Of a stretch of 37,642 nt of DNA, positions 1 to 37,642 are shown piece by piece (positions within the stretch are counted from its first letter, which is position 1; every line of letters begins with the position of its first letter). The notes beneath the pieces are model-generated. The model saw only the letters and a list, made by a program, of their open reading frames with translations, did not search any database and was not told where the DNA came from. Source of the DNA: an uncultured Alphaproteobacteria bacterium (GTDB lineage: Bacteria > Pseudomonadota > Alphaproteobacteria > CAAGCB01 > CAG-977). The stretch is from NCBI GenBank assembly GCA_944392845.1, contig CALXYE010000030.1, positions 1 through 37,642 on the forward strand, in the 5' to 3' direction. A program made the position numbers and the translations under genes.

Positions 1-133
1 AAGCGCTACTGTTTTCCTGTCGCTCTACTTTTATATAGGCTTAAAAAAAAAAATACAATACCGTGCGCCGTTTTCTTTTAAAGGTTTTTCACGCCGCAAT
101 TTAAGTATATCACGGCCTTTACCGCCAAAAAAC

Positions 134-163
134 AAAAAACCCCGCGAAAAAGCGGGGTTTTTG
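134..163 (-). terminator. Rho-independent, bidirectional-looking terminator closing the leftward membrane-protein operon
   Basis: Stem CCCCGC (140-145) / GCGGGG (152-157) with a 6-nt loop. It has an A-run on one side and a T-run on the other, and lies about 25 nt past the stop of ORF 184..1590. Confidence 0.75.
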
Positions 164-183
164 CGGTTGCGGTACCGTACAGG

Positions 184-1590
184 TTAACCGAGCATGCGGC
201 TGCCGATTCCTCCCTTGAATTTAGCCTTCTTTGCCATTTGCTGTAACTTTTTCGCCCGCTTACGCGCCAATTCGGCTTCCTTCATGATGCGGCGCATCGT
301 TTTGATTGCCTTGTCGGATTTGTGGACAAACTGGGCAATACGAGCAAAATACATAATTGAAGCGCATCCTAACGTAAAGATGATCAAAATCAATATAATA
401 ATATCCAAAACCAAATTGATCATCATCGCCAACGCTTCCATACCGACGCTGTCCGGGAAAGACTTGCCCGAGAAATGCGACGCCAGCTTCTCCGCCTTCG
501 GCGGCATCAGGATACCAAAGTAACACACGGCCAACAAAACGAATATTTTAGAGAAATCCGCCCCGCCGGATACGCTGTCAAAAGCATCGACGTAAGCGCC
601 CTCCTGCATTTTTGAAATAAATTCCGGCCCCATATGCGTCATGGCGATCATAATCATTTGGACGCACATATTCATGACAAGAGCCATCACGACAAACAGG
701 ATACACGAATGCAACACGATATAAAACGCCGTTGAAGCATACTGACGGCTTGCGGGGAAAACCCAGGCGACGACCCACATCGGCACCATGCCGACCATCA
801 ACCCTATGCGGAACACGGCATCCATTAAAACCATCGGGAAGATCAGCGAAATGACCCAGAAGAACGCGCCGAGCACGCATCCCAAAGCCCACATCATCGG
901 ATTCGGCAGATATTCCCATAACCAGCTGAACAGCCATGGCATCGTGTACCAGTATCCTGCGCCGCAACGCAAGGATTGCGCCATTTTTTGAGCCTCTCGC
1001 ACCCCGGCACCCAGTCCGCCGACCATGCAACGCATGGATTCGCGCGTTTCATTCGACATCGCCGTTTTTGACGAACCGCCGCTGATAATCGTATCGCCGC
1101 CGCATTCGGTCGTTCCCGTAACCAGCTGATTAGCCAGTTGCGAAGCGTCCGTAATCACGGGATTGATAAAATAATCAAAGGTTATTGCCGCGCCACCCTG
1201 CAAAAAAACCGTTGCGAAAAGAATGCGAAAGGCCATTCCTCCAACCTTGCCTGCAAATTCTCCCAAATCAGGCGCATCGGCCACCGAACTGAAAAACACG
1301 GCGACGTTAAAAGCCAACCAAACCAAGAACATCGCCCACATAAAGGTAACGGCCGGCCCCTCAAGAACGGACGCAACATGTCCCGCCAAGGAATTCGACG
1401 CATCAAAGAACATCATAAAGACTGTACAGGTCCAACATTCGTCATAATCCTTGATTTCATTAAGCATCGGGCATTCTTCAATACGTCCGTGCGTTACCCC
1501 GGCAGCCAGTACCGCAGAAGACACGAATACCCCCCACAGGACGACCAGCCCCGCCAGCAGGTTTTGTTTCGATGTCAAACGACGCATCAT
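184..1590 (-). CDS. TrbL/VirB6-like polytopic membrane protein, paralog A
   Basis: 468-aa ORF with a hydrophobic N-terminal signal/TM and an ECWTC cysteine motif before the first core TM. It has many hydrophobic segments. The block PMVLMDAVFRIGLMVGMVPMWVVAWVFPASR is shared with the two neighbouring ORFs, and the C-terminal tail is Lys/Arg-rich. Coding status is high; the family call comes from remembered VirB6/TrbL architecture only. Confidence 0.65.
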   Translation of the reverse strand: MMRRLTSKQNLLAGLVVLWGVFVSSAVLAAGVTHGRIEECPMLNEIKDYDECWTCTVFMMFFDASNSLAGHVASVLEGPAVTFMWAMFLVWLAFNVAVFFSSVADAPDLGEFAGKVGGMAFRILFATVFLQGGAAITFDYFINPVITDASQLANQLVTGTTECGGDTIISGGSSKTAMSNETRESMRCMVGGLGAGVREAQKMAQSLRCGAGYWYTMPWLFSWLWEYLPNPMMWALGCVLGAFFWVISLIFPMVLMDAVFRIGLMVGMVPMWVVAWVFPASRQYASTAFYIVLHSCILFVVMALVMNMCVQMIMIAMTHMGPEFISKMQEGAYVDAFDSVSGGADFSKIFVLLAVCYFGILMPPKAEKLASHFSGKSFPDSVGMEALAMMINLVLDIIILILIIFTLGCASIMYFARIAQFVHKSDKAIKTMRRIMKEAELARKRAKKLQQMAKKAKFKGGIGSRMLG

Positions 1591-1603
1591 TCTAAAATGC
1601 CTT

Positions 1604-1819
1604 TCATAGCAATGGGGAGTTATCCCCGTTTTTCCTTTTGGCCTTTCGTTTTACACGCAAAGCATAAGCCGTTATTCCCGCCGCCGTCAAAAGTAGTCCT
1701 CCGATCACCCATTCTGCCGCGTTTCCGATCTCCGCCATCCTCTCAAAACCGTCCAAGCGACTTGATGCCGCCAGCCATGCCAACAATCCGAAAACGATAT
1801 AATGCTTGAACAGGGACAT
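1604..1819 (-). CDS. Small two-TM membrane protein with a basic tail (possible VirB2/VirB3-like accessory; unassigned)
   Basis: 71-aa ORF that exactly fills the gap between paralogs A and B (12 nt and 13 nt spacers). It has two hydrophobic helices (YIVFGLLAWLAA, VIGGLLLTAAGITAYAL) followed by RVKRKAKRK. No family motif was recognised. Confidence 0.5.
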   Translation of the reverse strand: MSLFKHYIVFGLLAWLAASSRLDGFERMAEIGNAAEWVIGGLLLTAAGITAYALRVKRKAKRKNGDNSPLL

Positions 1820-1831
1820 TCCCGGTTATCT

Positions 1832-3271
1832 TTAAACCTCCTTTCCGTGCATATTTTTAATTCCTGCGTCCGGCTTATGATCAACAGACCAATCCTTGAA
1901 CCGATCCCCCTTGCCGCCCAAACCGCGGTAAACGGCTCTTGCCGCATCGCGCATGTGCGAATTTTTCAACGTATTTGCATACTTTGCCGTCGTTTTCAGA
2001 TTTCCGTTCTTATCCATTTCCATCATACCGCGATTCATAAGCTTACGTTCCAGCTTGGCGGCTTTCTTAGCCTGCTTTTCGGACTTTACCCCACCGTTCT
2101 GGCGCATTTTTTCATATTTTCTGGCAAGATGTTTATTCCGTCGCTGTTGAAATTGATTCCAACCTATTTTTCCGACGTTTTTCGCAAAAGAGCCTGCATA
2201 TTTCAAAGACTGTCCGCCTGTATTAGAAGAATCCACCGCGCAAAAATTCTTGGTAAAAAGCTGCATAAGCACTTTACCGAACAACAGCAGGAAAAACGCG
2301 ATAAAGATAAAAATGACAATGCCCGGACCGTTAGAAACTTGTTGTGCCGTTTTCGTATCCGTCGCCAAAGCCATTGCATTTTTAACGGTCGGAAACTTGT
2401 GGGCGATAAAAGCCTGCAGGCACCAAACGCATAACGCCGCAAACACGGCCATTGCCGCACCTTGCAGACATACGGCCAAAAAGCTGTTCCATGCTTGTTT
2501 GGTAAGCTTGCGGCTGATCGGAAAGCAAAAAGCGCAAATCCACAGCGGCATCAACGCCATGATGATTGCGAAACGGAAAACGCCGTCCAGCATAAATATC
2601 GGGAACAGGCACCCCAAAACCAAAGAAACGATATAGATTCCCGCGCCGTACATGTTCAGGATGACCGATTCTGTATTACATGTCATCAAAACATAGCCCA
2701 TTTCGCGGCCTTCCGCCAATTTCGTATGGATGGCAGAAATCAGACAAGACATCCCCGTCGCGGGATCCCCCGTGCCGCAGGAAACATTGCCGCCTTCAAT
2801 CGGCAGTTTGCCGACGACCATAATGCCGAAATCAATAAAACCGCTCCAAACGGGAAAGATCAGATCCTGCGTTACCTGATTGATATTCGCGGTCAAAGCG
2901 GCACACATTGCCGCCCAAAATGCCCGAACGGCCAAATCGTTCCAAAAGGAATAAATATCCAGCTCTTTTAAAGAGGCTACCTGACGCATGATGCGCAACG
3001 CCAGCCACAGGCAAAAACCGACCGCAATCACGGTATAAGCGGTCGGCGCCGTTCGGGACTGTATTTCGGTATAAACGTTGGTTGCCGTTTGAAAGAACAG
3101 CTCAAATATCGGACAAGACCAACATTCCTTTGCGTCGGCCTGAATTGATCCGATATCGCATTCCCGCTCTTCGCACGCGGATAAAAAACAAACGGTCAGG
3201 ATAATCATGAAAACGCGCAGAAACATTTTCATGCCCCTCTTTATTTCCACATTATCCCAAACCGTTTTCAT
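1832..3271 (-). CDS. TrbL/VirB6-like polytopic membrane protein, paralog B (possible lipoprotein signal)
   Basis: ORF of about 479 aa. ATG at 3271 has GGAG upstream; alternative ATGs at 3232 and 3226 would give MKMFLRVFMIILTVCFLSAC with the lipobox-like LSAC. It carries an ECWSC motif and the block PIFMLDGVFRFAIIMALMPLWICAFCFPISR, homologous to paralogs A and C, plus a long Lys/Arg-rich C-tail. Confidence 0.65.
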   Translation of the reverse strand: MKTVWDNVEIKRGMKMFLRVFMIILTVCFLSACEERECDIGSIQADAKECWSCPIFELFFQTATNVYTEIQSRTAPTAYTVIAVGFCLWLALRIMRQVASLKELDIYSFWNDLAVRAFWAAMCAALTANINQVTQDLIFPVWSGFIDFGIMVVGKLPIEGGNVSCGTGDPATGMSCLISAIHTKLAEGREMGYVLMTCNTESVILNMYGAGIYIVSLVLGCLFPIFMLDGVFRFAIIMALMPLWICAFCFPISRKLTKQAWNSFLAVCLQGAAMAVFAALCVWCLQAFIAHKFPTVKNAMALATDTKTAQQVSNGPGIVIFIFIAFFLLLFGKVLMQLFTKNFCAVDSSNTGGQSLKYAGSFAKNVGKIGWNQFQQRRNKHLARKYEKMRQNGGVKSEKQAKKAAKLERKLMNRGMMEMDKNGNLKTTAKYANTLKNSHMRDAARAVYRGLGGKGDRFKDWSVDHKPDAGIKNMHGKEV

Positions 3272-3333
3272 CAATAAATCTCCGCGAAATCAGAATGACG
3301 CCGCCCGTCAACCGCTCACCCTTGCCTCCTTAA

Positions 3334-4866
3334 TTATTTTCTGGGAGACCACGCATCATCGGGAACATCCTCGATCATATTACGCTTCTTATCCTCTGCT
3401 CTTTGTAACCGTTCCCTGAACTTAGTGTTGCCTAACCCGACCTTATCCATCGCTTTGCCTAAAGCGCGGTAAGTAACGCGCTTCGCAGCGCGGCGGCGGC
3501 CGTTCGTCAACAGGCCTTCCATACCGTCCTTATAACGCCCCTTGGAATCCATAAAGCCGCGGGAACGCAAATAACGGGCAGCAGCTCTCTCTTTGAAAGT
3601 CGGTTTCGCCGAGGGGTCTTTTTCTCTGGCCTGACGACCTCTTTCAACCGTTCGAGCCGCAGCGCGGTCAACGCCCTGACGAACCTTTCGGGCGCCCGCA
3701 CCCGCCAATTCGCCGCCGGCCTTAGCCGTATTGCCGACGGTCTGACCCGCATACTGAGTAGCCTGCCAAGCCGTATTATTTTCAAAGCTCGTCTCCGCAA
3801 AGAAGTTCGCCAACTGTCCCGCCTGTAACGTAAACAGAATTGCATAAAACACGCACACGAACGCAACAATCAAATTGTTTCCTTCTATGATCGCGTCCAT
3901 AAACGCGCGTTCTTTACCGTCCCCGACTAAATCATCGCGCATGCCGGAAGCGCCCAAAATAAGCTCGACGTCCAGATCCAATATAATTTTCAGACAGATG
4001 AACAAAAACGCCACGTTTAAAACGGATTGGAAACCTTTTTTAGCAAATTCGACCGTAATCGGGAAAACCCACGCTACGATAAACAACGGGCAAAGCGCCG
4101 CCGTTACGCCCAATCGGAACATAGCGTCAAATAAAAAGAACGGGAAAACCAGCAATAATATCCAACAACCGATGTAAACGATACACCCCGACGCCATTAC
4201 CTCGAATTCGGGATAGCCGTCGCGCACCCCTTCTTTTTCCAGCAGGTCTTCAAAAGGCCACGGCAGGCGTTCCCATTGAGAAAGACAGATAGCATAATCC
4301 CCGACGCCAATACCGTAAGTGATCGTATCGTGCATGTCCTGCATCAACTCTTCCAACGGAGAAACCACGGATTGCAATCCGCCGCCCGCGCCAGCATCGA
4401 TTCCGACGAATCCCGCCGCCGTTGCCGTAATCGGCGATACGAACGTTCCGAAAAAGAAGCTGGAATTGATAAGCATGCAATAGGCAAACCCCGTTTTGAA
4501 CATCATGCCGCCGACCTTCGTCAGCATTTCCATCGGATCAACTTCTTTTAAGGAAGACAGGTTCTTCATCATAAAGATGACCAACCATAACAAAAATCCG
4601 ACGGTCATCAGCTTGACGGCGTCGGGAGCCACGGTGTTAAAAGTCGTTTCGCCGACGGTGATCGTCGCTTCGGAAACGACGCGGAAAGGTTCTTTCCACC
4701 AGGTAAACGATTTCGCGGCTCCGGCATAAACGTCCAAGTCATTTTCGCACTGCGTATTGAACTGGTCCTCCGCCCGTACTTCCGGAACGAACGCCCCGCA
4801 AACAAAAACCGCTGCAAAAAGCGCCAACAAAACACGTGCCAAGATTTTCTTTTTGGATCTTATCAT
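3334..4866 (-). CDS. TrbL/VirB6-like polytopic membrane protein, paralog C
   Basis: 510-aa ORF with a signal-like N-terminus (LLALFAAVFVCGAFVPEVRA). LWLVIFMMKNLSSLKEVDPMEMLTKVGGMMFK aligns with paralog B (LWLALRIMRQVASLKELD) and with paralog A (KVGGMAFR). The block PFFLFDAMFRLGVTAALCPLFIVAWVFPITV is shared, and the Arg/Lys-rich C-tail is over 100 aa. Confidence 0.65.
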   Translation of the reverse strand: MIRSKKKILARVLLALFAAVFVCGAFVPEVRAEDQFNTQCENDLDVYAGAAKSFTWWKEPFRVVSEATITVGETTFNTVAPDAVKLMTVGFLLWLVIFMMKNLSSLKEVDPMEMLTKVGGMMFKTGFAYCMLINSSFFFGTFVSPITATAAGFVGIDAGAGGGLQSVVSPLEELMQDMHDTITYGIGVGDYAICLSQWERLPWPFEDLLEKEGVRDGYPEFEVMASGCIVYIGCWILLLVFPFFLFDAMFRLGVTAALCPLFIVAWVFPITVEFAKKGFQSVLNVAFLFICLKIILDLDVELILGASGMRDDLVGDGKERAFMDAIIEGNNLIVAFVCVFYAILFTLQAGQLANFFAETSFENNTAWQATQYAGQTVGNTAKAGGELAGAGARKVRQGVDRAAARTVERGRQAREKDPSAKPTFKERAAARYLRSRGFMDSKGRYKDGMEGLLTNGRRRAAKRVTYRALGKAMDKVGLGNTKFRERLQRAEDKKRNMIEDVPDDAWSPRK

Positions 4867-4933
4867 GTTACAACCCTTTCCGCAGCTCTCCGAAACGGCT
4901 CCGGCCGCCCGCTCCTTAAACAGGACTCTACCA

Positions 4934-4961
4934 TTCTTACAATATAATACAAAAAGCCGCC
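4934..4961 (-). promoter_or_regulatory. Conserved promoter block, copy A (drives the leftward VirB6-like operon)
   Basis: On the minus strand it reads GGCGGCTTTTTGTATTATATTGTAAGAA, nearly identical to the block at 5059-5087 on the plus strand. It contains the -10-like TATATT; its -35 is poor. Confidence 0.45.
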
Positions 4962-5052
4962 TTTGATTGTGACACTTTTTTGATTTTTTGACAACACCGG
5001 CACTTCATGTCGAATACATTGAAAAACCGTAAAAATTCCTGTAAAAAGTTTT

Positions 5053-5087
5053 TTGACAGGCGGCTTTCCTTTATTATATTCTAAGAA
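5053..5087 (+). promoter_or_regulatory. Sigma70-like promoter plus conserved block, copy B (drives the 5120 operon)
   Basis: TTGACA (5053-5058), 16-nt spacer, TATATT (5075-5080). The block GGCGGCTTTCCTTTATTATATTCTAAGAA mirrors copy A. Confidence 0.55.
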
Positions 5088-5119
5088 GTCAAAGCAATTA
5101 CTCGGAATCATAGCGCATT

Positions 5120-6271
5120 ATGGAAAAACGACCGCTTTCATCCGTATCGCCCGCGCCCAAAGGCCCCGTTCTTGTCAAAAGGATCAAGATCGTAAAGCGC
5201 CCCGTCGCTCCGGCGGCGACTCCTGTGCCGCCTCAGCCAGCGCCGCAACAAAAAACCGTTCTGGTCAAAGTTCCCGTCAAAAGAATTAAGGTTCCCGTAA
5301 AGCGCCCCGTTCCCCCTGCGGCGGCTCCCGTACAGCCTCCCGTTCCCCCCGCGCCCTCTCAGACTGCGGCTCCGTCCGTACAACCTCCCGAAATGAAGAT
5401 TGCCGCCGCCGTCCAAAGCCGTCCGCAACCCGTGATTACGGGAAAAACGGCTTCTCCGATGCAACGGGCGCACAGAATCCGCTCGTCCGAAGCCGATGAC
5501 CCCGTAAAATACGTTCTGCCCTCCAATCCTTTGGATAAAATCACTTCGCACGAAAGCGCGCGCGAACGCTTTTTCCTGTTTTACGTCTACGTCCGCCTGT
5601 ATGCGGAAGAATTGCTGGACGAAGAGGAGTTCCTGTCCCTGCCGCCGATGGCTTTTGAACTGCCGCAAACAAAAAGAGAGTTGAGAATATTCAAAAATCA
5701 GCTCCGTTCCGAAGCAAAGGAAGGGATGATGGACGACATTTTGGACGATCTGACGACGATTCTGCCTTTGATCCCTGAAATGCAGCGCATCTTAAACACC
5801 GACGCCCCTTTGGACGATCTGATTGAGGAAGAAATCGCGTATATGGAAGATTCCGAAGATTCTTCCGTCGGCGAACAGCTTGTCGTTTCCTACCTGCTGG
5901 TCATGGCAGACATGGAAATCATGATGAGGAAGGCACAAAGCCGCCGCATGCGCGAAGAACGGGAAAATCTGATCGAAGAAATCCAAGATAACGAAAACGA
6001 AGAGTTAGAAATCCAAAAAGCGTTCGTCAATGCGCTGAAAAAGGAAAATTTCCCCGTAGATGCGGAAAAGCTGATTAAAAACTATTTCAATTTCGCCCGT
6101 AAGGAACCGGAAAAGGCTTATCAGTTACTGACGACGAATCCGCTGTTTTTCGCCCCCGTTCAAACGGAAAAGCTGCCCAAAAAGTTTTTCGGACTGGTCA
6201 AAGCGGGGCCGAAGGAAGCTTCCGCCGTTAATAAGCGGCTCGCTTCTTTCCTGAAAAAGGTTAAAATTTAA
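5120..6271 (+). CDS. Hypothetical protein with a Pro-rich tandem-repeat N-terminus and an acidic helical C-terminal domain
   Basis: 383-aa ORF. The N-terminal 100 aa are Pro/Ala/Val/Lys-rich, with VKRIK..VKRPV..PP repeated twice. No TM segment and no recognised domain. Confidence 0.7.
   Translation: MEKRPLSSVSPAPKGPVLVKRIKIVKRPVAPAATPVPPQPAPQQKTVLVKVPVKRIKVPVKRPVPPAAAPVQPPVPPAPSQTAAPSVQPPEMKIAAAVQSRPQPVITGKTASPMQRAHRIRSSEADDPVKYVLPSNPLDKITSHESARERFFLFYVYVRLYAEELLDEEEFLSLPPMAFELPQTKRELRIFKNQLRSEAKEGMMDDILDDLTTILPLIPEMQRILNTDAPLDDLIEEEIAYMEDSEDSSVGEQLVVSYLLVMADMEIMMRKAQSRRMREERENLIEEIQDNENEELEIQKAFVNALKKENFPVDAEKLIKNYFNFARKEPEKAYQLLTTNPLFFAPVQTEKLPKKFFGLVKAGPKEASAVNKRLASFLKKVKI
5174..5356 (+). 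repeat. Imperfect tandem duplication (period about 102 nt) encoding the VKRIK-x-VKRPV-Pro-rich unit
   Basis: gtcaaaaggatcaag..gtaaagcgccccgtc at 5174 recurs as gtcaaaagaattaag..gtaaagcgccccgtt at 5276. Confidence 0.7.
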
Positions 6272-6308
6272 AGGCTGTTACGCCTTGTGTGACTCTTTTG
6301 TTACGAAC

Positions 6309-6337
6309 TGGACAAAAAACCTTTTCTTTTGTATAAT
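6309..6337 (+). promoter_or_regulatory. Sigma70-like promoter with extended -10
   Basis: TGGACA (6309-6314), 17-nt spacer ending in TG, TATAAT (6332-6337). It lies 39 nt upstream of ATG 6376, which has a GGAGAA RBS. Confidence 0.6.
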
Positions 6338-6375
6338 CAAAGAAAAAGGCTGAGATTTACGGACGGAGAAAAGCC

Positions 6376-7860
6376 ATGGCTGATTCGCAAGACGCCCCCA
6401 ACGTTGAAATTTCGCAGAATGTCCCCGAAAATACGATCTCGAACGGCGCGGAAAGAGCGTCCGGGGAACAAAACGCTTCCGACCTCGAAAACACCATAGA
6501 AAACGGCGCCGACAAGGAAGGCACTTTTGAGGGTGAAGCGGAAAACGACGGCCGCGACGGAGAAAGGGATAAAAAACCGTTTTATCTTAGAATCCGCGAA
6601 GCGGACGACGCCGCCAATTTCTTTTGCAAACTTCTGGCGGATTCTCCGTTGTTGACCATCGGTAACATCGAGCCGTTGTTCCAACGTCTGTCGGCTCCCG
6701 TCAGATTTGCCCGCGATATGTATGCCGCCCGCAAAGAATATAAAAAAGAATTGAGGGAACACGATCATCAACGTCGCATGGACGCGGCCGAAAAATTCAA
6801 AAACAACGATCCTTCCGACAATCAGGTTATCAGCGACAAAGACGGAATAAAAGTTACGGAAATCGGCAATACGGGTACGATGAAATTCGGCAAGGACGGC
6901 CGGGGCAAAATAAGCACGCTTGAAAAAATGTACGCCGTGGAGCGTACGGGAGCCGACGGCAAAACAACGACGGAATTCCTGAACAAAAAAGAAGTGGAAA
7001 AACAACTGGGCATAAAGGTTCCTCCGGTTCGCGCGACCGATGCCGAAAAACAAGAATATAAAGACCGCTATTCTTTAACGGACCGTCAGGCAAGAAGACT
7101 GAACAAACGTTATAAAGATACGGATGCGAACTTGGCGCGCAAACGGGCGGAAAAGGACAAAGCGAAGGAAGAACGCCCGCAACAGGCCGAAAAGAACAAG
7201 GAACCCGCGTCCAAAAACAACAAAAAAGAAGAAAAGGCCAAGGATCAAAAGGGCAAAGACGAAAAGAAAAAAGCCCCGAAAAAACGCGCTTCAAAGGAAC
7301 AAAATCCCGAAATGAAGAAGCTGATCCGCGAGCAAAAAAGAATCGAAAAACAGATCACCGAAGCGGAAAAGAAAACGCCGAACTTCGATAAAACGCCCGA
7401 GGGTAAAAAGCTGTATAACAAACTGTTTCTGAATGACGTCAAACAGCAACAGGTCGCGGTGGAAGACAAAATTACCAAAGCGGAAAAACAAAATCCGAAT
7501 TATGACAAGACGAAAGAAGGTAAAGCCGACTATAAAAAGTTGTTTGATCTGGAAAAACAGGCCAATACTCTCAACCGCCCTCCGAAGGAAAGCAAAAGCA
7601 AGGGGTTGAGCCTGCAATCCGCTCCGAAACAGATCAGCAATAAAAAAGCGTCGTCAAAGAAGGCAACGTCAAAGGCTCGAAACATCAAGACGAAAGAAGA
7701 CGCAAACAACCGTTCCGTCAAAAGCCTGCAAAACAGCGCCTCGCGTCTGAAAAGCGTGGCGAAGCAAACAAACCGCTCCGCTTCGAAGCAAAGAACGTCG
7801 ACACGGACGAGCGGCAGGACTCCGTTTACGGGCGGACGCAACGCGAATACGGGGCGATAA
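6376..7860 (+). CDS. Hypothetical Lys/Glu-rich, largely low-complexity protein with an internal 39-aa repeat and a Ser/Thr/Arg-rich C-terminus
   Basis: 494-aa ORF with an acidic N-terminus, a long KE-rich middle and the C-terminus ...NRSASKQRTSTRTSGRTPFTGGRNANTGR. No TM segment and no recognised domain. Confidence 0.7.
   Translation: MADSQDAPNVEISQNVPENTISNGAERASGEQNASDLENTIENGADKEGTFEGEAENDGRDGERDKKPFYLRIREADDAANFFCKLLADSPLLTIGNIEPLFQRLSAPVRFARDMYAARKEYKKELREHDHQRRMDAAEKFKNNDPSDNQVISDKDGIKVTEIGNTGTMKFGKDGRGKISTLEKMYAVERTGADGKTTTEFLNKKEVEKQLGIKVPPVRATDAEKQEYKDRYSLTDRQARRLNKRYKDTDANLARKRAEKDKAKEERPQQAEKNKEPASKNNKKEEKAKDQKGKDEKKKAPKKRASKEQNPEMKKLIREQKRIEKQITEAEKKTPNFDKTPEGKKLYNKLFLNDVKQQQVAVEDKITKAEKQNPNYDKTKEGKADYKKLFDLEKQANTLNRPPKESKSKGLSLQSAPKQISNKKASSKKATSKARNIKTKEDANNRSVKSLQNSASRLKSVAKQTNRSASKQRTSTRTSGRTPFTGGRNANTGR
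7354..7560 (+). repeat. In-frame tandem repeat (period 117 nt)
   Basis: ITEAEKKTPNFDKTPEGKKLYNKLF (from 7354) is repeated as ITKAEKQNPNYDKTKEGKADYKKLF (from 7471). Confidence 0.7.
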
Positions 7861-7877
7861 CCGCGCCGCTTACGGCA

Positions 7878-7909
7878 CAAAGGGGAAGAAATTTCTTCCC
7901 CTTTGTTTT
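7878..7909 (+). terminator. Rho-independent terminator after the Lys/Glu-rich gene
   Basis: Near-perfect hairpin CAAAGGGGAAGAA-at-TTCTTCCCCTTTG followed by TTTT. Confidence 0.8.
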
Positions 7910-8291
7910 ATCCGCCCCGCCACCGCGAAAAGAGAGATTTTCCGAATATCCCGTTTCACCTCCTTTAAATCGACGCTTTTCCCGTTTTTCGATCCGTCCG
8001 AAAATGCCGAAGCGCATCTTCGCCGACATCTTATCGGCTTAAAAGACGGCGGACGTCTTAAAACTTAAACCGACACAAACGCCGTTGCGGGTGAAAACGC
8101 CGCCGCGAAAATGCCGGCTTTAAACGACTCTCTTCCCTTATGACCAAATGCGCCTCCGATAAAAAATATCGGTTAATTTCCCGTTTCCATGCGACGGTTC
8201 TTTTTTTCGGAAAAAATCCGTTTTTTTTGGCATCTTCTTGAAATTTGGTATACTCTGTTTGATATGTCCGTAAAATGATAGGAATTTTCGC

Positions 8292-9449
8292 GTGAAAAAA
8301 AGGAAGCTGTCTTTTTTCGTTCTTCTTTTATCCGGCCTTTTCAGCGCAGCGGTCTGTTTCTTTTTATTCAAAGCTTATTTCCATGCGGGATGGCGCTTCG
8401 ACATTATGAAAGTGAGCCATTGGCAATATCTGGCGGACAAATGGAATTCCGGATGGGTCATGAGCACGCCGAAAGAAATGATGTTCTTTGCCGGCTTTGT
8501 CGCAATCATTCCCGTCTGGCTGACGACGTGGGTTCTGTGCTACATCATGCCGTGGAAGGGAATACTGCTGTTTCCTTTAACTCTGCTGAAAAAACGCAAA
8601 GCGGAAAAGTTGTTGCAAAAATCGATTGAAGCAGCCAAAGGTCCCGAAAACATACAGGCCGCCCTGGCGGCAAAGAAAGCGGCGCCGAAGGAAACCGCGC
8701 ACAAAGCGCCGAAAATATCTTCGGACAAAATGACAAAGATTGACAAGCTGAGAGGGCGAACCTCTCATGCGCATTCCGCCGCGCCGCAACCGGTACAAAC
8801 GGCGGGTACGTTTGAAGAACCCGTTCAAACGCAGCATCAGCCCGTTTCGCCGACGGCCCTACCCTCCGCCGAAACGCCGCAAACGGCGGCGGCGTCCGAT
8901 CAAAAGTCCCGCACGTTGCAAGTTTGGGATGATTTGGCGGCTCTGATGGAAAAAAGCGGTATTTTCATTTTTCGCGAAATGAAAATCGGAGCCTACGAAA
9001 CAAACATCATTGCCGTAACGAACGAAAACGTTTTCCTGCTCTCCGAAGGGCCGAAGCTCGGCTCGAACTGGACGGTCTGCGAAAACGACACGCCGCCCGT
9101 GTGGAAGGACGGCAAAGACGCTTTGGCTTCGCCCCTCCGCCCTTTGCTTGACGCGCGAAACAAGCTTAAAGAGCATCTTGACGCGGAGTTTCCTCAATAT
9201 TCATCTTTAGTCGTCAACGCCTGTTTGGTTTTGGATCACGGCAACGTTACGAATACAAAAGCCTTAATCGAAAAATTGGAAGAATGGGATATGTCGGTAT
9301 TGCGAACGGGAACGTGCAAAACGACAGATCTGCCCGAGGTCGGGGCTTTGCTTTCTTACATCCGTACACAGGCTCAGGCGACGCAGGAGGTCAGCGACGC
9401 AATCGCGGACACGCTTCTGTTTTTGATGGAGACGGGCAGTGATTTCTAA
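8292..9449 (+). CDS. Membrane-anchored NERD-like protein, paralog 1
   Basis: 385-aa ORF with a GTG start. The N-terminal TM is followed by the conserved WRFDIMKVSHWQYLADKWNSGWVMSTPKE block and a second TM region, then a Pro/Ala/Lys linker. The C-terminal part (IFIFREMKIGAYETNIIAVTNENVFLLSEGPK..W..SPLRPLLDARNKLKEHL) resembles the NERD pattern. Confidence 0.6.
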   Translation: MKKRKLSFFVLLLSGLFSAAVCFFLFKAYFHAGWRFDIMKVSHWQYLADKWNSGWVMSTPKEMMFFAGFVAIIPVWLTTWVLCYIMPWKGILLFPLTLLKKRKAEKLLQKSIEAAKGPENIQAALAAKKAAPKETAHKAPKISSDKMTKIDKLRGRTSHAHSAAPQPVQTAGTFEEPVQTQHQPVSPTALPSAETPQTAAASDQKSRTLQVWDDLAALMEKSGIFIFREMKIGAYETNIIAVTNENVFLLSEGPKLGSNWTVCENDTPPVWKDGKDALASPLRPLLDARNKLKEHLDAEFPQYSSLVVNACLVLDHGNVTNTKALIEKLEEWDMSVLRTGTCKTTDLPEVGALLSYIRTQAQATQEVSDAIADTLLFLMETGSDF

Positions 9450-10497
9450 ATTTTTCGCGGCCATCGCCCGCCTGTTCACCATTGCCTGCATCTGGACTCC
9501 CGGCTATGTGTTTTGGTTCCGCCGCTTAACGGTCGGTCTGTGGGGTTTTGACATCCTGGCAAAATCCCATTGGAACTATATTTGGGATCAGTGGCAACAG
9601 GGATGGGTTATCCAAAGCCCCCGCGAATGGTGTTTTGTCATCGCGTTATGCATGTTCGTCCCCTTATGGTTCATCGGATGGACGATTTTATGTTCCATCT
9701 CATGGATGTCTTGGTTCAAGGCTATCCTCCTGTTCCCGATCAAGCTGCTGAAAAGTATAAGAAAAAGATCGACCAAAAGCGGCGCAAAACCGAAAGTCAC
9801 CCGTCGGAAATCCTATAAACAAACACGTCCGCCCGCCGTACGCGCCGGTTCGGGAAAGATCAAACCCTTGGATAAAGCGCCGGAAGAAGAAGCTAAGCAT
9901 GCTTCGAAAAAACATGCTCACGCGAAAAAGCACGAAGAAAACATCTCTCCGTCGCCCGAACCGAAACGCGAAGCAAGACCTTCGTCCGCGCCGACGGGCG
10001 CCGTATCTTCGGGCGGCAGTATTGCCGACATTCTTTCCAAGGCGGGTTATCGCCTTATTTCGAATGCCAAAGCGGGGGGCAAACCTGTTGATTTTATCGG
10101 CGTTGCGGACGACCGTTTGCTTTTATGCCTGGTCGATTCCGAACCCGGCGACTGGCTGGCTGACGAAGAACGTTTCAATGACGAAGAACCGCTGTGGTTT
10201 TCCGAAAGCAATCACAGGATATCCCCCGTTCGCGTCATTTTGAACGCGCGCGACGCTCTGATGCCGAAACTTTCGGGGCGCGCAAGAGGCCTTGACGTCA
10301 GGACGATGGTCATTGTCAAACAGGGAACCATCATCAACGCCGAAGACATGTTCGAGGTTTGGGAAGGCCTGCGCGTTTCCGTCTGCCGTTATCAAGACGG
10401 CGGCCCGTCCGAAATCAAACCTTTGAACGAAGTCGTCGAACGCGTCAATGCTCCCGACGATGATCTGTTCCGCGACGTTTCTTCGGCATTGGGATAA
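9439..10497 (+). CDS. Membrane-anchored NERD-like protein, paralog 2
   Basis: 352-aa ORF with a GTG start that overlaps the previous stop by 11 nt. It has the same N-terminal block (WGFDILAKSHWNYIWDQWQQGWVIQSPRE), a basic linker, and the C-terminus VDFIGVADDRLLLCLVDSEPGDW..W..SPVRVILNARDALMPKL. Confidence 0.6.
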   Translation: MISKFFAAIARLFTIACIWTPGYVFWFRRLTVGLWGFDILAKSHWNYIWDQWQQGWVIQSPREWCFVIALCMFVPLWFIGWTILCSISWMSWFKAILLFPIKLLKSIRKRSTKSGAKPKVTRRKSYKQTRPPAVRAGSGKIKPLDKAPEEEAKHASKKHAHAKKHEENISPSPEPKREARPSSAPTGAVSSGGSIADILSKAGYRLISNAKAGGKPVDFIGVADDRLLLCLVDSEPGDWLADEERFNDEEPLWFSESNHRISPVRVILNARDALMPKLSGRARGLDVRTMVIVKQGTIINAEDMFEVWEGLRVSVCRYQDGGPSEIKPLNEVVERVNAPDDDLFRDVSSALG

Positions 10498-10550
10498 TCT
10501 TTTCTTTACTTTTAGGGCGCATCCTGAATTAAAACGAAAAGGGGAAAAAA

Positions 10551-11504
10551 GTGCGCCGATTTGATAAAGCGTCCTTAATAAAAAAAATATTGAAAGACGT
10601 CTTGCGCCTGACGTTGCGTTTGGCCGGGATCGGAGCGGAATGCCTGATTGCCTTTTTCTTTAAAGTCTTTATTCCGTTTTTTATCGGCTCAATTGCCTGT
10701 TTCGCGCTAACCTGCATCCTGTTGAACGGAATCGGAACGGAAGCAATCGAAACGGCAACGACATTCGCGAAAGAAACCCTTTCTTCGCCGTTGTCCCTGC
10801 TTCCGCTGTACGCCCAATGGTACGACGACGTTTTTGAAAACGGTTTCCGGACATCTTCCCGATATTTTCTGTCCCAAGTCCTGCCCGCCGTCCCGCTTTT
10901 TTACGCGGCGTTCGGCATAATCGGCATGCTTCTGCTCCGTCCCGCGGCTTCGCATTCGCGCGAAGGGCGGCGGGCGCGGTTGGATTTCATTGACGAACTG
11001 TTCCATCATATAAAAGAACAAAAACGCGGTTTTTCCGATGAAGAATTCTTTACCCGCCGCGAAGAAGCGCCGGAGTTGGAACGGGACGCCTTTGAAGAGG
11101 AATTTTTCGGCGAAGACGAAAACGAAGACGTTTCGGCGGCTTTAAAGGTACTGTACATCAGCGACGACGTTAAAATATTCGGCAAGGAAAGCCTGTACGA
11201 CGAATGGGCGGACAAGACGCGTCTGGCCGTCGTATTTTGCACGCCGAAGGAAGCCAACGGCTTTTTCCTTCAGGCCTTTTACGCAAGCCGCCTGAAAAAT
11301 CGGGACTGCCGCGCCTTAAAAGGTTTTTTCCGCGACCTGAAAGATGCGGACGCCGCGGAAGAAGTAAAAAAAATACGGGCGGGAGTTTTTGATTCTTCGC
11401 GTTACGACAAAATTACCTTCTGGGAAAGGCCGCCCCTTTCCTGGCGCAAGGCAAAGGTCATGTTCTGCATGATTCCCAAACTTTGGGAATCAAAGGAAAA
11501 ATAG
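10551..11504 (+). CDS. Hypothetical membrane protein with an acidic cytoplasmic domain
   Basis: 317-aa ORF with a GTG start preceded by AAAGGGGA. It has hydrophobic segments in the first 130 aa, then a Glu/Asp/Phe-rich region. No recognised domain. Confidence 0.6.
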   Translation: MRRFDKASLIKKILKDVLRLTLRLAGIGAECLIAFFFKVFIPFFIGSIACFALTCILLNGIGTEAIETATTFAKETLSSPLSLLPLYAQWYDDVFENGFRTSSRYFLSQVLPAVPLFYAAFGIIGMLLLRPAASHSREGRRARLDFIDELFHHIKEQKRGFSDEEFFTRREEAPELERDAFEEEFFGEDENEDVSAALKVLYISDDVKIFGKESLYDEWADKTRLAVVFCTPKEANGFFLQAFYASRLKNRDCRALKGFFRDLKDADAAEEVKKIRAGVFDSSRYDKITFWERPPLSWRKAKVMFCMIPKLWESKEK

Positions 11505-11513
11505 GGAAAATAT

Positions 11514-11542
11514 TTGGATTTTCATCGGATTGCTTTTATACT
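11514..11542 (+). promoter_or_regulatory. Sigma70-like promoter upstream of the coupling-protein gene
   Basis: TTGGAT (11514-11519), 17-nt spacer, TATACT (11537-11542). Confidence 0.5.
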
Positions 11543-11585
11543 AAAAAGGTATATCTTTTTTTGAAGTCAGGGAGCTGTTTGAAGA

Positions 11586-13916
11586 ATGGCAAAACGCGGT
11601 GATGAATGGGCAGAAAGAGATGCCGCAGTAAACTGGTGTATCGCAACGGTCGCCATTTCCTGCGCGGCATTTTTTGTATTGGCAATCGCCAGCTTTGCGC
11701 TTTCTTACCTGATCGGAAAAGGCATCAGCCAGGAAACTCTGGGCATCGTATGGAAATTCCTGAAACGGCTGGCGCTTGATCCGATGTACTTGGGACAAAC
11801 ATATTGGAGGTGGCTCAAGCAGTTCTATGCTTTGGGCGGAGCCTTCAGCATACCGATGTGGTTGCCGACGGTGCCGTTCTTTGCCTTTTTCGTCATTTTG
11901 GTAACGGGTCTGATCATGAACCCGCACGAATGGATATCCCAAATCCACGGCAGCGGACGCATTGCCACTTATGCCGACATTAAAAAAATGGGGTTGTTCG
12001 ACGGCTTTATCATCGTTTTGGGACGCTGGAAGGGTAAGCTGTTACGCCTGCCCGAAACGCTGTCCGTGCTGGTGCTGGCGCCTCCCGGAACGGGTAAGAC
12101 GGTCGGCGTCGTTATGCCGACGATTTTCGAATCCAACAACATCAGCATCATCGTCAACGACCCGAAACCCGAATTGTGTTTTAAAACAAGCGGTTACCGT
12201 CAAACCATCGGTCCCGTGTTCGTCATCAACTGGGGCGCCGAAGACGAACCTGACAAGGGTATTTATTATCCCAGCTGGAACCCCTTGTCCGCAACGTGTT
12301 TGCCGCCGATGGGGCCCGCGCGCGACATGTACGTCGACAGTATGGTGACCGTGCTGGTCGAAGAACCGAAAGGCGGCGCGGATCCGCACTGGGCCAAAAC
12401 GGGCCGAAACGCCCTGACGGGCTTCATCCATTTCGTCGTCGGAAAGTGCGAACGCGCCCGCGCGAACGATTACTTTATCGGAAAGCTGTATGAAGGGGCA
12501 CTGGACGACAAAGACCGCGAAGTCCTTGAAGGCTATTATTTGGACATGACGGACGCCGATGCGGCGGGCGCTTTGGAAAATCTGCGCAACGGCACGTTGA
12601 CTTTGGAAAACTACGTCCCCATCGGAACGTGGGAAATGTTGCCCGAATCCTGGGTCGGCGGAGAACCCTGCATCGCCATGATTCTGGACTGGCTGACCGA
12701 AGCGCAGATGCAAATGGCGGCGGACATCAAACGCCGTACCGAAGAAGGCGACCAGATGGCCGCCCTGGCCGATCCGATGCGCGACATGCTGGATCAAGCG
12801 GTCGCCGAATGTAAAAAGTACGGGTACGCTCACCGCGCCGTCGTCGAATTGAACCAGTTGTCGGGAACGCCCGATAAGGAACGCGGTTCTATTTTATCGA
12901 CGGCATTAACGGGTATCGGTATTTTCAAAAACTCGGCCGTGCGCGCCAGAACAAAAATGAGCGATTTCATCTTTCGCGATTTGCGCGGCATGAAGGATCC
13001 GATCACGGGCGAAATGAAATCAATTGCCGTCTATCTGTCGGTGAACCAGGTTGACGCCCGCGCGTTGAACATCATCACGGGAACGTTCGTCGAGCTGATG
13101 TCGAACTTCCTGATCGCGAATCCGCCCAACTTCCCGCAAGCGGACGGCGGCAAAACGGGGCCGTTCCCGACGCTGTTCGTCCTCGACGAATTTCCGCAAA
13201 TGCCGAAACTGGGCGCCGTTAAGGACGGCCCTGCGGTCGGACGCGGCCAAAAAGTGTCATACCTGCTGATCGGGCAAGACTTGGGCCAAATTTCGGGACA
13301 ATACGGCAAGGACGATCTGGAAACCATCATTTCCACAACGGCGGCGAAAATCGTTTTGTCGCAAAACAACGAACAAACGGCTCAACGTTTCGAAAAGATG
13401 ATCGGTACAAGAACGGTTGAAATCGCTTCTTCCTCCCGTACGGAAGGTTGGTCGAAACAGGCGACGCCGTTCTCTAAAAACGTATCCCGTTCGTTGCAGG
13501 GAACCGCCGTTATCGGCGCTTCGCAAATGCTCAGCCTGCCTTCGACGAAACAAATCGTTTTGATGCAAGGTTACATGAACCGCCCGATTATGGCTGATGC
13601 GCCGCGTTGGTTCTTGGATAAGGAAATGACGAAGAAATGTCAGATTCCCGCTTCGCCGAACGTGCCGTACTGGGTTGTCGCCCAACGCGAAGATTCGGAC
13701 GTCAGCGCGTTGCAGGGATTGATCGACATCGCCGACGAAGAAACGGACGAAATCGAAGACGAACTTGATGAAATGGAAGACGAAGAATACGACATTGAGG
13801 ATATCGACGACGAAGATGAAGATTACGACGATGACGATGAAGACGAGGATGAAGACGAAGAGTATGACGACGAAGATTACGAAGACTTCATTGAAGACGA
13901 ATATGACGGCAAATAA
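11586..13916 (+). CDS. virD4: Type IV secretion coupling protein (VirD4/TraG family ATPase) with a poly-acidic C-terminal tail
   Basis: 776 aa with two N-terminal TM segments. Family motifs are HGSGRIATYADIKKMGL; Walker A LAPPGTGKT (GTGKT at 12087-12101) followed by VNDPKPEL; Walker B-like LFVLDEFPQMPKL; and LLIGQDLGQISGQYG. The last 63 aa are almost entirely Asp/Glu/Tyr. Confidence 0.9.
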   Translation: MAKRGDEWAERDAAVNWCIATVAISCAAFFVLAIASFALSYLIGKGISQETLGIVWKFLKRLALDPMYLGQTYWRWLKQFYALGGAFSIPMWLPTVPFFAFFVILVTGLIMNPHEWISQIHGSGRIATYADIKKMGLFDGFIIVLGRWKGKLLRLPETLSVLVLAPPGTGKTVGVVMPTIFESNNISIIVNDPKPELCFKTSGYRQTIGPVFVINWGAEDEPDKGIYYPSWNPLSATCLPPMGPARDMYVDSMVTVLVEEPKGGADPHWAKTGRNALTGFIHFVVGKCERARANDYFIGKLYEGALDDKDREVLEGYYLDMTDADAAGALENLRNGTLTLENYVPIGTWEMLPESWVGGEPCIAMILDWLTEAQMQMAADIKRRTEEGDQMAALADPMRDMLDQAVAECKKYGYAHRAVVELNQLSGTPDKERGSILSTALTGIGIFKNSAVRARTKMSDFIFRDLRGMKDPITGEMKSIAVYLSVNQVDARALNIITGTFVELMSNFLIANPPNFPQADGGKTGPFPTLFVLDEFPQMPKLGAVKDGPAVGRGQKVSYLLIGQDLGQISGQYGKDDLETIISTTAAKIVLSQNNEQTAQRFEKMIGTRTVEIASSSRTEGWSKQATPFSKNVSRSLQGTAVIGASQMLSLPSTKQIVLMQGYMNRPIMADAPRWFLDKEMTKKCQIPASPNVPYWVVAQREDSDVSALQGLIDIADEETDEIEDELDEMEDEEYDIEDIDDEDEDYDDDDEDEDEDEEYDDEDYEDFIEDEYDGK

Positions 13917-13961
13917 CGGAGCGACGGTTTAAGAAAACGGCATTAACAGGAACGGTGCATC

Positions 13962-15014
13962 ATGTGGGACTGGTCGGGTTCCAAAATCCCGCCTCCGAAG
14001 CGTTCGCGCGAGGAGGCCGCCGCGGAAGCGCAGAATCAGGGAGTCACTCCCGTGCGCCGTGACGTTCGCGTCGTACCTATTTACAGGGATCCCCGTTCCT
14101 TCAGAACCCTGCCGCCGACGGCGCCCGCTTCCGCTTATCCCGATCCTTTGGATATGTCGCAGCCCGTTTATCCCAACGTGCCGATGCAACCGCCCCGTCC
14201 GAACTATCCGCCTCAGCCGCCGATGCCGCAGGCCTATCCTTATCCGCAACCGCAGCCCTACCCCGCCGCGCCCGCAGGAATGACGTCGTGGGGCAACATC
14301 CCGCCGCCGCAACCCGCATACATGCCTCAGCCGTATCAGCCTTATCCGCCGATGCCGCCGCAACCCGCTCCGTACCTTCAGCCGCAAATGCCCGGGCAAC
14401 CCGAAACAATGCCGACGATGTCGGCCTACCAGCCGAATGCCGCCGCCGCCATGCCTGCGGAAGAAACGGGCGACCGTTCCATGTGGGAATGGCAAATGTC
14501 GCAGATGGAACTCCCCAACATGGACCTGATTGAAGCGAACTACATCATGTTGGATCCCCGCTGGCGGCTGGAATTGCGCAAAGCGTTCAAGCGCGCGCGC
14601 CGCGATTTCCTGAAATACGTCGGATACCACCATGTCAACGAACTGATGGCGGCGGGACTTTTAGAGGAAGACATCGCGAAAATCAAAAAAGGCAAGGCTC
14701 CCGAAAACTTTAACGTCCATGTCCGCATTCCCTTTGATTACGGCGGTACGAACGACTTTTCAAATCTTGTCCTGATACAAACGCATCCCTTCCACGTTAA
14801 TATTCACAAATTGCTGGACATGCAGATTCTCAGCCGGCCGCAGGGCATGAAGCCCCGCCGCCTGTTCATCCCCGCGCCGAAGGGAAAAGTCTATTTCCCC
14901 GGCGTCATTGAAGTGTCATCGGGCGGAAAAGACAAGCACGACAGGAGCGTTTACGCCGGTTTCCTGGAAAGCACTTTTGAAATTATCGCTCAAAAATCTT
15001 CTTTAGGACGGTAA
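13962..15014 (+). CDS. Putative HNH-nuclease toxin/effector with a Pro/Gln-rich N-terminal region
   Basis: 350 aa. Residues about 45-165 are P/Q/Y/M-rich low complexity. The C-terminal NVHVRIPFDYGGTNDFSNLVLIQTHPFHVNIH (14718-14807) fits the HNH pattern His..GG..N-L..H-x3-H. Confidence 0.65.
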   Translation: MWDWSGSKIPPPKRSREEAAAEAQNQGVTPVRRDVRVVPIYRDPRSFRTLPPTAPASAYPDPLDMSQPVYPNVPMQPPRPNYPPQPPMPQAYPYPQPQPYPAAPAGMTSWGNIPPPQPAYMPQPYQPYPPMPPQPAPYLQPQMPGQPETMPTMSAYQPNAAAAMPAEETGDRSMWEWQMSQMELPNMDLIEANYIMLDPRWRLELRKAFKRARRDFLKYVGYHHVNELMAAGLLEEDIAKIKKGKAPENFNVHVRIPFDYGGTNDFSNLVLIQTHPFHVNIHKLLDMQILSRPQGMKPRRLFIPAPKGKVYFPGVIEVSSGGKDKHDRSVYAGFLESTFEIIAQKSSLGR

Positions 15015-15017
15015 CGA

Positions 15018-15461
15018 ATGCCCGAAATGCTGAAACGGATTTTGGAAACCTTGAAAAAAGACGACGGCGTCTTTTTTCCGCCCGTTGACGACCGTTCTTT
15101 GCGCTTTGTCGCCTCCATGCTCTCCAGCCACCATTTCCCGATGATCCCCAAAGATTACATCGAGCTCTTAAAACAAACGGACGGTTTGGTGTGGAACGGC
15201 ATTGAGCTTTACGGGACGCGCGCAAACGACAGGGAAACGATGGGATACACTCTGCCGGGGCTGATCGAAGCCAATCTGGAATACGCAAACGTACCGCAAA
15301 TGCGCGGCAAACTGTTGCTGGGGCGCGCATCGGAAGAATTATTCGTTTACGATACGACGGACCAGAAATACCACATCCTCGATCGTTTGGACTTTCAGGT
15401 CAGCTGCAGTTTTCCGACGTTTTCGGAGGCCGTATACCTGTTCGTTGACGAGCTGTTTTAG
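15018..15461 (+). CDS. SUKH/SMI1-KNR4-like putative immunity protein
   Basis: 147 aa, starting 3 nt after the HNH gene stop. FPMIPKDYIELLKQTDGLVWNGIELYGT matches the remembered SMI1/KNR4 (SUKH-1) core (LP.dY.efl...nG...g.el.g). Confidence 0.6.
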   Translation: MPEMLKRILETLKKDDGVFFPPVDDRSLRFVASMLSSHHFPMIPKDYIELLKQTDGLVWNGIELYGTRANDRETMGYTLPGLIEANLEYANVPQMRGKLLLGRASEELFVYDTTDQKYHILDRLDFQVSCSFPTFSEAVYLFVDELF

Positions 15462-16252
15462 CCCTTTTTTTGCGAAAGCGCGCGGGAATATTCCGTCAAA
15501 AAGCAAAACATATAAATAACGGTAACGATGCTTGCCGTCATAAACGTCAGATTCATTCCCAAAAATAAAGCAACCGAATTTATAACGGCAAACGGCAGAA
15601 AAGATAACGCTCCCAGCCTGAGACGCATATCAAACGGCATATCCAGCCGAAAGAACGGCGTGATAAAAAAAGATAAAACGGCGAAAAAGAACGCGCAAAG
15701 ACAAAATACCGTCGAAAACATCGCGCCTAAAACGGCAAAGACCGCTACGGGAAAAGATCTGTGCAAATATGTAATCAGACGGGACAGTTGCCCGCGCACC
15801 CGTTCGCCGTCCGTTACGGAAAAGTCTCCGTACCGCTCCAGCATCCCGGCTAAGGGAACGCTGCCGGCGTAGCGGCCTCCCGCCATCAAAAGCCTGTCCT
15901 GCGTTACATAAATTCCCTTGGGCGGCAAGTCTTTGAACGAAAGAGGCTTTTGAGTCGTATCAAAAATAAAAAAGAAGTCTTTTTCGGGAGACACATAAAC
16001 GTATTCATACCCTTCCGGCTTCGTGATCCGTCCGCCTTCAAAGCGGATTTCTTCATTTTGCTCCAGTATCGGCAATAAAATGTCCGCCGTCAGAGGACGA
16101 ACCGCCATATACATCCCCAGCGCCCAAAACAACGACGCCAGAAACGCCAAGCGAAACAACGGGCCGAACCCCGCCCCTTTGCCGTCCGAAACGACTTTTT
16201 GAGCCAGCGTTTGATCGTAAAAGACCCGATACAAAAGGGAAAACGATCCCAT
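15458..16252 (-). CDS. DUF1189 (YvdJ-like) family membrane protein, copy 2
   Basis: 264 aa. The N-terminus MGSFSLLYRVFYDQTLAQKVV is followed by a TM, a central extracytoplasmic domain and C-terminal TMs. It is a paralog of the adjacent ORF. Confidence 0.6.
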   Translation of the reverse strand: MGSFSLLYRVFYDQTLAQKVVSDGKGAGFGPLFRLAFLASLFWALGMYMAVRPLTADILLPILEQNEEIRFEGGRITKPEGYEYVYVSPEKDFFFIFDTTQKPLSFKDLPPKGIYVTQDRLLMAGGRYAGSVPLAGMLERYGDFSVTDGERVRGQLSRLITYLHRSFPVAVFAVLGAMFSTVFCLCAFFFAVLSFFITPFFRLDMPFDMRLRLGALSFLPFAVINSVALFLGMNLTFMTASIVTVIYMFCFLTEYSRALSQKKG

Positions 16253-17044
16253 TTAAATGCTATCTCCGACGGCGGGGCGGTTTTCCATACGCTTAAAGTA
16301 TGTAAACATATAAACAAGGCTGATGATAAAATATATCGCGTACGAAAACGTAACGCCGAACACCCCCGTGATTATGCTTAGTACGGCCGAAGGAAGCAAA
16401 GATAGAGCCGCAATTCGCGTTCTTTGCTCCAGGGTCGGGGATTTTTTCATCACCGCCGAAAAAGCATATGAGATAAACACGAAGAACAGTAACGCGTTCA
16501 TCAATCCCCAAAAGGAAAAAACAAAAAAGGCCAGGCAAAAGATCGGCAAGAAGACCTTCAATACCGCTCCTTTTACGGTATTGAAGCCGTTTTCAAAAAA
16601 AGATTCATTCAAAACGGTCGTTCCCGACGGCAGGAATTCTTTGAAAGCAAGCGAATGTATCCGTTTCCCGCCCTTAAAAAAGACATCCTTTTTCGCGACA
16701 AAGATCCCGGTATCGGGCAATCCCGAAAAATCCGCCGTTTCCGAAGACGTGTTCACGACGAAAAAGAAATCCTTGCTTTTTCCCATAACGTCCTTCGTAA
16801 CAATGACGTCGCCCCGCACCTCGCCGTCCGTGACCGTCAATTCGGGCAGCCCCGTGAACAGGGGACGCAACGCGTTAAAGGAAAACGAAGAAACCAGAAT
16901 ATACAACAATAACGTTATCAAAGCCGTCGAGATAAAAGATACCAAAGCCAGCGGAGCGATCCCCAGCTTTTTCCCCTTCATAACGAATTCCGAAAACAGC
17001 GATGCGTCGTAAAACGATTTATATAACAGCTTGAACGAGCCCAT
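16253..17044 (-). CDS. DUF1189 (YvdJ-like) family membrane protein, copy 1
   Basis: 263 aa. MGSFKLLYKSFYDASLFSEFVMKGKKLG and the same architecture as copy 2. Its stop abuts the next start (TAAATG). Confidence 0.6.
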   Translation of the reverse strand: MGSFKLLYKSFYDASLFSEFVMKGKKLGIAPLALVSFISTALITLLLYILVSSFSFNALRPLFTGLPELTVTDGEVRGDVIVTKDVMGKSKDFFFVVNTSSETADFSGLPDTGIFVAKKDVFFKGGKRIHSLAFKEFLPSGTTVLNESFFENGFNTVKGAVLKVFLPIFCLAFFVFSFWGLMNALLFFVFISYAFSAVMKKSPTLEQRTRIAALSLLPSAVLSIITGVFGVTFSYAIYFIISLVYMFTYFKRMENRPAVGDSI

Positions 17045-17074
17045 ATCTTTCCCCTTTGCGAACTTTGATCAAAT

Positions 17075-17105
17075 ATTATAAGGAACAAACCTGCATACCT
17101 GTCAA
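17075..17105 (-). promoter_or_regulatory. Sigma70-like promoter for the DUF1189 pair
   Basis: The minus strand reads TTGACA (17100-17105), 19-nt spacer, TATAAT (17075-17080), then a GGGGAA RBS before ATG 17044. Confidence 0.5.
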
Positions 17106-17437
17106 GAAAAACGCTGTTCTTCCGCTTCTTTCACGGAGCTACCGTCAAATATGCGCGGAGGGCGGAATACTGCCGCAAGGCTCTTAACCCTCTGCTTTTT
17201 TTACCTTTTACGGGAAAACGTACCGCCCTGCCCGCAAACGCCGAAGACGCCGCCACCGCCGAAAAGAAGGAAGGCATAAGTCTGCTCATTGCTTTTCAAC
17301 GTTCCGCAAAAGTCCGCCATAAAAGATAAAAAAATCGGCGAAAAAATTCGAACCGTTCGAAACTTCCGTAAACCGATCCGGCTTAGCGTTCCTAAAAAAG
17401 AGCGGCTTTAAGTATATGGCGCCGACGCATAAAACCG

Positions 17438-17466
17438 TTGACCTTGCCCCGCATTCGTTCTATATA
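17438..17466 (+). promoter_or_regulatory. Sigma70-like promoter for tRNA-Glu
   Basis: TTGACC (17438-17443), 17-nt spacer, TATATA (17461-17466), about 20 nt upstream of the tRNA 5' end. Confidence 0.6.
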
Positions 17467-17485
17467 GAATTTTAAGGACTGTTTT

Positions 17486-17560
17486 GACCCTATCGTCTAA
17501 CGGTTAGGACATCGCCCTCTCAAGGCGGTAACACGGGTTCAAATCCCGTTAGGGTCGCCA
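17486..17560 (+). tRNA. tRNA-Glu (anticodon CTC)
   Basis: 75-nt cloverleaf folded by hand: acceptor GACCCTA/TAGGGTC; D stem GTCT/GGAC; anticodon stem TCGCC/GGCGG with loop CTCTCAA; T arm ACGGG-TTCAAAT-CCCGT; encoded CCA. Confidence 0.9.
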
Positions 17561-17565
17561 AAATC

Positions 17566-17598
17566 AACGGCAGATATAAAAGCTGCCGTTTTTCTTTT
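17566..17598 (+). terminator. Rho-independent terminator after tRNA-Glu
   Basis: AACGGCAG / CTGCCGTT 8-bp stem with a 9-nt loop, followed by TTTCTTTT. Confidence 0.75.
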
Positions 17599-17975
17599 AT
17601 AAATCAAACACTTAGCCAAGTTCAAACGTTCATTTTTTGAAAATTGCATTTTGGGAAGTTTTTCCGAACTAGTTTGATGATAATACTTTATTTTTCAATA
17701 TGTTGAGCAAGTTTGAATCTCGCTCAAGTCTCGGGATTGACTTTTAGTTATGAATCGGATTTGAAACTTGCGATGATGAAAGTTTTTGACACCAACGACA
17801 AATTATTTTTTTTACAATCTTATTTTCATTTTAAATTAGGTTAGTTGTTTGAATTTATGTAAATATCTTGTAATAAGCCTATCCCATTAAGCTATAAACG
17901 ACCCGTGGATTCAGTGATTGCTTTTTCATCATAAAACATAATCCCAATCTGAAACCGATCAAACCGGGTTGAATT

Positions 17976-18914
17976 TTATTTTATAACGAGTTCCTTTATA
18001 TCTATTTTTTGTTTTTCATCGAACAAAGCATAACCGGACGGTGTAAAGGCAGCAGGTTTGATTTTGTTTTCTTTCATCCAATAACGAATAGAGGAAACCG
18101 GAACATTACACAGCTTTGCAAACTTGGAAATTGTCAGTAATGATTTATCTGGTTCTCGCTTATTAACATCTAATAAATCAATCATCATTTTAAGCGAACG
18201 GTTCATCGCCGAAAGCATAAATTTATAATAAGGTTCGCTGTTTTCCTTTGTCTGGTATGTTTCTAAGGCGCTTAAATATCTTCTTCTGTCAATCGTACGG
18301 ATAATAATCGGCATATAACCGTTTTCAAGTAATATACTATTAAGCAACAATCTTGCCGTTCTGCCATTGCCGTCAACAAAAGGATGTATGGTTACCAATT
18401 GATAATGAGCTTCAATCGCTTTTATGAGCATATCATTTTCTTTTTTTACCAGCCAATCGGAGAAATCTTTCATTAAGTCAGGAACTTTCAACGGATTAGG
18501 TAAAATGGTTTGAGAGCCGAATATTCTGACACGGACGGAACGATAAAATCCGGCATTAGTATCATCTATCCCGGATAAAATAATTTTATGAATCTGTAAA
18601 ATATAGTTTTCATCAATTTTAATGTTATTTTGTGCAGAGGTTCTTATAAACTCAAAGGCCTTGGCATGGTTAATTGCTTCCAGATAATCATTGATTGGTT
18701 TTGCGCCGGAAGTTATTTTTTCTTCAATAGCCATCTCTGTTTCTTTTCTGGTTAAAGTATTTCCCTCAATGGCGTTGGAAGTATAGGCTAATTCGGTTTT
18801 CAGCCATTTATCCAAAACCTTTTGATTGTCTTTATTTTTCAGAAGATTTTGTAAGATAGTCTTGTTTTCTTCAATTTTTAATCTGGTTTCCTGCATGGCA
18901 GCCCCATACTTCAT
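17976..18914 (-). CDS. Fic family protein (class II, N-terminal inhibitory helix) fused to a C-terminal MerR-like HTH
   Basis: 312 aa. The Fic active-site motif is HPFVDGNGRTAR. The inhibitory motif S-x3-E-G lies in YTSNAIEGNTL. The C-terminal LTISKFAKLCNVPVSSIRYWMKENKIKPAAFTPSGYALF resembles a MerR-type HTH. The gene sits in a visibly AT-rich segment. Confidence 0.85.
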   Translation of the reverse strand: MKYGAAMQETRLKIEENKTILQNLLKNKDNQKVLDKWLKTELAYTSNAIEGNTLTRKETEMAIEEKITSGAKPINDYLEAINHAKAFEFIRTSAQNNIKIDENYILQIHKIILSGIDDTNAGFYRSVRVRIFGSQTILPNPLKVPDLMKDFSDWLVKKENDMLIKAIEAHYQLVTIHPFVDGNGRTARLLLNSILLENGYMPIIIRTIDRRRYLSALETYQTKENSEPYYKFMLSAMNRSLKMMIDLLDVNKREPDKSLLTISKFAKLCNVPVSSIRYWMKENKIKPAAFTPSGYALFDEKQKIDIKELVIK

Positions 18915-18977
18915 AGTTTGAATATGTTTAAACCATAAACCTTAAAATATAGAATGTCAACATAATACTTCATAGTT

Positions 18978-19094
18978 TTAAAATAACCAAAGAATGAAGT
19001 GCGTTCTAAGTCTTTCAATCCGTCCCATATAATCAAAAACGGTAGAAGGTTTATAATTTTGTTCCAGCAGCCAGTTTTCAAAATTCTTTAACAT
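18978..19094 (-). CDS. Small ORF (38 aa) resembling the N-terminal core-binding (SAM-like) segment of a tyrosine recombinase; possibly a remnant
   Basis: MLKNFENWLLEQNYKPSTVFDYMGRIERLRTHFILWLF. The sequence AAAGGAGATTTTAAG precedes the ATG at 19094. The ORF is below the size cutoff of the supplied track, so I translated it by hand. Confidence 0.3.
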   Translation of the reverse strand: MLKNFENWLLEQNYKPSTVFDYMGRIERLRTHFILWLF

Positions 19095-19335
19095 CTTAAA
19101 ATCTCCTTTATCAAAAAATTAGGCAATAAATACCGGCTCGGAAACCGTGAGTTAAGCATCGCCGAAACCGACGGCGGATTCTTCCGACGTGCCGCTTCGC
19201 CGCGACAAACGAGTAACCGCTCCGTTCTGCAAGACCGCGAGATGATTAAAAAGGAAAAATCGGCGAACTTCCTGAATATTCCGACAAAAAAGTCCGTTGT
19301 TGCCCGTTTAACGTCTTGACGTTTTCTTTATAAAA

Positions 19336-19923
19336 TCAAGCGTTCGTTCTCATCTTTTTTTTACACAGGCATCCTTCCAGATGATCGTTAACGAATCCCG
19401 TCGCCTGTAAAAATGCGTAACAAATCGTCGAACCGAAAAATTTGAATCCCCGCTTTTTCATATCCTTGCTTATCGCGTCGGATTCCGCAGACACGGCGGG
19501 AATTTGATCCAGAGTCTCAAAACGGTTGACGATCGGGCGTCCGTCGGGAAAAAAGGAGAGGATATAGCGGTAAAAACTGCCGAATTCTTTTTGTACCTCT
19601 ATAAAATGTTTCGCATTATCAACGGTACTCTTGATTTTCAAACGATTTTTTACAATCCCGTCAAAATGCATCAGACGTTCTGCGTCCTGCGGCGTCATAC
19701 GCGCCACTTTTTTTACGTCAAATTGAAGGAAAGCCTCACGATACCCTTCCCGTTTCCTCAAAACGGTGATCCAAGACAGTCCTGCCTGAGCGCTTTCAAG
19801 AACCATAAATTCAAACAAAATTTTATCATCGGTTACGAGCCTTCCCCATTCTTCATCGTGGTATTTAACGTATAAGGCATCCGTTCCCGCCCAGCCGCAA
19901 CGCGAATTTATCAAATCCCGCAT
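19336..19923 (-). CDS. tag: DNA-3-methyladenine glycosylase I
   Basis: 195 aa. CGWAGTDALYVKYHDEEWG and FEFMVLESAQAGLSWITVLRKREGYREAF are typical Tag motifs. Confidence 0.85.
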   Translation of the reverse strand: MRDLINSRCGWAGTDALYVKYHDEEWGRLVTDDKILFEFMVLESAQAGLSWITVLRKREGYREAFLQFDVKKVARMTPQDAERLMHFDGIVKNRLKIKSTVDNAKHFIEVQKEFGSFYRYILSFFPDGRPIVNRFETLDQIPAVSAESDAISKDMKKRGFKFFGSTICYAFLQATGFVNDHLEGCLCKKKMRTNA

Positions 19924-20245
19924 TTCGTTTTCCCTCAGTGCGCGCCGTTTTTTTCAAGTTATCTCCGCGCTTGTAAAAAAACGGTTAACCCCCGCGCAAA
20001 AGGCCGTTTCTTTGTCAGACAAAAAAATATGTATATCCGAAAACGGCGAGATTTTATAAAATATCCGATGTATAAACACCGTCGGACGAATCGAATGAAA
20101 AGATACGGCCTAAAGCCCCTAAATGAGAAGCTTCCCGATACGGCAACCGCATTTTCGCAAGCCGCCCCGAAAAAACCGTTTTTCATAAAAGAAACGCGCC
20201 GTCCGAAGGAAACGTATTGTTCTTTATCCGTTTAAGGAGTTTAAA

Positions 20246-20785
20246 ATGATCTGCGAAACGAAAACGGCCTCTCCCGTCGGCGATATCACTTTGGCTTCGG
20301 ACGGGGAGAATATTATCGGCTTATGGATTGAGGGCCAAAAATATTTTTGCGACACCGTAAGCGAAGAAATGCGCCGCGATGACGGTTTGTCGGTTTTCCG
20401 CAGGGCAAAAGATTGGCTGGACAGGTATTTTCAGGGCGACCGTCCGAGTCCGTCCGAGCTTCCTTTGGCTCCGTCGGGCGGAGAATTCCGACAGGCCGTA
20501 TGGCGGATTTTATGCGATATTCCGTACGGCCGCGTCATAACCTACGGCGATATCGCACGCGAGATTTCCCGTAAGCGCGGGGGCACCCGAATGTCAGCTC
20601 AGGCCGTCGGCGGAGCAGTCGGACACAATCCCGTTTCGATCATCATTCCCTGCCACCGCGTTGTCGGTTCGAACGGCAGTTTAACGGGATACGCCGGCGG
20701 ATTGGACATAAAAATCAAATTGCTGGAACTGGAAGGCGTCGATATGTCCCGCTTATTCCGTCCGAAAAAGGGAACAGCCTTATGA
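20246..20785 (+). CDS. ogt: Methylated-DNA--protein-cysteine methyltransferase
   Basis: 179 aa. The active-site IIPCHRVV and the upstream TYGDIAR helix motif are present. Confidence 0.85.
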   Translation: MICETKTASPVGDITLASDGENIIGLWIEGQKYFCDTVSEEMRRDDGLSVFRRAKDWLDRYFQGDRPSPSELPLAPSGGEFRQAVWRILCDIPYGRVITYGDIAREISRKRGGTRMSAQAVGGAVGHNPVSIIIPCHRVVGSNGSLTGYAGGLDIKIKLLELEGVDMSRLFRPKKGTAL

Positions 20786-20856
20786 TTCATAAAAAAGTGT
20801 TGCCGCAGCCCTCAAAAAGAAGCAAAACATTCACAAAAAACGGAAACGGACATATC

Positions 20857-21396
20857 ATGTTAAAAACTGTCGTACTTTTATTTTGCATAACCTTCGGAGC
20901 ACCTGCTATGGCGGAAGAAAACGCGTTCACCTTGGAAAGCCTGTCCTTTAAAAACGGGGCCCCTCTTGCCGTACGTCACGCGTACAATGCAGGGCGATGT
21001 CGGGGACTTGGCGAAAACGCGTCGCCGGAGCTGCACTGGAAAGGCGCCCCGTCGGAAACGAAAAGTTTTGCCGTCATATCCCATGATCCCGATGCTCCCG
21101 TTGAAAACGGATGGTATCATTGGATATTGACGGATATCCCTGCCGACGTCAGCGCTCTGGCAGAAGGAATAACGCCCTACGGAGGAATGAAGGAAATCCG
21201 AAACAGTTTCGGCATTTATTCTTACGGAGGCCCGTGCCCGCCGTCGGGGACGCACCGTTATTACTTTACCGTTTATGCCATAGGCGTTGACTCTTTGGGA
21301 CTTAACGAGGATACCCCGCCCGTCGATGCCGAAAGGATTATCCGCGCAAACGCCTTGGCAAGCGCAAGCATCGTCGGAATGTTTTCGGCAAGGTGA
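20857..21396 (+). CDS. YbhB/YbcL (PEBP, Raf-kinase-inhibitor-like) family periplasmic protein
   Basis: Internal ATG at 20857 gives the signal peptide MLKTVVLLFCITFGAPAMA. Family motifs are DPDAP..WYHW and GPCPPSGTHRYYFTVYA. The longer track ORF (20782) overlaps ogt. Confidence 0.8.
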   Translation: MLKTVVLLFCITFGAPAMAEENAFTLESLSFKNGAPLAVRHAYNAGRCRGLGENASPELHWKGAPSETKSFAVISHDPDAPVENGWYHWILTDIPADVSALAEGITPYGGMKEIRNSFGIYSYGGPCPPSGTHRYYFTVYAIGVDSLGLNEDTPPVDAERIIRANALASASIVGMFSAR

Positions 21397-21417
21397 TACG
21401 GAAACCTCTTTTTTTAA

Positions 21418-22104
21418 ATGACAAAAAACGAAGATCTTTTCAGCGGCCGTTCCTTTGATCCCGAAAAGCTGAAAGCGTTCGGCTTTACGGAACGGGAGGA
21501 TTTTTTTACATACTCCCGCCCTCTTGGCGTCATCGGTTTTGAAGCAAGAATCCGCATTTCAAAAAAAACGGGGAAAGTCTTCGCCGACGTTTTTGATACG
21601 GAAACGGAAGAGATTTATGTTTTGGCGAAAGTCCCCGAAGCGACGGGCGCTTTTGTCGGAAAGATTCGCGACGATTTCGAACGCCTTCTGCAGGATGCGT
21701 CGCGGGAATGTTCCGTGCCCGAAACCTTTCGGAGCGATACCGTCCGCCGTTTGATTCGCCATATCGGGAACGAATACGGCGATGAACCCGAATTCTTATG
21801 GGAGCGTTTTCCCCGAAATGCCGTTTTCAGAAGGAAAGACAATAAAAAATGGTATGCGGTTCTTTTAACGGCAAACGGAAGTAAGATCGGACTTCCGAGC
21901 GACGAAGACGTTGAAATCGTCAATCTGAAGCTTCCGCCCGAAAAAATAGCGGGCCTGATTGACGGGAAACGCTTCTTTGCGGGATACCATATGAACAAAA
22001 CGCATTGGATCACAATCCTCGCAGACGGCTCCGTTCCCTTTGAAACGGTGTGTTCCCTGTCGAGCGAATCCCGTTCGGCCGCCGCGAAGAAAACAACGCG
22101 CTGA
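21418..22104 (+). CDS. MmcQ/YjbR-like DNA-binding family protein (two-domain form)
   Basis: 228 aa. The C-terminal half (PEFLWERFPRNAVFRRKDNKKWYAVLL...GYHMNKTHWITI) matches the remembered YjbR pattern. Confidence 0.6.
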   Translation: MTKNEDLFSGRSFDPEKLKAFGFTEREDFFTYSRPLGVIGFEARIRISKKTGKVFADVFDTETEEIYVLAKVPEATGAFVGKIRDDFERLLQDASRECSVPETFRSDTVRRLIRHIGNEYGDEPEFLWERFPRNAVFRRKDNKKWYAVLLTANGSKIGLPSDEDVEIVNLKLPPEKIAGLIDGKRFFAGYHMNKTHWITILADGSVPFETVCSLSSESRSAAAKKTTR

Positions 22105-22106
22105 AA

Positions 22107-22126
22107 AAGCCCCCTTTCGGGGGCTT
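22107..22126. terminator. Hairpin shared by the convergent YjbR-like and cupin genes
   Basis: AAGCCCCC-tttc-GGGGGCTT, a perfect 8-bp stem between the two stops. Confidence 0.6.
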
Positions 22127-22131
22127 CGGAT

Positions 22132-22512
22132 TTACTTATCAAACATATGCAGTTTACCCGAACGCGAAACGGCCATGCCGCTTTCGGTACCTGCGAAATG
22201 AACGATGTCGGGGCGGTTCGCCGTACCGCAATCCAAATATCTCGGTTTCGGACGCGTTTCTGATCACATGAGATCCTTTTTCATTGGCGGGAAAGCAAAT
22301 CGCATCGCCCTGTTTCAAAAAGATTTCCCCGTCTAAAGTCTTAACGGCGGCCTCGCCGCTGATAATATAAAATATCTCTTCGTTAGCCTCATGCCAATGA
22401 TAGCCGTAGGCCGTATTTCCCGGTTCGACCTCAACGAAGTCGGCATAGCATTTATCAACCTCCGCCGCGGATATGACGGGCTTGACGTAAAAAACGTTTC
22501 CGTCTTGTTCAT
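22132..22512 (-). pseudogene. Cupin-domain gene interrupted by two compensating frameshifts
   Basis: By hand translation, ATG at 22512 gives MNKTETFF, and the reading then continues in another frame as YVKPVISAAEVDKCYADFVEVEPGNTAYGYHWHEANEEIFYIISGEAAVKTLDGEIFLKQGDAICFPANEKGSHVIRNASETE. This stretch holds both cupin motifs: G-x5-HxH-x3-E-x6-G and G-x5-P-x6-H-x3-N. Reading then returns to the ATG frame as RYLDCGTANRPDIVHFAGTESGMAVSRSGKLHMFDK-stop. The first shift coincides with a 6-nt homopolymer and the second with the short tract AAATAT. Confidence 0.6.
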
Positions 22513-22673
22513 GTCTGACGGCTTGGACGTAATGAACGACGAAAAAAGTAAAGCAGATATTGTTTTGTTATATAGTAACTTTTCGTAACCGTTAAGGAGA
22601 ACCGCCGTGCCGCCGAGTAAAAATTTTCCAGAATGTCCCGTTTCCTGATAAAGGCGGCCGGATCGGACGAAAT

Positions 22674-23228
22674 TTAATACAAAAATACGCCCGCGACCGC
22701 GCCGAAGGCCATAACGGCGACGGGATTGACCTTTAGCGGGCGCAACAGAACCATCGAAACGGCGGCAATCCCCAAAGCCTTATAATCAAAAACGGCCTCC
22801 CCTTCGTTTTCCCCGCCCGTCAGGGATAAAAGAAGGATTCCCGCGCCCGCCGAAGCGATCAACCCCAAGGCAACGGATTTGAGCGCTTTTAAAACGGCTT
22901 GAACCGTTGCGGATTCTCTGTGCGCGCAAAAAAAGCGGTAACATGACAGCGAAACGACGATTCCGAAAATAACGCAGCCGAAGGTCGCGACAACGGCGCC
23001 GGGAAGCCCCGCCACTTTTAACCCCGTAAAGCTTGACGCATTGACGGCCAACGGTCCCGGCGTCATTTGCGAAATTGCCAAAACGTCGGTATATTCTTTT
23101 AGCGTCAGCCACTGTTTCGCGTCAACAATCTTGTTTTGAATCAAAGCGACGACGGAATAGCCGCCGCCGATGCTAAACATCCCGACCTGTAAAAAATTCA
23201 GCCACAAATCAAACAGAAGATCCGACAT
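22674..23228 (-). CDS. chrA: Chromate transporter family protein (C-terminal-type half)
   Basis: 184 aa, hydrophobic throughout. FSIGGGYSVVALIQ and ISQMTPGPLAVNAS are typical of the ChrA half-size family. Its start overlaps the upstream half by 20 nt. Confidence 0.75.
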   Translation of the reverse strand: MSDLLFDLWLNFLQVGMFSIGGGYSVVALIQNKIVDAKQWLTLKEYTDVLAISQMTPGPLAVNASSFTGLKVAGLPGAVVATFGCVIFGIVVSLSCYRFFCAHRESATVQAVLKALKSVALGLIASAGAGILLLSLTGGENEGEAVFDYKALGIAAVSMVLLRPLKVNPVAVMAFGAVAGVFLY

Positions 23229-23790
23229 TTTCCGCCCTCCGAATACGGGACGCCGCGATATAAAGGCCGAGCGTCATAAAAATCAGCAAAAAAGCATCGG
23301 CGTCAAAAACAAACGAAACGACGAACAAAACGGCGCCCGCGACAATACATCCGCTTTGTTTTTCCCGAATCAGATTTTCGCCCATGTCCCAAACGACGTC
23401 GGCCATAATCGCTCCCATACATGCCGTCATTCCCTTTAACGCCGCGTTCAATTCGGGATTCGCGATCAATTCCTTATATCCCGCCGCGACGACCGACAAA
23501 ATGATCAGCGGCGGCAGAACGGCCGAAACGCAACCGACAACCGCCCCCGCAATCCCTGCCGTCGCGTATCCCGCCAATCCCGCCAGATTGATGGCGATCG
23601 CTCCGGGAACGGATTGCGCGACCGCCGTCATCTCGGTCAGCTCTTCCCTGCCGAAAACTTTCCCCTTATCGATAAAATAATCCCGAAACAGCGGAATGAT
23701 CATATATCCGCCGCCCACGGCCAGACAGCTGATGCAAAAATTCACCCTGAACAGCCAAAACAGGCGCTTTAATAAAGATTCTCCGCGCAT
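23209..23790 (-). CDS. chrA: Chromate transporter family protein (N-terminal-type half)
   Basis: ATG at 23790 lies 6 nt after GGAGG (MRGESLLKRLF...). The track's TTG start at 23826 falls inside the TATAAT promoter element. Family motifs are GGGYMIIPL and AQSVPGAIAINLA. Confidence 0.75.
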   Translation of the reverse strand: MRGESLLKRLFWLFRVNFCISCLAVGGGYMIIPLFRDYFIDKGKVFGREELTEMTAVAQSVPGAIAINLAGLAGYATAGIAGAVVGCVSAVLPPLIILSVVAAGYKELIANPELNAALKGMTACMGAIMADVVWDMGENLIREKQSGCIVAGAVLFVVSFVFDADAFLLIFMTLGLYIAASRIRRAENVGSSV

Positions 23791-23879
23791 TTTCATCCTC
23801 CGTTTTCGATTATAGCGAATTGACAATATATAAATAAAATCATATTGTTTTATAGTTTTAATAAGAAAATCTTATATAC

Positions 23880-24773
23880 ATGAACCTCAGACAATTGGAA
23901 ATATTCAAAGCCGTTTGCGAAGAAACGAGCTTTTCGAAAGCGGCGGAAAAACTTCACGTAACTCAACCCGCCGTTTCTCAGGCCGTGGCTCTTCTTGAAG
24001 CCGAAGCGGGATCGCCGCTGTTTGAAAGAATCGGCAAAAAAGTTTCCGTTACCGAAAACGGCAGGCTGTTTGCCTTAAAGGTTTCCGAACTGATCGAAAA
24101 ATACAAAGAGGCGGAAAACGTTTTGCACGGCAAAAAAATCAAACAAACCGTACGGTTGGGATGTTGCATCACGATCGCGAACACGTTTTTGCCCGCCGTT
24201 ATGAAGCGCTTTACCGCTTTGTTTCCCGACGTTTCGCTGGAAGTCGGAATTGAAATCGCCGGAAACGTCCGCGAAAAACTGTGCGACGGCCGTTTCGACA
24301 TGGCGTTGATTGAAGGAGCCGTAACGGACGCGGCTTTGTATGCGGAGCCCTTTTCCTTTTTTGAGCTGAGCGTTATCGCCTCGCCTGACAATCCGCTGTC
24401 CGAAAACCGCGAAATATCGCTTGACGCTTTTTTGAAACAGCCCCTTCTCCTGCGCGAAAAGGGCAGCTCGATACGAACGGTTTTGGACAGCGCCCTGTAC
24501 CTGCGCCACCGCGAAGCCCTGCCCGTCATGACCAGCGTCAATTCCCAAGCGATCATCGAAGCCGTCAAAGCGAACGTTGGCATCAGCGTCTTACCGCGGG
24601 TTATCGTCAACCGCGACGCGGAAAAAGGGCGCCTGCGCCTGTTGTCCGTCCGCGATATGCCGTTAATCAACGAAAACTTTTGGGCGGTCAGAAAGGACAA
24701 AAAGCTTACCGCGCCTCTGAAAGCCTTGCGCGACCTTGCAAAATCGGCGGCGAAAGAACGAACGGGCGTTTAA
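23880..24773 (+). CDS. LysR family transcriptional regulator
   Basis: 297 aa. The N-terminal wHTH is MNLRQLEIFKAVCEETSFSKAAEKLHVTQPAVSQAV. The gene is divergent from the chrA pair. Confidence 0.85.
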   Translation: MNLRQLEIFKAVCEETSFSKAAEKLHVTQPAVSQAVALLEAEAGSPLFERIGKKVSVTENGRLFALKVSELIEKYKEAENVLHGKKIKQTVRLGCCITIANTFLPAVMKRFTALFPDVSLEVGIEIAGNVREKLCDGRFDMALIEGAVTDAALYAEPFSFFELSVIASPDNPLSENREISLDAFLKQPLLLREKGSSIRTVLDSALYLRHREALPVMTSVNSQAIIEAVKANVGISVLPRVIVNRDAEKGRLRLLSVRDMPLINENFWAVRKDKKLTAPLKALRDLAKSAAKERTGV

Positions 24774-24992
24774 AAAGGCCTTTTTCGAATGCGACGGGGA
24801 AAAACCGACGCTTGCGCGGAGGAGCCGCGTCTTTTATGCGCACGAACGCGAATCGTCCTTCTTGATTTTTCGCGTTTTGTCTGCTTATATCAGGTTTCCG
24901 GCAGTTATTCACGCGGGATTTGAATTTTTGTTCCGCTTTCCGAAAAGCGGGAAAAACAAAACCGAACGATTTTTAAGAAAGACCGAAAAACG

Positions 24993-25799
24993 ATGAAGAT
25001 TTCTTTATTGGCCTTTTCCGCCGTCGCTTTTTGCGCCTCTTGCGCGAACGCTCTTGAATTTTCGGAAACGTTCAACGCCAAAGTCATCGAATGCGCGCCG
25101 TTTGAAGAAGAAAGTCCTTTCGAATTTTTCGGAATGAAGGGGCGCATGAAAAACGAAGTCAAAGGAACGGAAAACGGCCTATGCCGAATCGTTTCGACCA
25201 GCGATACCGATCTGGGAAAGAATGTTACCGAATGCTCCCTTTCCGCCGAAGCTCGCAAACTTTTAAAGGAAGCCGTTGCCGACGGCGCGGCAAAGCGTAC
25301 CGTTACCCTCCCGCTTTACGGAGAAATCATGGGGAAACAAGCGCAAATCGGCACAAGCGAATTTACGGGAACGGCAACTCAGATCTTTTGGCAGGAAGCC
25401 TTCAACGATCCGAAAGTCTGCCGGGCAAGCTTCAAAGAATCCGATACGAAAAAAGAATTTGCAAACGCTTTGGAAAAATGCGCCCCGACGGAAAAGCAAC
25501 TCGGCGTATTCGGCATGAACCTTTTGATCAAGTTCGCGCCCAGTTCAAAAAAAGAGGGCTTTTGCGATCTGATTCAAAAAACCTCCTTTCCGTCTTTCAG
25601 CGCAACAGTCAACGGCGTTTTGCAAACGACTCCCGCCTTTACGAAGGAAACGCGTTGCCGCCTGAGCTTTGATAAAATGCGCGAATTGGCCGAACGCATC
25701 AGAAACGGCGGCAACAAAGAAAGCGAAGATTTTATCCCCGACGCGTGGGAAAAAGATCCCGAACTGTGCGCTTCGCGAAAAACGGAAAAAACACCTTAG
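24993..25799 (+). CDS. Secreted hypothetical protein (Cys-containing)
   Basis: 268 aa with the signal peptide MKISLLAFSAVAFCASCANA. No recognised domain. Its end overlaps the convergent creD end by 4 nt. Confidence 0.6.
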   Translation: MKISLLAFSAVAFCASCANALEFSETFNAKVIECAPFEEESPFEFFGMKGRMKNEVKGTENGLCRIVSTSDTDLGKNVTECSLSAEARKLLKEAVADGAAKRTVTLPLYGEIMGKQAQIGTSEFTGTATQIFWQEAFNDPKVCRASFKESDTKKEFANALEKCAPTEKQLGVFGMNLLIKFAPSSKKEGFCDLIQKTSFPSFSATVNGVLQTTPAFTKETRCRLSFDKMRELAERIRNGGNKESEDFIPDAWEKDPELCASRKTEKTP

Positions 25800-27118
25800 G
25801 CTCCGTCCTCGTTGCTGTGTGCCGTCGCTTTCATCGCGGCGGCCAAGGCACATAAAAGGATGCCCGTTCCGATGAGCAGCGCATAATCCGCTGAACACAA
25901 CATAATGTAGAGCAATCCGTACAAAACGGCCGTCCACGCCGCGCAAACGGCGCCTGCCTTTCGGCTGCGCATGGCGGCGTTCACATACGCCGAAAGCATC
26001 AGCGTAACGACCGATGCCGACGCAAGGTACGCCGTGCCGAAAGAAATATGTTCGGCCAACGACAAAACCGCCAGAAAAAAGACGGAAACCGCCAAACCAG
26101 CAATGACATACTGGATGCTCCCGAACCTGCATCCCGCTTTCAGCTCCAGCAGAAACATCATCAAAAACGTCAGAGCGGCAAACATTAGGCCGTAATTGCA
26201 CAGCCTGACGGCGCGTTTGTACACGGGCATCGGATCAAAAAGGGAAACCTCCGCCGTCTTTAATTCCAAAAGCCCCGTATCGCCTTCCGCAACCGTTTGA
26301 GGATACCCTCTGGCGATATAAGGAATGTTCCATTCTGCGACAAAGCCGCCGTCATCGATTTTCGGCGCATCGGGACGAAAAGCGCCGCCGAAAACGGGAT
26401 GCGCCCAAGGAGAAGTAACCCTGAAAACGCTTTTTCGTCCGACGGGCGCGAACGCCGCGGCTCCGCTGCCGTTAAAGGAAAACGACAGGGAAAACGGCAT
26501 CCGCTTCATTCCCTTTACGGCGACGGGAGCCGAAACGCCCGAAAATTTCCAACGCCGTTCCGCGGACGGCGACAAATCCAGCGGACGCCCGGCAAAGGAC
26601 ATTTCGAGGTTTCCGCGAACGCTTGAAGCATCCATGCCGACGTTCAGGCGGATACCGTCCTGCAGGATCTCGCCCTTTTCTTTCAAAACCGAAAGCCCTT
26701 TGTCCGTAAAGTACCCCGTCATCCGAACCGACGTCCCGTGAACCAACACGTTATAAATGCCTCTGTGTCTGATTTCAGGCGTCATCACGGCGTCAATCTT
26801 CAATTCGTCAGGCAGGACGGCGAAAACGCCGATTGAAGTTCTCGGTTCCGAAACGTACGTTTTCTTTTGCGGATCAAAAACCCTTTCAAAGACCGTCGTC
26901 CTGACGGGAACGGACAACACGGGGCCGATAATCGTCTGGCGGCTTCCCCACGCCTCGGCAATCTCCGCCGCGACGTCGCTAAAGCGCCCGGAACGGTCGT
27001 CTATAACCCCTTCAATCATTAAAAGCGGAACGTTCAACAGCAAAACGAACAAACAGACCAGCCCGAACCTGCCGCCCGTCGTTTTTAACAGCCCTTTCAA
27101 GCCTCCGTCAGCCGCCAT
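25796..27118 (-). CDS. creD: Cell envelope integrity protein CreD
   Basis: 440 aa with an N-terminal TM, a large periplasmic domain and a C-terminal TM bundle. WAHPVFGGAFRP, YGLMFAALTFLMMFLLE and LSLAEHISFG align with remembered E. coli CreD segments (WPHPSFLGDFLP, YAILLIALTFMAFFVFE, LALSEHTGF). Confidence 0.8.
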   Translation of the reverse strand: MAADGGLKGLLKTTGGRFGLVCLFVLLLNVPLLMIEGVIDDRSGRFSDVAAEIAEAWGSRQTIIGPVLSVPVRTTVFERVFDPQKKTYVSEPRTSIGVFAVLPDELKIDAVMTPEIRHRGIYNVLVHGTSVRMTGYFTDKGLSVLKEKGEILQDGIRLNVGMDASSVRGNLEMSFAGRPLDLSPSAERRWKFSGVSAPVAVKGMKRMPFSLSFSFNGSGAAAFAPVGRKSVFRVTSPWAHPVFGGAFRPDAPKIDDGGFVAEWNIPYIARGYPQTVAEGDTGLLELKTAEVSLFDPMPVYKRAVRLCNYGLMFAALTFLMMFLLELKAGCRFGSIQYVIAGLAVSVFFLAVLSLAEHISFGTAYLASASVVTLMLSAYVNAAMRSRKAGAVCAAWTAVLYGLLYIMLCSADYALLIGTGILLCALAAAMKATAHSNEDGA

Positions 27119-27136
27119 TTCTTTTCCTTTTGCCGT

Positions 27137-28351
27137 TTACTGATAACGCAATGCCTCGATCGGATCAAGTTTCATCGCTTTATACGCGGGAAAAACGCCC
27201 GACACGACGCCGACGACGATCGCAACCGTAAAGGACAGAACCACGGGCCACAGACTGAAAGGCACCTTCGTGTCGTAGATATAGCCCCCCAGTTGGGAAA
27301 GCCCGACTCCCAACACCAAACCGATGATGCTGCCGATCATCGAAATCAGAATTGCTTCGAACAAAAATTGCAGCATGATCCAATCGTTCGGCGCGCCCAA
27401 CGCCTTGCGGATACCGATCTCGCGCGTGCGCTCCGTAACTGACACGAGCATCATGTTCACGATGCCGATTGAACCGACGACCAGCGAAATCGAGGCGATC
27501 GCTGCCAAAAGAATTGCCAGAACCGTTCCGATCAGCTTGATGTTTTCGACGAATTCGGCGATGTTGTGAATCCTGAAATCGTCGGGATCGTCGTCGCCCA
27601 GCTTATGGCGCGCGCGCAAAAATCGGGTGATGCGCTGCTCAATAATGTTCAGATCTTCCGTTTCGACGAATTTCACGGCCATGTGATTGATGGCGTTCAG
27701 CTTTGCATAGCGGTTGAAGCGCTGTTGCACGGTTTTTAACGGCATCATGACCGAGGCATCCTGATTGGCGCCGCCCGTACTCGAACCCTTTTCCTTTAAA
27801 ATGCCGACAATTTTGAAGGGTTGTTTTTTAATGCGGAACGTTTGCCCCAAAGCGTCTTCGTAAGGAAAAAGCTCGGTCATCACTTCGTGCCCGATGACGA
27901 CGTTGCTGGTGCCGCGGCGGATGTCCTGCTCGTTCAGCATCCTGCCTCTTTCCAGTTCCCAGTTCGCCGTTTTCATATAATCGGGAGTCGTTCCCAAAAT
28001 GCTGACCTGCCAGTTTCTGGAGCCGTTGACGGCCTGCGCCGACGCGCTTAAAACGGGCGCGACGACGTCTATGCCGTTCAATCTCTTCAAAGCCAAAGCA
28101 TCGTCCAGCGTAATGGAGGTCATCGGTTCGGACTTTCTGACCGCCGTTCTTAAACGTTGCGAACGGATGATCAACAGCTTGCTGCCCATCGCGACAAAGC
28201 GTTCCTGAATGATGTTTTGCACGGTTTGTCCCGCCGCCACCATCATCACGACGGCGCAAACGCCGATGATAATCCCCAGCGTCGTCAAGAACGACCGAAG
28301 TTTGTTTCCCGTCATGGACAGGCAGGCTTCATGCAGAATCGCTTTGATCAT
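27137..28351 (-). CDS. ABC transporter permease, MacB/FtsX-like
   Basis: 404 aa. It has an N-terminal TM, a periplasmic MacB-type domain and a C-terminal FtsX block (TERTREIGIRKALGA). Its start overlaps the ATPase gene by 4 nt. Confidence 0.85.
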   Translation of the reverse strand: MIKAILHEACLSMTGNKLRSFLTTLGIIIGVCAVVMMVAAGQTVQNIIQERFVAMGSKLLIIRSQRLRTAVRKSEPMTSITLDDALALKRLNGIDVVAPVLSASAQAVNGSRNWQVSILGTTPDYMKTANWELERGRMLNEQDIRRGTSNVVIGHEVMTELFPYEDALGQTFRIKKQPFKIVGILKEKGSSTGGANQDASVMMPLKTVQQRFNRYAKLNAINHMAVKFVETEDLNIIEQRITRFLRARHKLGDDDPDDFRIHNIAEFVENIKLIGTVLAILLAAIASISLVVGSIGIVNMMLVSVTERTREIGIRKALGAPNDWIMLQFLFEAILISMIGSIIGLVLGVGLSQLGGYIYDTKVPFSLWPVVLSFTVAIVVGVVSGVFPAYKAMKLDPIEALRYQ

Positions 28352-29061
28352 TTCTGCTGCTCCATATAGGTTTTGACGTCGCCGTCGTATTCGATATTGC
28401 CGTCTACGATGCGCACCAAACGCTTGGCATATTGCGCCACGTCGGGTTCGTGCGTCACCAAAACGATCGTAATGCCCTGCTCTTTGTTAAGCTGTTGAAA
28501 AAAGGTCATAATTTCGTCGCTGGTCTTACTGTCCAAGTTCCCCGTCGGCTCGTCCGCCAAAATCATTTCGGGGTTGTTGACCAATGCGCGCGCAATGGCG
28601 ACGCGCTGTTGCATGCCGCCCGATATCTGGTTCGGAAAGCGGTCGGCAAAACGCGCCAGCCCGACCAGTTTCAACATTTCCTTCGCGCGCGCCAGCTCTT
28701 CTTCCTTTGTCAAACGGTTATCATAGATTAAAGGCAGGGCAACATTGTCCGTCAGCGTGCGGCGCATCAAAAGGTTAAAGCCTTGAAACACAAAGCCGAT
28801 CATTCTGTTTCGGATATGAGCCAATTCGTCGTCGCTCATTCCCGACACCTGTTTGCCGCCTAAAAAGTACTTGCCCGACGTCGGACGATCCAAACATCCC
28901 AAGATGTTCATAAACGTCGATTTTCCGGACCCCGAAGGCCCCATAATCGAAACGAATTCACTTTTTTCGACGGTCAGGTTGACGCCCTTCAGGACGTTTT
29001 GCTTCATCCCGCCGTCCATATAATAGGTCTTGCAAACGTTTTTAATTTCTATGACGCTCAT
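28348..29061 (-). CDS. ABC transporter ATP-binding protein (MacB/LolD-type)
   Basis: 237 aa. Walker A is GPSGSGKST, the signature is [15 protein letters not shown], and Walker B is [11 protein letters not shown]. Confidence 0.9.
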
Positions 29062-30194
29062 GGAGGCCCTCTGCGTTTAGGACGAACGCGCGCCGTCAAA
29101 TCTTCCAAAACGGCCTGTTCGCCTTCCTGAACGCCGCTGATGATCTCCGTAAACATTTCGTTTGTCAGGCCTTTTTTGACCGTTCTGGGAACGACCTTGC
29201 CGTTTTCCAAAATAAAGACCAAAGCTTCGTCCGGCTTCAAATCGGCGCGCTTCATGCGCAGCTGCGCGTCATACTTGCCGTCCGCGCGCACGGGACGGAA
29301 TTGGAACGCCATGTTCGGCAAACGCAGAACGTTCGGCTTTTCGTCGATTTTAATTTCGACGTACGCCGTCATGCCCGGCAACAGTTTCAGGTCGTCGTTT
29401 TTAATGTCAATGATAACCGTATACATAACGACGGTTTCTTCCTCAGTCGGATTTAAACGCACCTGAGACACCGTTCCGTGAAAAATCTCGGCGGGATAGG
29501 TGTCAACCGTAAAATCGACTTTCAGTCCCGGCTTAATCATGCCGACATCGGCTTCGGAAATATAGGTTTCGATCTGCATTTTCGTCAGGTCTTCGGCGAT
29601 TTGAAAAAGTTCGGGCGTCGAAAAGCTGGCCGCCACCGTTTGGCCTTCCTCAACGACCTTGGAAGTTACCGTTCCCGAAACGGGCGACGTAATGCGCGCA
29701 TAGCCCAAATTCCTCTCCGCCTTTTTAACCTGCGCCAGCGCCCTGTCGTAATCGGACTGCGCCGCCACGGCGTCAACCTCGGCCTGTTCCATTTCGGAAC
29801 GCGATATATAATTCGCTTCAAACATTTCCTTGTAGCGTTTGGCGTCCAGACGCGCTTTGTTGCGTTTGGATTTGGCGTCCTGCGCCTGCGCTTTGGCCTC
29901 ATTCAGATCCTGTTGAAGCGTGAATCGGTCGATTTCCGCCAACAAATCGCCTTTTCTGACGACCGAATTATAATCGACGTACACGCGTTCAATAATGCCG
30001 GAAACCTGAGTCCCGACGCTGACGACGTTAATGGGCTGGATCGTCCCGCTGGCCGTTACGTCCAGCTTCAGCGTCCCGCGCGCGACGGGAACGACGTCAT
30101 AGCGCGGCAACTCGCTTTGAACGCGATGGCGGTGCCAGAAAAAACCGCCTGCCGCCATTCCGATGATGATTCCTAAAATAAACAGTTTTTTCAT
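29058..30194 (-). CDS. Efflux periplasmic adaptor (HlyD/MacA family)
   Basis: ATG at 30194 (MKKLFILGIIIGM..) lies 4 nt after the TolC-like stop; the track's longer TTG start overlaps that gene. The protein shows lipoyl, coiled-coil and beta-barrel adaptor features (ARITSPVSGTV). Confidence 0.85.
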   Translation of the reverse strand: MKKLFILGIIIGMAAGGFFWHRHRVQSELPRYDVVPVARGTLKLDVTASGTIQPINVVSVGTQVSGIIERVYVDYNSVVRKGDLLAEIDRFTLQQDLNEAKAQAQDAKSKRNKARLDAKRYKEMFEANYISRSEMEQAEVDAVAAQSDYDRALAQVKKAERNLGYARITSPVSGTVTSKVVEEGQTVAASFSTPELFQIAEDLTKMQIETYISEADVGMIKPGLKVDFTVDTYPAEIFHGTVSQVRLNPTEEETVVMYTVIIDIKNDDLKLLPGMTAYVEIKIDEKPNVLRLPNMAFQFRPVRADGKYDAQLRMKRADLKPDEALVFILENGKVVPRTVKKGLTNEMFTEIISGVQEGEQAVLEDLTARVRPKRRGPP

Positions 30195-30198
30195 GACG

Positions 30199-31575
30199 TC
30201 ATAATCCCTTTTGCGGTTCAAACGGATCGATCAGCCCCATCGAGCGGATCAGGTTGCTTTTGGCAATCAGTTTTTCATAAAACGTATTGCTTTTGGTCGT
30301 TCTGGCTTCGGCCAACTTCGATTGGGCGTCCAAGACGTTCAGGATGCTTCCTTTTCCCGCCTTGTAAGCTCCCAGCGCGACTTTTTCGTTCTGTTCCGCG
30401 CTGGCATAGAGAACCAGACTGATTTTATAGCTTTTCTGCGCCGTTTTATACGACTGGAAAGCGTCCCAAACGTCGGTGCGGACTTCGTTTTCCAAACTTT
30501 TCAGTTCCTGCTCCGTCTTATCCGCCAAATAACGGCTTTGCGTAATCTTGTAAGTGTTTTTAAACCCCGTGAACAAAGGCACCGACATCGTCAGGCCGAC
30601 CCTGGTATCAAGCTCCCTGTCTCCGCCTTTGGTCACGTCGTCGGCTGCGGATACGCCCGCCGACATCGAAAATGACGGAGCATTTTGTTTTTTCTGATAC
30701 TCCAAATTTGCCAAAGCCTGCTTTAATTCGGCGCGCTTCGCCGTTACGTCGGAACGCTTCTCCAAAGCGGTTCGCAGCATATCCTCGACCTTGCCGTCTT
30801 TTTCTTCCTGAGCGTCGGAATAATCGACGGGCGACAGCTCCAGCCCCTTTTGCGGCGGAAAATTCAATAAAACGGCCAGTTTTCCTTTCGCCAGAATCAG
30901 TCCTTCCTCCGCCTGAGCTTCCGCCAGTTGAGACTGAGCATAGGCCGTTTCCGCCTGCAAAGCGTCGGCATACGCCGCAAGGCCGAGTTCATAACGCTTG
31001 GACGCCGCGTCATACGCCGATTTCGACGATGCGACGGAGGCTTTTGAATTTTCGTATTCCTGCTGCGCGGCCAACAGCGTGTAATAGGCCGACGTCACGT
31101 CAAAAACCAACGTTTTCAGAACATCCGCGCGCGACGACAAAGCATAGTTCAGCGCTTCCTTCATCTGTTCAACGGCCGCCGAACGCGCCCCGAAATCAAA
31201 CAACAGCCAGTCCAGAGAAATGCCCGCCTCCGCCGAAGCCGCATTCCTGTCGTTTTCGCGGCGGTAATTCGTGTTGGAATGGCTTATTCCCGCCGTCAGC
31301 CCCACGGTCGGCAAATAGTCCGCCTTCGCCTCGCCGTATTGGGAAGCCGCCGCCATGGCGCTCAGATAGCTTTGTCGCGTCAAAGGATTGTTGCATAACG
31401 CCGCATTGATCACGTCGGAAAGAGACAAAGGCCCGTCGGGCAATCCCGCGGAACAGGCGTTTTCCTCAACGCGGGGAACGACGTTTTTTTCAACGTCAAA
31501 GGGATCCTCGGCTGCTTTCGCCGTTCCCGCCGCGCATAAAACCGCCAAAAAGACAAAGACACGATACATTGGCAC
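30199..31575 (-). CDS. TolC family outer-membrane channel
   Basis: 458 aa with a signal peptide (MPMYRVFVFLAVLCAAGTAKA). It has two repeated coiled-coil halves with typical LSLSDVINAALCNNP and Y.P.V.L... segments. Confidence 0.85.
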   Translation of the reverse strand: MPMYRVFVFLAVLCAAGTAKAAEDPFDVEKNVVPRVEENACSAGLPDGPLSLSDVINAALCNNPLTRQSYLSAMAAASQYGEAKADYLPTVGLTAGISHSNTNYRRENDRNAASAEAGISLDWLLFDFGARSAAVEQMKEALNYALSSRADVLKTLVFDVTSAYYTLLAAQQEYENSKASVASSKSAYDAASKRYELGLAAYADALQAETAYAQSQLAEAQAEEGLILAKGKLAVLLNFPPQKGLELSPVDYSDAQEEKDGKVEDMLRTALEKRSDVTAKRAELKQALANLEYQKKQNAPSFSMSAGVSAADDVTKGGDRELDTRVGLTMSVPLFTGFKNTYKITQSRYLADKTEQELKSLENEVRTDVWDAFQSYKTAQKSYKISLVLYASAEQNEKVALGAYKAGKGSILNVLDAQSKLAEARTTKSNTFYEKLIAKSNLIRSMGLIDPFEPQKGL

Positions 31576-31682
31576 CCAGTTCCGTTAAAGGCCGAAAACC
31601 TTAGAATTTGTTTGACAAGCGAGAAATAAATCCTTCTAATGCCGCCTGTAGACTCTACTCTATAAGGAAAAAGATTACAATC

Positions 31683-33233
31683 ATGTTAAAGTTCCCCGCA
31701 AAACTTTCAAAAATCTTAATCGTCCTTTTCGGCGCGGCCGCTTTACTTTCTTTAAACGCATGCAAAGAAGAAAAACCTGCGCCCAAATATGTCTTTTTCT
31801 TCATCGGCGACGGATTTTCATTCTCCCAGCGCTACCTTGCGGAAACGGCGGCGGGAAGCCCGCTGTTGTCAAGTTCTTTTCCCGTTCAGGGCGTTATGAC
31901 GACTGAAGCTCCGGATTCCGCAATTCCCGATTCCGCATCGGCCGCATCGGCTTTCTCAACGGGACAAAAAATTCCGAACGGCGTCATATCAATGCTGCCC
32001 GAAACGGAAGAAAAGCTCCCTCTGATTACTGATCTGGCCGCCAAAAACGGCTTTAATGCGGCCGTTGTCACGACGGCTACCGTTGACGACGCGACGCCCG
32101 CCGCTTTTTATGCGCGTTCGGCAAAACGGAACGCCTATTACGACATCGCAACCCAACTGCCCGAAAGCTCCCTGTCTTTGCTGGCGGGCGTTAAGTTCAA
32201 GCGCCCCCGTTCGTTCAAAAAAGAGGATTTGGACGTCGTTTTGAAACGCGGCGGATATAAAATCTTCAAACCGTCAAAAGACAACGTTTCTTATCCTTCG
32301 GGCAAGGTCGCCGTCACTTACGACGCGATCCCTTATGCCATAGACGCGCGGAAAAATTCTCCGAATCTGGCGGAAATGGTCAAAAAATCCATCGCGAAGC
32401 TCGGAACGGCCAAAAGCTTTTTCATGGTGGTTGAGGGCGCGAAGACGGACGTAGCGGCGCATATGCACGATACGGCGACCCTGATCAAAGAAATCCGCAG
32501 TTTTGACGATGCCGTCAAGGAAGCCTATGAATTTTACAAAACCCGTCCGAACGACACGCTTATAGTCGTCGCGGGCGACCATGAAACGGGCGGCCTGACG
32601 TTGGGTGCAAACAACGCGGAAAAAATCAACCTGTCCGTTTTCGAAAAGCAGAAAAAGTCCCTTTCTTCTTTCCGTTATGACGTCCTGCGCTTTAAATCGC
32701 GCCATGCTTCCTTCGGCGTTTTAGAAGATTTCATGCCGGCGGTAACGCGCGTTTTCGGATTAAAAATGTTCTCCGCTTCGCAAAAGGAGGCTCTGAAGCT
32801 TAAAGCCGAAGAAGGTGACGAAAGCGCTGCGGAAGACCTGAAAAATGCTTTAACGCCCGAAGAAATCGCCGTTTTGCGCGAAGGATTGCGCTACAGCATG
32901 ACGGAAAAGAGCCGCCGTCCGAAAACGAAGGATTTTGACGGAAAATACGGCGATTACGAACCGATGCCGACGGCTGTTGCCAAAGTTTTGAACGCCCGCG
33001 CCGGCATCGGATATTCGACGTTCGGCCACACGGCCGCTCCCGTTCCCGTTTCCGCCGTCGGATACCGCGCCAATCTGTTTTCGGGAAGTTACCCGAATAC
33101 CGATATGTTCTCAAAGCTGTTGAACGCCATGGGCATTCCGCTTCCCGCAACGTCCGTCGCCGCCCCCGCGGCCTCTCCGGACGAAAAGGCTCCGCCCGAA
33201 ACCGATGCGGCAACAAAAGATACCCGAAAATAA
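31683..33233 (+). CDS. Alkaline phosphatase family lipoprotein
   Basis: ATG at 31683 gives MLKFPAKLSKILIVLFGAAALLSLNAC (lipobox). Family motifs are FFFIGDG, the active-site-like DSASAASAFSTGQK, and VVAGDHETGG. Confidence 0.85.
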   Translation: MLKFPAKLSKILIVLFGAAALLSLNACKEEKPAPKYVFFFIGDGFSFSQRYLAETAAGSPLLSSSFPVQGVMTTEAPDSAIPDSASAASAFSTGQKIPNGVISMLPETEEKLPLITDLAAKNGFNAAVVTTATVDDATPAAFYARSAKRNAYYDIATQLPESSLSLLAGVKFKRPRSFKKEDLDVVLKRGGYKIFKPSKDNVSYPSGKVAVTYDAIPYAIDARKNSPNLAEMVKKSIAKLGTAKSFFMVVEGAKTDVAAHMHDTATLIKEIRSFDDAVKEAYEFYKTRPNDTLIVVAGDHETGGLTLGANNAEKINLSVFEKQKKSLSSFRYDVLRFKSRHASFGVLEDFMPAVTRVFGLKMFSASQKEALKLKAEEGDESAAEDLKNALTPEEIAVLREGLRYSMTEKSRRPKTKDFDGKYGDYEPMPTAVAKVLNARAGIGYSTFGHTAAPVPVSAVGYRANLFSGSYPNTDMFSKLLNAMGIPLPATSVAAPAASPDEKAPPETDAATKDTRK

Positions 33234-33240
33234 ATTTAAA

Positions 33241-33268
33241 GCCCTCTTGCCGAAGAGGGCTTTTTTTT
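33241..33268. terminator. Bidirectional terminator between the convergent phosphatase and MATE genes
   Basis: GCCCTCTT-gccg-AAGAGGGC followed by T8, with AAA before the stem. Confidence 0.8.
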
Positions 33269-34656
33269 CACGCCGTCGTTTCTTCTTCCTGCTTTTTAAT
33301 TAACGCGCGGAACCTGCCCAACTGCTTTGCCATAACGAACAAACACAGGACGGTCGCCGAAAAATCGGCGGCGGGCATCGCGTAAAACACGCCACGAAGA
33401 CCGAAAAAACGCGGCAATATGATTAAACAGGGAATCAGAAACAGCAATTGACGGCAAAGCGACAAAAACGCCGCCAAACGCGGATGCTTGGTCGCCTGTA
33501 AAAAAACGGTCGCGGCGAATTGAATGCCGATAATCGGAATCATCAAAGTCATCGTTTTCAACGCCTGTCCGCCGACGCGAATAAGTTCGGGATCGTTCGG
33601 ATCGAACAAAGCCGCGACGTTCCCCGCAAAAAAGCGCAAAATAACCCACGAAACGCACATGATCGCCGTTGCAACCGCCGACGTCAGCAGAAAGATATTG
33701 ATAACGCGGCGATAATTTTTGGCGCCGTAATTAAAACCGATCAGCGGCTGCGCTCCTTCGCAAACGCCCAAAACCGGCATGAACAGCAAAACGATCGTCG
33801 AAGACGCCACGCCCATCGCCGAAATGGCCAGATCTCCGCCGTATTCGACCAAAGCCTTGTTCATGATCGTTTGCATAAAGCCGTTTGCCATCTGAATCGT
33901 AAACGGCGCGATGCCGATCGACAGAATCGCCAGAACGGCTTTGGAATGAAGGCGCAAATTCTTTTTCCGTATCCGATACGGCGCACGTTTTGACATAAAG
34001 AAAGCAAAAGCCCATGCGAACGAACACATATTGGCGATCACGGTCGCAATCGCCGCCCCCGCGACGCCCATATCGAAACAAAAAATAAAAACCGGATCAA
34101 GTATCGTATTTACAATCGCTCCGACGATCATCGTCCCCATGGCGATACGCGGAAATCCGCTGGCACGGATAAAATTGTTCATCGTCATGTTGGCCGTCAG
34201 GAAAACGCTGCCCAACAAAACAATTCCCGCATACGTCCTCGCATAAGGCAGAATCGTTTCCGTCGCTCCGAAAAAACGCAACAGGTCGTCCAGAAACATC
34301 AGCTGTCCCGCGACCAGGACGACCGTCAGCAAAGAAACGAACACCAAAGAGTTACCCAGTATTTTTTCCGCAACGGCGACCTTTCTTTGTCCCAATCGTA
34401 TCGAAAAGCTGACGCTGCCGCCGACGCCGACCATCATGCCGAACGCCATCATGATGACGAAGGACGGAAAACTGACGGCAATCCCCGCCAATCCGAGAGC
34501 TCCGACACCGTTACCGACAAAGATGCGGTCGACAATGTTATACAGCGCGTTGATCATCAATCCGACGATCGCGGGAACGGCAAACGTCGTCAACAGACGG
34601 GGAAGCGGATCCCTGCCCAAATCGGGGGCTTTCAGCATTGTCGTTTCCGTCGTCAT
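33268..34656 (-). CDS. MATE family efflux transporter
   Basis: 462 aa with 12 predicted hydrophobic segments. The N-terminal LLTTFAVPAIVGLMINALYNIVDRIFVG is typical of MATE. Confidence 0.85.
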   Translation of the reverse strand: MTTETTMLKAPDLGRDPLPRLLTTFAVPAIVGLMINALYNIVDRIFVGNGVGALGLAGIAVSFPSFVIMMAFGMMVGVGGSVSFSIRLGQRKVAVAEKILGNSLVFVSLLTVVLVAGQLMFLDDLLRFFGATETILPYARTYAGIVLLGSVFLTANMTMNNFIRASGFPRIAMGTMIVGAIVNTILDPVFIFCFDMGVAGAAIATVIANMCSFAWAFAFFMSKRAPYRIRKKNLRLHSKAVLAILSIGIAPFTIQMANGFMQTIMNKALVEYGGDLAISAMGVASSTIVLLFMPVLGVCEGAQPLIGFNYGAKNYRRVINIFLLTSAVATAIMCVSWVILRFFAGNVAALFDPNDPELIRVGGQALKTMTLMIPIIGIQFAATVFLQATKHPRLAAFLSLCRQLLFLIPCLIILPRFFGLRGVFYAMPAADFSATVLCLFVMAKQLGRFRALIKKQEEETTA

Positions 34657-35402
34657 TTGTCCGCCCCTTCCGTTCTTAAATACGCCGCGACTTTGTTAAT
34701 CAGGCTTAAGCGCCCGTCTTCGTTTTCCTCTAAAACGTTCCGCAGCGGCGCCTGATACGGATCGTTCATATCCATGTCTTGGGGAGAAAATTCAAAATGT
34801 ACGCCCGACAAAACAACGCGTCCCGCGCCGAACGGCAGGAAAACGACGGCGGCACGGCCGCCGCATTCGGGATACGACGCCGCGATCTCGTAATCCGTAA
34901 ACCCGTCGTCGGGAACAAAAAAGCAGCCGCCGTTATAAAAGGTTCGAAACGGCGCGCCGTCCGCCTCAATCAAAGTCGCGCGGCATCCCGCATTCGAATT
35001 CGGATCATACGGCGGAAAAGCAGGCCCCGCCGCTTTGCCTTTGAAAAAACCAAGCTGGCATTCGTTTTCAACCGCGTCGGGCAAACCCTTGTTAAATTCG
35101 GTGCGCGCCGCGCCGAAATACGCCCCCGCACATATGCCCAAATACGCTCCGCCGCGTTTCACAAAGTCCCTGATGCATTCAATGCCCCGACCTTCCAATT
35201 TTTCGGAATACAGCGAACTCGCGCCTCCCGGCATAACGAACAGGCGGGCGTCTTCCCGCCATTTTCCTTCAACGACTTCGGCAGCGGACAGAGCGCGCAC
35301 GGCATAAGCCCCCCGTCCCCAACGGCGCAGGCACCCCCTGGCACAGAAAAAGGACTGCATTCCGACGCCCTTATCCGAATAAACATAAATTTTTTCCGAC
35401 AC
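34653..35402 (-). CDS. BPL_N-like / class I glutamine-amidotransferase-like protein
   Basis: GTG at 35402 is preceded by GGGAGG (VSEKIYVYSDKGVG...). LFVMPGGAS and GGAYLGICAGAYF are GATase-like nucleophile-elbow motifs. The track's 344-aa version runs through sugE and is rejected. Confidence 0.65.
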   Translation of the reverse strand: MSEKIYVYSDKGVGMQSFFCARGCLRRWGRGAYAVRALSAAEVVEGKWREDARLFVMPGGASSLYSEKLEGRGIECIRDFVKRGGAYLGICAGAYFGAARTEFNKGLPDAVENECQLGFFKGKAAGPAFPPYDPNSNAGCRATLIEADGAPFRTFYNGGCFFVPDDGFTDYEIAASYPECGGRAAVVFLPFGAGRVVLSGVHFEFSPQDMDMNDPYQAPLRNVLEENEDGRLSLINKVAAYLRTEGADK

Positions 35403-35413
35403 GGACCGCCTCC

Positions 35414-35731
35414 CTACGCCGAAACGGCCTTTAAGCCGATCAACCCGCCCAAAATCATCGCGACAAAAACAAGCCTCAAAACGTCGGCGGATTCTCCGAA
35501 AAAGAAAATGCCGTAAATAACGGCGCCCAAGGTCCCGACGCCCGTCCAAACGGCGTACGCCGTCCCCAAAGGCAAAGACCGCATCGCCAGCCCCAAAAGC
35601 CAAACGCTCAAAAACATGGCGGCGGCGACCAGCAAAGACGGATAAAGTTTCGTAAACCCTTCCGAATATTTCATGCCGACGGCCCAAACTGTTTCAAAAA
35701 GGCCCGCTATAATCAAATACACCCACGCCAT
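35414..35731 (-). CDS. sugE: SMR family quaternary-ammonium/guanidinium exporter (SugE-like)
   Basis: 105 aa with four TMs. MAWVYLIIAGLFETVWAVGMKYSEGF carries the conserved membrane Glu. Confidence 0.85.
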   Translation of the reverse strand: MAWVYLIIAGLFETVWAVGMKYSEGFTKLYPSLLVAAAMFLSVWLLGLAMRSLPLGTAYAVWTGVGTLGAVIYGIFFFGESADVLRLVFVAMILGGLIGLKAVSA

Positions 35732-35825
35732 ACAGCCCTCCTAAAAGTCCTTTGCAATTTAGCCTTTTCCTTTTCACGGAACAAGAAGAAGATTATATTA
35801 TGTTTTTTATCCTCAGGATGAAAAC

Positions 35826-36560
35826 ATGTCCGCGACACCGTACGATAACGATTCTTTTTTTGAAAAATACAGCCGGATGTCCCGCTCCGTCAAAGGCCTG
35901 GAAGGCGCGGGAGAATGGCCGACGCTGGAACCGATGCTTCCCGATTTTAAGGGAAAACGCGTGCTGGACTTGGGCTGCGGTTTCGGCTGGCATTGTCGCT
36001 ATGCCGCCGAACGCGGAGCAAAAAGCGTCCTCGGCATTGACTTGTCCGAAAAAATGCTGCTTCGCGCCCGCGCCGAAAATAACGCTCCCCGAATTGAATA
36101 CCGACGTCTTGCCGCAGAAGACGTTTCTTTTCCGCCGTCTTCCTTTGACGTCGTTATCAGCTCTTTGGTTTTTCATTACGTTAAGGATTTTCGCGCGCTT
36201 TGCCGCAACGTTTTCGAATGGCTCGCTTCGGGCGGCTCTTTCGTCTTTTCCGTCGAACACCCCGTCTTTACGGCTCAAGGACGGCAAACATGGATCTCCG
36301 ACGAAAACGGAAAACCTCTTTTCTGGCCCGTCGACCGTTACTTTGAAGAAGGCGAAAGAATTGCCGATTTCTTAGGCGAAGACATTGTAAAATATCACCG
36401 TACTTTAACGACTTACCTCTCCGCTCCGATGCAGGCGGGCTTTGTCCTCAAAGAATTGCGCGAACCGCAACCGACCGCGGAAATGTTAAAAAGCCTGCCC
36501 GAAATGAAGGACGAACTTCGCCGGCCGATGATGCTGATCCTTTCATGGATTAAAAAGTAA
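35826..36560 (+). CDS. Class I SAM-dependent methyltransferase
   Basis: 244 aa with motif I VLDLGCGFGW and post-I/II spacing typical of the Methyltransf_11/25 type. Confidence 0.8.
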   Translation: MSATPYDNDSFFEKYSRMSRSVKGLEGAGEWPTLEPMLPDFKGKRVLDLGCGFGWHCRYAAERGAKSVLGIDLSEKMLLRARAENNAPRIEYRRLAAEDVSFPPSSFDVVISSLVFHYVKDFRALCRNVFEWLASGGSFVFSVEHPVFTAQGRQTWISDENGKPLFWPVDRYFEEGERIADFLGEDIVKYHRTLTTYLSAPMQAGFVLKELREPQPTAEMLKSLPEMKDELRRPMMLILSWIKK

Positions 36561-36574
36561 TAATATAACAAATC

Positions 36575-37315
36575 CTAAAGAATGGCTTTTTCCGCCCTGA
36601 CAAAAGCCTCTAAAGCCGTAACGATCTCCCTCCGTTCTCCCAAAGCGCACAAGTCTTCTCCGTCCGCATAACCGGATACCGAAGCGGCCGTATCTTCTCC
36701 GTACGTTACGACGTTGTTCAGAATTGACGCGGTCCTGATCCCCCTGATCCTGCCGACGGTGAACAGAGCCGCCGTTTCCATGTCCGCCCCCAACACGCCC
36801 AACTTTGACCAGCGGGCTTCCTGATCGGCATTGTCGTCAATGTAAAAACTTTCGTGCGAATGGCATAAACCGACATGATGCGGGAAAGCGTTTTCTTCGG
36901 CGCTTTTTATACAATCAAACAACAGCTCCGTATCGGGCACGGCGGGATAGCGCAAATCCGCATAGGCGCGGGAGGCTCCGTCGTCGCGTACGGCGCCGCT
37001 GACGATAATCAGATCGCCGATGCCGATGCCCTTTTGCAAAGCGCCGCAAGAACCGATGCGAATAACGGCTTTGACGCCGACGTTTTTCATTTCCTCCACG
37101 GCGATCGCTGCGGAAGAACCGCCGATTCCCGTAGACAACGCCAAGACCGGCACGCCTTTGTATTCGCCGCGCAAACTGCGGAATTCCCGGTTATACGCCA
37201 ATTCCCGCACGTTTTCCAGATACGGGGCGATACGGTCCAAACGGGCGGGATCTCCCGGCGTTAAAGCATACTTAATTCCAAGCGTCTCATCCAAACGAAT
37301 ATGCGGCTGCAACAT
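36575..37315 (-). CDS. udp: Uridine phosphorylase-like nucleoside phosphorylase (PNP_UDP_1)
   Basis: 246 aa. PGDPARLDRIA, STGIGGSSAAIAVEEM, IRIGSCGAL and GADMETAALF align with remembered E. coli Udp segments. Confidence 0.7.
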   Translation of the reverse strand: MLQPHIRLDETLGIKYALTPGDPARLDRIAPYLENVRELAYNREFRSLRGEYKGVPVLALSTGIGGSSAAIAVEEMKNVGVKAVIRIGSCGALQKGIGIGDLIIVSGAVRDDGASRAYADLRYPAVPDTELLFDCIKSAEENAFPHHVGLCHSHESFYIDDNADQEARWSKLGVLGADMETAALFTVGRIRGIRTASILNNVVTYGEDTAASVSGYADGEDLCALGERREIVTALEAFVRAEKAIL

Positions 37316-37437
37316 GTTCCGTCCCTTTCAAAGCGATTTGAAACATTTTGACGTTTTCCGCAAGAGGATGCAAAGAAAATCGTTTTGTATCTTGACGCGG
37401 AAACGGAAGTATATTAGTAAGGAAAGACTTTTTCAGT

Positions 37438-37512
37438 TGGGGCGTAGCCAAGCGGTAAGGCAACGGACTTTGACTCCGTCATTCGCTGGTTCGAGTCCAG
37501 CCGCCCCAGCCA
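37438..37512 (+). tRNA. tRNA-Gln (anticodon TTG)
   Basis: 75-nt cloverleaf folded by hand: acceptor TGGGGCG/CGCCCCA; anticodon stem ACGGA/TCCGT with loop CTTTGAC; T arm GCTGG-TTCGAGT-CCAGC; encoded CCA. Confidence 0.9.
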
Positions 37513-37520
37513 CTCTGAGA

Positions 37521-37556
37521 GCCAAGTCGTTGAAAACAAACGAACTTGGCTTTTTT
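37521..37556 (+). terminator. Rho-independent terminator after tRNA-Gln
   Basis: GCCAAGT(CG)...(CG)aACTTGGC stem followed by TTTTTT. Confidence 0.75.
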
Positions 37557-37569
37557 GTGCTCGGGGAAA

Positions 37570-37637
37570 TGTTAGCAGTGCTAACAAAACTGCTAACAAA
37601 CCTTGTTAGCACGGGCGGTTGTCATGACATTGTACAA
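37570..37637. repeat. Cluster of 8-bp half-sites TGTTAGCA/TGCTAACA plus two further palindromes
   Basis: TGTTAGCA-g-TGCTAACA-aaac-TGCTAACA-aacct-TGTTAGCA (37570-37611), then TGTCATGACA (37620-37629) and TTGTACAA (37630-37637). Confidence 0.7.
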
Positions 37638-37642
37638 TCGCG

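Follow-up and report, generated by a model that had tools for sequence, protein, structure and literature searches.

Two islets of a probably dispersed, chromosomal VirB/D4-type secretion system in uncultured gut Alphaproteobacteria

[quoted passage not shown] In the bacteria-killing X-T4SS of the Xanthomonadales, a VirB/D4-type machine, VirD4 recruits X-Tfe toxins that are encoded with X-Tfi immunity proteins (PMC6536674, PMC8740702).

The stretch of DNA analysed here (the window, 37,642 nucleotides) derives from a clade of uncultured animal-gut Alphaproteobacteria, placed by NCBI in or near the Rhodospirillales. It is quite probable that the window holds two islets of one dispersed, vertically inherited VirB/D4 system, whose likeliest role, judging from sequence, would be the delivery of a DNase toxin to neighbouring bacteria.

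The VirB6 operon

The leftmost features, as far as the control region that separates the two divergent gene groups, are the following:

135-162, minus strand: intrinsic terminator closing the VirB6 operon (11-bp stem with 6 G-C pairs, then a T run)
184-1590, minus strand: 468-aa VirB6-like paralogue encoded by the third operon gene, with 6 TM segments and a basic tail at the C-terminus (common invariant motifs)
1604-1819, minus strand: small protein of 71 aa, encoded between the second and third VirB6 copies, with a pair of hydrophobic segments (independent gene calls)
1832-3274, minus strand: 480-aa VirB6-like paralogue encoded by the second gene, with a net charge of +21 (alignment with the other copies; positional orthology across lineages)
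3334-4866, minus strand: VirB6-like paralogue, first gene, 510 aa (Pfam TrbL; AlphaFold2 model against TrwI/VirB6)
4867-5119, no strand: intergenic control region from which the VirB6 operon and the VirD4-side genes diverge (predicted promoter-like sites on both strands)

The initial annotation had recognised three tandem paralogues of VirB6-like topology, and their relation to VirB6 is borne out. They share 20-28% pairwise identity, 6 predicted TM segments apiece and the invariant motifs FP..D..FR / P...A..FP. The Pfam TrbL cut-off is passed by the first copy only, and barely (26.4 bits against 25.9, E 6.9e-6), while the third copy has no TrbL match on its own; 22 of 30 database homologues of the first copy carry PF04610. 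A profile of the three paralogues found TrwI/VirB6 as its best match among PDB sequences (E 0.22), and the AlphaFold2 model of the first copy (pLDDT 66.8) retrieved R388 TrwI/VirB6 chains as all of its top 7 PDB matches (E 2e-4, probability 1.0), with TM-scores of 0.54-0.60 on the target.

Across lineages, each copy matches its positional counterpart with 250-790 bits, as against 45-120 bits for the neighbouring copies, which argues for an old triplication; the copy at 184-1590 is orthologous by position to copy 3 of distant relatives. The 71-aa protein is gene-called in independent assemblies, and one distant relative has an 88-aa counterpart at the same position. The terminator was found, as annotated, at the left end of the operon, and the promoter-like sites of the control region, which are consensus matches only, lie at 5053-5080 on the plus strand (11/12 positions) and at 4994-4966 on the minus strand.

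VirD4 and the genes around it

Rightwards of the control region lie the VirD4-side genes and, convergent with them, a pair of membrane proteins:

5120-6271, plus strand: D, cytoplasmic, Pro/Lys-rich at the N-terminus, with ~250 conserved aa forming a C-terminal domain; candidate adaptor or substrate
6376-7860, plus strand: E, cytoplasmic, Lys-rich by composition (16% K, net charge +34)
8292-9449, plus strand: F, membrane-anchored NERD-like protein, divergent paralogue of G (25% identical, E 8e-33)
9439-10497, plus strand: G, membrane-anchored, its cytoplasmic domain having a PD-(D/E)xK (NERD-like) nuclease fold (homologue domains, AlphaFold2 model)
10551-11504, plus strand: H, truncated VirD4 paralogue (two collinear alignments to VirD4)
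11586-13916, plus strand: VirD4, the type IV coupling ATPase, ending in a long acidic tail (Pfam, NCBIfam, Walker motifs)
13962-15014, plus strand: J, Pro-rich N-terminal region and C-terminal HNH nuclease domain of polymorphic-toxin type; candidate effector
15018-15461, plus strand: K, SUKH-like, candidate immunity protein for J (SUKH_5 and Lin2918 profile matches)
15458-17044, minus strand: two membrane proteins matching Pfam DUF1189 (E 8.6e-7 and 1.4e-19), encoded convergently to the VirD4 operon

The coupling protein is as clear-cut as first described, with Pfam matches to T4SS-DNA_transf (E 1.1e-57), TraG-D_C (1.5e-20) and TrwB_AAD_bind (3e-17), a Walker A motif GTGKT at aa 168 and a Walker B motif LFVLDE at aa 530; there are two TM helices at the N-terminus and an acidic tail (net charge -49). 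A motif pattern scan gave this Walker A as the sole credible one in 184-15461, the two other pattern matches, one in an antisense ORF at 6726 and one towards the C-terminus of VirB6 copy 3, being set aside.

The compositions first reported for the intervening genes hold (D Pro-rich, E Lys-rich, F and G with TM segments, H TM and acidic), but the labelling of H as an ORFan was wrong. Residues 43-131 and 230-308 of H align collinearly with VirD4 29-113 (E 4e-6) and 288-366 (E 1e-12), so that H retains the TM domain of VirD4 and part of its all-alpha domain and is without the ATPase domain; no Walker A motif was found in it.

G is the most conserved partner of VirD4, adjoining it in 81 of 83 loci. 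Some of its homologues carry PF08378 (NERD), one being named by NCBI as a NERD domain protein, and the C-terminal domain of its AlphaFold2 model (pLDDT 80.6) matches NucS/EndoMS, AF1548 and Nt.BspD6I. Residues D218, D233 and E235 are nearly invariant, and G lacks the lysine that a canonical (D/E)xK motif has. The acidic residues conserved among G orthologues are not kept in F; both are nonetheless NERD-like and membrane-anchored, as annotated, and are paralogues of one another. D lies upstream of VirD4 in 45/83 loci, and no relatives of it were found in Pfam, NCBIfam or the PDB. E is probably disordered and evolves fast; in relatives the same position is taken by a gene of like composition that cannot be aligned with it.

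The last two genes conform to the HNH/SUKH pair initially proposed. By its sequence J belongs to a polymorphic-toxin nuclease family: residues H253, N268, H278 and H282 do not vary, among PDB sequences it matches the HNH motif of the pyocin AP41 DNase best, and relatives have the domain as the C-terminal part of PT-HINT, eCIS-core and Mu-portal-like proteins. J starts with a conserved MWDWS followed by a Pro-rich linker, without a known N-terminal trafficking domain, and a Pfam search gave no match in it to XVIPCD, the C-terminal signal of known T4SS antibacterial effectors. K directly follows J in 59 loci; its matches are weak, both to Pfam SUKH_5 (E 0.035) and, for the family profile, to Lin2918 (2icg, E 0.08), which is the best and only PDB match. 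Since the nearest relatives of J are C-terminal toxin modules and a SUKH-like gene follows it, the pair bears a toxin-immunity signature. Toxin-immunity pairs are normally variable, and the conservation of J and K in sequence and position next to virD4, over ~60 species, is unusual.

Conservation of the islets and location of the remaining T4SS genes

Relatives are encoded in 368 stretches of species-representative genomes, from which 80 loci were fetched, their VirD4 being 63-95% identical. VirD4 orthologues of 62-94% identity are found in many gut alphaproteobacterial MAGs, the gene being chromosomal and kept in at least 80 species. In many of these the G-VirD4-J-K core is directly flanked by housekeeping genes (pseudouridine synthase, 2-hydroxyacid dehydrogenase, Na/H exchanger, ABC-F), and the G+C of the region matches that of its flanks. 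On the evidence of its housekeeping flanks, matching G+C and presence in many species, the system is chromosomal and vertically inherited. The arrangement of three VirB6 genes with VirD4 is repeated in independent assemblies (L001-L003, L107), and the association with the DUF1189 pair is kept in nearer relatives (16 loci, plus L084/L115).

The local absence of other T4SS genes, as initially annotated, was confirmed. Profile searches of the other ORFs of 184-15461 gave no match to VirB4, VirB8-11, relaxase or pilin, and VirB4, VirB8-11 and relaxase genes were found neither in the window nor within 10 kb on either side. VirB4, VirB2, VirB3, VirB5 and VirB1 were not seen in the fetched loci, nor was a relaxase in the loci searched. 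Left of position 1, where a canonical virB/tra operon with a relaxase might have continued, there is none; an HTH regulator and four more ORFans are followed by housekeeping genes. It should be noted that a 1,379-aa acidic repeat protein is encoded left of the window, and that a mobile element with integrases lies directly to its right.

Relatives carry a separate islet in the order VirB8, VirB7-like lipoprotein, VirB8, VirB9, giant VirB10 and VirB11; VirB8-VirB8-VirB9-VirB10-VirB11 was seen in 19 metagenome loci. The VirB7-like protein, between the two VirB8 genes, has 64 aa and a lipoprotein signal (lipobox), and VirB10 has 2,200-2,470 aa, with beta-flower, DUF3659 and RHS-like repeats. Best structure matches of the VirB8 proteins are to Brucella and pKM101, not to Rickettsia. 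In L009 and L015 two VirB8 genes and VirB9 lie upstream of F-G-VirD4, while L014 has a solo VirB8 and also the three VirB6 genes. Both gene sets share a contig in two assemblies that have the layout of the window, ERZ27270411 k99_305823 (VirB6x3/VirD4 at 20-42 kb, VirB8-B11 at 75-96 kb) and GCA_002440235.1 DJRZ01000004.1, ~30 kb apart and with housekeeping genes between them; in MAG DD624 the locus tags are _07730 for VirD4 and _07790 for VirB11. In the closest of the relatives with this islet, VirD4 is 81% and VirB6 34% identical to those of the window. VirB11 is >90% identical over seven loci, all in one 152-member cluster, which argues for a working machine under selection.

The earlier suggestion of a module belonging to a T4SS encoded elsewhere thus stands insofar as relatives do carry the remainder as an islet. 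VirD4 and VirB6 are core parts of a T4SS machine, so "accessory or effector module" is too weak a description. The alternative then offered, a translocon reduced to VirD4 and VirB6, is not supported, given the relatives with the same layout and VirB7-B11 on the same contig. With VirB7-VirB11 elsewhere in relatives, the window represents a dispersed, unusual variant of a known machine and not a new minimal one.

Proposed system, alternatives and comparison with known systems

The proposed system would be a chromosomal one of VirB/D4 type (P-type) with genes dispersed among housekeeping genes. The three ancient VirB6 paralogues of the first islet (184-4866) would have distinct roles and most likely form the inner-membrane base of the channel, and the second (5120-15461) would supply VirD4 as substrate receptor and ATPase, together with the clade-specific partners H, F, G, D and E. 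A third islet, seen in relatives and predicted for the genome of the window, would provide the periplasmic and outer-membrane core and VirB11. J, recruited by VirD4, would be injected by the machine into bacteria nearby, with K protecting the producer.

A DNA-handling T4SS (release, uptake or unusual transfer), in which G and J would prepare DNA for the VirD4 translocase instead of a relaxase and K would regulate J, is rather unlikely. A VirD4, a PD-(D/E)xK-fold protein with a conserved acidic triad and an HNH nuclease are indeed encoded together, no locus searched has a relaxase, and J and K are conserved like machine parts; against this, J is most closely related to C-terminal toxin modules found in PT-HINT, eCIS-core and Mu-portal-like proteins and has a SUKH-like gene directly behind it, G lacks the canonical lysine, and we know of no T4SS in which an HNH or NERD nuclease takes the place of the HUH-type relaxase. 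Delivery of the fast-evolving D, E and 1,379-aa repeat protein into the cells of a host or protist, with J/K in a side role, would fit the animal-gut habitat, the several large, repetitive and compositionally extreme neighbours and an rvh-like architecture of dispersed islets and paralogue expansion (PMC2653234). It is nevertheless unlikely, as domain searches found a eukaryote-like domain in none of the candidate proteins, among the neighbours only an antibacterial-type nuclease has an effector-type domain that can be recognised, and VirB8 resembles the Brucella and pKM101 structures best.

That VirD4 and VirB6 alone form a genuinely reduced translocon, without VirB4 and VirB8-11, accords with the lack of other T4SS genes in and around the window and of VirB4 in every fetched locus, but the same-contig VirB7-B11 of relatives and the VirB11 conserved at >90% identity make it very improbable. 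That the genes are what is left of a decaying integrated conjugative element is hardly credible: there is no relaxase, pilin or VirB4 gene locally and an integrase-bearing mobile element adjoins the window, yet all ORFs are intact, at least 80 species keep the core with housekeeping flanks, each VirB6 copy has its positional orthologue in other lineages, and the G+C matches that of the chromosome.

The dispersed VirB/D4 system favoured here shares with rvh its chromosomal, vertically inherited VirB/D4-type islets, multicopy VirB6 and duplicated VirB8. Its paralogue expansions comprise VirB6 (three copies), VirB8 (two to three), NERD (two) and the truncated VirD4, and degenerate duplicates are likewise present, i.e. 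the VirD4 copy without ATPase domain and the divergent NERD copy; VirB5 was not seen. In contrast to rvh, the clade lies in or near the Rhodospirillales, has three VirB6 copies of 470-550 aa where rvh has five larger ones, shows no VirB9 duplication, has a gigantic VirB10, and its proteins have no detected sequence affinity to Rickettsia proteins. The likeness to rvh may have arisen by convergence.

As in the X-T4SS, the substrate recruited by VirD4 would be an antibacterial toxin whose immunity protein is encoded alongside it. However, J has no XVIPCD recognition domain by Pfam, its toxin domain itself being C-terminal, the VirB7 candidate has only 64 aa, the genes are scattered and not in one cluster, and the NERD-like partners and truncated VirD4 copy have no counterpart there. 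HNH/SUKH polymorphic toxin systems resemble J/K in the C-terminal HNH domain with its H-N-H-H residues, the SUKH-like gene directly after it and the PT-HINT, eCIS-core and Mu-portal-like proteins that relatives of J terminate; they differ in that J has no known N-terminal trafficking domain and that the pair is fixed beside virD4 over ~60 species, whereas such systems vary from strain to strain.

Among sequenced plasmids the closest VirD4 (33% identity over 90% coverage) is that of Erythrobacter aureus NZ_CP031358, within a complete MobA-VirB2-B3-B4-...-B11-D4 operon. This single compact operon has a MobA/MobL relaxase, VirB2, VirB3 and VirB4, one VirB5-like gene and, at the VirB6 position, a hypothetical gene of 453 aa, whereas in the gut clade the genes are chromosomal and dispersed in islets, with expanded paralogue families and no relaxase close by. 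The plasmid proteins, used as queries, readily found the VirB8-B11 of the gut clade, and the membership of the nearest plasmid VirD4 in a complete operon suggests descent of the gut-clade system from a canonical VirB/D4 system.

Coupling protein, its truncated copy and the VirB6 triplet

In the window lie the genes for the coupling ATPase and for three VirB6 proteins of a VirB/D4-type secretion system (T4SS), and relatives of the source organism also have VirB7 to VirB11. The genes concerned are listed below.

Genes of the T4SS cluster in the window
184-1590, minus strand: VirB6-like paralogue, copy 3
1832-3274, minus strand: VirB6-like paralogue, copy 2
3334-4866, minus strand: VirB6-like paralogue, copy 1 (the three show 20-28% identity, common invariant motifs and 6 predicted TM helices each)
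5120-6271, plus strand: gene D
6376-7860, plus strand: gene E
8292-9449, plus strand: F, paralogue of G
9439-10497, plus strand: G, paralogue of F
10551-11504, plus strand: H, truncated VirD4 paralogue with the TM domain and an all-alpha fragment, without the ATPase domain
11586-13916, plus strand: VirD4 (Pfam T4SS-DNA_transf, E 1.1e-57; TraG-D_C, 1.5e-20; TrwB_AAD_bind, 3e-17)
13962-15014, plus strand: J, putative nuclease toxin
15018-15461, plus strand: K, putative immunity protein

The product of 11586-13916 is a type IV coupling protein (VirD4/TraG/TrwB), as the initial annotation had called it without reserve: its scores far exceed the Pfam cut-offs (T4SS-DNA_transf 196.4 bits against 20.1, TraG-D_C 73.8 against 22), Walker A (GTGKT, residue 168) and Walker B (LFVLDE, residue 530) are both present, TM segments at residues 19-37 and 93-111 form the N-terminal anchor, and the all-alpha insert domain is recognized through TrwB_AAD_bind. 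Its Walker A is the sole credible one retrieved by a motif search within 184-15461, and PADLOC, run on the window genes, returned a lone weak match, mads_8, also on VirD4. The protein carries an acidic tail of ~70 residues (net charge -49), as against the very basic E (+34), VirB6 copy 2 (+21) and linkers of F and G, which suggests, speculatively, electrostatic docking.

Concerning H, previously described as an ORFan with a TM segment and acidic composition, direct comparison aligns its TM region with VirD4 residues 29-113 (E 4e-6) and, collinearly, its C-terminal part with residues 288-366 of the all-alpha domain (E 1e-12), hence it is no orphan and should be considered a truncated VirD4 paralogue, distributed among nearer relatives only. 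The same collinear homology rules out low-complexity drift as the reason why the H profile draws in all VirD4s.

For the VirB6 triplet, the sequence evidence by itself is thin. PF04610 (TrbL) passes marginally on copy 1 (26.4 bits, gathering score 25.9), Pfam gives no PF04610 match on copies 2 and 3, and a profile of the three sequences has R388 TrwI/VirB6 as its best, weak PDB match (E 0.22). Evidence from homologues and predicted fold is stronger: the 30 homologues of copy 1 taken from the database include 22 with PF04610, and an AlphaFold2 model of this copy, built on database homologues and of moderate confidence (pLDDT 66.8, pTM 0.53), finds TrwI/VirB6 of R388 in all of its top 7 PDB matches (E 2e-4, probability 1.0), with TM-scores on target of 0.54-0.60. 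We thus accept, from homology and modelling, that the paralogues have the VirB6 fold and ancestry; their relation to TrbL/VirB6, a point set beforehand for checking, was found through the PF04610 domains of homologues and the fold match, and the description of three tandem multi-TM TrbL/VirB6-like paralogues is supported by the motifs and the TM helices as well. The copies score 250-790 bits against their positional counterparts in distant relatives and 45-120 bits against the other two copies, hence the triplication is old, with each copy kept separately.

An intrinsic terminator at 135-162 closes the VirB6 operon, at the leftward end where a strong terminator had been noted. The operon is divergent from that of VirD4 in the window and in relatives (fetched loci or assemblies of relatives are numbered with L), the triplet showing this arrangement in the nearer ones only (16 loci, L084/L115 and L107-L112), and in L013 and L086 the two blocks are arranged otherwise. 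L086 has, on the triplet's flank where the window has VirD4, a 1,148-aa LPD1/LPD3 protein (3119-6565); these domains are typical of the polyvalent proteins of conjugative elements. Between copies 2 and 3 the window encodes a small conserved protein (1604-1819, minus strand), basic in its tail and with two hydrophobic segments, whose counterpart in L084 lies at 13232-13498 (size range 71-88 aa) and which could be a small T4SS subunit, e.g. VirB3-like.

Chromosomal setting and components found in relatives

VirD4 orthologues with 62-94% identity are found in many metagenome-assembled genomes (MAGs) from human, horse, ruminant, rabbit and chicken gut, labelled Alphaproteobacteria bacterium, uncultured Rhodospirillaceae, Azospirillum sp. 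51_20, Acetobacter sp. CAG:977 or Candidatus Scatocola; the source order is presumably the one named RF32 in GTDB. Among species-representative genomes 368 stretches encode relatives, and 80 loci were fetched. The window layout recurs in independent assemblies (L001-L003, L107), hence the arrangement is real. The conserved core comprises one or two F/G genes, VirD4, J and K, with D and a Lys-rich, fast-evolving gene, the latter in the E position, often found upstream; counts over 83 loci are 81 for the G family, 61 for J, 59 for K and 45 for D. Housekeeping genes directly flank the G-VirD4-J-K core in many species, and the VirD4 locus is chromosomal and vertically inherited, not a mobile element.

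Left of window position 1 lie a double-HTH regulator, a 1,379-aa hyper-acidic repeat protein and three family-less proteins, followed further left by Fe-S assembly and RNase J genes, hence the window is not the tail of a conjugative operon; the canonical operon that was looked for there, a check also set beforehand, is absent.

Several further features of the surroundings should be described. In L001 the conserved block after the VirB6 operon (11615-20042) begins with a 330-aa double-HTH (XRE-type) regulator and continues with the 1,379-aa protein (net charge -265, YYLDEEGNPVYYDP-type repeats), a 321-aa protein whose basic Pro-rich tail resembles the D N-terminus, a 424-aa lipoprotein and a 287-aa Pro-rich protein with a single TM segment; the four proteins after the regulator gave no known-family match. 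A secretin identity of the lipoprotein, proposed by eye from its C-terminus (VVMMTPRIIRL), was supported neither by Pfam nor by a PDB sequence search. In L109 (16657-19254), an assembly from the CAG:977 lineage, a 747-aa gene in opposite orientation splits the giant acidic repeat gene and may be an insertion. Right of the window end, L113 (1-9700) shows a small integrative element without T4SS genes, containing a resolvase, two phage-type integrases, DUF927, DUF3768 and AAA_14/DUF4143. Within the window, a patch of low G+C (17000-19300, 34-40% against ~50% around), in which a Fic/DOC protein carrying a MerR-type HTH at its C-terminus is encoded (17976-18914, minus strand), is probably a recent insertion, and a MacB-type ABC efflux operon (27137-31575, minus strand; FtsX/MacB permease, ABC ATPase, HlyD-family adaptor and TolC-like OEP), adjoining a CreD gene, represents ordinary housekeeping content.

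Besides VirD4 and VirB6, no VirB4, VirB8-11, relaxase or pilin match was obtained in 184-15461, in agreement with the initial annotation, whose observation as a whole was confirmed gene by gene. The nearest VirD4 on sequenced plasmids is that of Erythrobacter aureus (33% identity, 90% coverage), which belongs to a complete operon (MobA, VirB2, B3, B4, VirB5-like, B8, B9, B10, B11, D4) with an unnamed gene occupying the VirB6 position. With queries from this operon, two VirB8 and one VirB9 were located in two sister species (L009 and L015), at a distance of a few kb upstream from F-G-VirD4, and a solo VirB8 in L014, alongside the three VirB6 and VirD4; Pfam confirms these VirB8/VirB9 matches. 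A metagenome scan with the VirB9 of the gut clade yielded 19 loci with a conserved islet, i.e. a T4SS gene group amid housekeeping genes, in the order VirB8, VirB8, VirB9, VirB10, VirB11. Two VirB8 are present in every complete islet, always with a single VirB9, the solo copy of L014 being a third one, and all of these lie in relatives, outside the window. In L118 a 64-aa protein with a lipobox (LNAC), encoded at 103-297 between two VirB8 genes, is a candidate VirB7. The VirB10 of relatives is a giant of 2,200-2,470 aa (L088 11470-18138, L118 2597-9988, L122-L131) in which an N-terminal TM helix and ~1,800 aa of repeats (Bflower, Bflower_2, DUF3659 and RHS-like, GxxVDxxGNxIG) precede a normal TrbI domain, and its gene is intact in many assemblies.

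In two assemblies the VirB6 operon and VirB7-B11 are on one contig. On contig k99_305823 of ERZ27270411 the window-type layout spans 20-42 kb and the islet with VirB8-B11 spans 75-96 kb, DJRZ01000004.1 (GCA_002440235.1) carries both islets with housekeeping genes between, and in MAG DD624 the locus tags of VirD4 and VirB11 are _07730 and _07790. Seven loci have VirB11 proteins that share more than 90% identity, all in one 152-member cluster, and one VirB11 variant alone, from very abundant species other than that of the window, has 489 indexed blocks in the contig collection.

Two explanations had been offered initially for the missing genes, an accessory or effector module of a T4SS encoded elsewhere in the genome or a reduced VirD4/VirB6-based translocation system. 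Since VirB7-B11 are found in relatives, in two assemblies on the same contig, the first is supported and the second is refuted for the clade and, by extension from these relatives, for the window's own genome too. Erythrobacter queries for VirB2, B3, B4, B5 and MobA found none in the fetched loci (E <= 10 or E <= 1e-3, depending on the search), and DJRZ01000004.1, walked between and beyond its islets, shows housekeeping genes only and no VirB4; because the sampling reached ~60-90 kb around the islets in each genome, this absence of VirB4, VirB2 and VirB3 is weak evidence that the system lacks them. For annotation in this clade, the local absence of VirB4 and VirB8-11 is not to be equated with a reduced system.

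Nuclease-fold partners of VirD4 and the J/K pair

No informative match to D, E, F, G, H or J was found in Pfam, NCBIfam or PADLOC, and the D family profile gave nothing credible against the PDB. F and G are paralogues, both with two TM helices, a basic disordered linker and a C-terminal domain which, judging from the basic stretch after TM2, would be cytoplasmic, beside VirD4. The AlphaFold2 model of G (pLDDT 80.6) shows a PD-(D/E)xK fold, matching NucS/EndoMS, AF1548 and Nt.BspD6I (E 6e-3 and weaker), and Pfam NERD (PF08378) is present in some homologues. Residues D218, D233 and E235 are nearly invariant among G orthologues and are not kept in F. Predicted restriction-endonuclease-like fold and conserved acidic residues together point to a NERD / PD-(D/E)xK domain in G; the canonical lysine is absent, therefore its nuclease activity is uncertain.

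J combines a Pro-rich N-terminal half with a C-terminal domain in which H253, N268, H278 and H282 are invariant in 49 sequences, a motif that aligns with the pyocin AP41 HNH DNase in a PDB sequence search. J matches no Pfam family at E <= 0.1; XVIPCD, the C-terminal domain by which VirD4 recognizes effectors of the Xanthomonadales T4SS, has a Pfam model and was not found, the C-terminus being the HNH domain itself. A search of 1.84 billion representative proteins retrieved 513 relatives, with matches to Pfam HNH mostly below cut-off; in those scanned, the domain forms the very C-terminal end of longer proteins whose N-termini are PT-HINT, eCIS-core or Mu-portal-like, layouts typical of polymorphic toxins. 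With its H/N/H(/H) residues, C-terminal module and adjacent putative immunity gene, J is a predicted HNH (His-Me finger) nuclease toxin. That neighbour, K, starts 3 bases after J and lies directly 3' of it in 59 loci; it weakly matches SUKH_5 (E 0.035, 14.3 bits, cut-off 27), and the single PDB match of its family profile, also weak (E 0.08), is Lin2918 (2icg), which we take to be a SUKH-fold protein. K may thus be weakly SUKH-like.

Judging from the R388 structure and from what is generally known of T4SSs, the VirB6 paralogues would form the inner-membrane channel base, possibly as a mixed oligomer, at which VirD4 would dock and pass substrates on, with H and the membrane-anchored F and G positioned next to it. 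From gene content, J would act as a DNase effector that VirD4 recruits for injection into bacterial neighbours, while K would protect the producer, a reading to which we give roughly even chances. Its main alternatives are a DNA-processing role for G and J, and delivery into eukaryotic rather than bacterial cells. NERD and HNH domains also occur in defence systems, but such a reading was rejected, since no family of this kind was detected by PADLOC and the association with T4SS genes is conserved. If J is indeed delivered, a conserved contact-dependent DNase-delivery machine would bear on competition among gut bacteria, these organisms being widespread, uncultured members of human and animal gut communities. 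New T4SS biology may lie in the NERD-like VirD4 partners, the truncated VirD4 copy and the giant VirB10, and a literature search found no paper on a T4SS in this clade.

Relation to the Xanthomonadales and Rickettsiales systems

The gut-clade system may act like the bacteria-killing T4SS of Xanthomonadales; it differs in that the XVIPCD signal was not found in J and its genes are not clustered. The rvh-type T4SS, treated as an order-level signature of Rickettsiales, is marked by multicopy VirB6, duplicated VirB8, VirB9 and VirB4, and no VirB5 analogue (PMC11077975). In design the gut-clade system resembles rvh: both have islets set among housekeeping genes, more than one VirB6, a duplicated VirB8, degenerate duplicates and vertical inheritance (PMC2653234, PMC11077975), the VirB6 copies being here three and positionally orthologous across lineages, and the two VirB8 lying in the islets of relatives, outside the window. 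For VirB9 and VirB4, the search showed one VirB9 per islet and no VirB4 in the fetched loci; the Erythrobacter VirB5-like query matched nothing around the islets. The best plasmid match of VirD4 is that of Erythrobacter, the best PDB matches of the gut-clade VirB8 are Brucella VirB8 and pKM101 TraE, and such sequence matches hint, indirectly, at plasmid-type VirB systems rather than Rickettsia. A second alphaproteobacterial lineage with these design principles would show that the rvh architecture is either older or repeatedly evolved, and the gut clade would offer a comparison group for rvh that is not an obligate intracellular parasite.

A bolder reading, which we regard as very improbable, is that the clade evolved an rvh-like "archipelago" T4SS independently of Rickettsiales, whose new parts are nuclease-fold VirD4 partners anchored in the membrane, a VirD4 paralogue lacking the ATPase domain and a VirB10 exceeding 2,200 aa that contains beta-flower repeats, and which, at the extreme, would do without VirB4, VirB2 and VirB3 and work with VirD4 and VirB11 alone.

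Follow-up and report, generated by a model that had tools for sequence, protein, structure and literature searches.

The gene pair located downstream of virD4 in the window (the whole stretch of DNA analysed, 37,642 nucleotides) derives from a known class of toxin/immunity pairs, is tethered to VirD4 and encodes an HNH-like protein followed by a SUKH-fold partner. T4SS-delivered DNases of the HNH superfamily are already known, namely TfdA of S. maltophilia (PMC11253643) and LtdD of Lysobacter (PMC13600162). The best explanation found for the pair, adopted here tentatively, is that it is a chromosomal descendant of the YhhZ-CT/YrhA class of HNH-toxin/SUKH-immunity cassettes, tethered to VirD4, in which the HNH-like protein would be bound by the SUKH-fold protein and exported through VirD4 and would not be an ordinary DNase.

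Gene order and the SUKH-fold partner

The features of the locus are listed in Table 1. The virD4 product also matched the Pfam families TraG-D_C (1.5e-20) and TrwB_AAD_bind (3e-17), every NCBIfam VirD4/TraG model scored under its cutoff, and the Pfam T4SS-DNA_transf match bears out the position of virD4 directly 5' of the pair that had been proposed from the sequence alone. The C-terminus of VirD4 contains 75% Asp/Glu over its last ~75 residues (13683-13913), with a charge of -47. The membrane proteins X1 and X2 are paralogues (BLASTP 7.5e-32) and are encoded upstream of virD4 in all related loci with enough upstream sequence; one X homologue matched Pfam NERD at 4e-4 with 21.3 bits, just under the cutoff of 22.1. 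Genes for VirB4 and VirB8-B11 were not found in the window. PADLOC gave zero matches and PHROGs gave matches to unknown-function families only.

Table 1. Coordinates of the genes and protein features of the virD4-linked locus.
Feature	Position	Strand	Basis
X1, membrane protein, paralogue of X2	8292-9449	+	
X2, membrane protein, paralogue of X1	9439-10497	+	
virD4, type IV coupling protein, 776 aa	11586-13916	+	Pfam T4SS-DNA_transf 1.1e-57
HNH-like protein gene, 350 aa, pI 9.2	13962-15014	+	ORF call
Conserved N-terminal peptide, residues 1-40, MWDWSGSK.PPP...	13962-14081	+	Alignment A1
Pro/Gln/Tyr-rich low-complexity linker, residues 41-165	14082-14456	+	Composition
Conserved C-terminal domain, residues 166-350, YhhZ-type HNH toxin homologue	14457-15011	+	
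Beta-beta-alpha (His-Me finger) core, E248-Q288	14703-14825	+	DSSP, profile alignment
H253, metal-ligand position	14718-14720	+	
V254, general-base position, not His	14721-14723	+	
Clade-specific C-terminal tail, residues 315-350, GGK.KHDRSVYAGFLESTFE.IA.KS..GR	14904-15011	+	
YrhA-family SUKH-fold protein gene, 147 aa, pI 4.8	15018-15461	+	ORF call, NF038335

A gap of 45 nt separates the virD4 stop codon from the start of the HNH-like gene, and no promoter-like site was detected in it. The HNH-like gene ends with TAA (15012-15014), which is followed by CGA and then by the ATG of the YrhA-like gene at 15018; these coordinates agree with the earlier claim that the 147-aa ORF begins 3 nt past the stop of the 350-aa ORF. 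The sequence AGGA is present 8-13 nt 5' of this ATG, and the acidic 147-aa SUKH-fold protein would be translationally coupled to the HNH-like protein.

The 147-aa protein was assigned to the NCBIfam YrhA family NF038335 (E 2e-22, with 79.7 bits where the cutoff is 55). Foldseek comparison of its AF2 model (pLDDT 89.4) gave 2icg (3.8e-4), 3d5p of the SMI1/KNR4 family (4.3e-4) and 2pag (0.03), with probability 1.0 and TM of about 0.59-0.68, and the protein has, as modelled, the SUKH alpha+beta fold. The partner had been described as SMI1/KNR4 (SUKH-1); the SUKH fold is retained on the Foldseek results and the family is corrected to YrhA, because Pfam SMI1_KNR4 gave no match at E<=1. The Pfam families SUKH_5 (0.035, 14.3 bits) and SUKH_6 (0.15) remained under their 27-bit cutoffs, and a search of the PDB with the YrhA profile returned only chance-level matches to pseudoazurin. 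Pairing of HNH and YrhA genes is recurrent, since it is found as yhhZ-yrhA in E. coli K-12 and in 458 plasmids; in K-12, yhhZ is an orphan and yrhA is IS-disrupted. Because the HNH domain is homologous to YhhZ and the partner belongs to the YrhA family, the pair is, as judged from these relationships, a descendant of this recurrent HNH/YrhA cassette.

The HNH-like protein and its active-site positions

The 350-aa protein is made up of a conserved N-terminal peptide, a variable linker, a basic HNH domain and a clade-specific tail. In the N-terminal peptide M1, D3 and W4 are conserved at 90% or more (alignment A1), the start M[WF]DW[ST] is present in 31 of 59 species loci, and neither a signal peptide nor a TM segment was found. 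This N-terminus may resemble the colicin TolB box (MWDWSGS against DGSGW), and no claim is drawn from it. A Pfam scan of residues 1-165 revealed no domain, hence none of the Hcp, PT-HINT, PT-TG, MuF or Rhs type. The linker is made up of 34% Pro, 11% Gln and 10% Tyr (P+Q+Y, 54%), so the Pro/Gln/Tyr-rich character described earlier for the N-terminal region is confirmed by composition, from which its disorder is also predicted. Linker length differs among species, with heavy gaps in alignment A1, and the length of the complete protein lies between 295 and 454 aa. The Pro/Gln region is missing in other VirD4-linked members such as P0151, and the proposal that it acts as the recruitment signal is not supported. 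Two of the proteins, P0095 and P0144, are chimeric sequences that hint at occasional swapping.

The C-terminal tail is absent from YhhZ-type toxins and from the P0151-type VirD4-linked proteins, and the canonical relatives stop near profile position 150 of 187. In the model, the pLDDT falls below 50 at domain residues 155-170 and a helix follows; the GR terminus is found in 49 of 59 loci. The tail is clade-specific and related to no known family. None of the 96 homologues of the 350-aa protein carries a functional name, the few that are named being called 'hypothetical protein'. At E<=1, the Pfam scan of the HNH-like protein gave only DUF3139 (0.1), with no BID and no XVIPCD, a domain for which a Pfam model presumably exists; the expectation that recruitment would be unlike the XVIPCD type is consistent with this result.

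The homology of the C-terminal domain was revealed by profile comparisons. The family profile aligned with E. coli YhhZ over 133 columns (hhalign probability 98.9, E 1.2e-17) and with an 'HNH endonuclease' of an IncHI2 plasmid (E 5.9e-18). A profile search yielded 437 cluster representatives at E<=1e-10 and 673 at E<=1e-3, and in many of these 673 relatives the HNH-like domain forms the very C-terminal end of a long protein; domains carried by these proteins include PT-HINT, PT-TG, MuF_C, Portal_Mu and Pfam HNH. Several relatives (P0236, P0266 and P0212), which the profile search recovered with E values near 1e-20 to 1e-22, match Pfam HNH at or above its cutoff. The HNH homology is visible only with profiles, since Pfam and NCBIfam gave no HNH family when the 350-aa sequence was scanned by itself; the HMM searches for HNH suggested by the sequence-only reading were thus positive in the first form and empty in the second. 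A phmmer search of the PDB returned only SgrAI at chance level (E 0.5).

The AF2 model of the C-terminal domain reached a pLDDT of 82.6, and DSSP assigned strands at 250-254 and 269-273 and a helix at 274-290, which corresponds to a beta-beta-alpha topology. HNH domains ranked top in the Foldseek search with this model and none was significant (best E 0.56), so that the ranking has not been taken as proof of an HNH fold. The HNH signature indicated earlier is present in full (H253, G261-G262, N268-L269 and H278-x3-H282), and the match is, by the profile comparisons, far beyond chance; the positions given for it, 14718-14807, do correspond to H253-H282, and the string quoted with them begins two residues before, at 14712. 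The domain and its partner have complementary charges (pI 9.25 and 4.81).

In the HNH DNases ColE9 and ColE7 the general base is H103 and H545, respectively, and mutagenesis shows that this His is essential. The best PDB sequence match of the profile was pyocin AP41, at an only marginally significant E of 0.027, and in this alignment FNVH-l-kiP was placed on FEIH-H-VVP of the pyocin DNase, so that H253 pairs with the first His of the HH. H253, regarded earlier as the catalytic His, is consequently reassigned as a metal ligand. The general-base His would be expected where strand beta1 ends, three residues ahead of the conserved Pro, and this position is occupied by V254. The ungapped family-wide alignment shows His at position 254 in 98 canonical relatives, whereas the VirD4-linked clade has V, I, L, M, R or Q there, with His in 0 of 59 species. 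The assignment of the general base to this position is putative, resting on the alignment combined with the knowledge established for ColE9 and ColE7.

The other elements of the site have been retained, including the three metal-ligand His (H253, H278 and H282) and the structural Asn268. Each of the 59 species has both H278 and H282, N268, H278 and H282 are invariant in alignment A3, and E248-N249 is invariant and clade-specific. E248 was considered as a substitute general base and rejected on its inferred geometry, since it would lie at the opposite end of strand beta1. No member of the VirD4-linked clade has the general base, so that DNase activity of the HNH-like protein appears doubtful; His-Me fingers that have lost the catalytic His or Tyr are regarded as presumably inactive (PMC5714182). 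A catalytic site operating by an unknown route could nevertheless explain why H253, H278, H282, N268 and E248-N249 are strictly conserved.

Linkage to virD4 and explanations for the pair

All 60 alphaproteobacterial species examined, from gut or rumen, share the fixed order TM protein X, VirD4, HNH-like protein and YrhA-like protein, with VirD4 identities of 61-95% and domain identities of 42-96%, and the same gene order is found with the shorter P0151 type. The outer flanks of the loci differ and consist of housekeeping genes. Among the 52 VirD4 loci with enough downstream sequence, 23 are devoid of the pair, including that of a fairly close relative with 77% VirD4 identity (L098). VirD4 thus does not need the pair as its neighbour, and the pair behaves like cargo rather than machinery. 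Its role as an obligatory VirD4 accessory, considered from the 60/60 linkage, was downgraded after these 23 loci were found.

The HNH-like protein may be exported as cargo and may have ceased to act as an ordinary DNase. According to the preferred explanation, the SUKH-fold protein would bind the HNH domain in the producing cell and either neutralise or chaperone the HNH-like protein, which would then be passed to the adjacent VirD4 as a type IV secretion substrate. Points in favour of this explanation are the lack of a signal peptide, the 45-nt gap with no promoter-like site and the linkage in 60 of 60 species. Since every clade member is devoid of the general base, the protein would be expected to bind DNA or, at most, to cleave it weakly or in a non-canonical manner, and colicin-like DNase killing is not expected. 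A related reading, possible although somewhat doubtful, is that an HNH-toxin/SUKH pair was captured, became fixed behind virD4 in an entire clade of gut Alphaproteobacteria, lost its nuclease chemistry, with the general base missing here and all His missing in some relatives, and now serves a non-killing role, either as a DNA-binding T4SS substrate with a SUKH chaperone or as a coupling-protein adaptor acting with the NERD-like membrane proteins.

The replacement of the general-base His, essential in ColE9 and ColE7, in all clade members makes it unlikely that the pair encodes what the sequence-only reading proposed, an active HNH DNase toxin exported by VirD4 and the T4SS to kill neighbouring cells, with the SUKH protein as immunity protein. 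A polymorphic C-terminus is also lacking, since one domain with its partner is found over 60 species and it is the N-terminal middle that varies; the scan found the pair once in each genome, and more degenerate relatives that have lost all His still keep the SUKH partner. Such a toxin would nonetheless account for a domain shared with YhhZ and with the C-termini of polymorphic toxins, for the invariant metal-ligand His and Asn, for a SUKH partner kept in 60 of 60 species, as expected of a toxin that is still dangerous, and for the many VirD4 loci without the pair, as expected of cargo; a precedent is Hcp-ET1, which has been characterised experimentally with its immunity protein, as reviews describe (PMC6730261, PMC6099711). 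What persists of the proposed effector/immunity cassette coupled to VirD4 is its recurrent HNH/YrhA type and its linkage to virD4 in 60 of 60 species, and what counts against it is the missing general base in a locus that is vertically conserved and not polymorphic.

Each of the 60 species keeps the pair in fixed order with X and VirD4, which would also be compatible with a pair that has been domesticated to assist the coupling protein and is not itself secreted, in which a nuclease-dead HNH fold and the SUKH protein work with VirD4 and the NERD-like membrane proteins as adaptor, regulator or DNA-handling factor. A His-less version located between X-like and YrhA-like proteins, beside VirB6-like genes and with no VirD4 (L075), and the X homologue that almost reaches the Pfam NERD cutoff point in the same direction, and the long acidic VirD4 tail could dock a basic partner; however, that tail is absent in distant clades still carrying the pair, and the 23 of 52 X-VirD4 loci that go without the pair, that of L098 among them, render this role rather improbable. 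It is very unlikely that the pair lacks any functional tie to the T4SS and is a remnant, possibly decaying, of a toxin-antitoxin-like addiction or kin-discrimination system. The loss of the catalytic His, the disruption of the gene in a near-identical strain contig (L082) and the occurrence of HNH/YrhA pairs in unrelated contexts, such as the K-12 orphan yhhZ with its IS-disrupted yrhA and the plasmids, would fit a remnant, but neither ORF is interrupted and purifying selection is clear for both over the 60 species (domain identities 42-96%), the pair has stayed beside virD4 in loci whose outer flanks differ, and the conserved clade-specific N- and C-terminal additions argue for a maintained function.

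The locus would provide a candidate T4SS substrate, together with a candidate substrate-recognition problem, in abundant, uncultured gut and rumen Alphaproteobacteria, and the literature searches found nothing on secretion systems of this group, nor on type IV secretion in RF32. It also represents a natural experiment, an HNH toxin in which the general base has been lost while the metal site and the immunity partner have long been kept. If still toxic, the protein would define a non-canonical HNH mechanism; if non-toxic, it would clearly exemplify the recruitment of a toxin/immunity pair to another task. In either case, the recruitment signal would be other than the XVIPCD of Xanthomonadales, and the non-killing reading, if true, would amount to a conflict system exapted as a module of a secretion system.

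Comparison with known systems

YhhZ, an Hcp-HNH protein annotated as 'putative endonuclease' and of which Hcp-ET1 of STEC is presumably an orthologue, resembles the HNH-like protein in its C-terminal HNH homology of ~133 columns, with helices before and a strand after the core, and in the YrhA-family gene directly 3', a basic toxin being combined with an acidic partner. The Hcp or pre-toxin domain is absent from the protein described here, which has instead the N-terminal peptide and the Pro/Gln linker and an additional C-terminal tail of 36 aa; NVHHK in YhhZ corresponds to NVHVR, with loss of the general base, and the neighbouring secretion gene is virD4 of a T4SS and none of a T6SS. Hcp-ET1, a fusion of Hcp with an HNH DNase that belongs to the Hcp-ET1/ETi1 class, is described in reviews as a T6SS effector directed against bacteria and paired with its own immunity protein (PMC6730261, PMC6099711).

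The colicin and pyocin DNases have in common with this domain the spacing H-H, P at +3, GG, N and H-x3-H and a three-His metal site. They differ in the general base (H103 in E9 and H545 in E7), which is Val here, in their immunity proteins of the four-helix Im fold, whereas a SUKH-fold partner is found here, and in their receptor-binding and translocation domains, which are absent here.

The X-Tfe/X-Tfi pairs of Xanthomonadales, whose T4SS effectors kill bacteria, include TfdA and LtdD, in which an HNH-superfamily protein is likewise genetically tied to a VirB/VirD4-type system and encoded beside a small cognate protein (PMC11253643, PMC13600162). Their genes are scattered in the genome, whereas the gene described here is fixed directly after virD4; the nuclease domain is N-terminal in X-Tfe and the nuclease-like domain is C-terminal here, where the catalytic His is absent and no XVIPCD was detected, and the partner is cytoplasmic and of the SUKH type, in a gut alphaproteobacterium. 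The loss of the catalytic residue with conservation of the fold has parallels in inactive His-Me fingers, such as Smad MH1 and the nuclease-like domain of ENPP, in which the catalytic His or Tyr has been lost and binding of DNA or ligand is retained by domains presumed inactive (PMC5714182). Only the fold is seen to be shared with these domains, whereas the three metal-ligand His of the VirD4-linked protein are strictly conserved.

Genes surrounding virD4

Two open reading frames lie directly behind virD4, as the sequence-only reading had described, and encode the 350-aa HNH-like protein and the 147-aa YrhA-like (SUKH-fold) protein, called here the pair. The first starts 45 nt after the end of virD4, with no promoter-like site found in the interval, and stops with TAA at 15012-15014; the second begins three bases on, with AGGA located 8-13 nt upstream of its ATG. 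The two genes are most likely translationally coupled and probably co-transcribed with virD4. No signal peptide was found in either protein. The P/Q/Y-rich stretch previously described was located at residues 41-165 of the HNH-like protein (54% Pro+Gln+Tyr), and the antisense ORF mirroring the GC-rich Pro/Gln codons of this linker is most likely non-coding and a product of composition.

Features of the virD4-containing contig
Feature	Position	Strand	Description
VirB6/TrbL-like paralogues	184-1590, 1832-3274, 3334-4866	-	three in tandem
Two proteins	5120-6271, 6376-7860		no family matches
X1	8292-9449		membrane protein
X2	9439-10497		membrane protein, paralogue of X1
Third gene	10551-11504		closest relatives only
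virD4	11586-13916	+	Pfam T4SS-DNA_transf 1.1e-57, TraG-D_C, TrwB_AAD_bind
VirD4 acidic tail	13683-13913		~75 residues, 75% Asp/Glu, charge about -47
Antisense ORF	13929-14633	-	234 aa, Arg/Gly-rich
HNH-like protein	13962-15014	+	350 aa
YrhA-like protein	15018-15461	+	147 aa
DUF1189 paralogues	15458-17044	-	two in tandem
tRNA-Glu(ctc)	17486-17560		followed by low-GC stretch (within 17486-18914)
Fic-domain protein	17976-18914	-	MerR-type HTH; in low-GC stretch

The VirB6/TrbL-like proteins are mutually homologous (BLASTP 1e-16 to 1e-23), and the third matches Pfam TrbL (6.9e-6). The window contains neither VirB4 nor VirB8-B11 genes, and therefore the T4SS genes appear dispersed. Of the two proteins encoded between the VirB6-like genes and X1, one is rich in Pro/Val/Ala in its N-terminal half; the other, of 494 aa, is Lys-rich and of low complexity (AT skew 0.46). 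X1 and X2 (BLASTP 7.5e-32) precede virD4 in all related loci that reach far enough upstream. An X homologue in the related locus L004 matched Pfam NERD (nuclease-related domain, 4e-4) just below cutoff, and in locus L075, where VirD4 is absent, an X-like protein directly precedes a degenerate HNH/YrhA pair. The subclade with the Pro/Gln-rich linker in its HNH-like protein also has the VirD4 acidic tail, which is lacking from distant clades that retain the pair (VirD4 length 716-724 aa). The DUF1189 genes are convergent with the YrhA-like gene, with a 4-nt overlap of stop codons, and are kept in closer relatives only. The low-GC stretch (34-40% vs about 50%) probably represents an island inserted beside tRNA-Glu; Acetobacter sp. 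CAG:977 (L007) has this tRNA at 100% identity.

The HNH-like domain and its active site

Single-sequence scans of the 350-aa protein (Pfam, NCBIfam, PDB) found nothing, so that the proposed HNH domain was recovered by profiles but not by direct matches. The 96 homologues, some from 'MAG: Alphaproteobacteria bacterium' records, include none functionally named, the few named being 'hypothetical protein'; they share the MWDWSGSK start and a C-terminal domain of ~185 aa, with a variable low-complexity middle. A 24-sequence profile of this domain matched E. coli K-12 YhhZ (probability 98.9, E 1.2e-17, 133 columns), and exhaustive profile search with the domain retrieved 673 cluster representatives at E<=1e-3 (437 at E<=1e-10). 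Many of these relatives are long proteins with the domain at the extreme C-terminus, carrying PT-HINT, PT-TG, phage MuF_C or Portal_Mu, and several reach the Pfam HNH cutoff. At the level of sequence, the profile matches are taken as decisive evidence for HNH homology. The AlphaFold2 model of residues 165-350 (pLDDT 82.6) contains a beta-beta-alpha unit (strands 250-254 and 269-273, helix 274-290), and its top Foldseek ranks were HNH domains (Cas8-HNH, Gme HNH, NmeCas9 HNH), none significant (E>=0.56). The domain is basic (pI 9.25).

The HNH-like motif quoted earlier is present (H253, G261-G262, N268-L269, H278-x3-H282). The assignment of H253 as the catalytic histidine did not hold, because this residue aligns with the first His of the HH pair. 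The best PDB match of the domain profile was the pyocin AP41 DNase domain (E 0.027), FNVH-l-kiP.dYgG...N being aligned with FEIH-H-VVPLESGG...N. Among 247 domain sequences aligned without gaps, H253 is near-universal (230/247). The next position, 254, is occupied by His in 98 canonical relatives, including YhhZ (NVHHK) and the plasmid proteins (QVHHK); members of the VirD4-linked group have V, I, L, M, R or Q there. Counted from 254, the canonical register places Pro at +3, Gly-Gly at +7/+8, Asn at +14 and His at +24 and +28. H102 and H103 of ColE9 (H544 and H545 in ColE7) are established as metal ligand and general base, respectively, and since the register matches these positions, H253 is predicted to be the metal-ligand His, the general base being apparently missing. 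At the general-base position, 59 species-level loci have L (28), I (19), V (7), M (2), R (2) or Q (1) and never His, with H278 and H282 retained in all 59. E248-N249, found in 58/59, is exclusive to this clade, canonical relatives having x-G there. Further relatives, such as P0174 (TTIMFKIP...HPHADTLYSF), have lost all these His residues; they are still flanked by an X-like membrane protein and by a YrhA-like protein of 147 aa, adjoining VirB6-like genes.

The YrhA-like partner and the cassette type

The 147-aa protein is acidic (pI 4.81) and matched NF038335 (YrhA family, NCBIfam; E 2e-22, 79.7 bits vs a cutoff of 55). The proposed SUKH-like partner was thus sustained at fold level but not as SUKH-1, since SMI1_KNR4 (Pfam) gave no match; SUKH_5 (0.035) and SUKH_6 (0.15) were sub-threshold. 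Its AlphaFold2 model (26 homologues, pLDDT 89.4) had SUKH-superfamily structures as best PDB matches: 2icg (3.8e-4), 3d5p (4.3e-4, annotated as SMI1/KNR4 family) and 2pag (0.03), with TM 0.59-0.68.

Toxin/immunity ancestry of the pair is borne out by recurrence of the pairing. YhhZ (b3442, 'putative endonuclease') consists of Hcp domain plus HNH, and in K-12 yhhZ is followed by yrhA, whose fragment matched the window protein (BLASTP 7e-6). A homologous 'HNH endonuclease' occurs on 458 plasmids, 433 of them conjugative, directly followed by a 'YrhA family protein' in both records inspected; the one record inspected for type was IncHI2-type. YhhZ is group 32 in the His-Me classification (PMC5714182), and reviews describe the Hcp-HNH fusion Hcp-ET1 as an antibacterial DNase that is delivered by the T6SS and has its own immunity protein (PMC6730261, PMC6099711). 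Because of the YhhZ-profile homology, these pairings and the cited Hcp-HNH effector, the window pair is assigned by homology to a type of HNH/YrhA toxin-immunity cassette that recurs, and descent from the toxin/immunity class is counted as shown.

On the IncHI2 plasmid NZ_CP067381.1 (6845-7936), a canonical HNH plus YrhA-family pair is inside the transfer region, adjoining TraG_N and trhH, and an IS3-family element closely precedes the HNH gene. Here too the cassette is associated with a conjugative T4SS. Two metagenomic proteins, P0095 and P0144 (the latter identical to the window protein at residues about 184 to 269), join a VirD4-linked N-terminal part to a canonical 'HHKLPIHGGG...PHDELHH' HNH, reflecting either real recombination or assembly artefact. 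This canonical type (P0171; L071) is repeated in tandem ahead of rpmI, with no SUKH gene alongside.

Distribution and possible role of the pair

When one genome was scanned for each GTDB species, 60 loci were found; nearly all bear titles of Alphaproteobacteria (or Rhodospirillales/Rhodospirillaceae) MAGs, the majority sampled from gut or rumen, and three have Lactobacillales-type titles. The nearest, 'Acetobacter sp. CAG:977', has ~80% nucleotide identity across 9473-15723. As far as contigs reach, the order X (one to three copies), VirD4, HNH-like, YrhA-like was kept in 60/60, with unrelated housekeeping genes as outer flanks. Amino-acid identity to the window proteins was 61-95% (VirD4), 42-96% (HNH-like domain) and 29-96% (YrhA-like). 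The reverse search from VirD4 in metagenome contigs gave 52 loci whose downstream sequence extends 1.8 kb or more, the pair being present in 29 and absent in 23, among them L098, with 77% VirD4 identity and X1/X2 present. The pair is thus tethered to virD4, but virD4 can do without the pair next door, a pattern that suits cargo better than core machinery. The HNH-like gene of L082 (6816-7241; contig with 95% VirD4 identity and 3.9x coverage) is preserved up to ~residue 77 only and then runs into unrelated sequence, with no YrhA-like gene present, owing to either strain-level disruption or chimeric assembly. The locus is unlike a polymorphic toxin locus, because each genome has one copy of the pair, with the same C-terminal domain everywhere and a variable protein middle.

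The favoured reading, held tentatively, is that the HNH-like protein is a T4SS substrate with lost or altered DNase chemistry: the SUKH protein would bind the HNH domain, the complex would be presented to VirD4 and the HNH-like protein would be exported. A still-active DNase toxin is ranked below it and considered unlikely; His-Me fingers without catalytic His or Tyr are presumed inactive (PMC5714182), and the protein may be a DNase working by a non-canonical mechanism. More doubtful, and ranked third, is a non-secreted accessory of the coupling protein, and a remnant unrelated to the T4SS, ranked last, is improbable. In the favoured T4SS substrate, a recognition signal would most obviously be looked for in two clade-specific extensions of the YhhZ-type domain, the N-terminal peptide and the C-terminal tail of 36 aa. 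The signal is assigned to neither, because neither is universal among VirD4-linked members; the 186-aa P0151, without these additions, is encoded directly after VirD4 and before a 146-aa YrhA-like gene.

HNH/SUKH cassettes are well known; new here are the host clade, the fixed place behind virD4, the absence of XVIPCD and an apparent clade-wide loss of the general base with metal site and partner retained. TfdA (PMC11253643) and LtdD (PMC13600162) of Xanthomonadales are T4SS-delivered HNH-superfamily DNases with immunity proteins, and LtdD has an XVIPCD, whereas none was detected in the window HNH-like protein.
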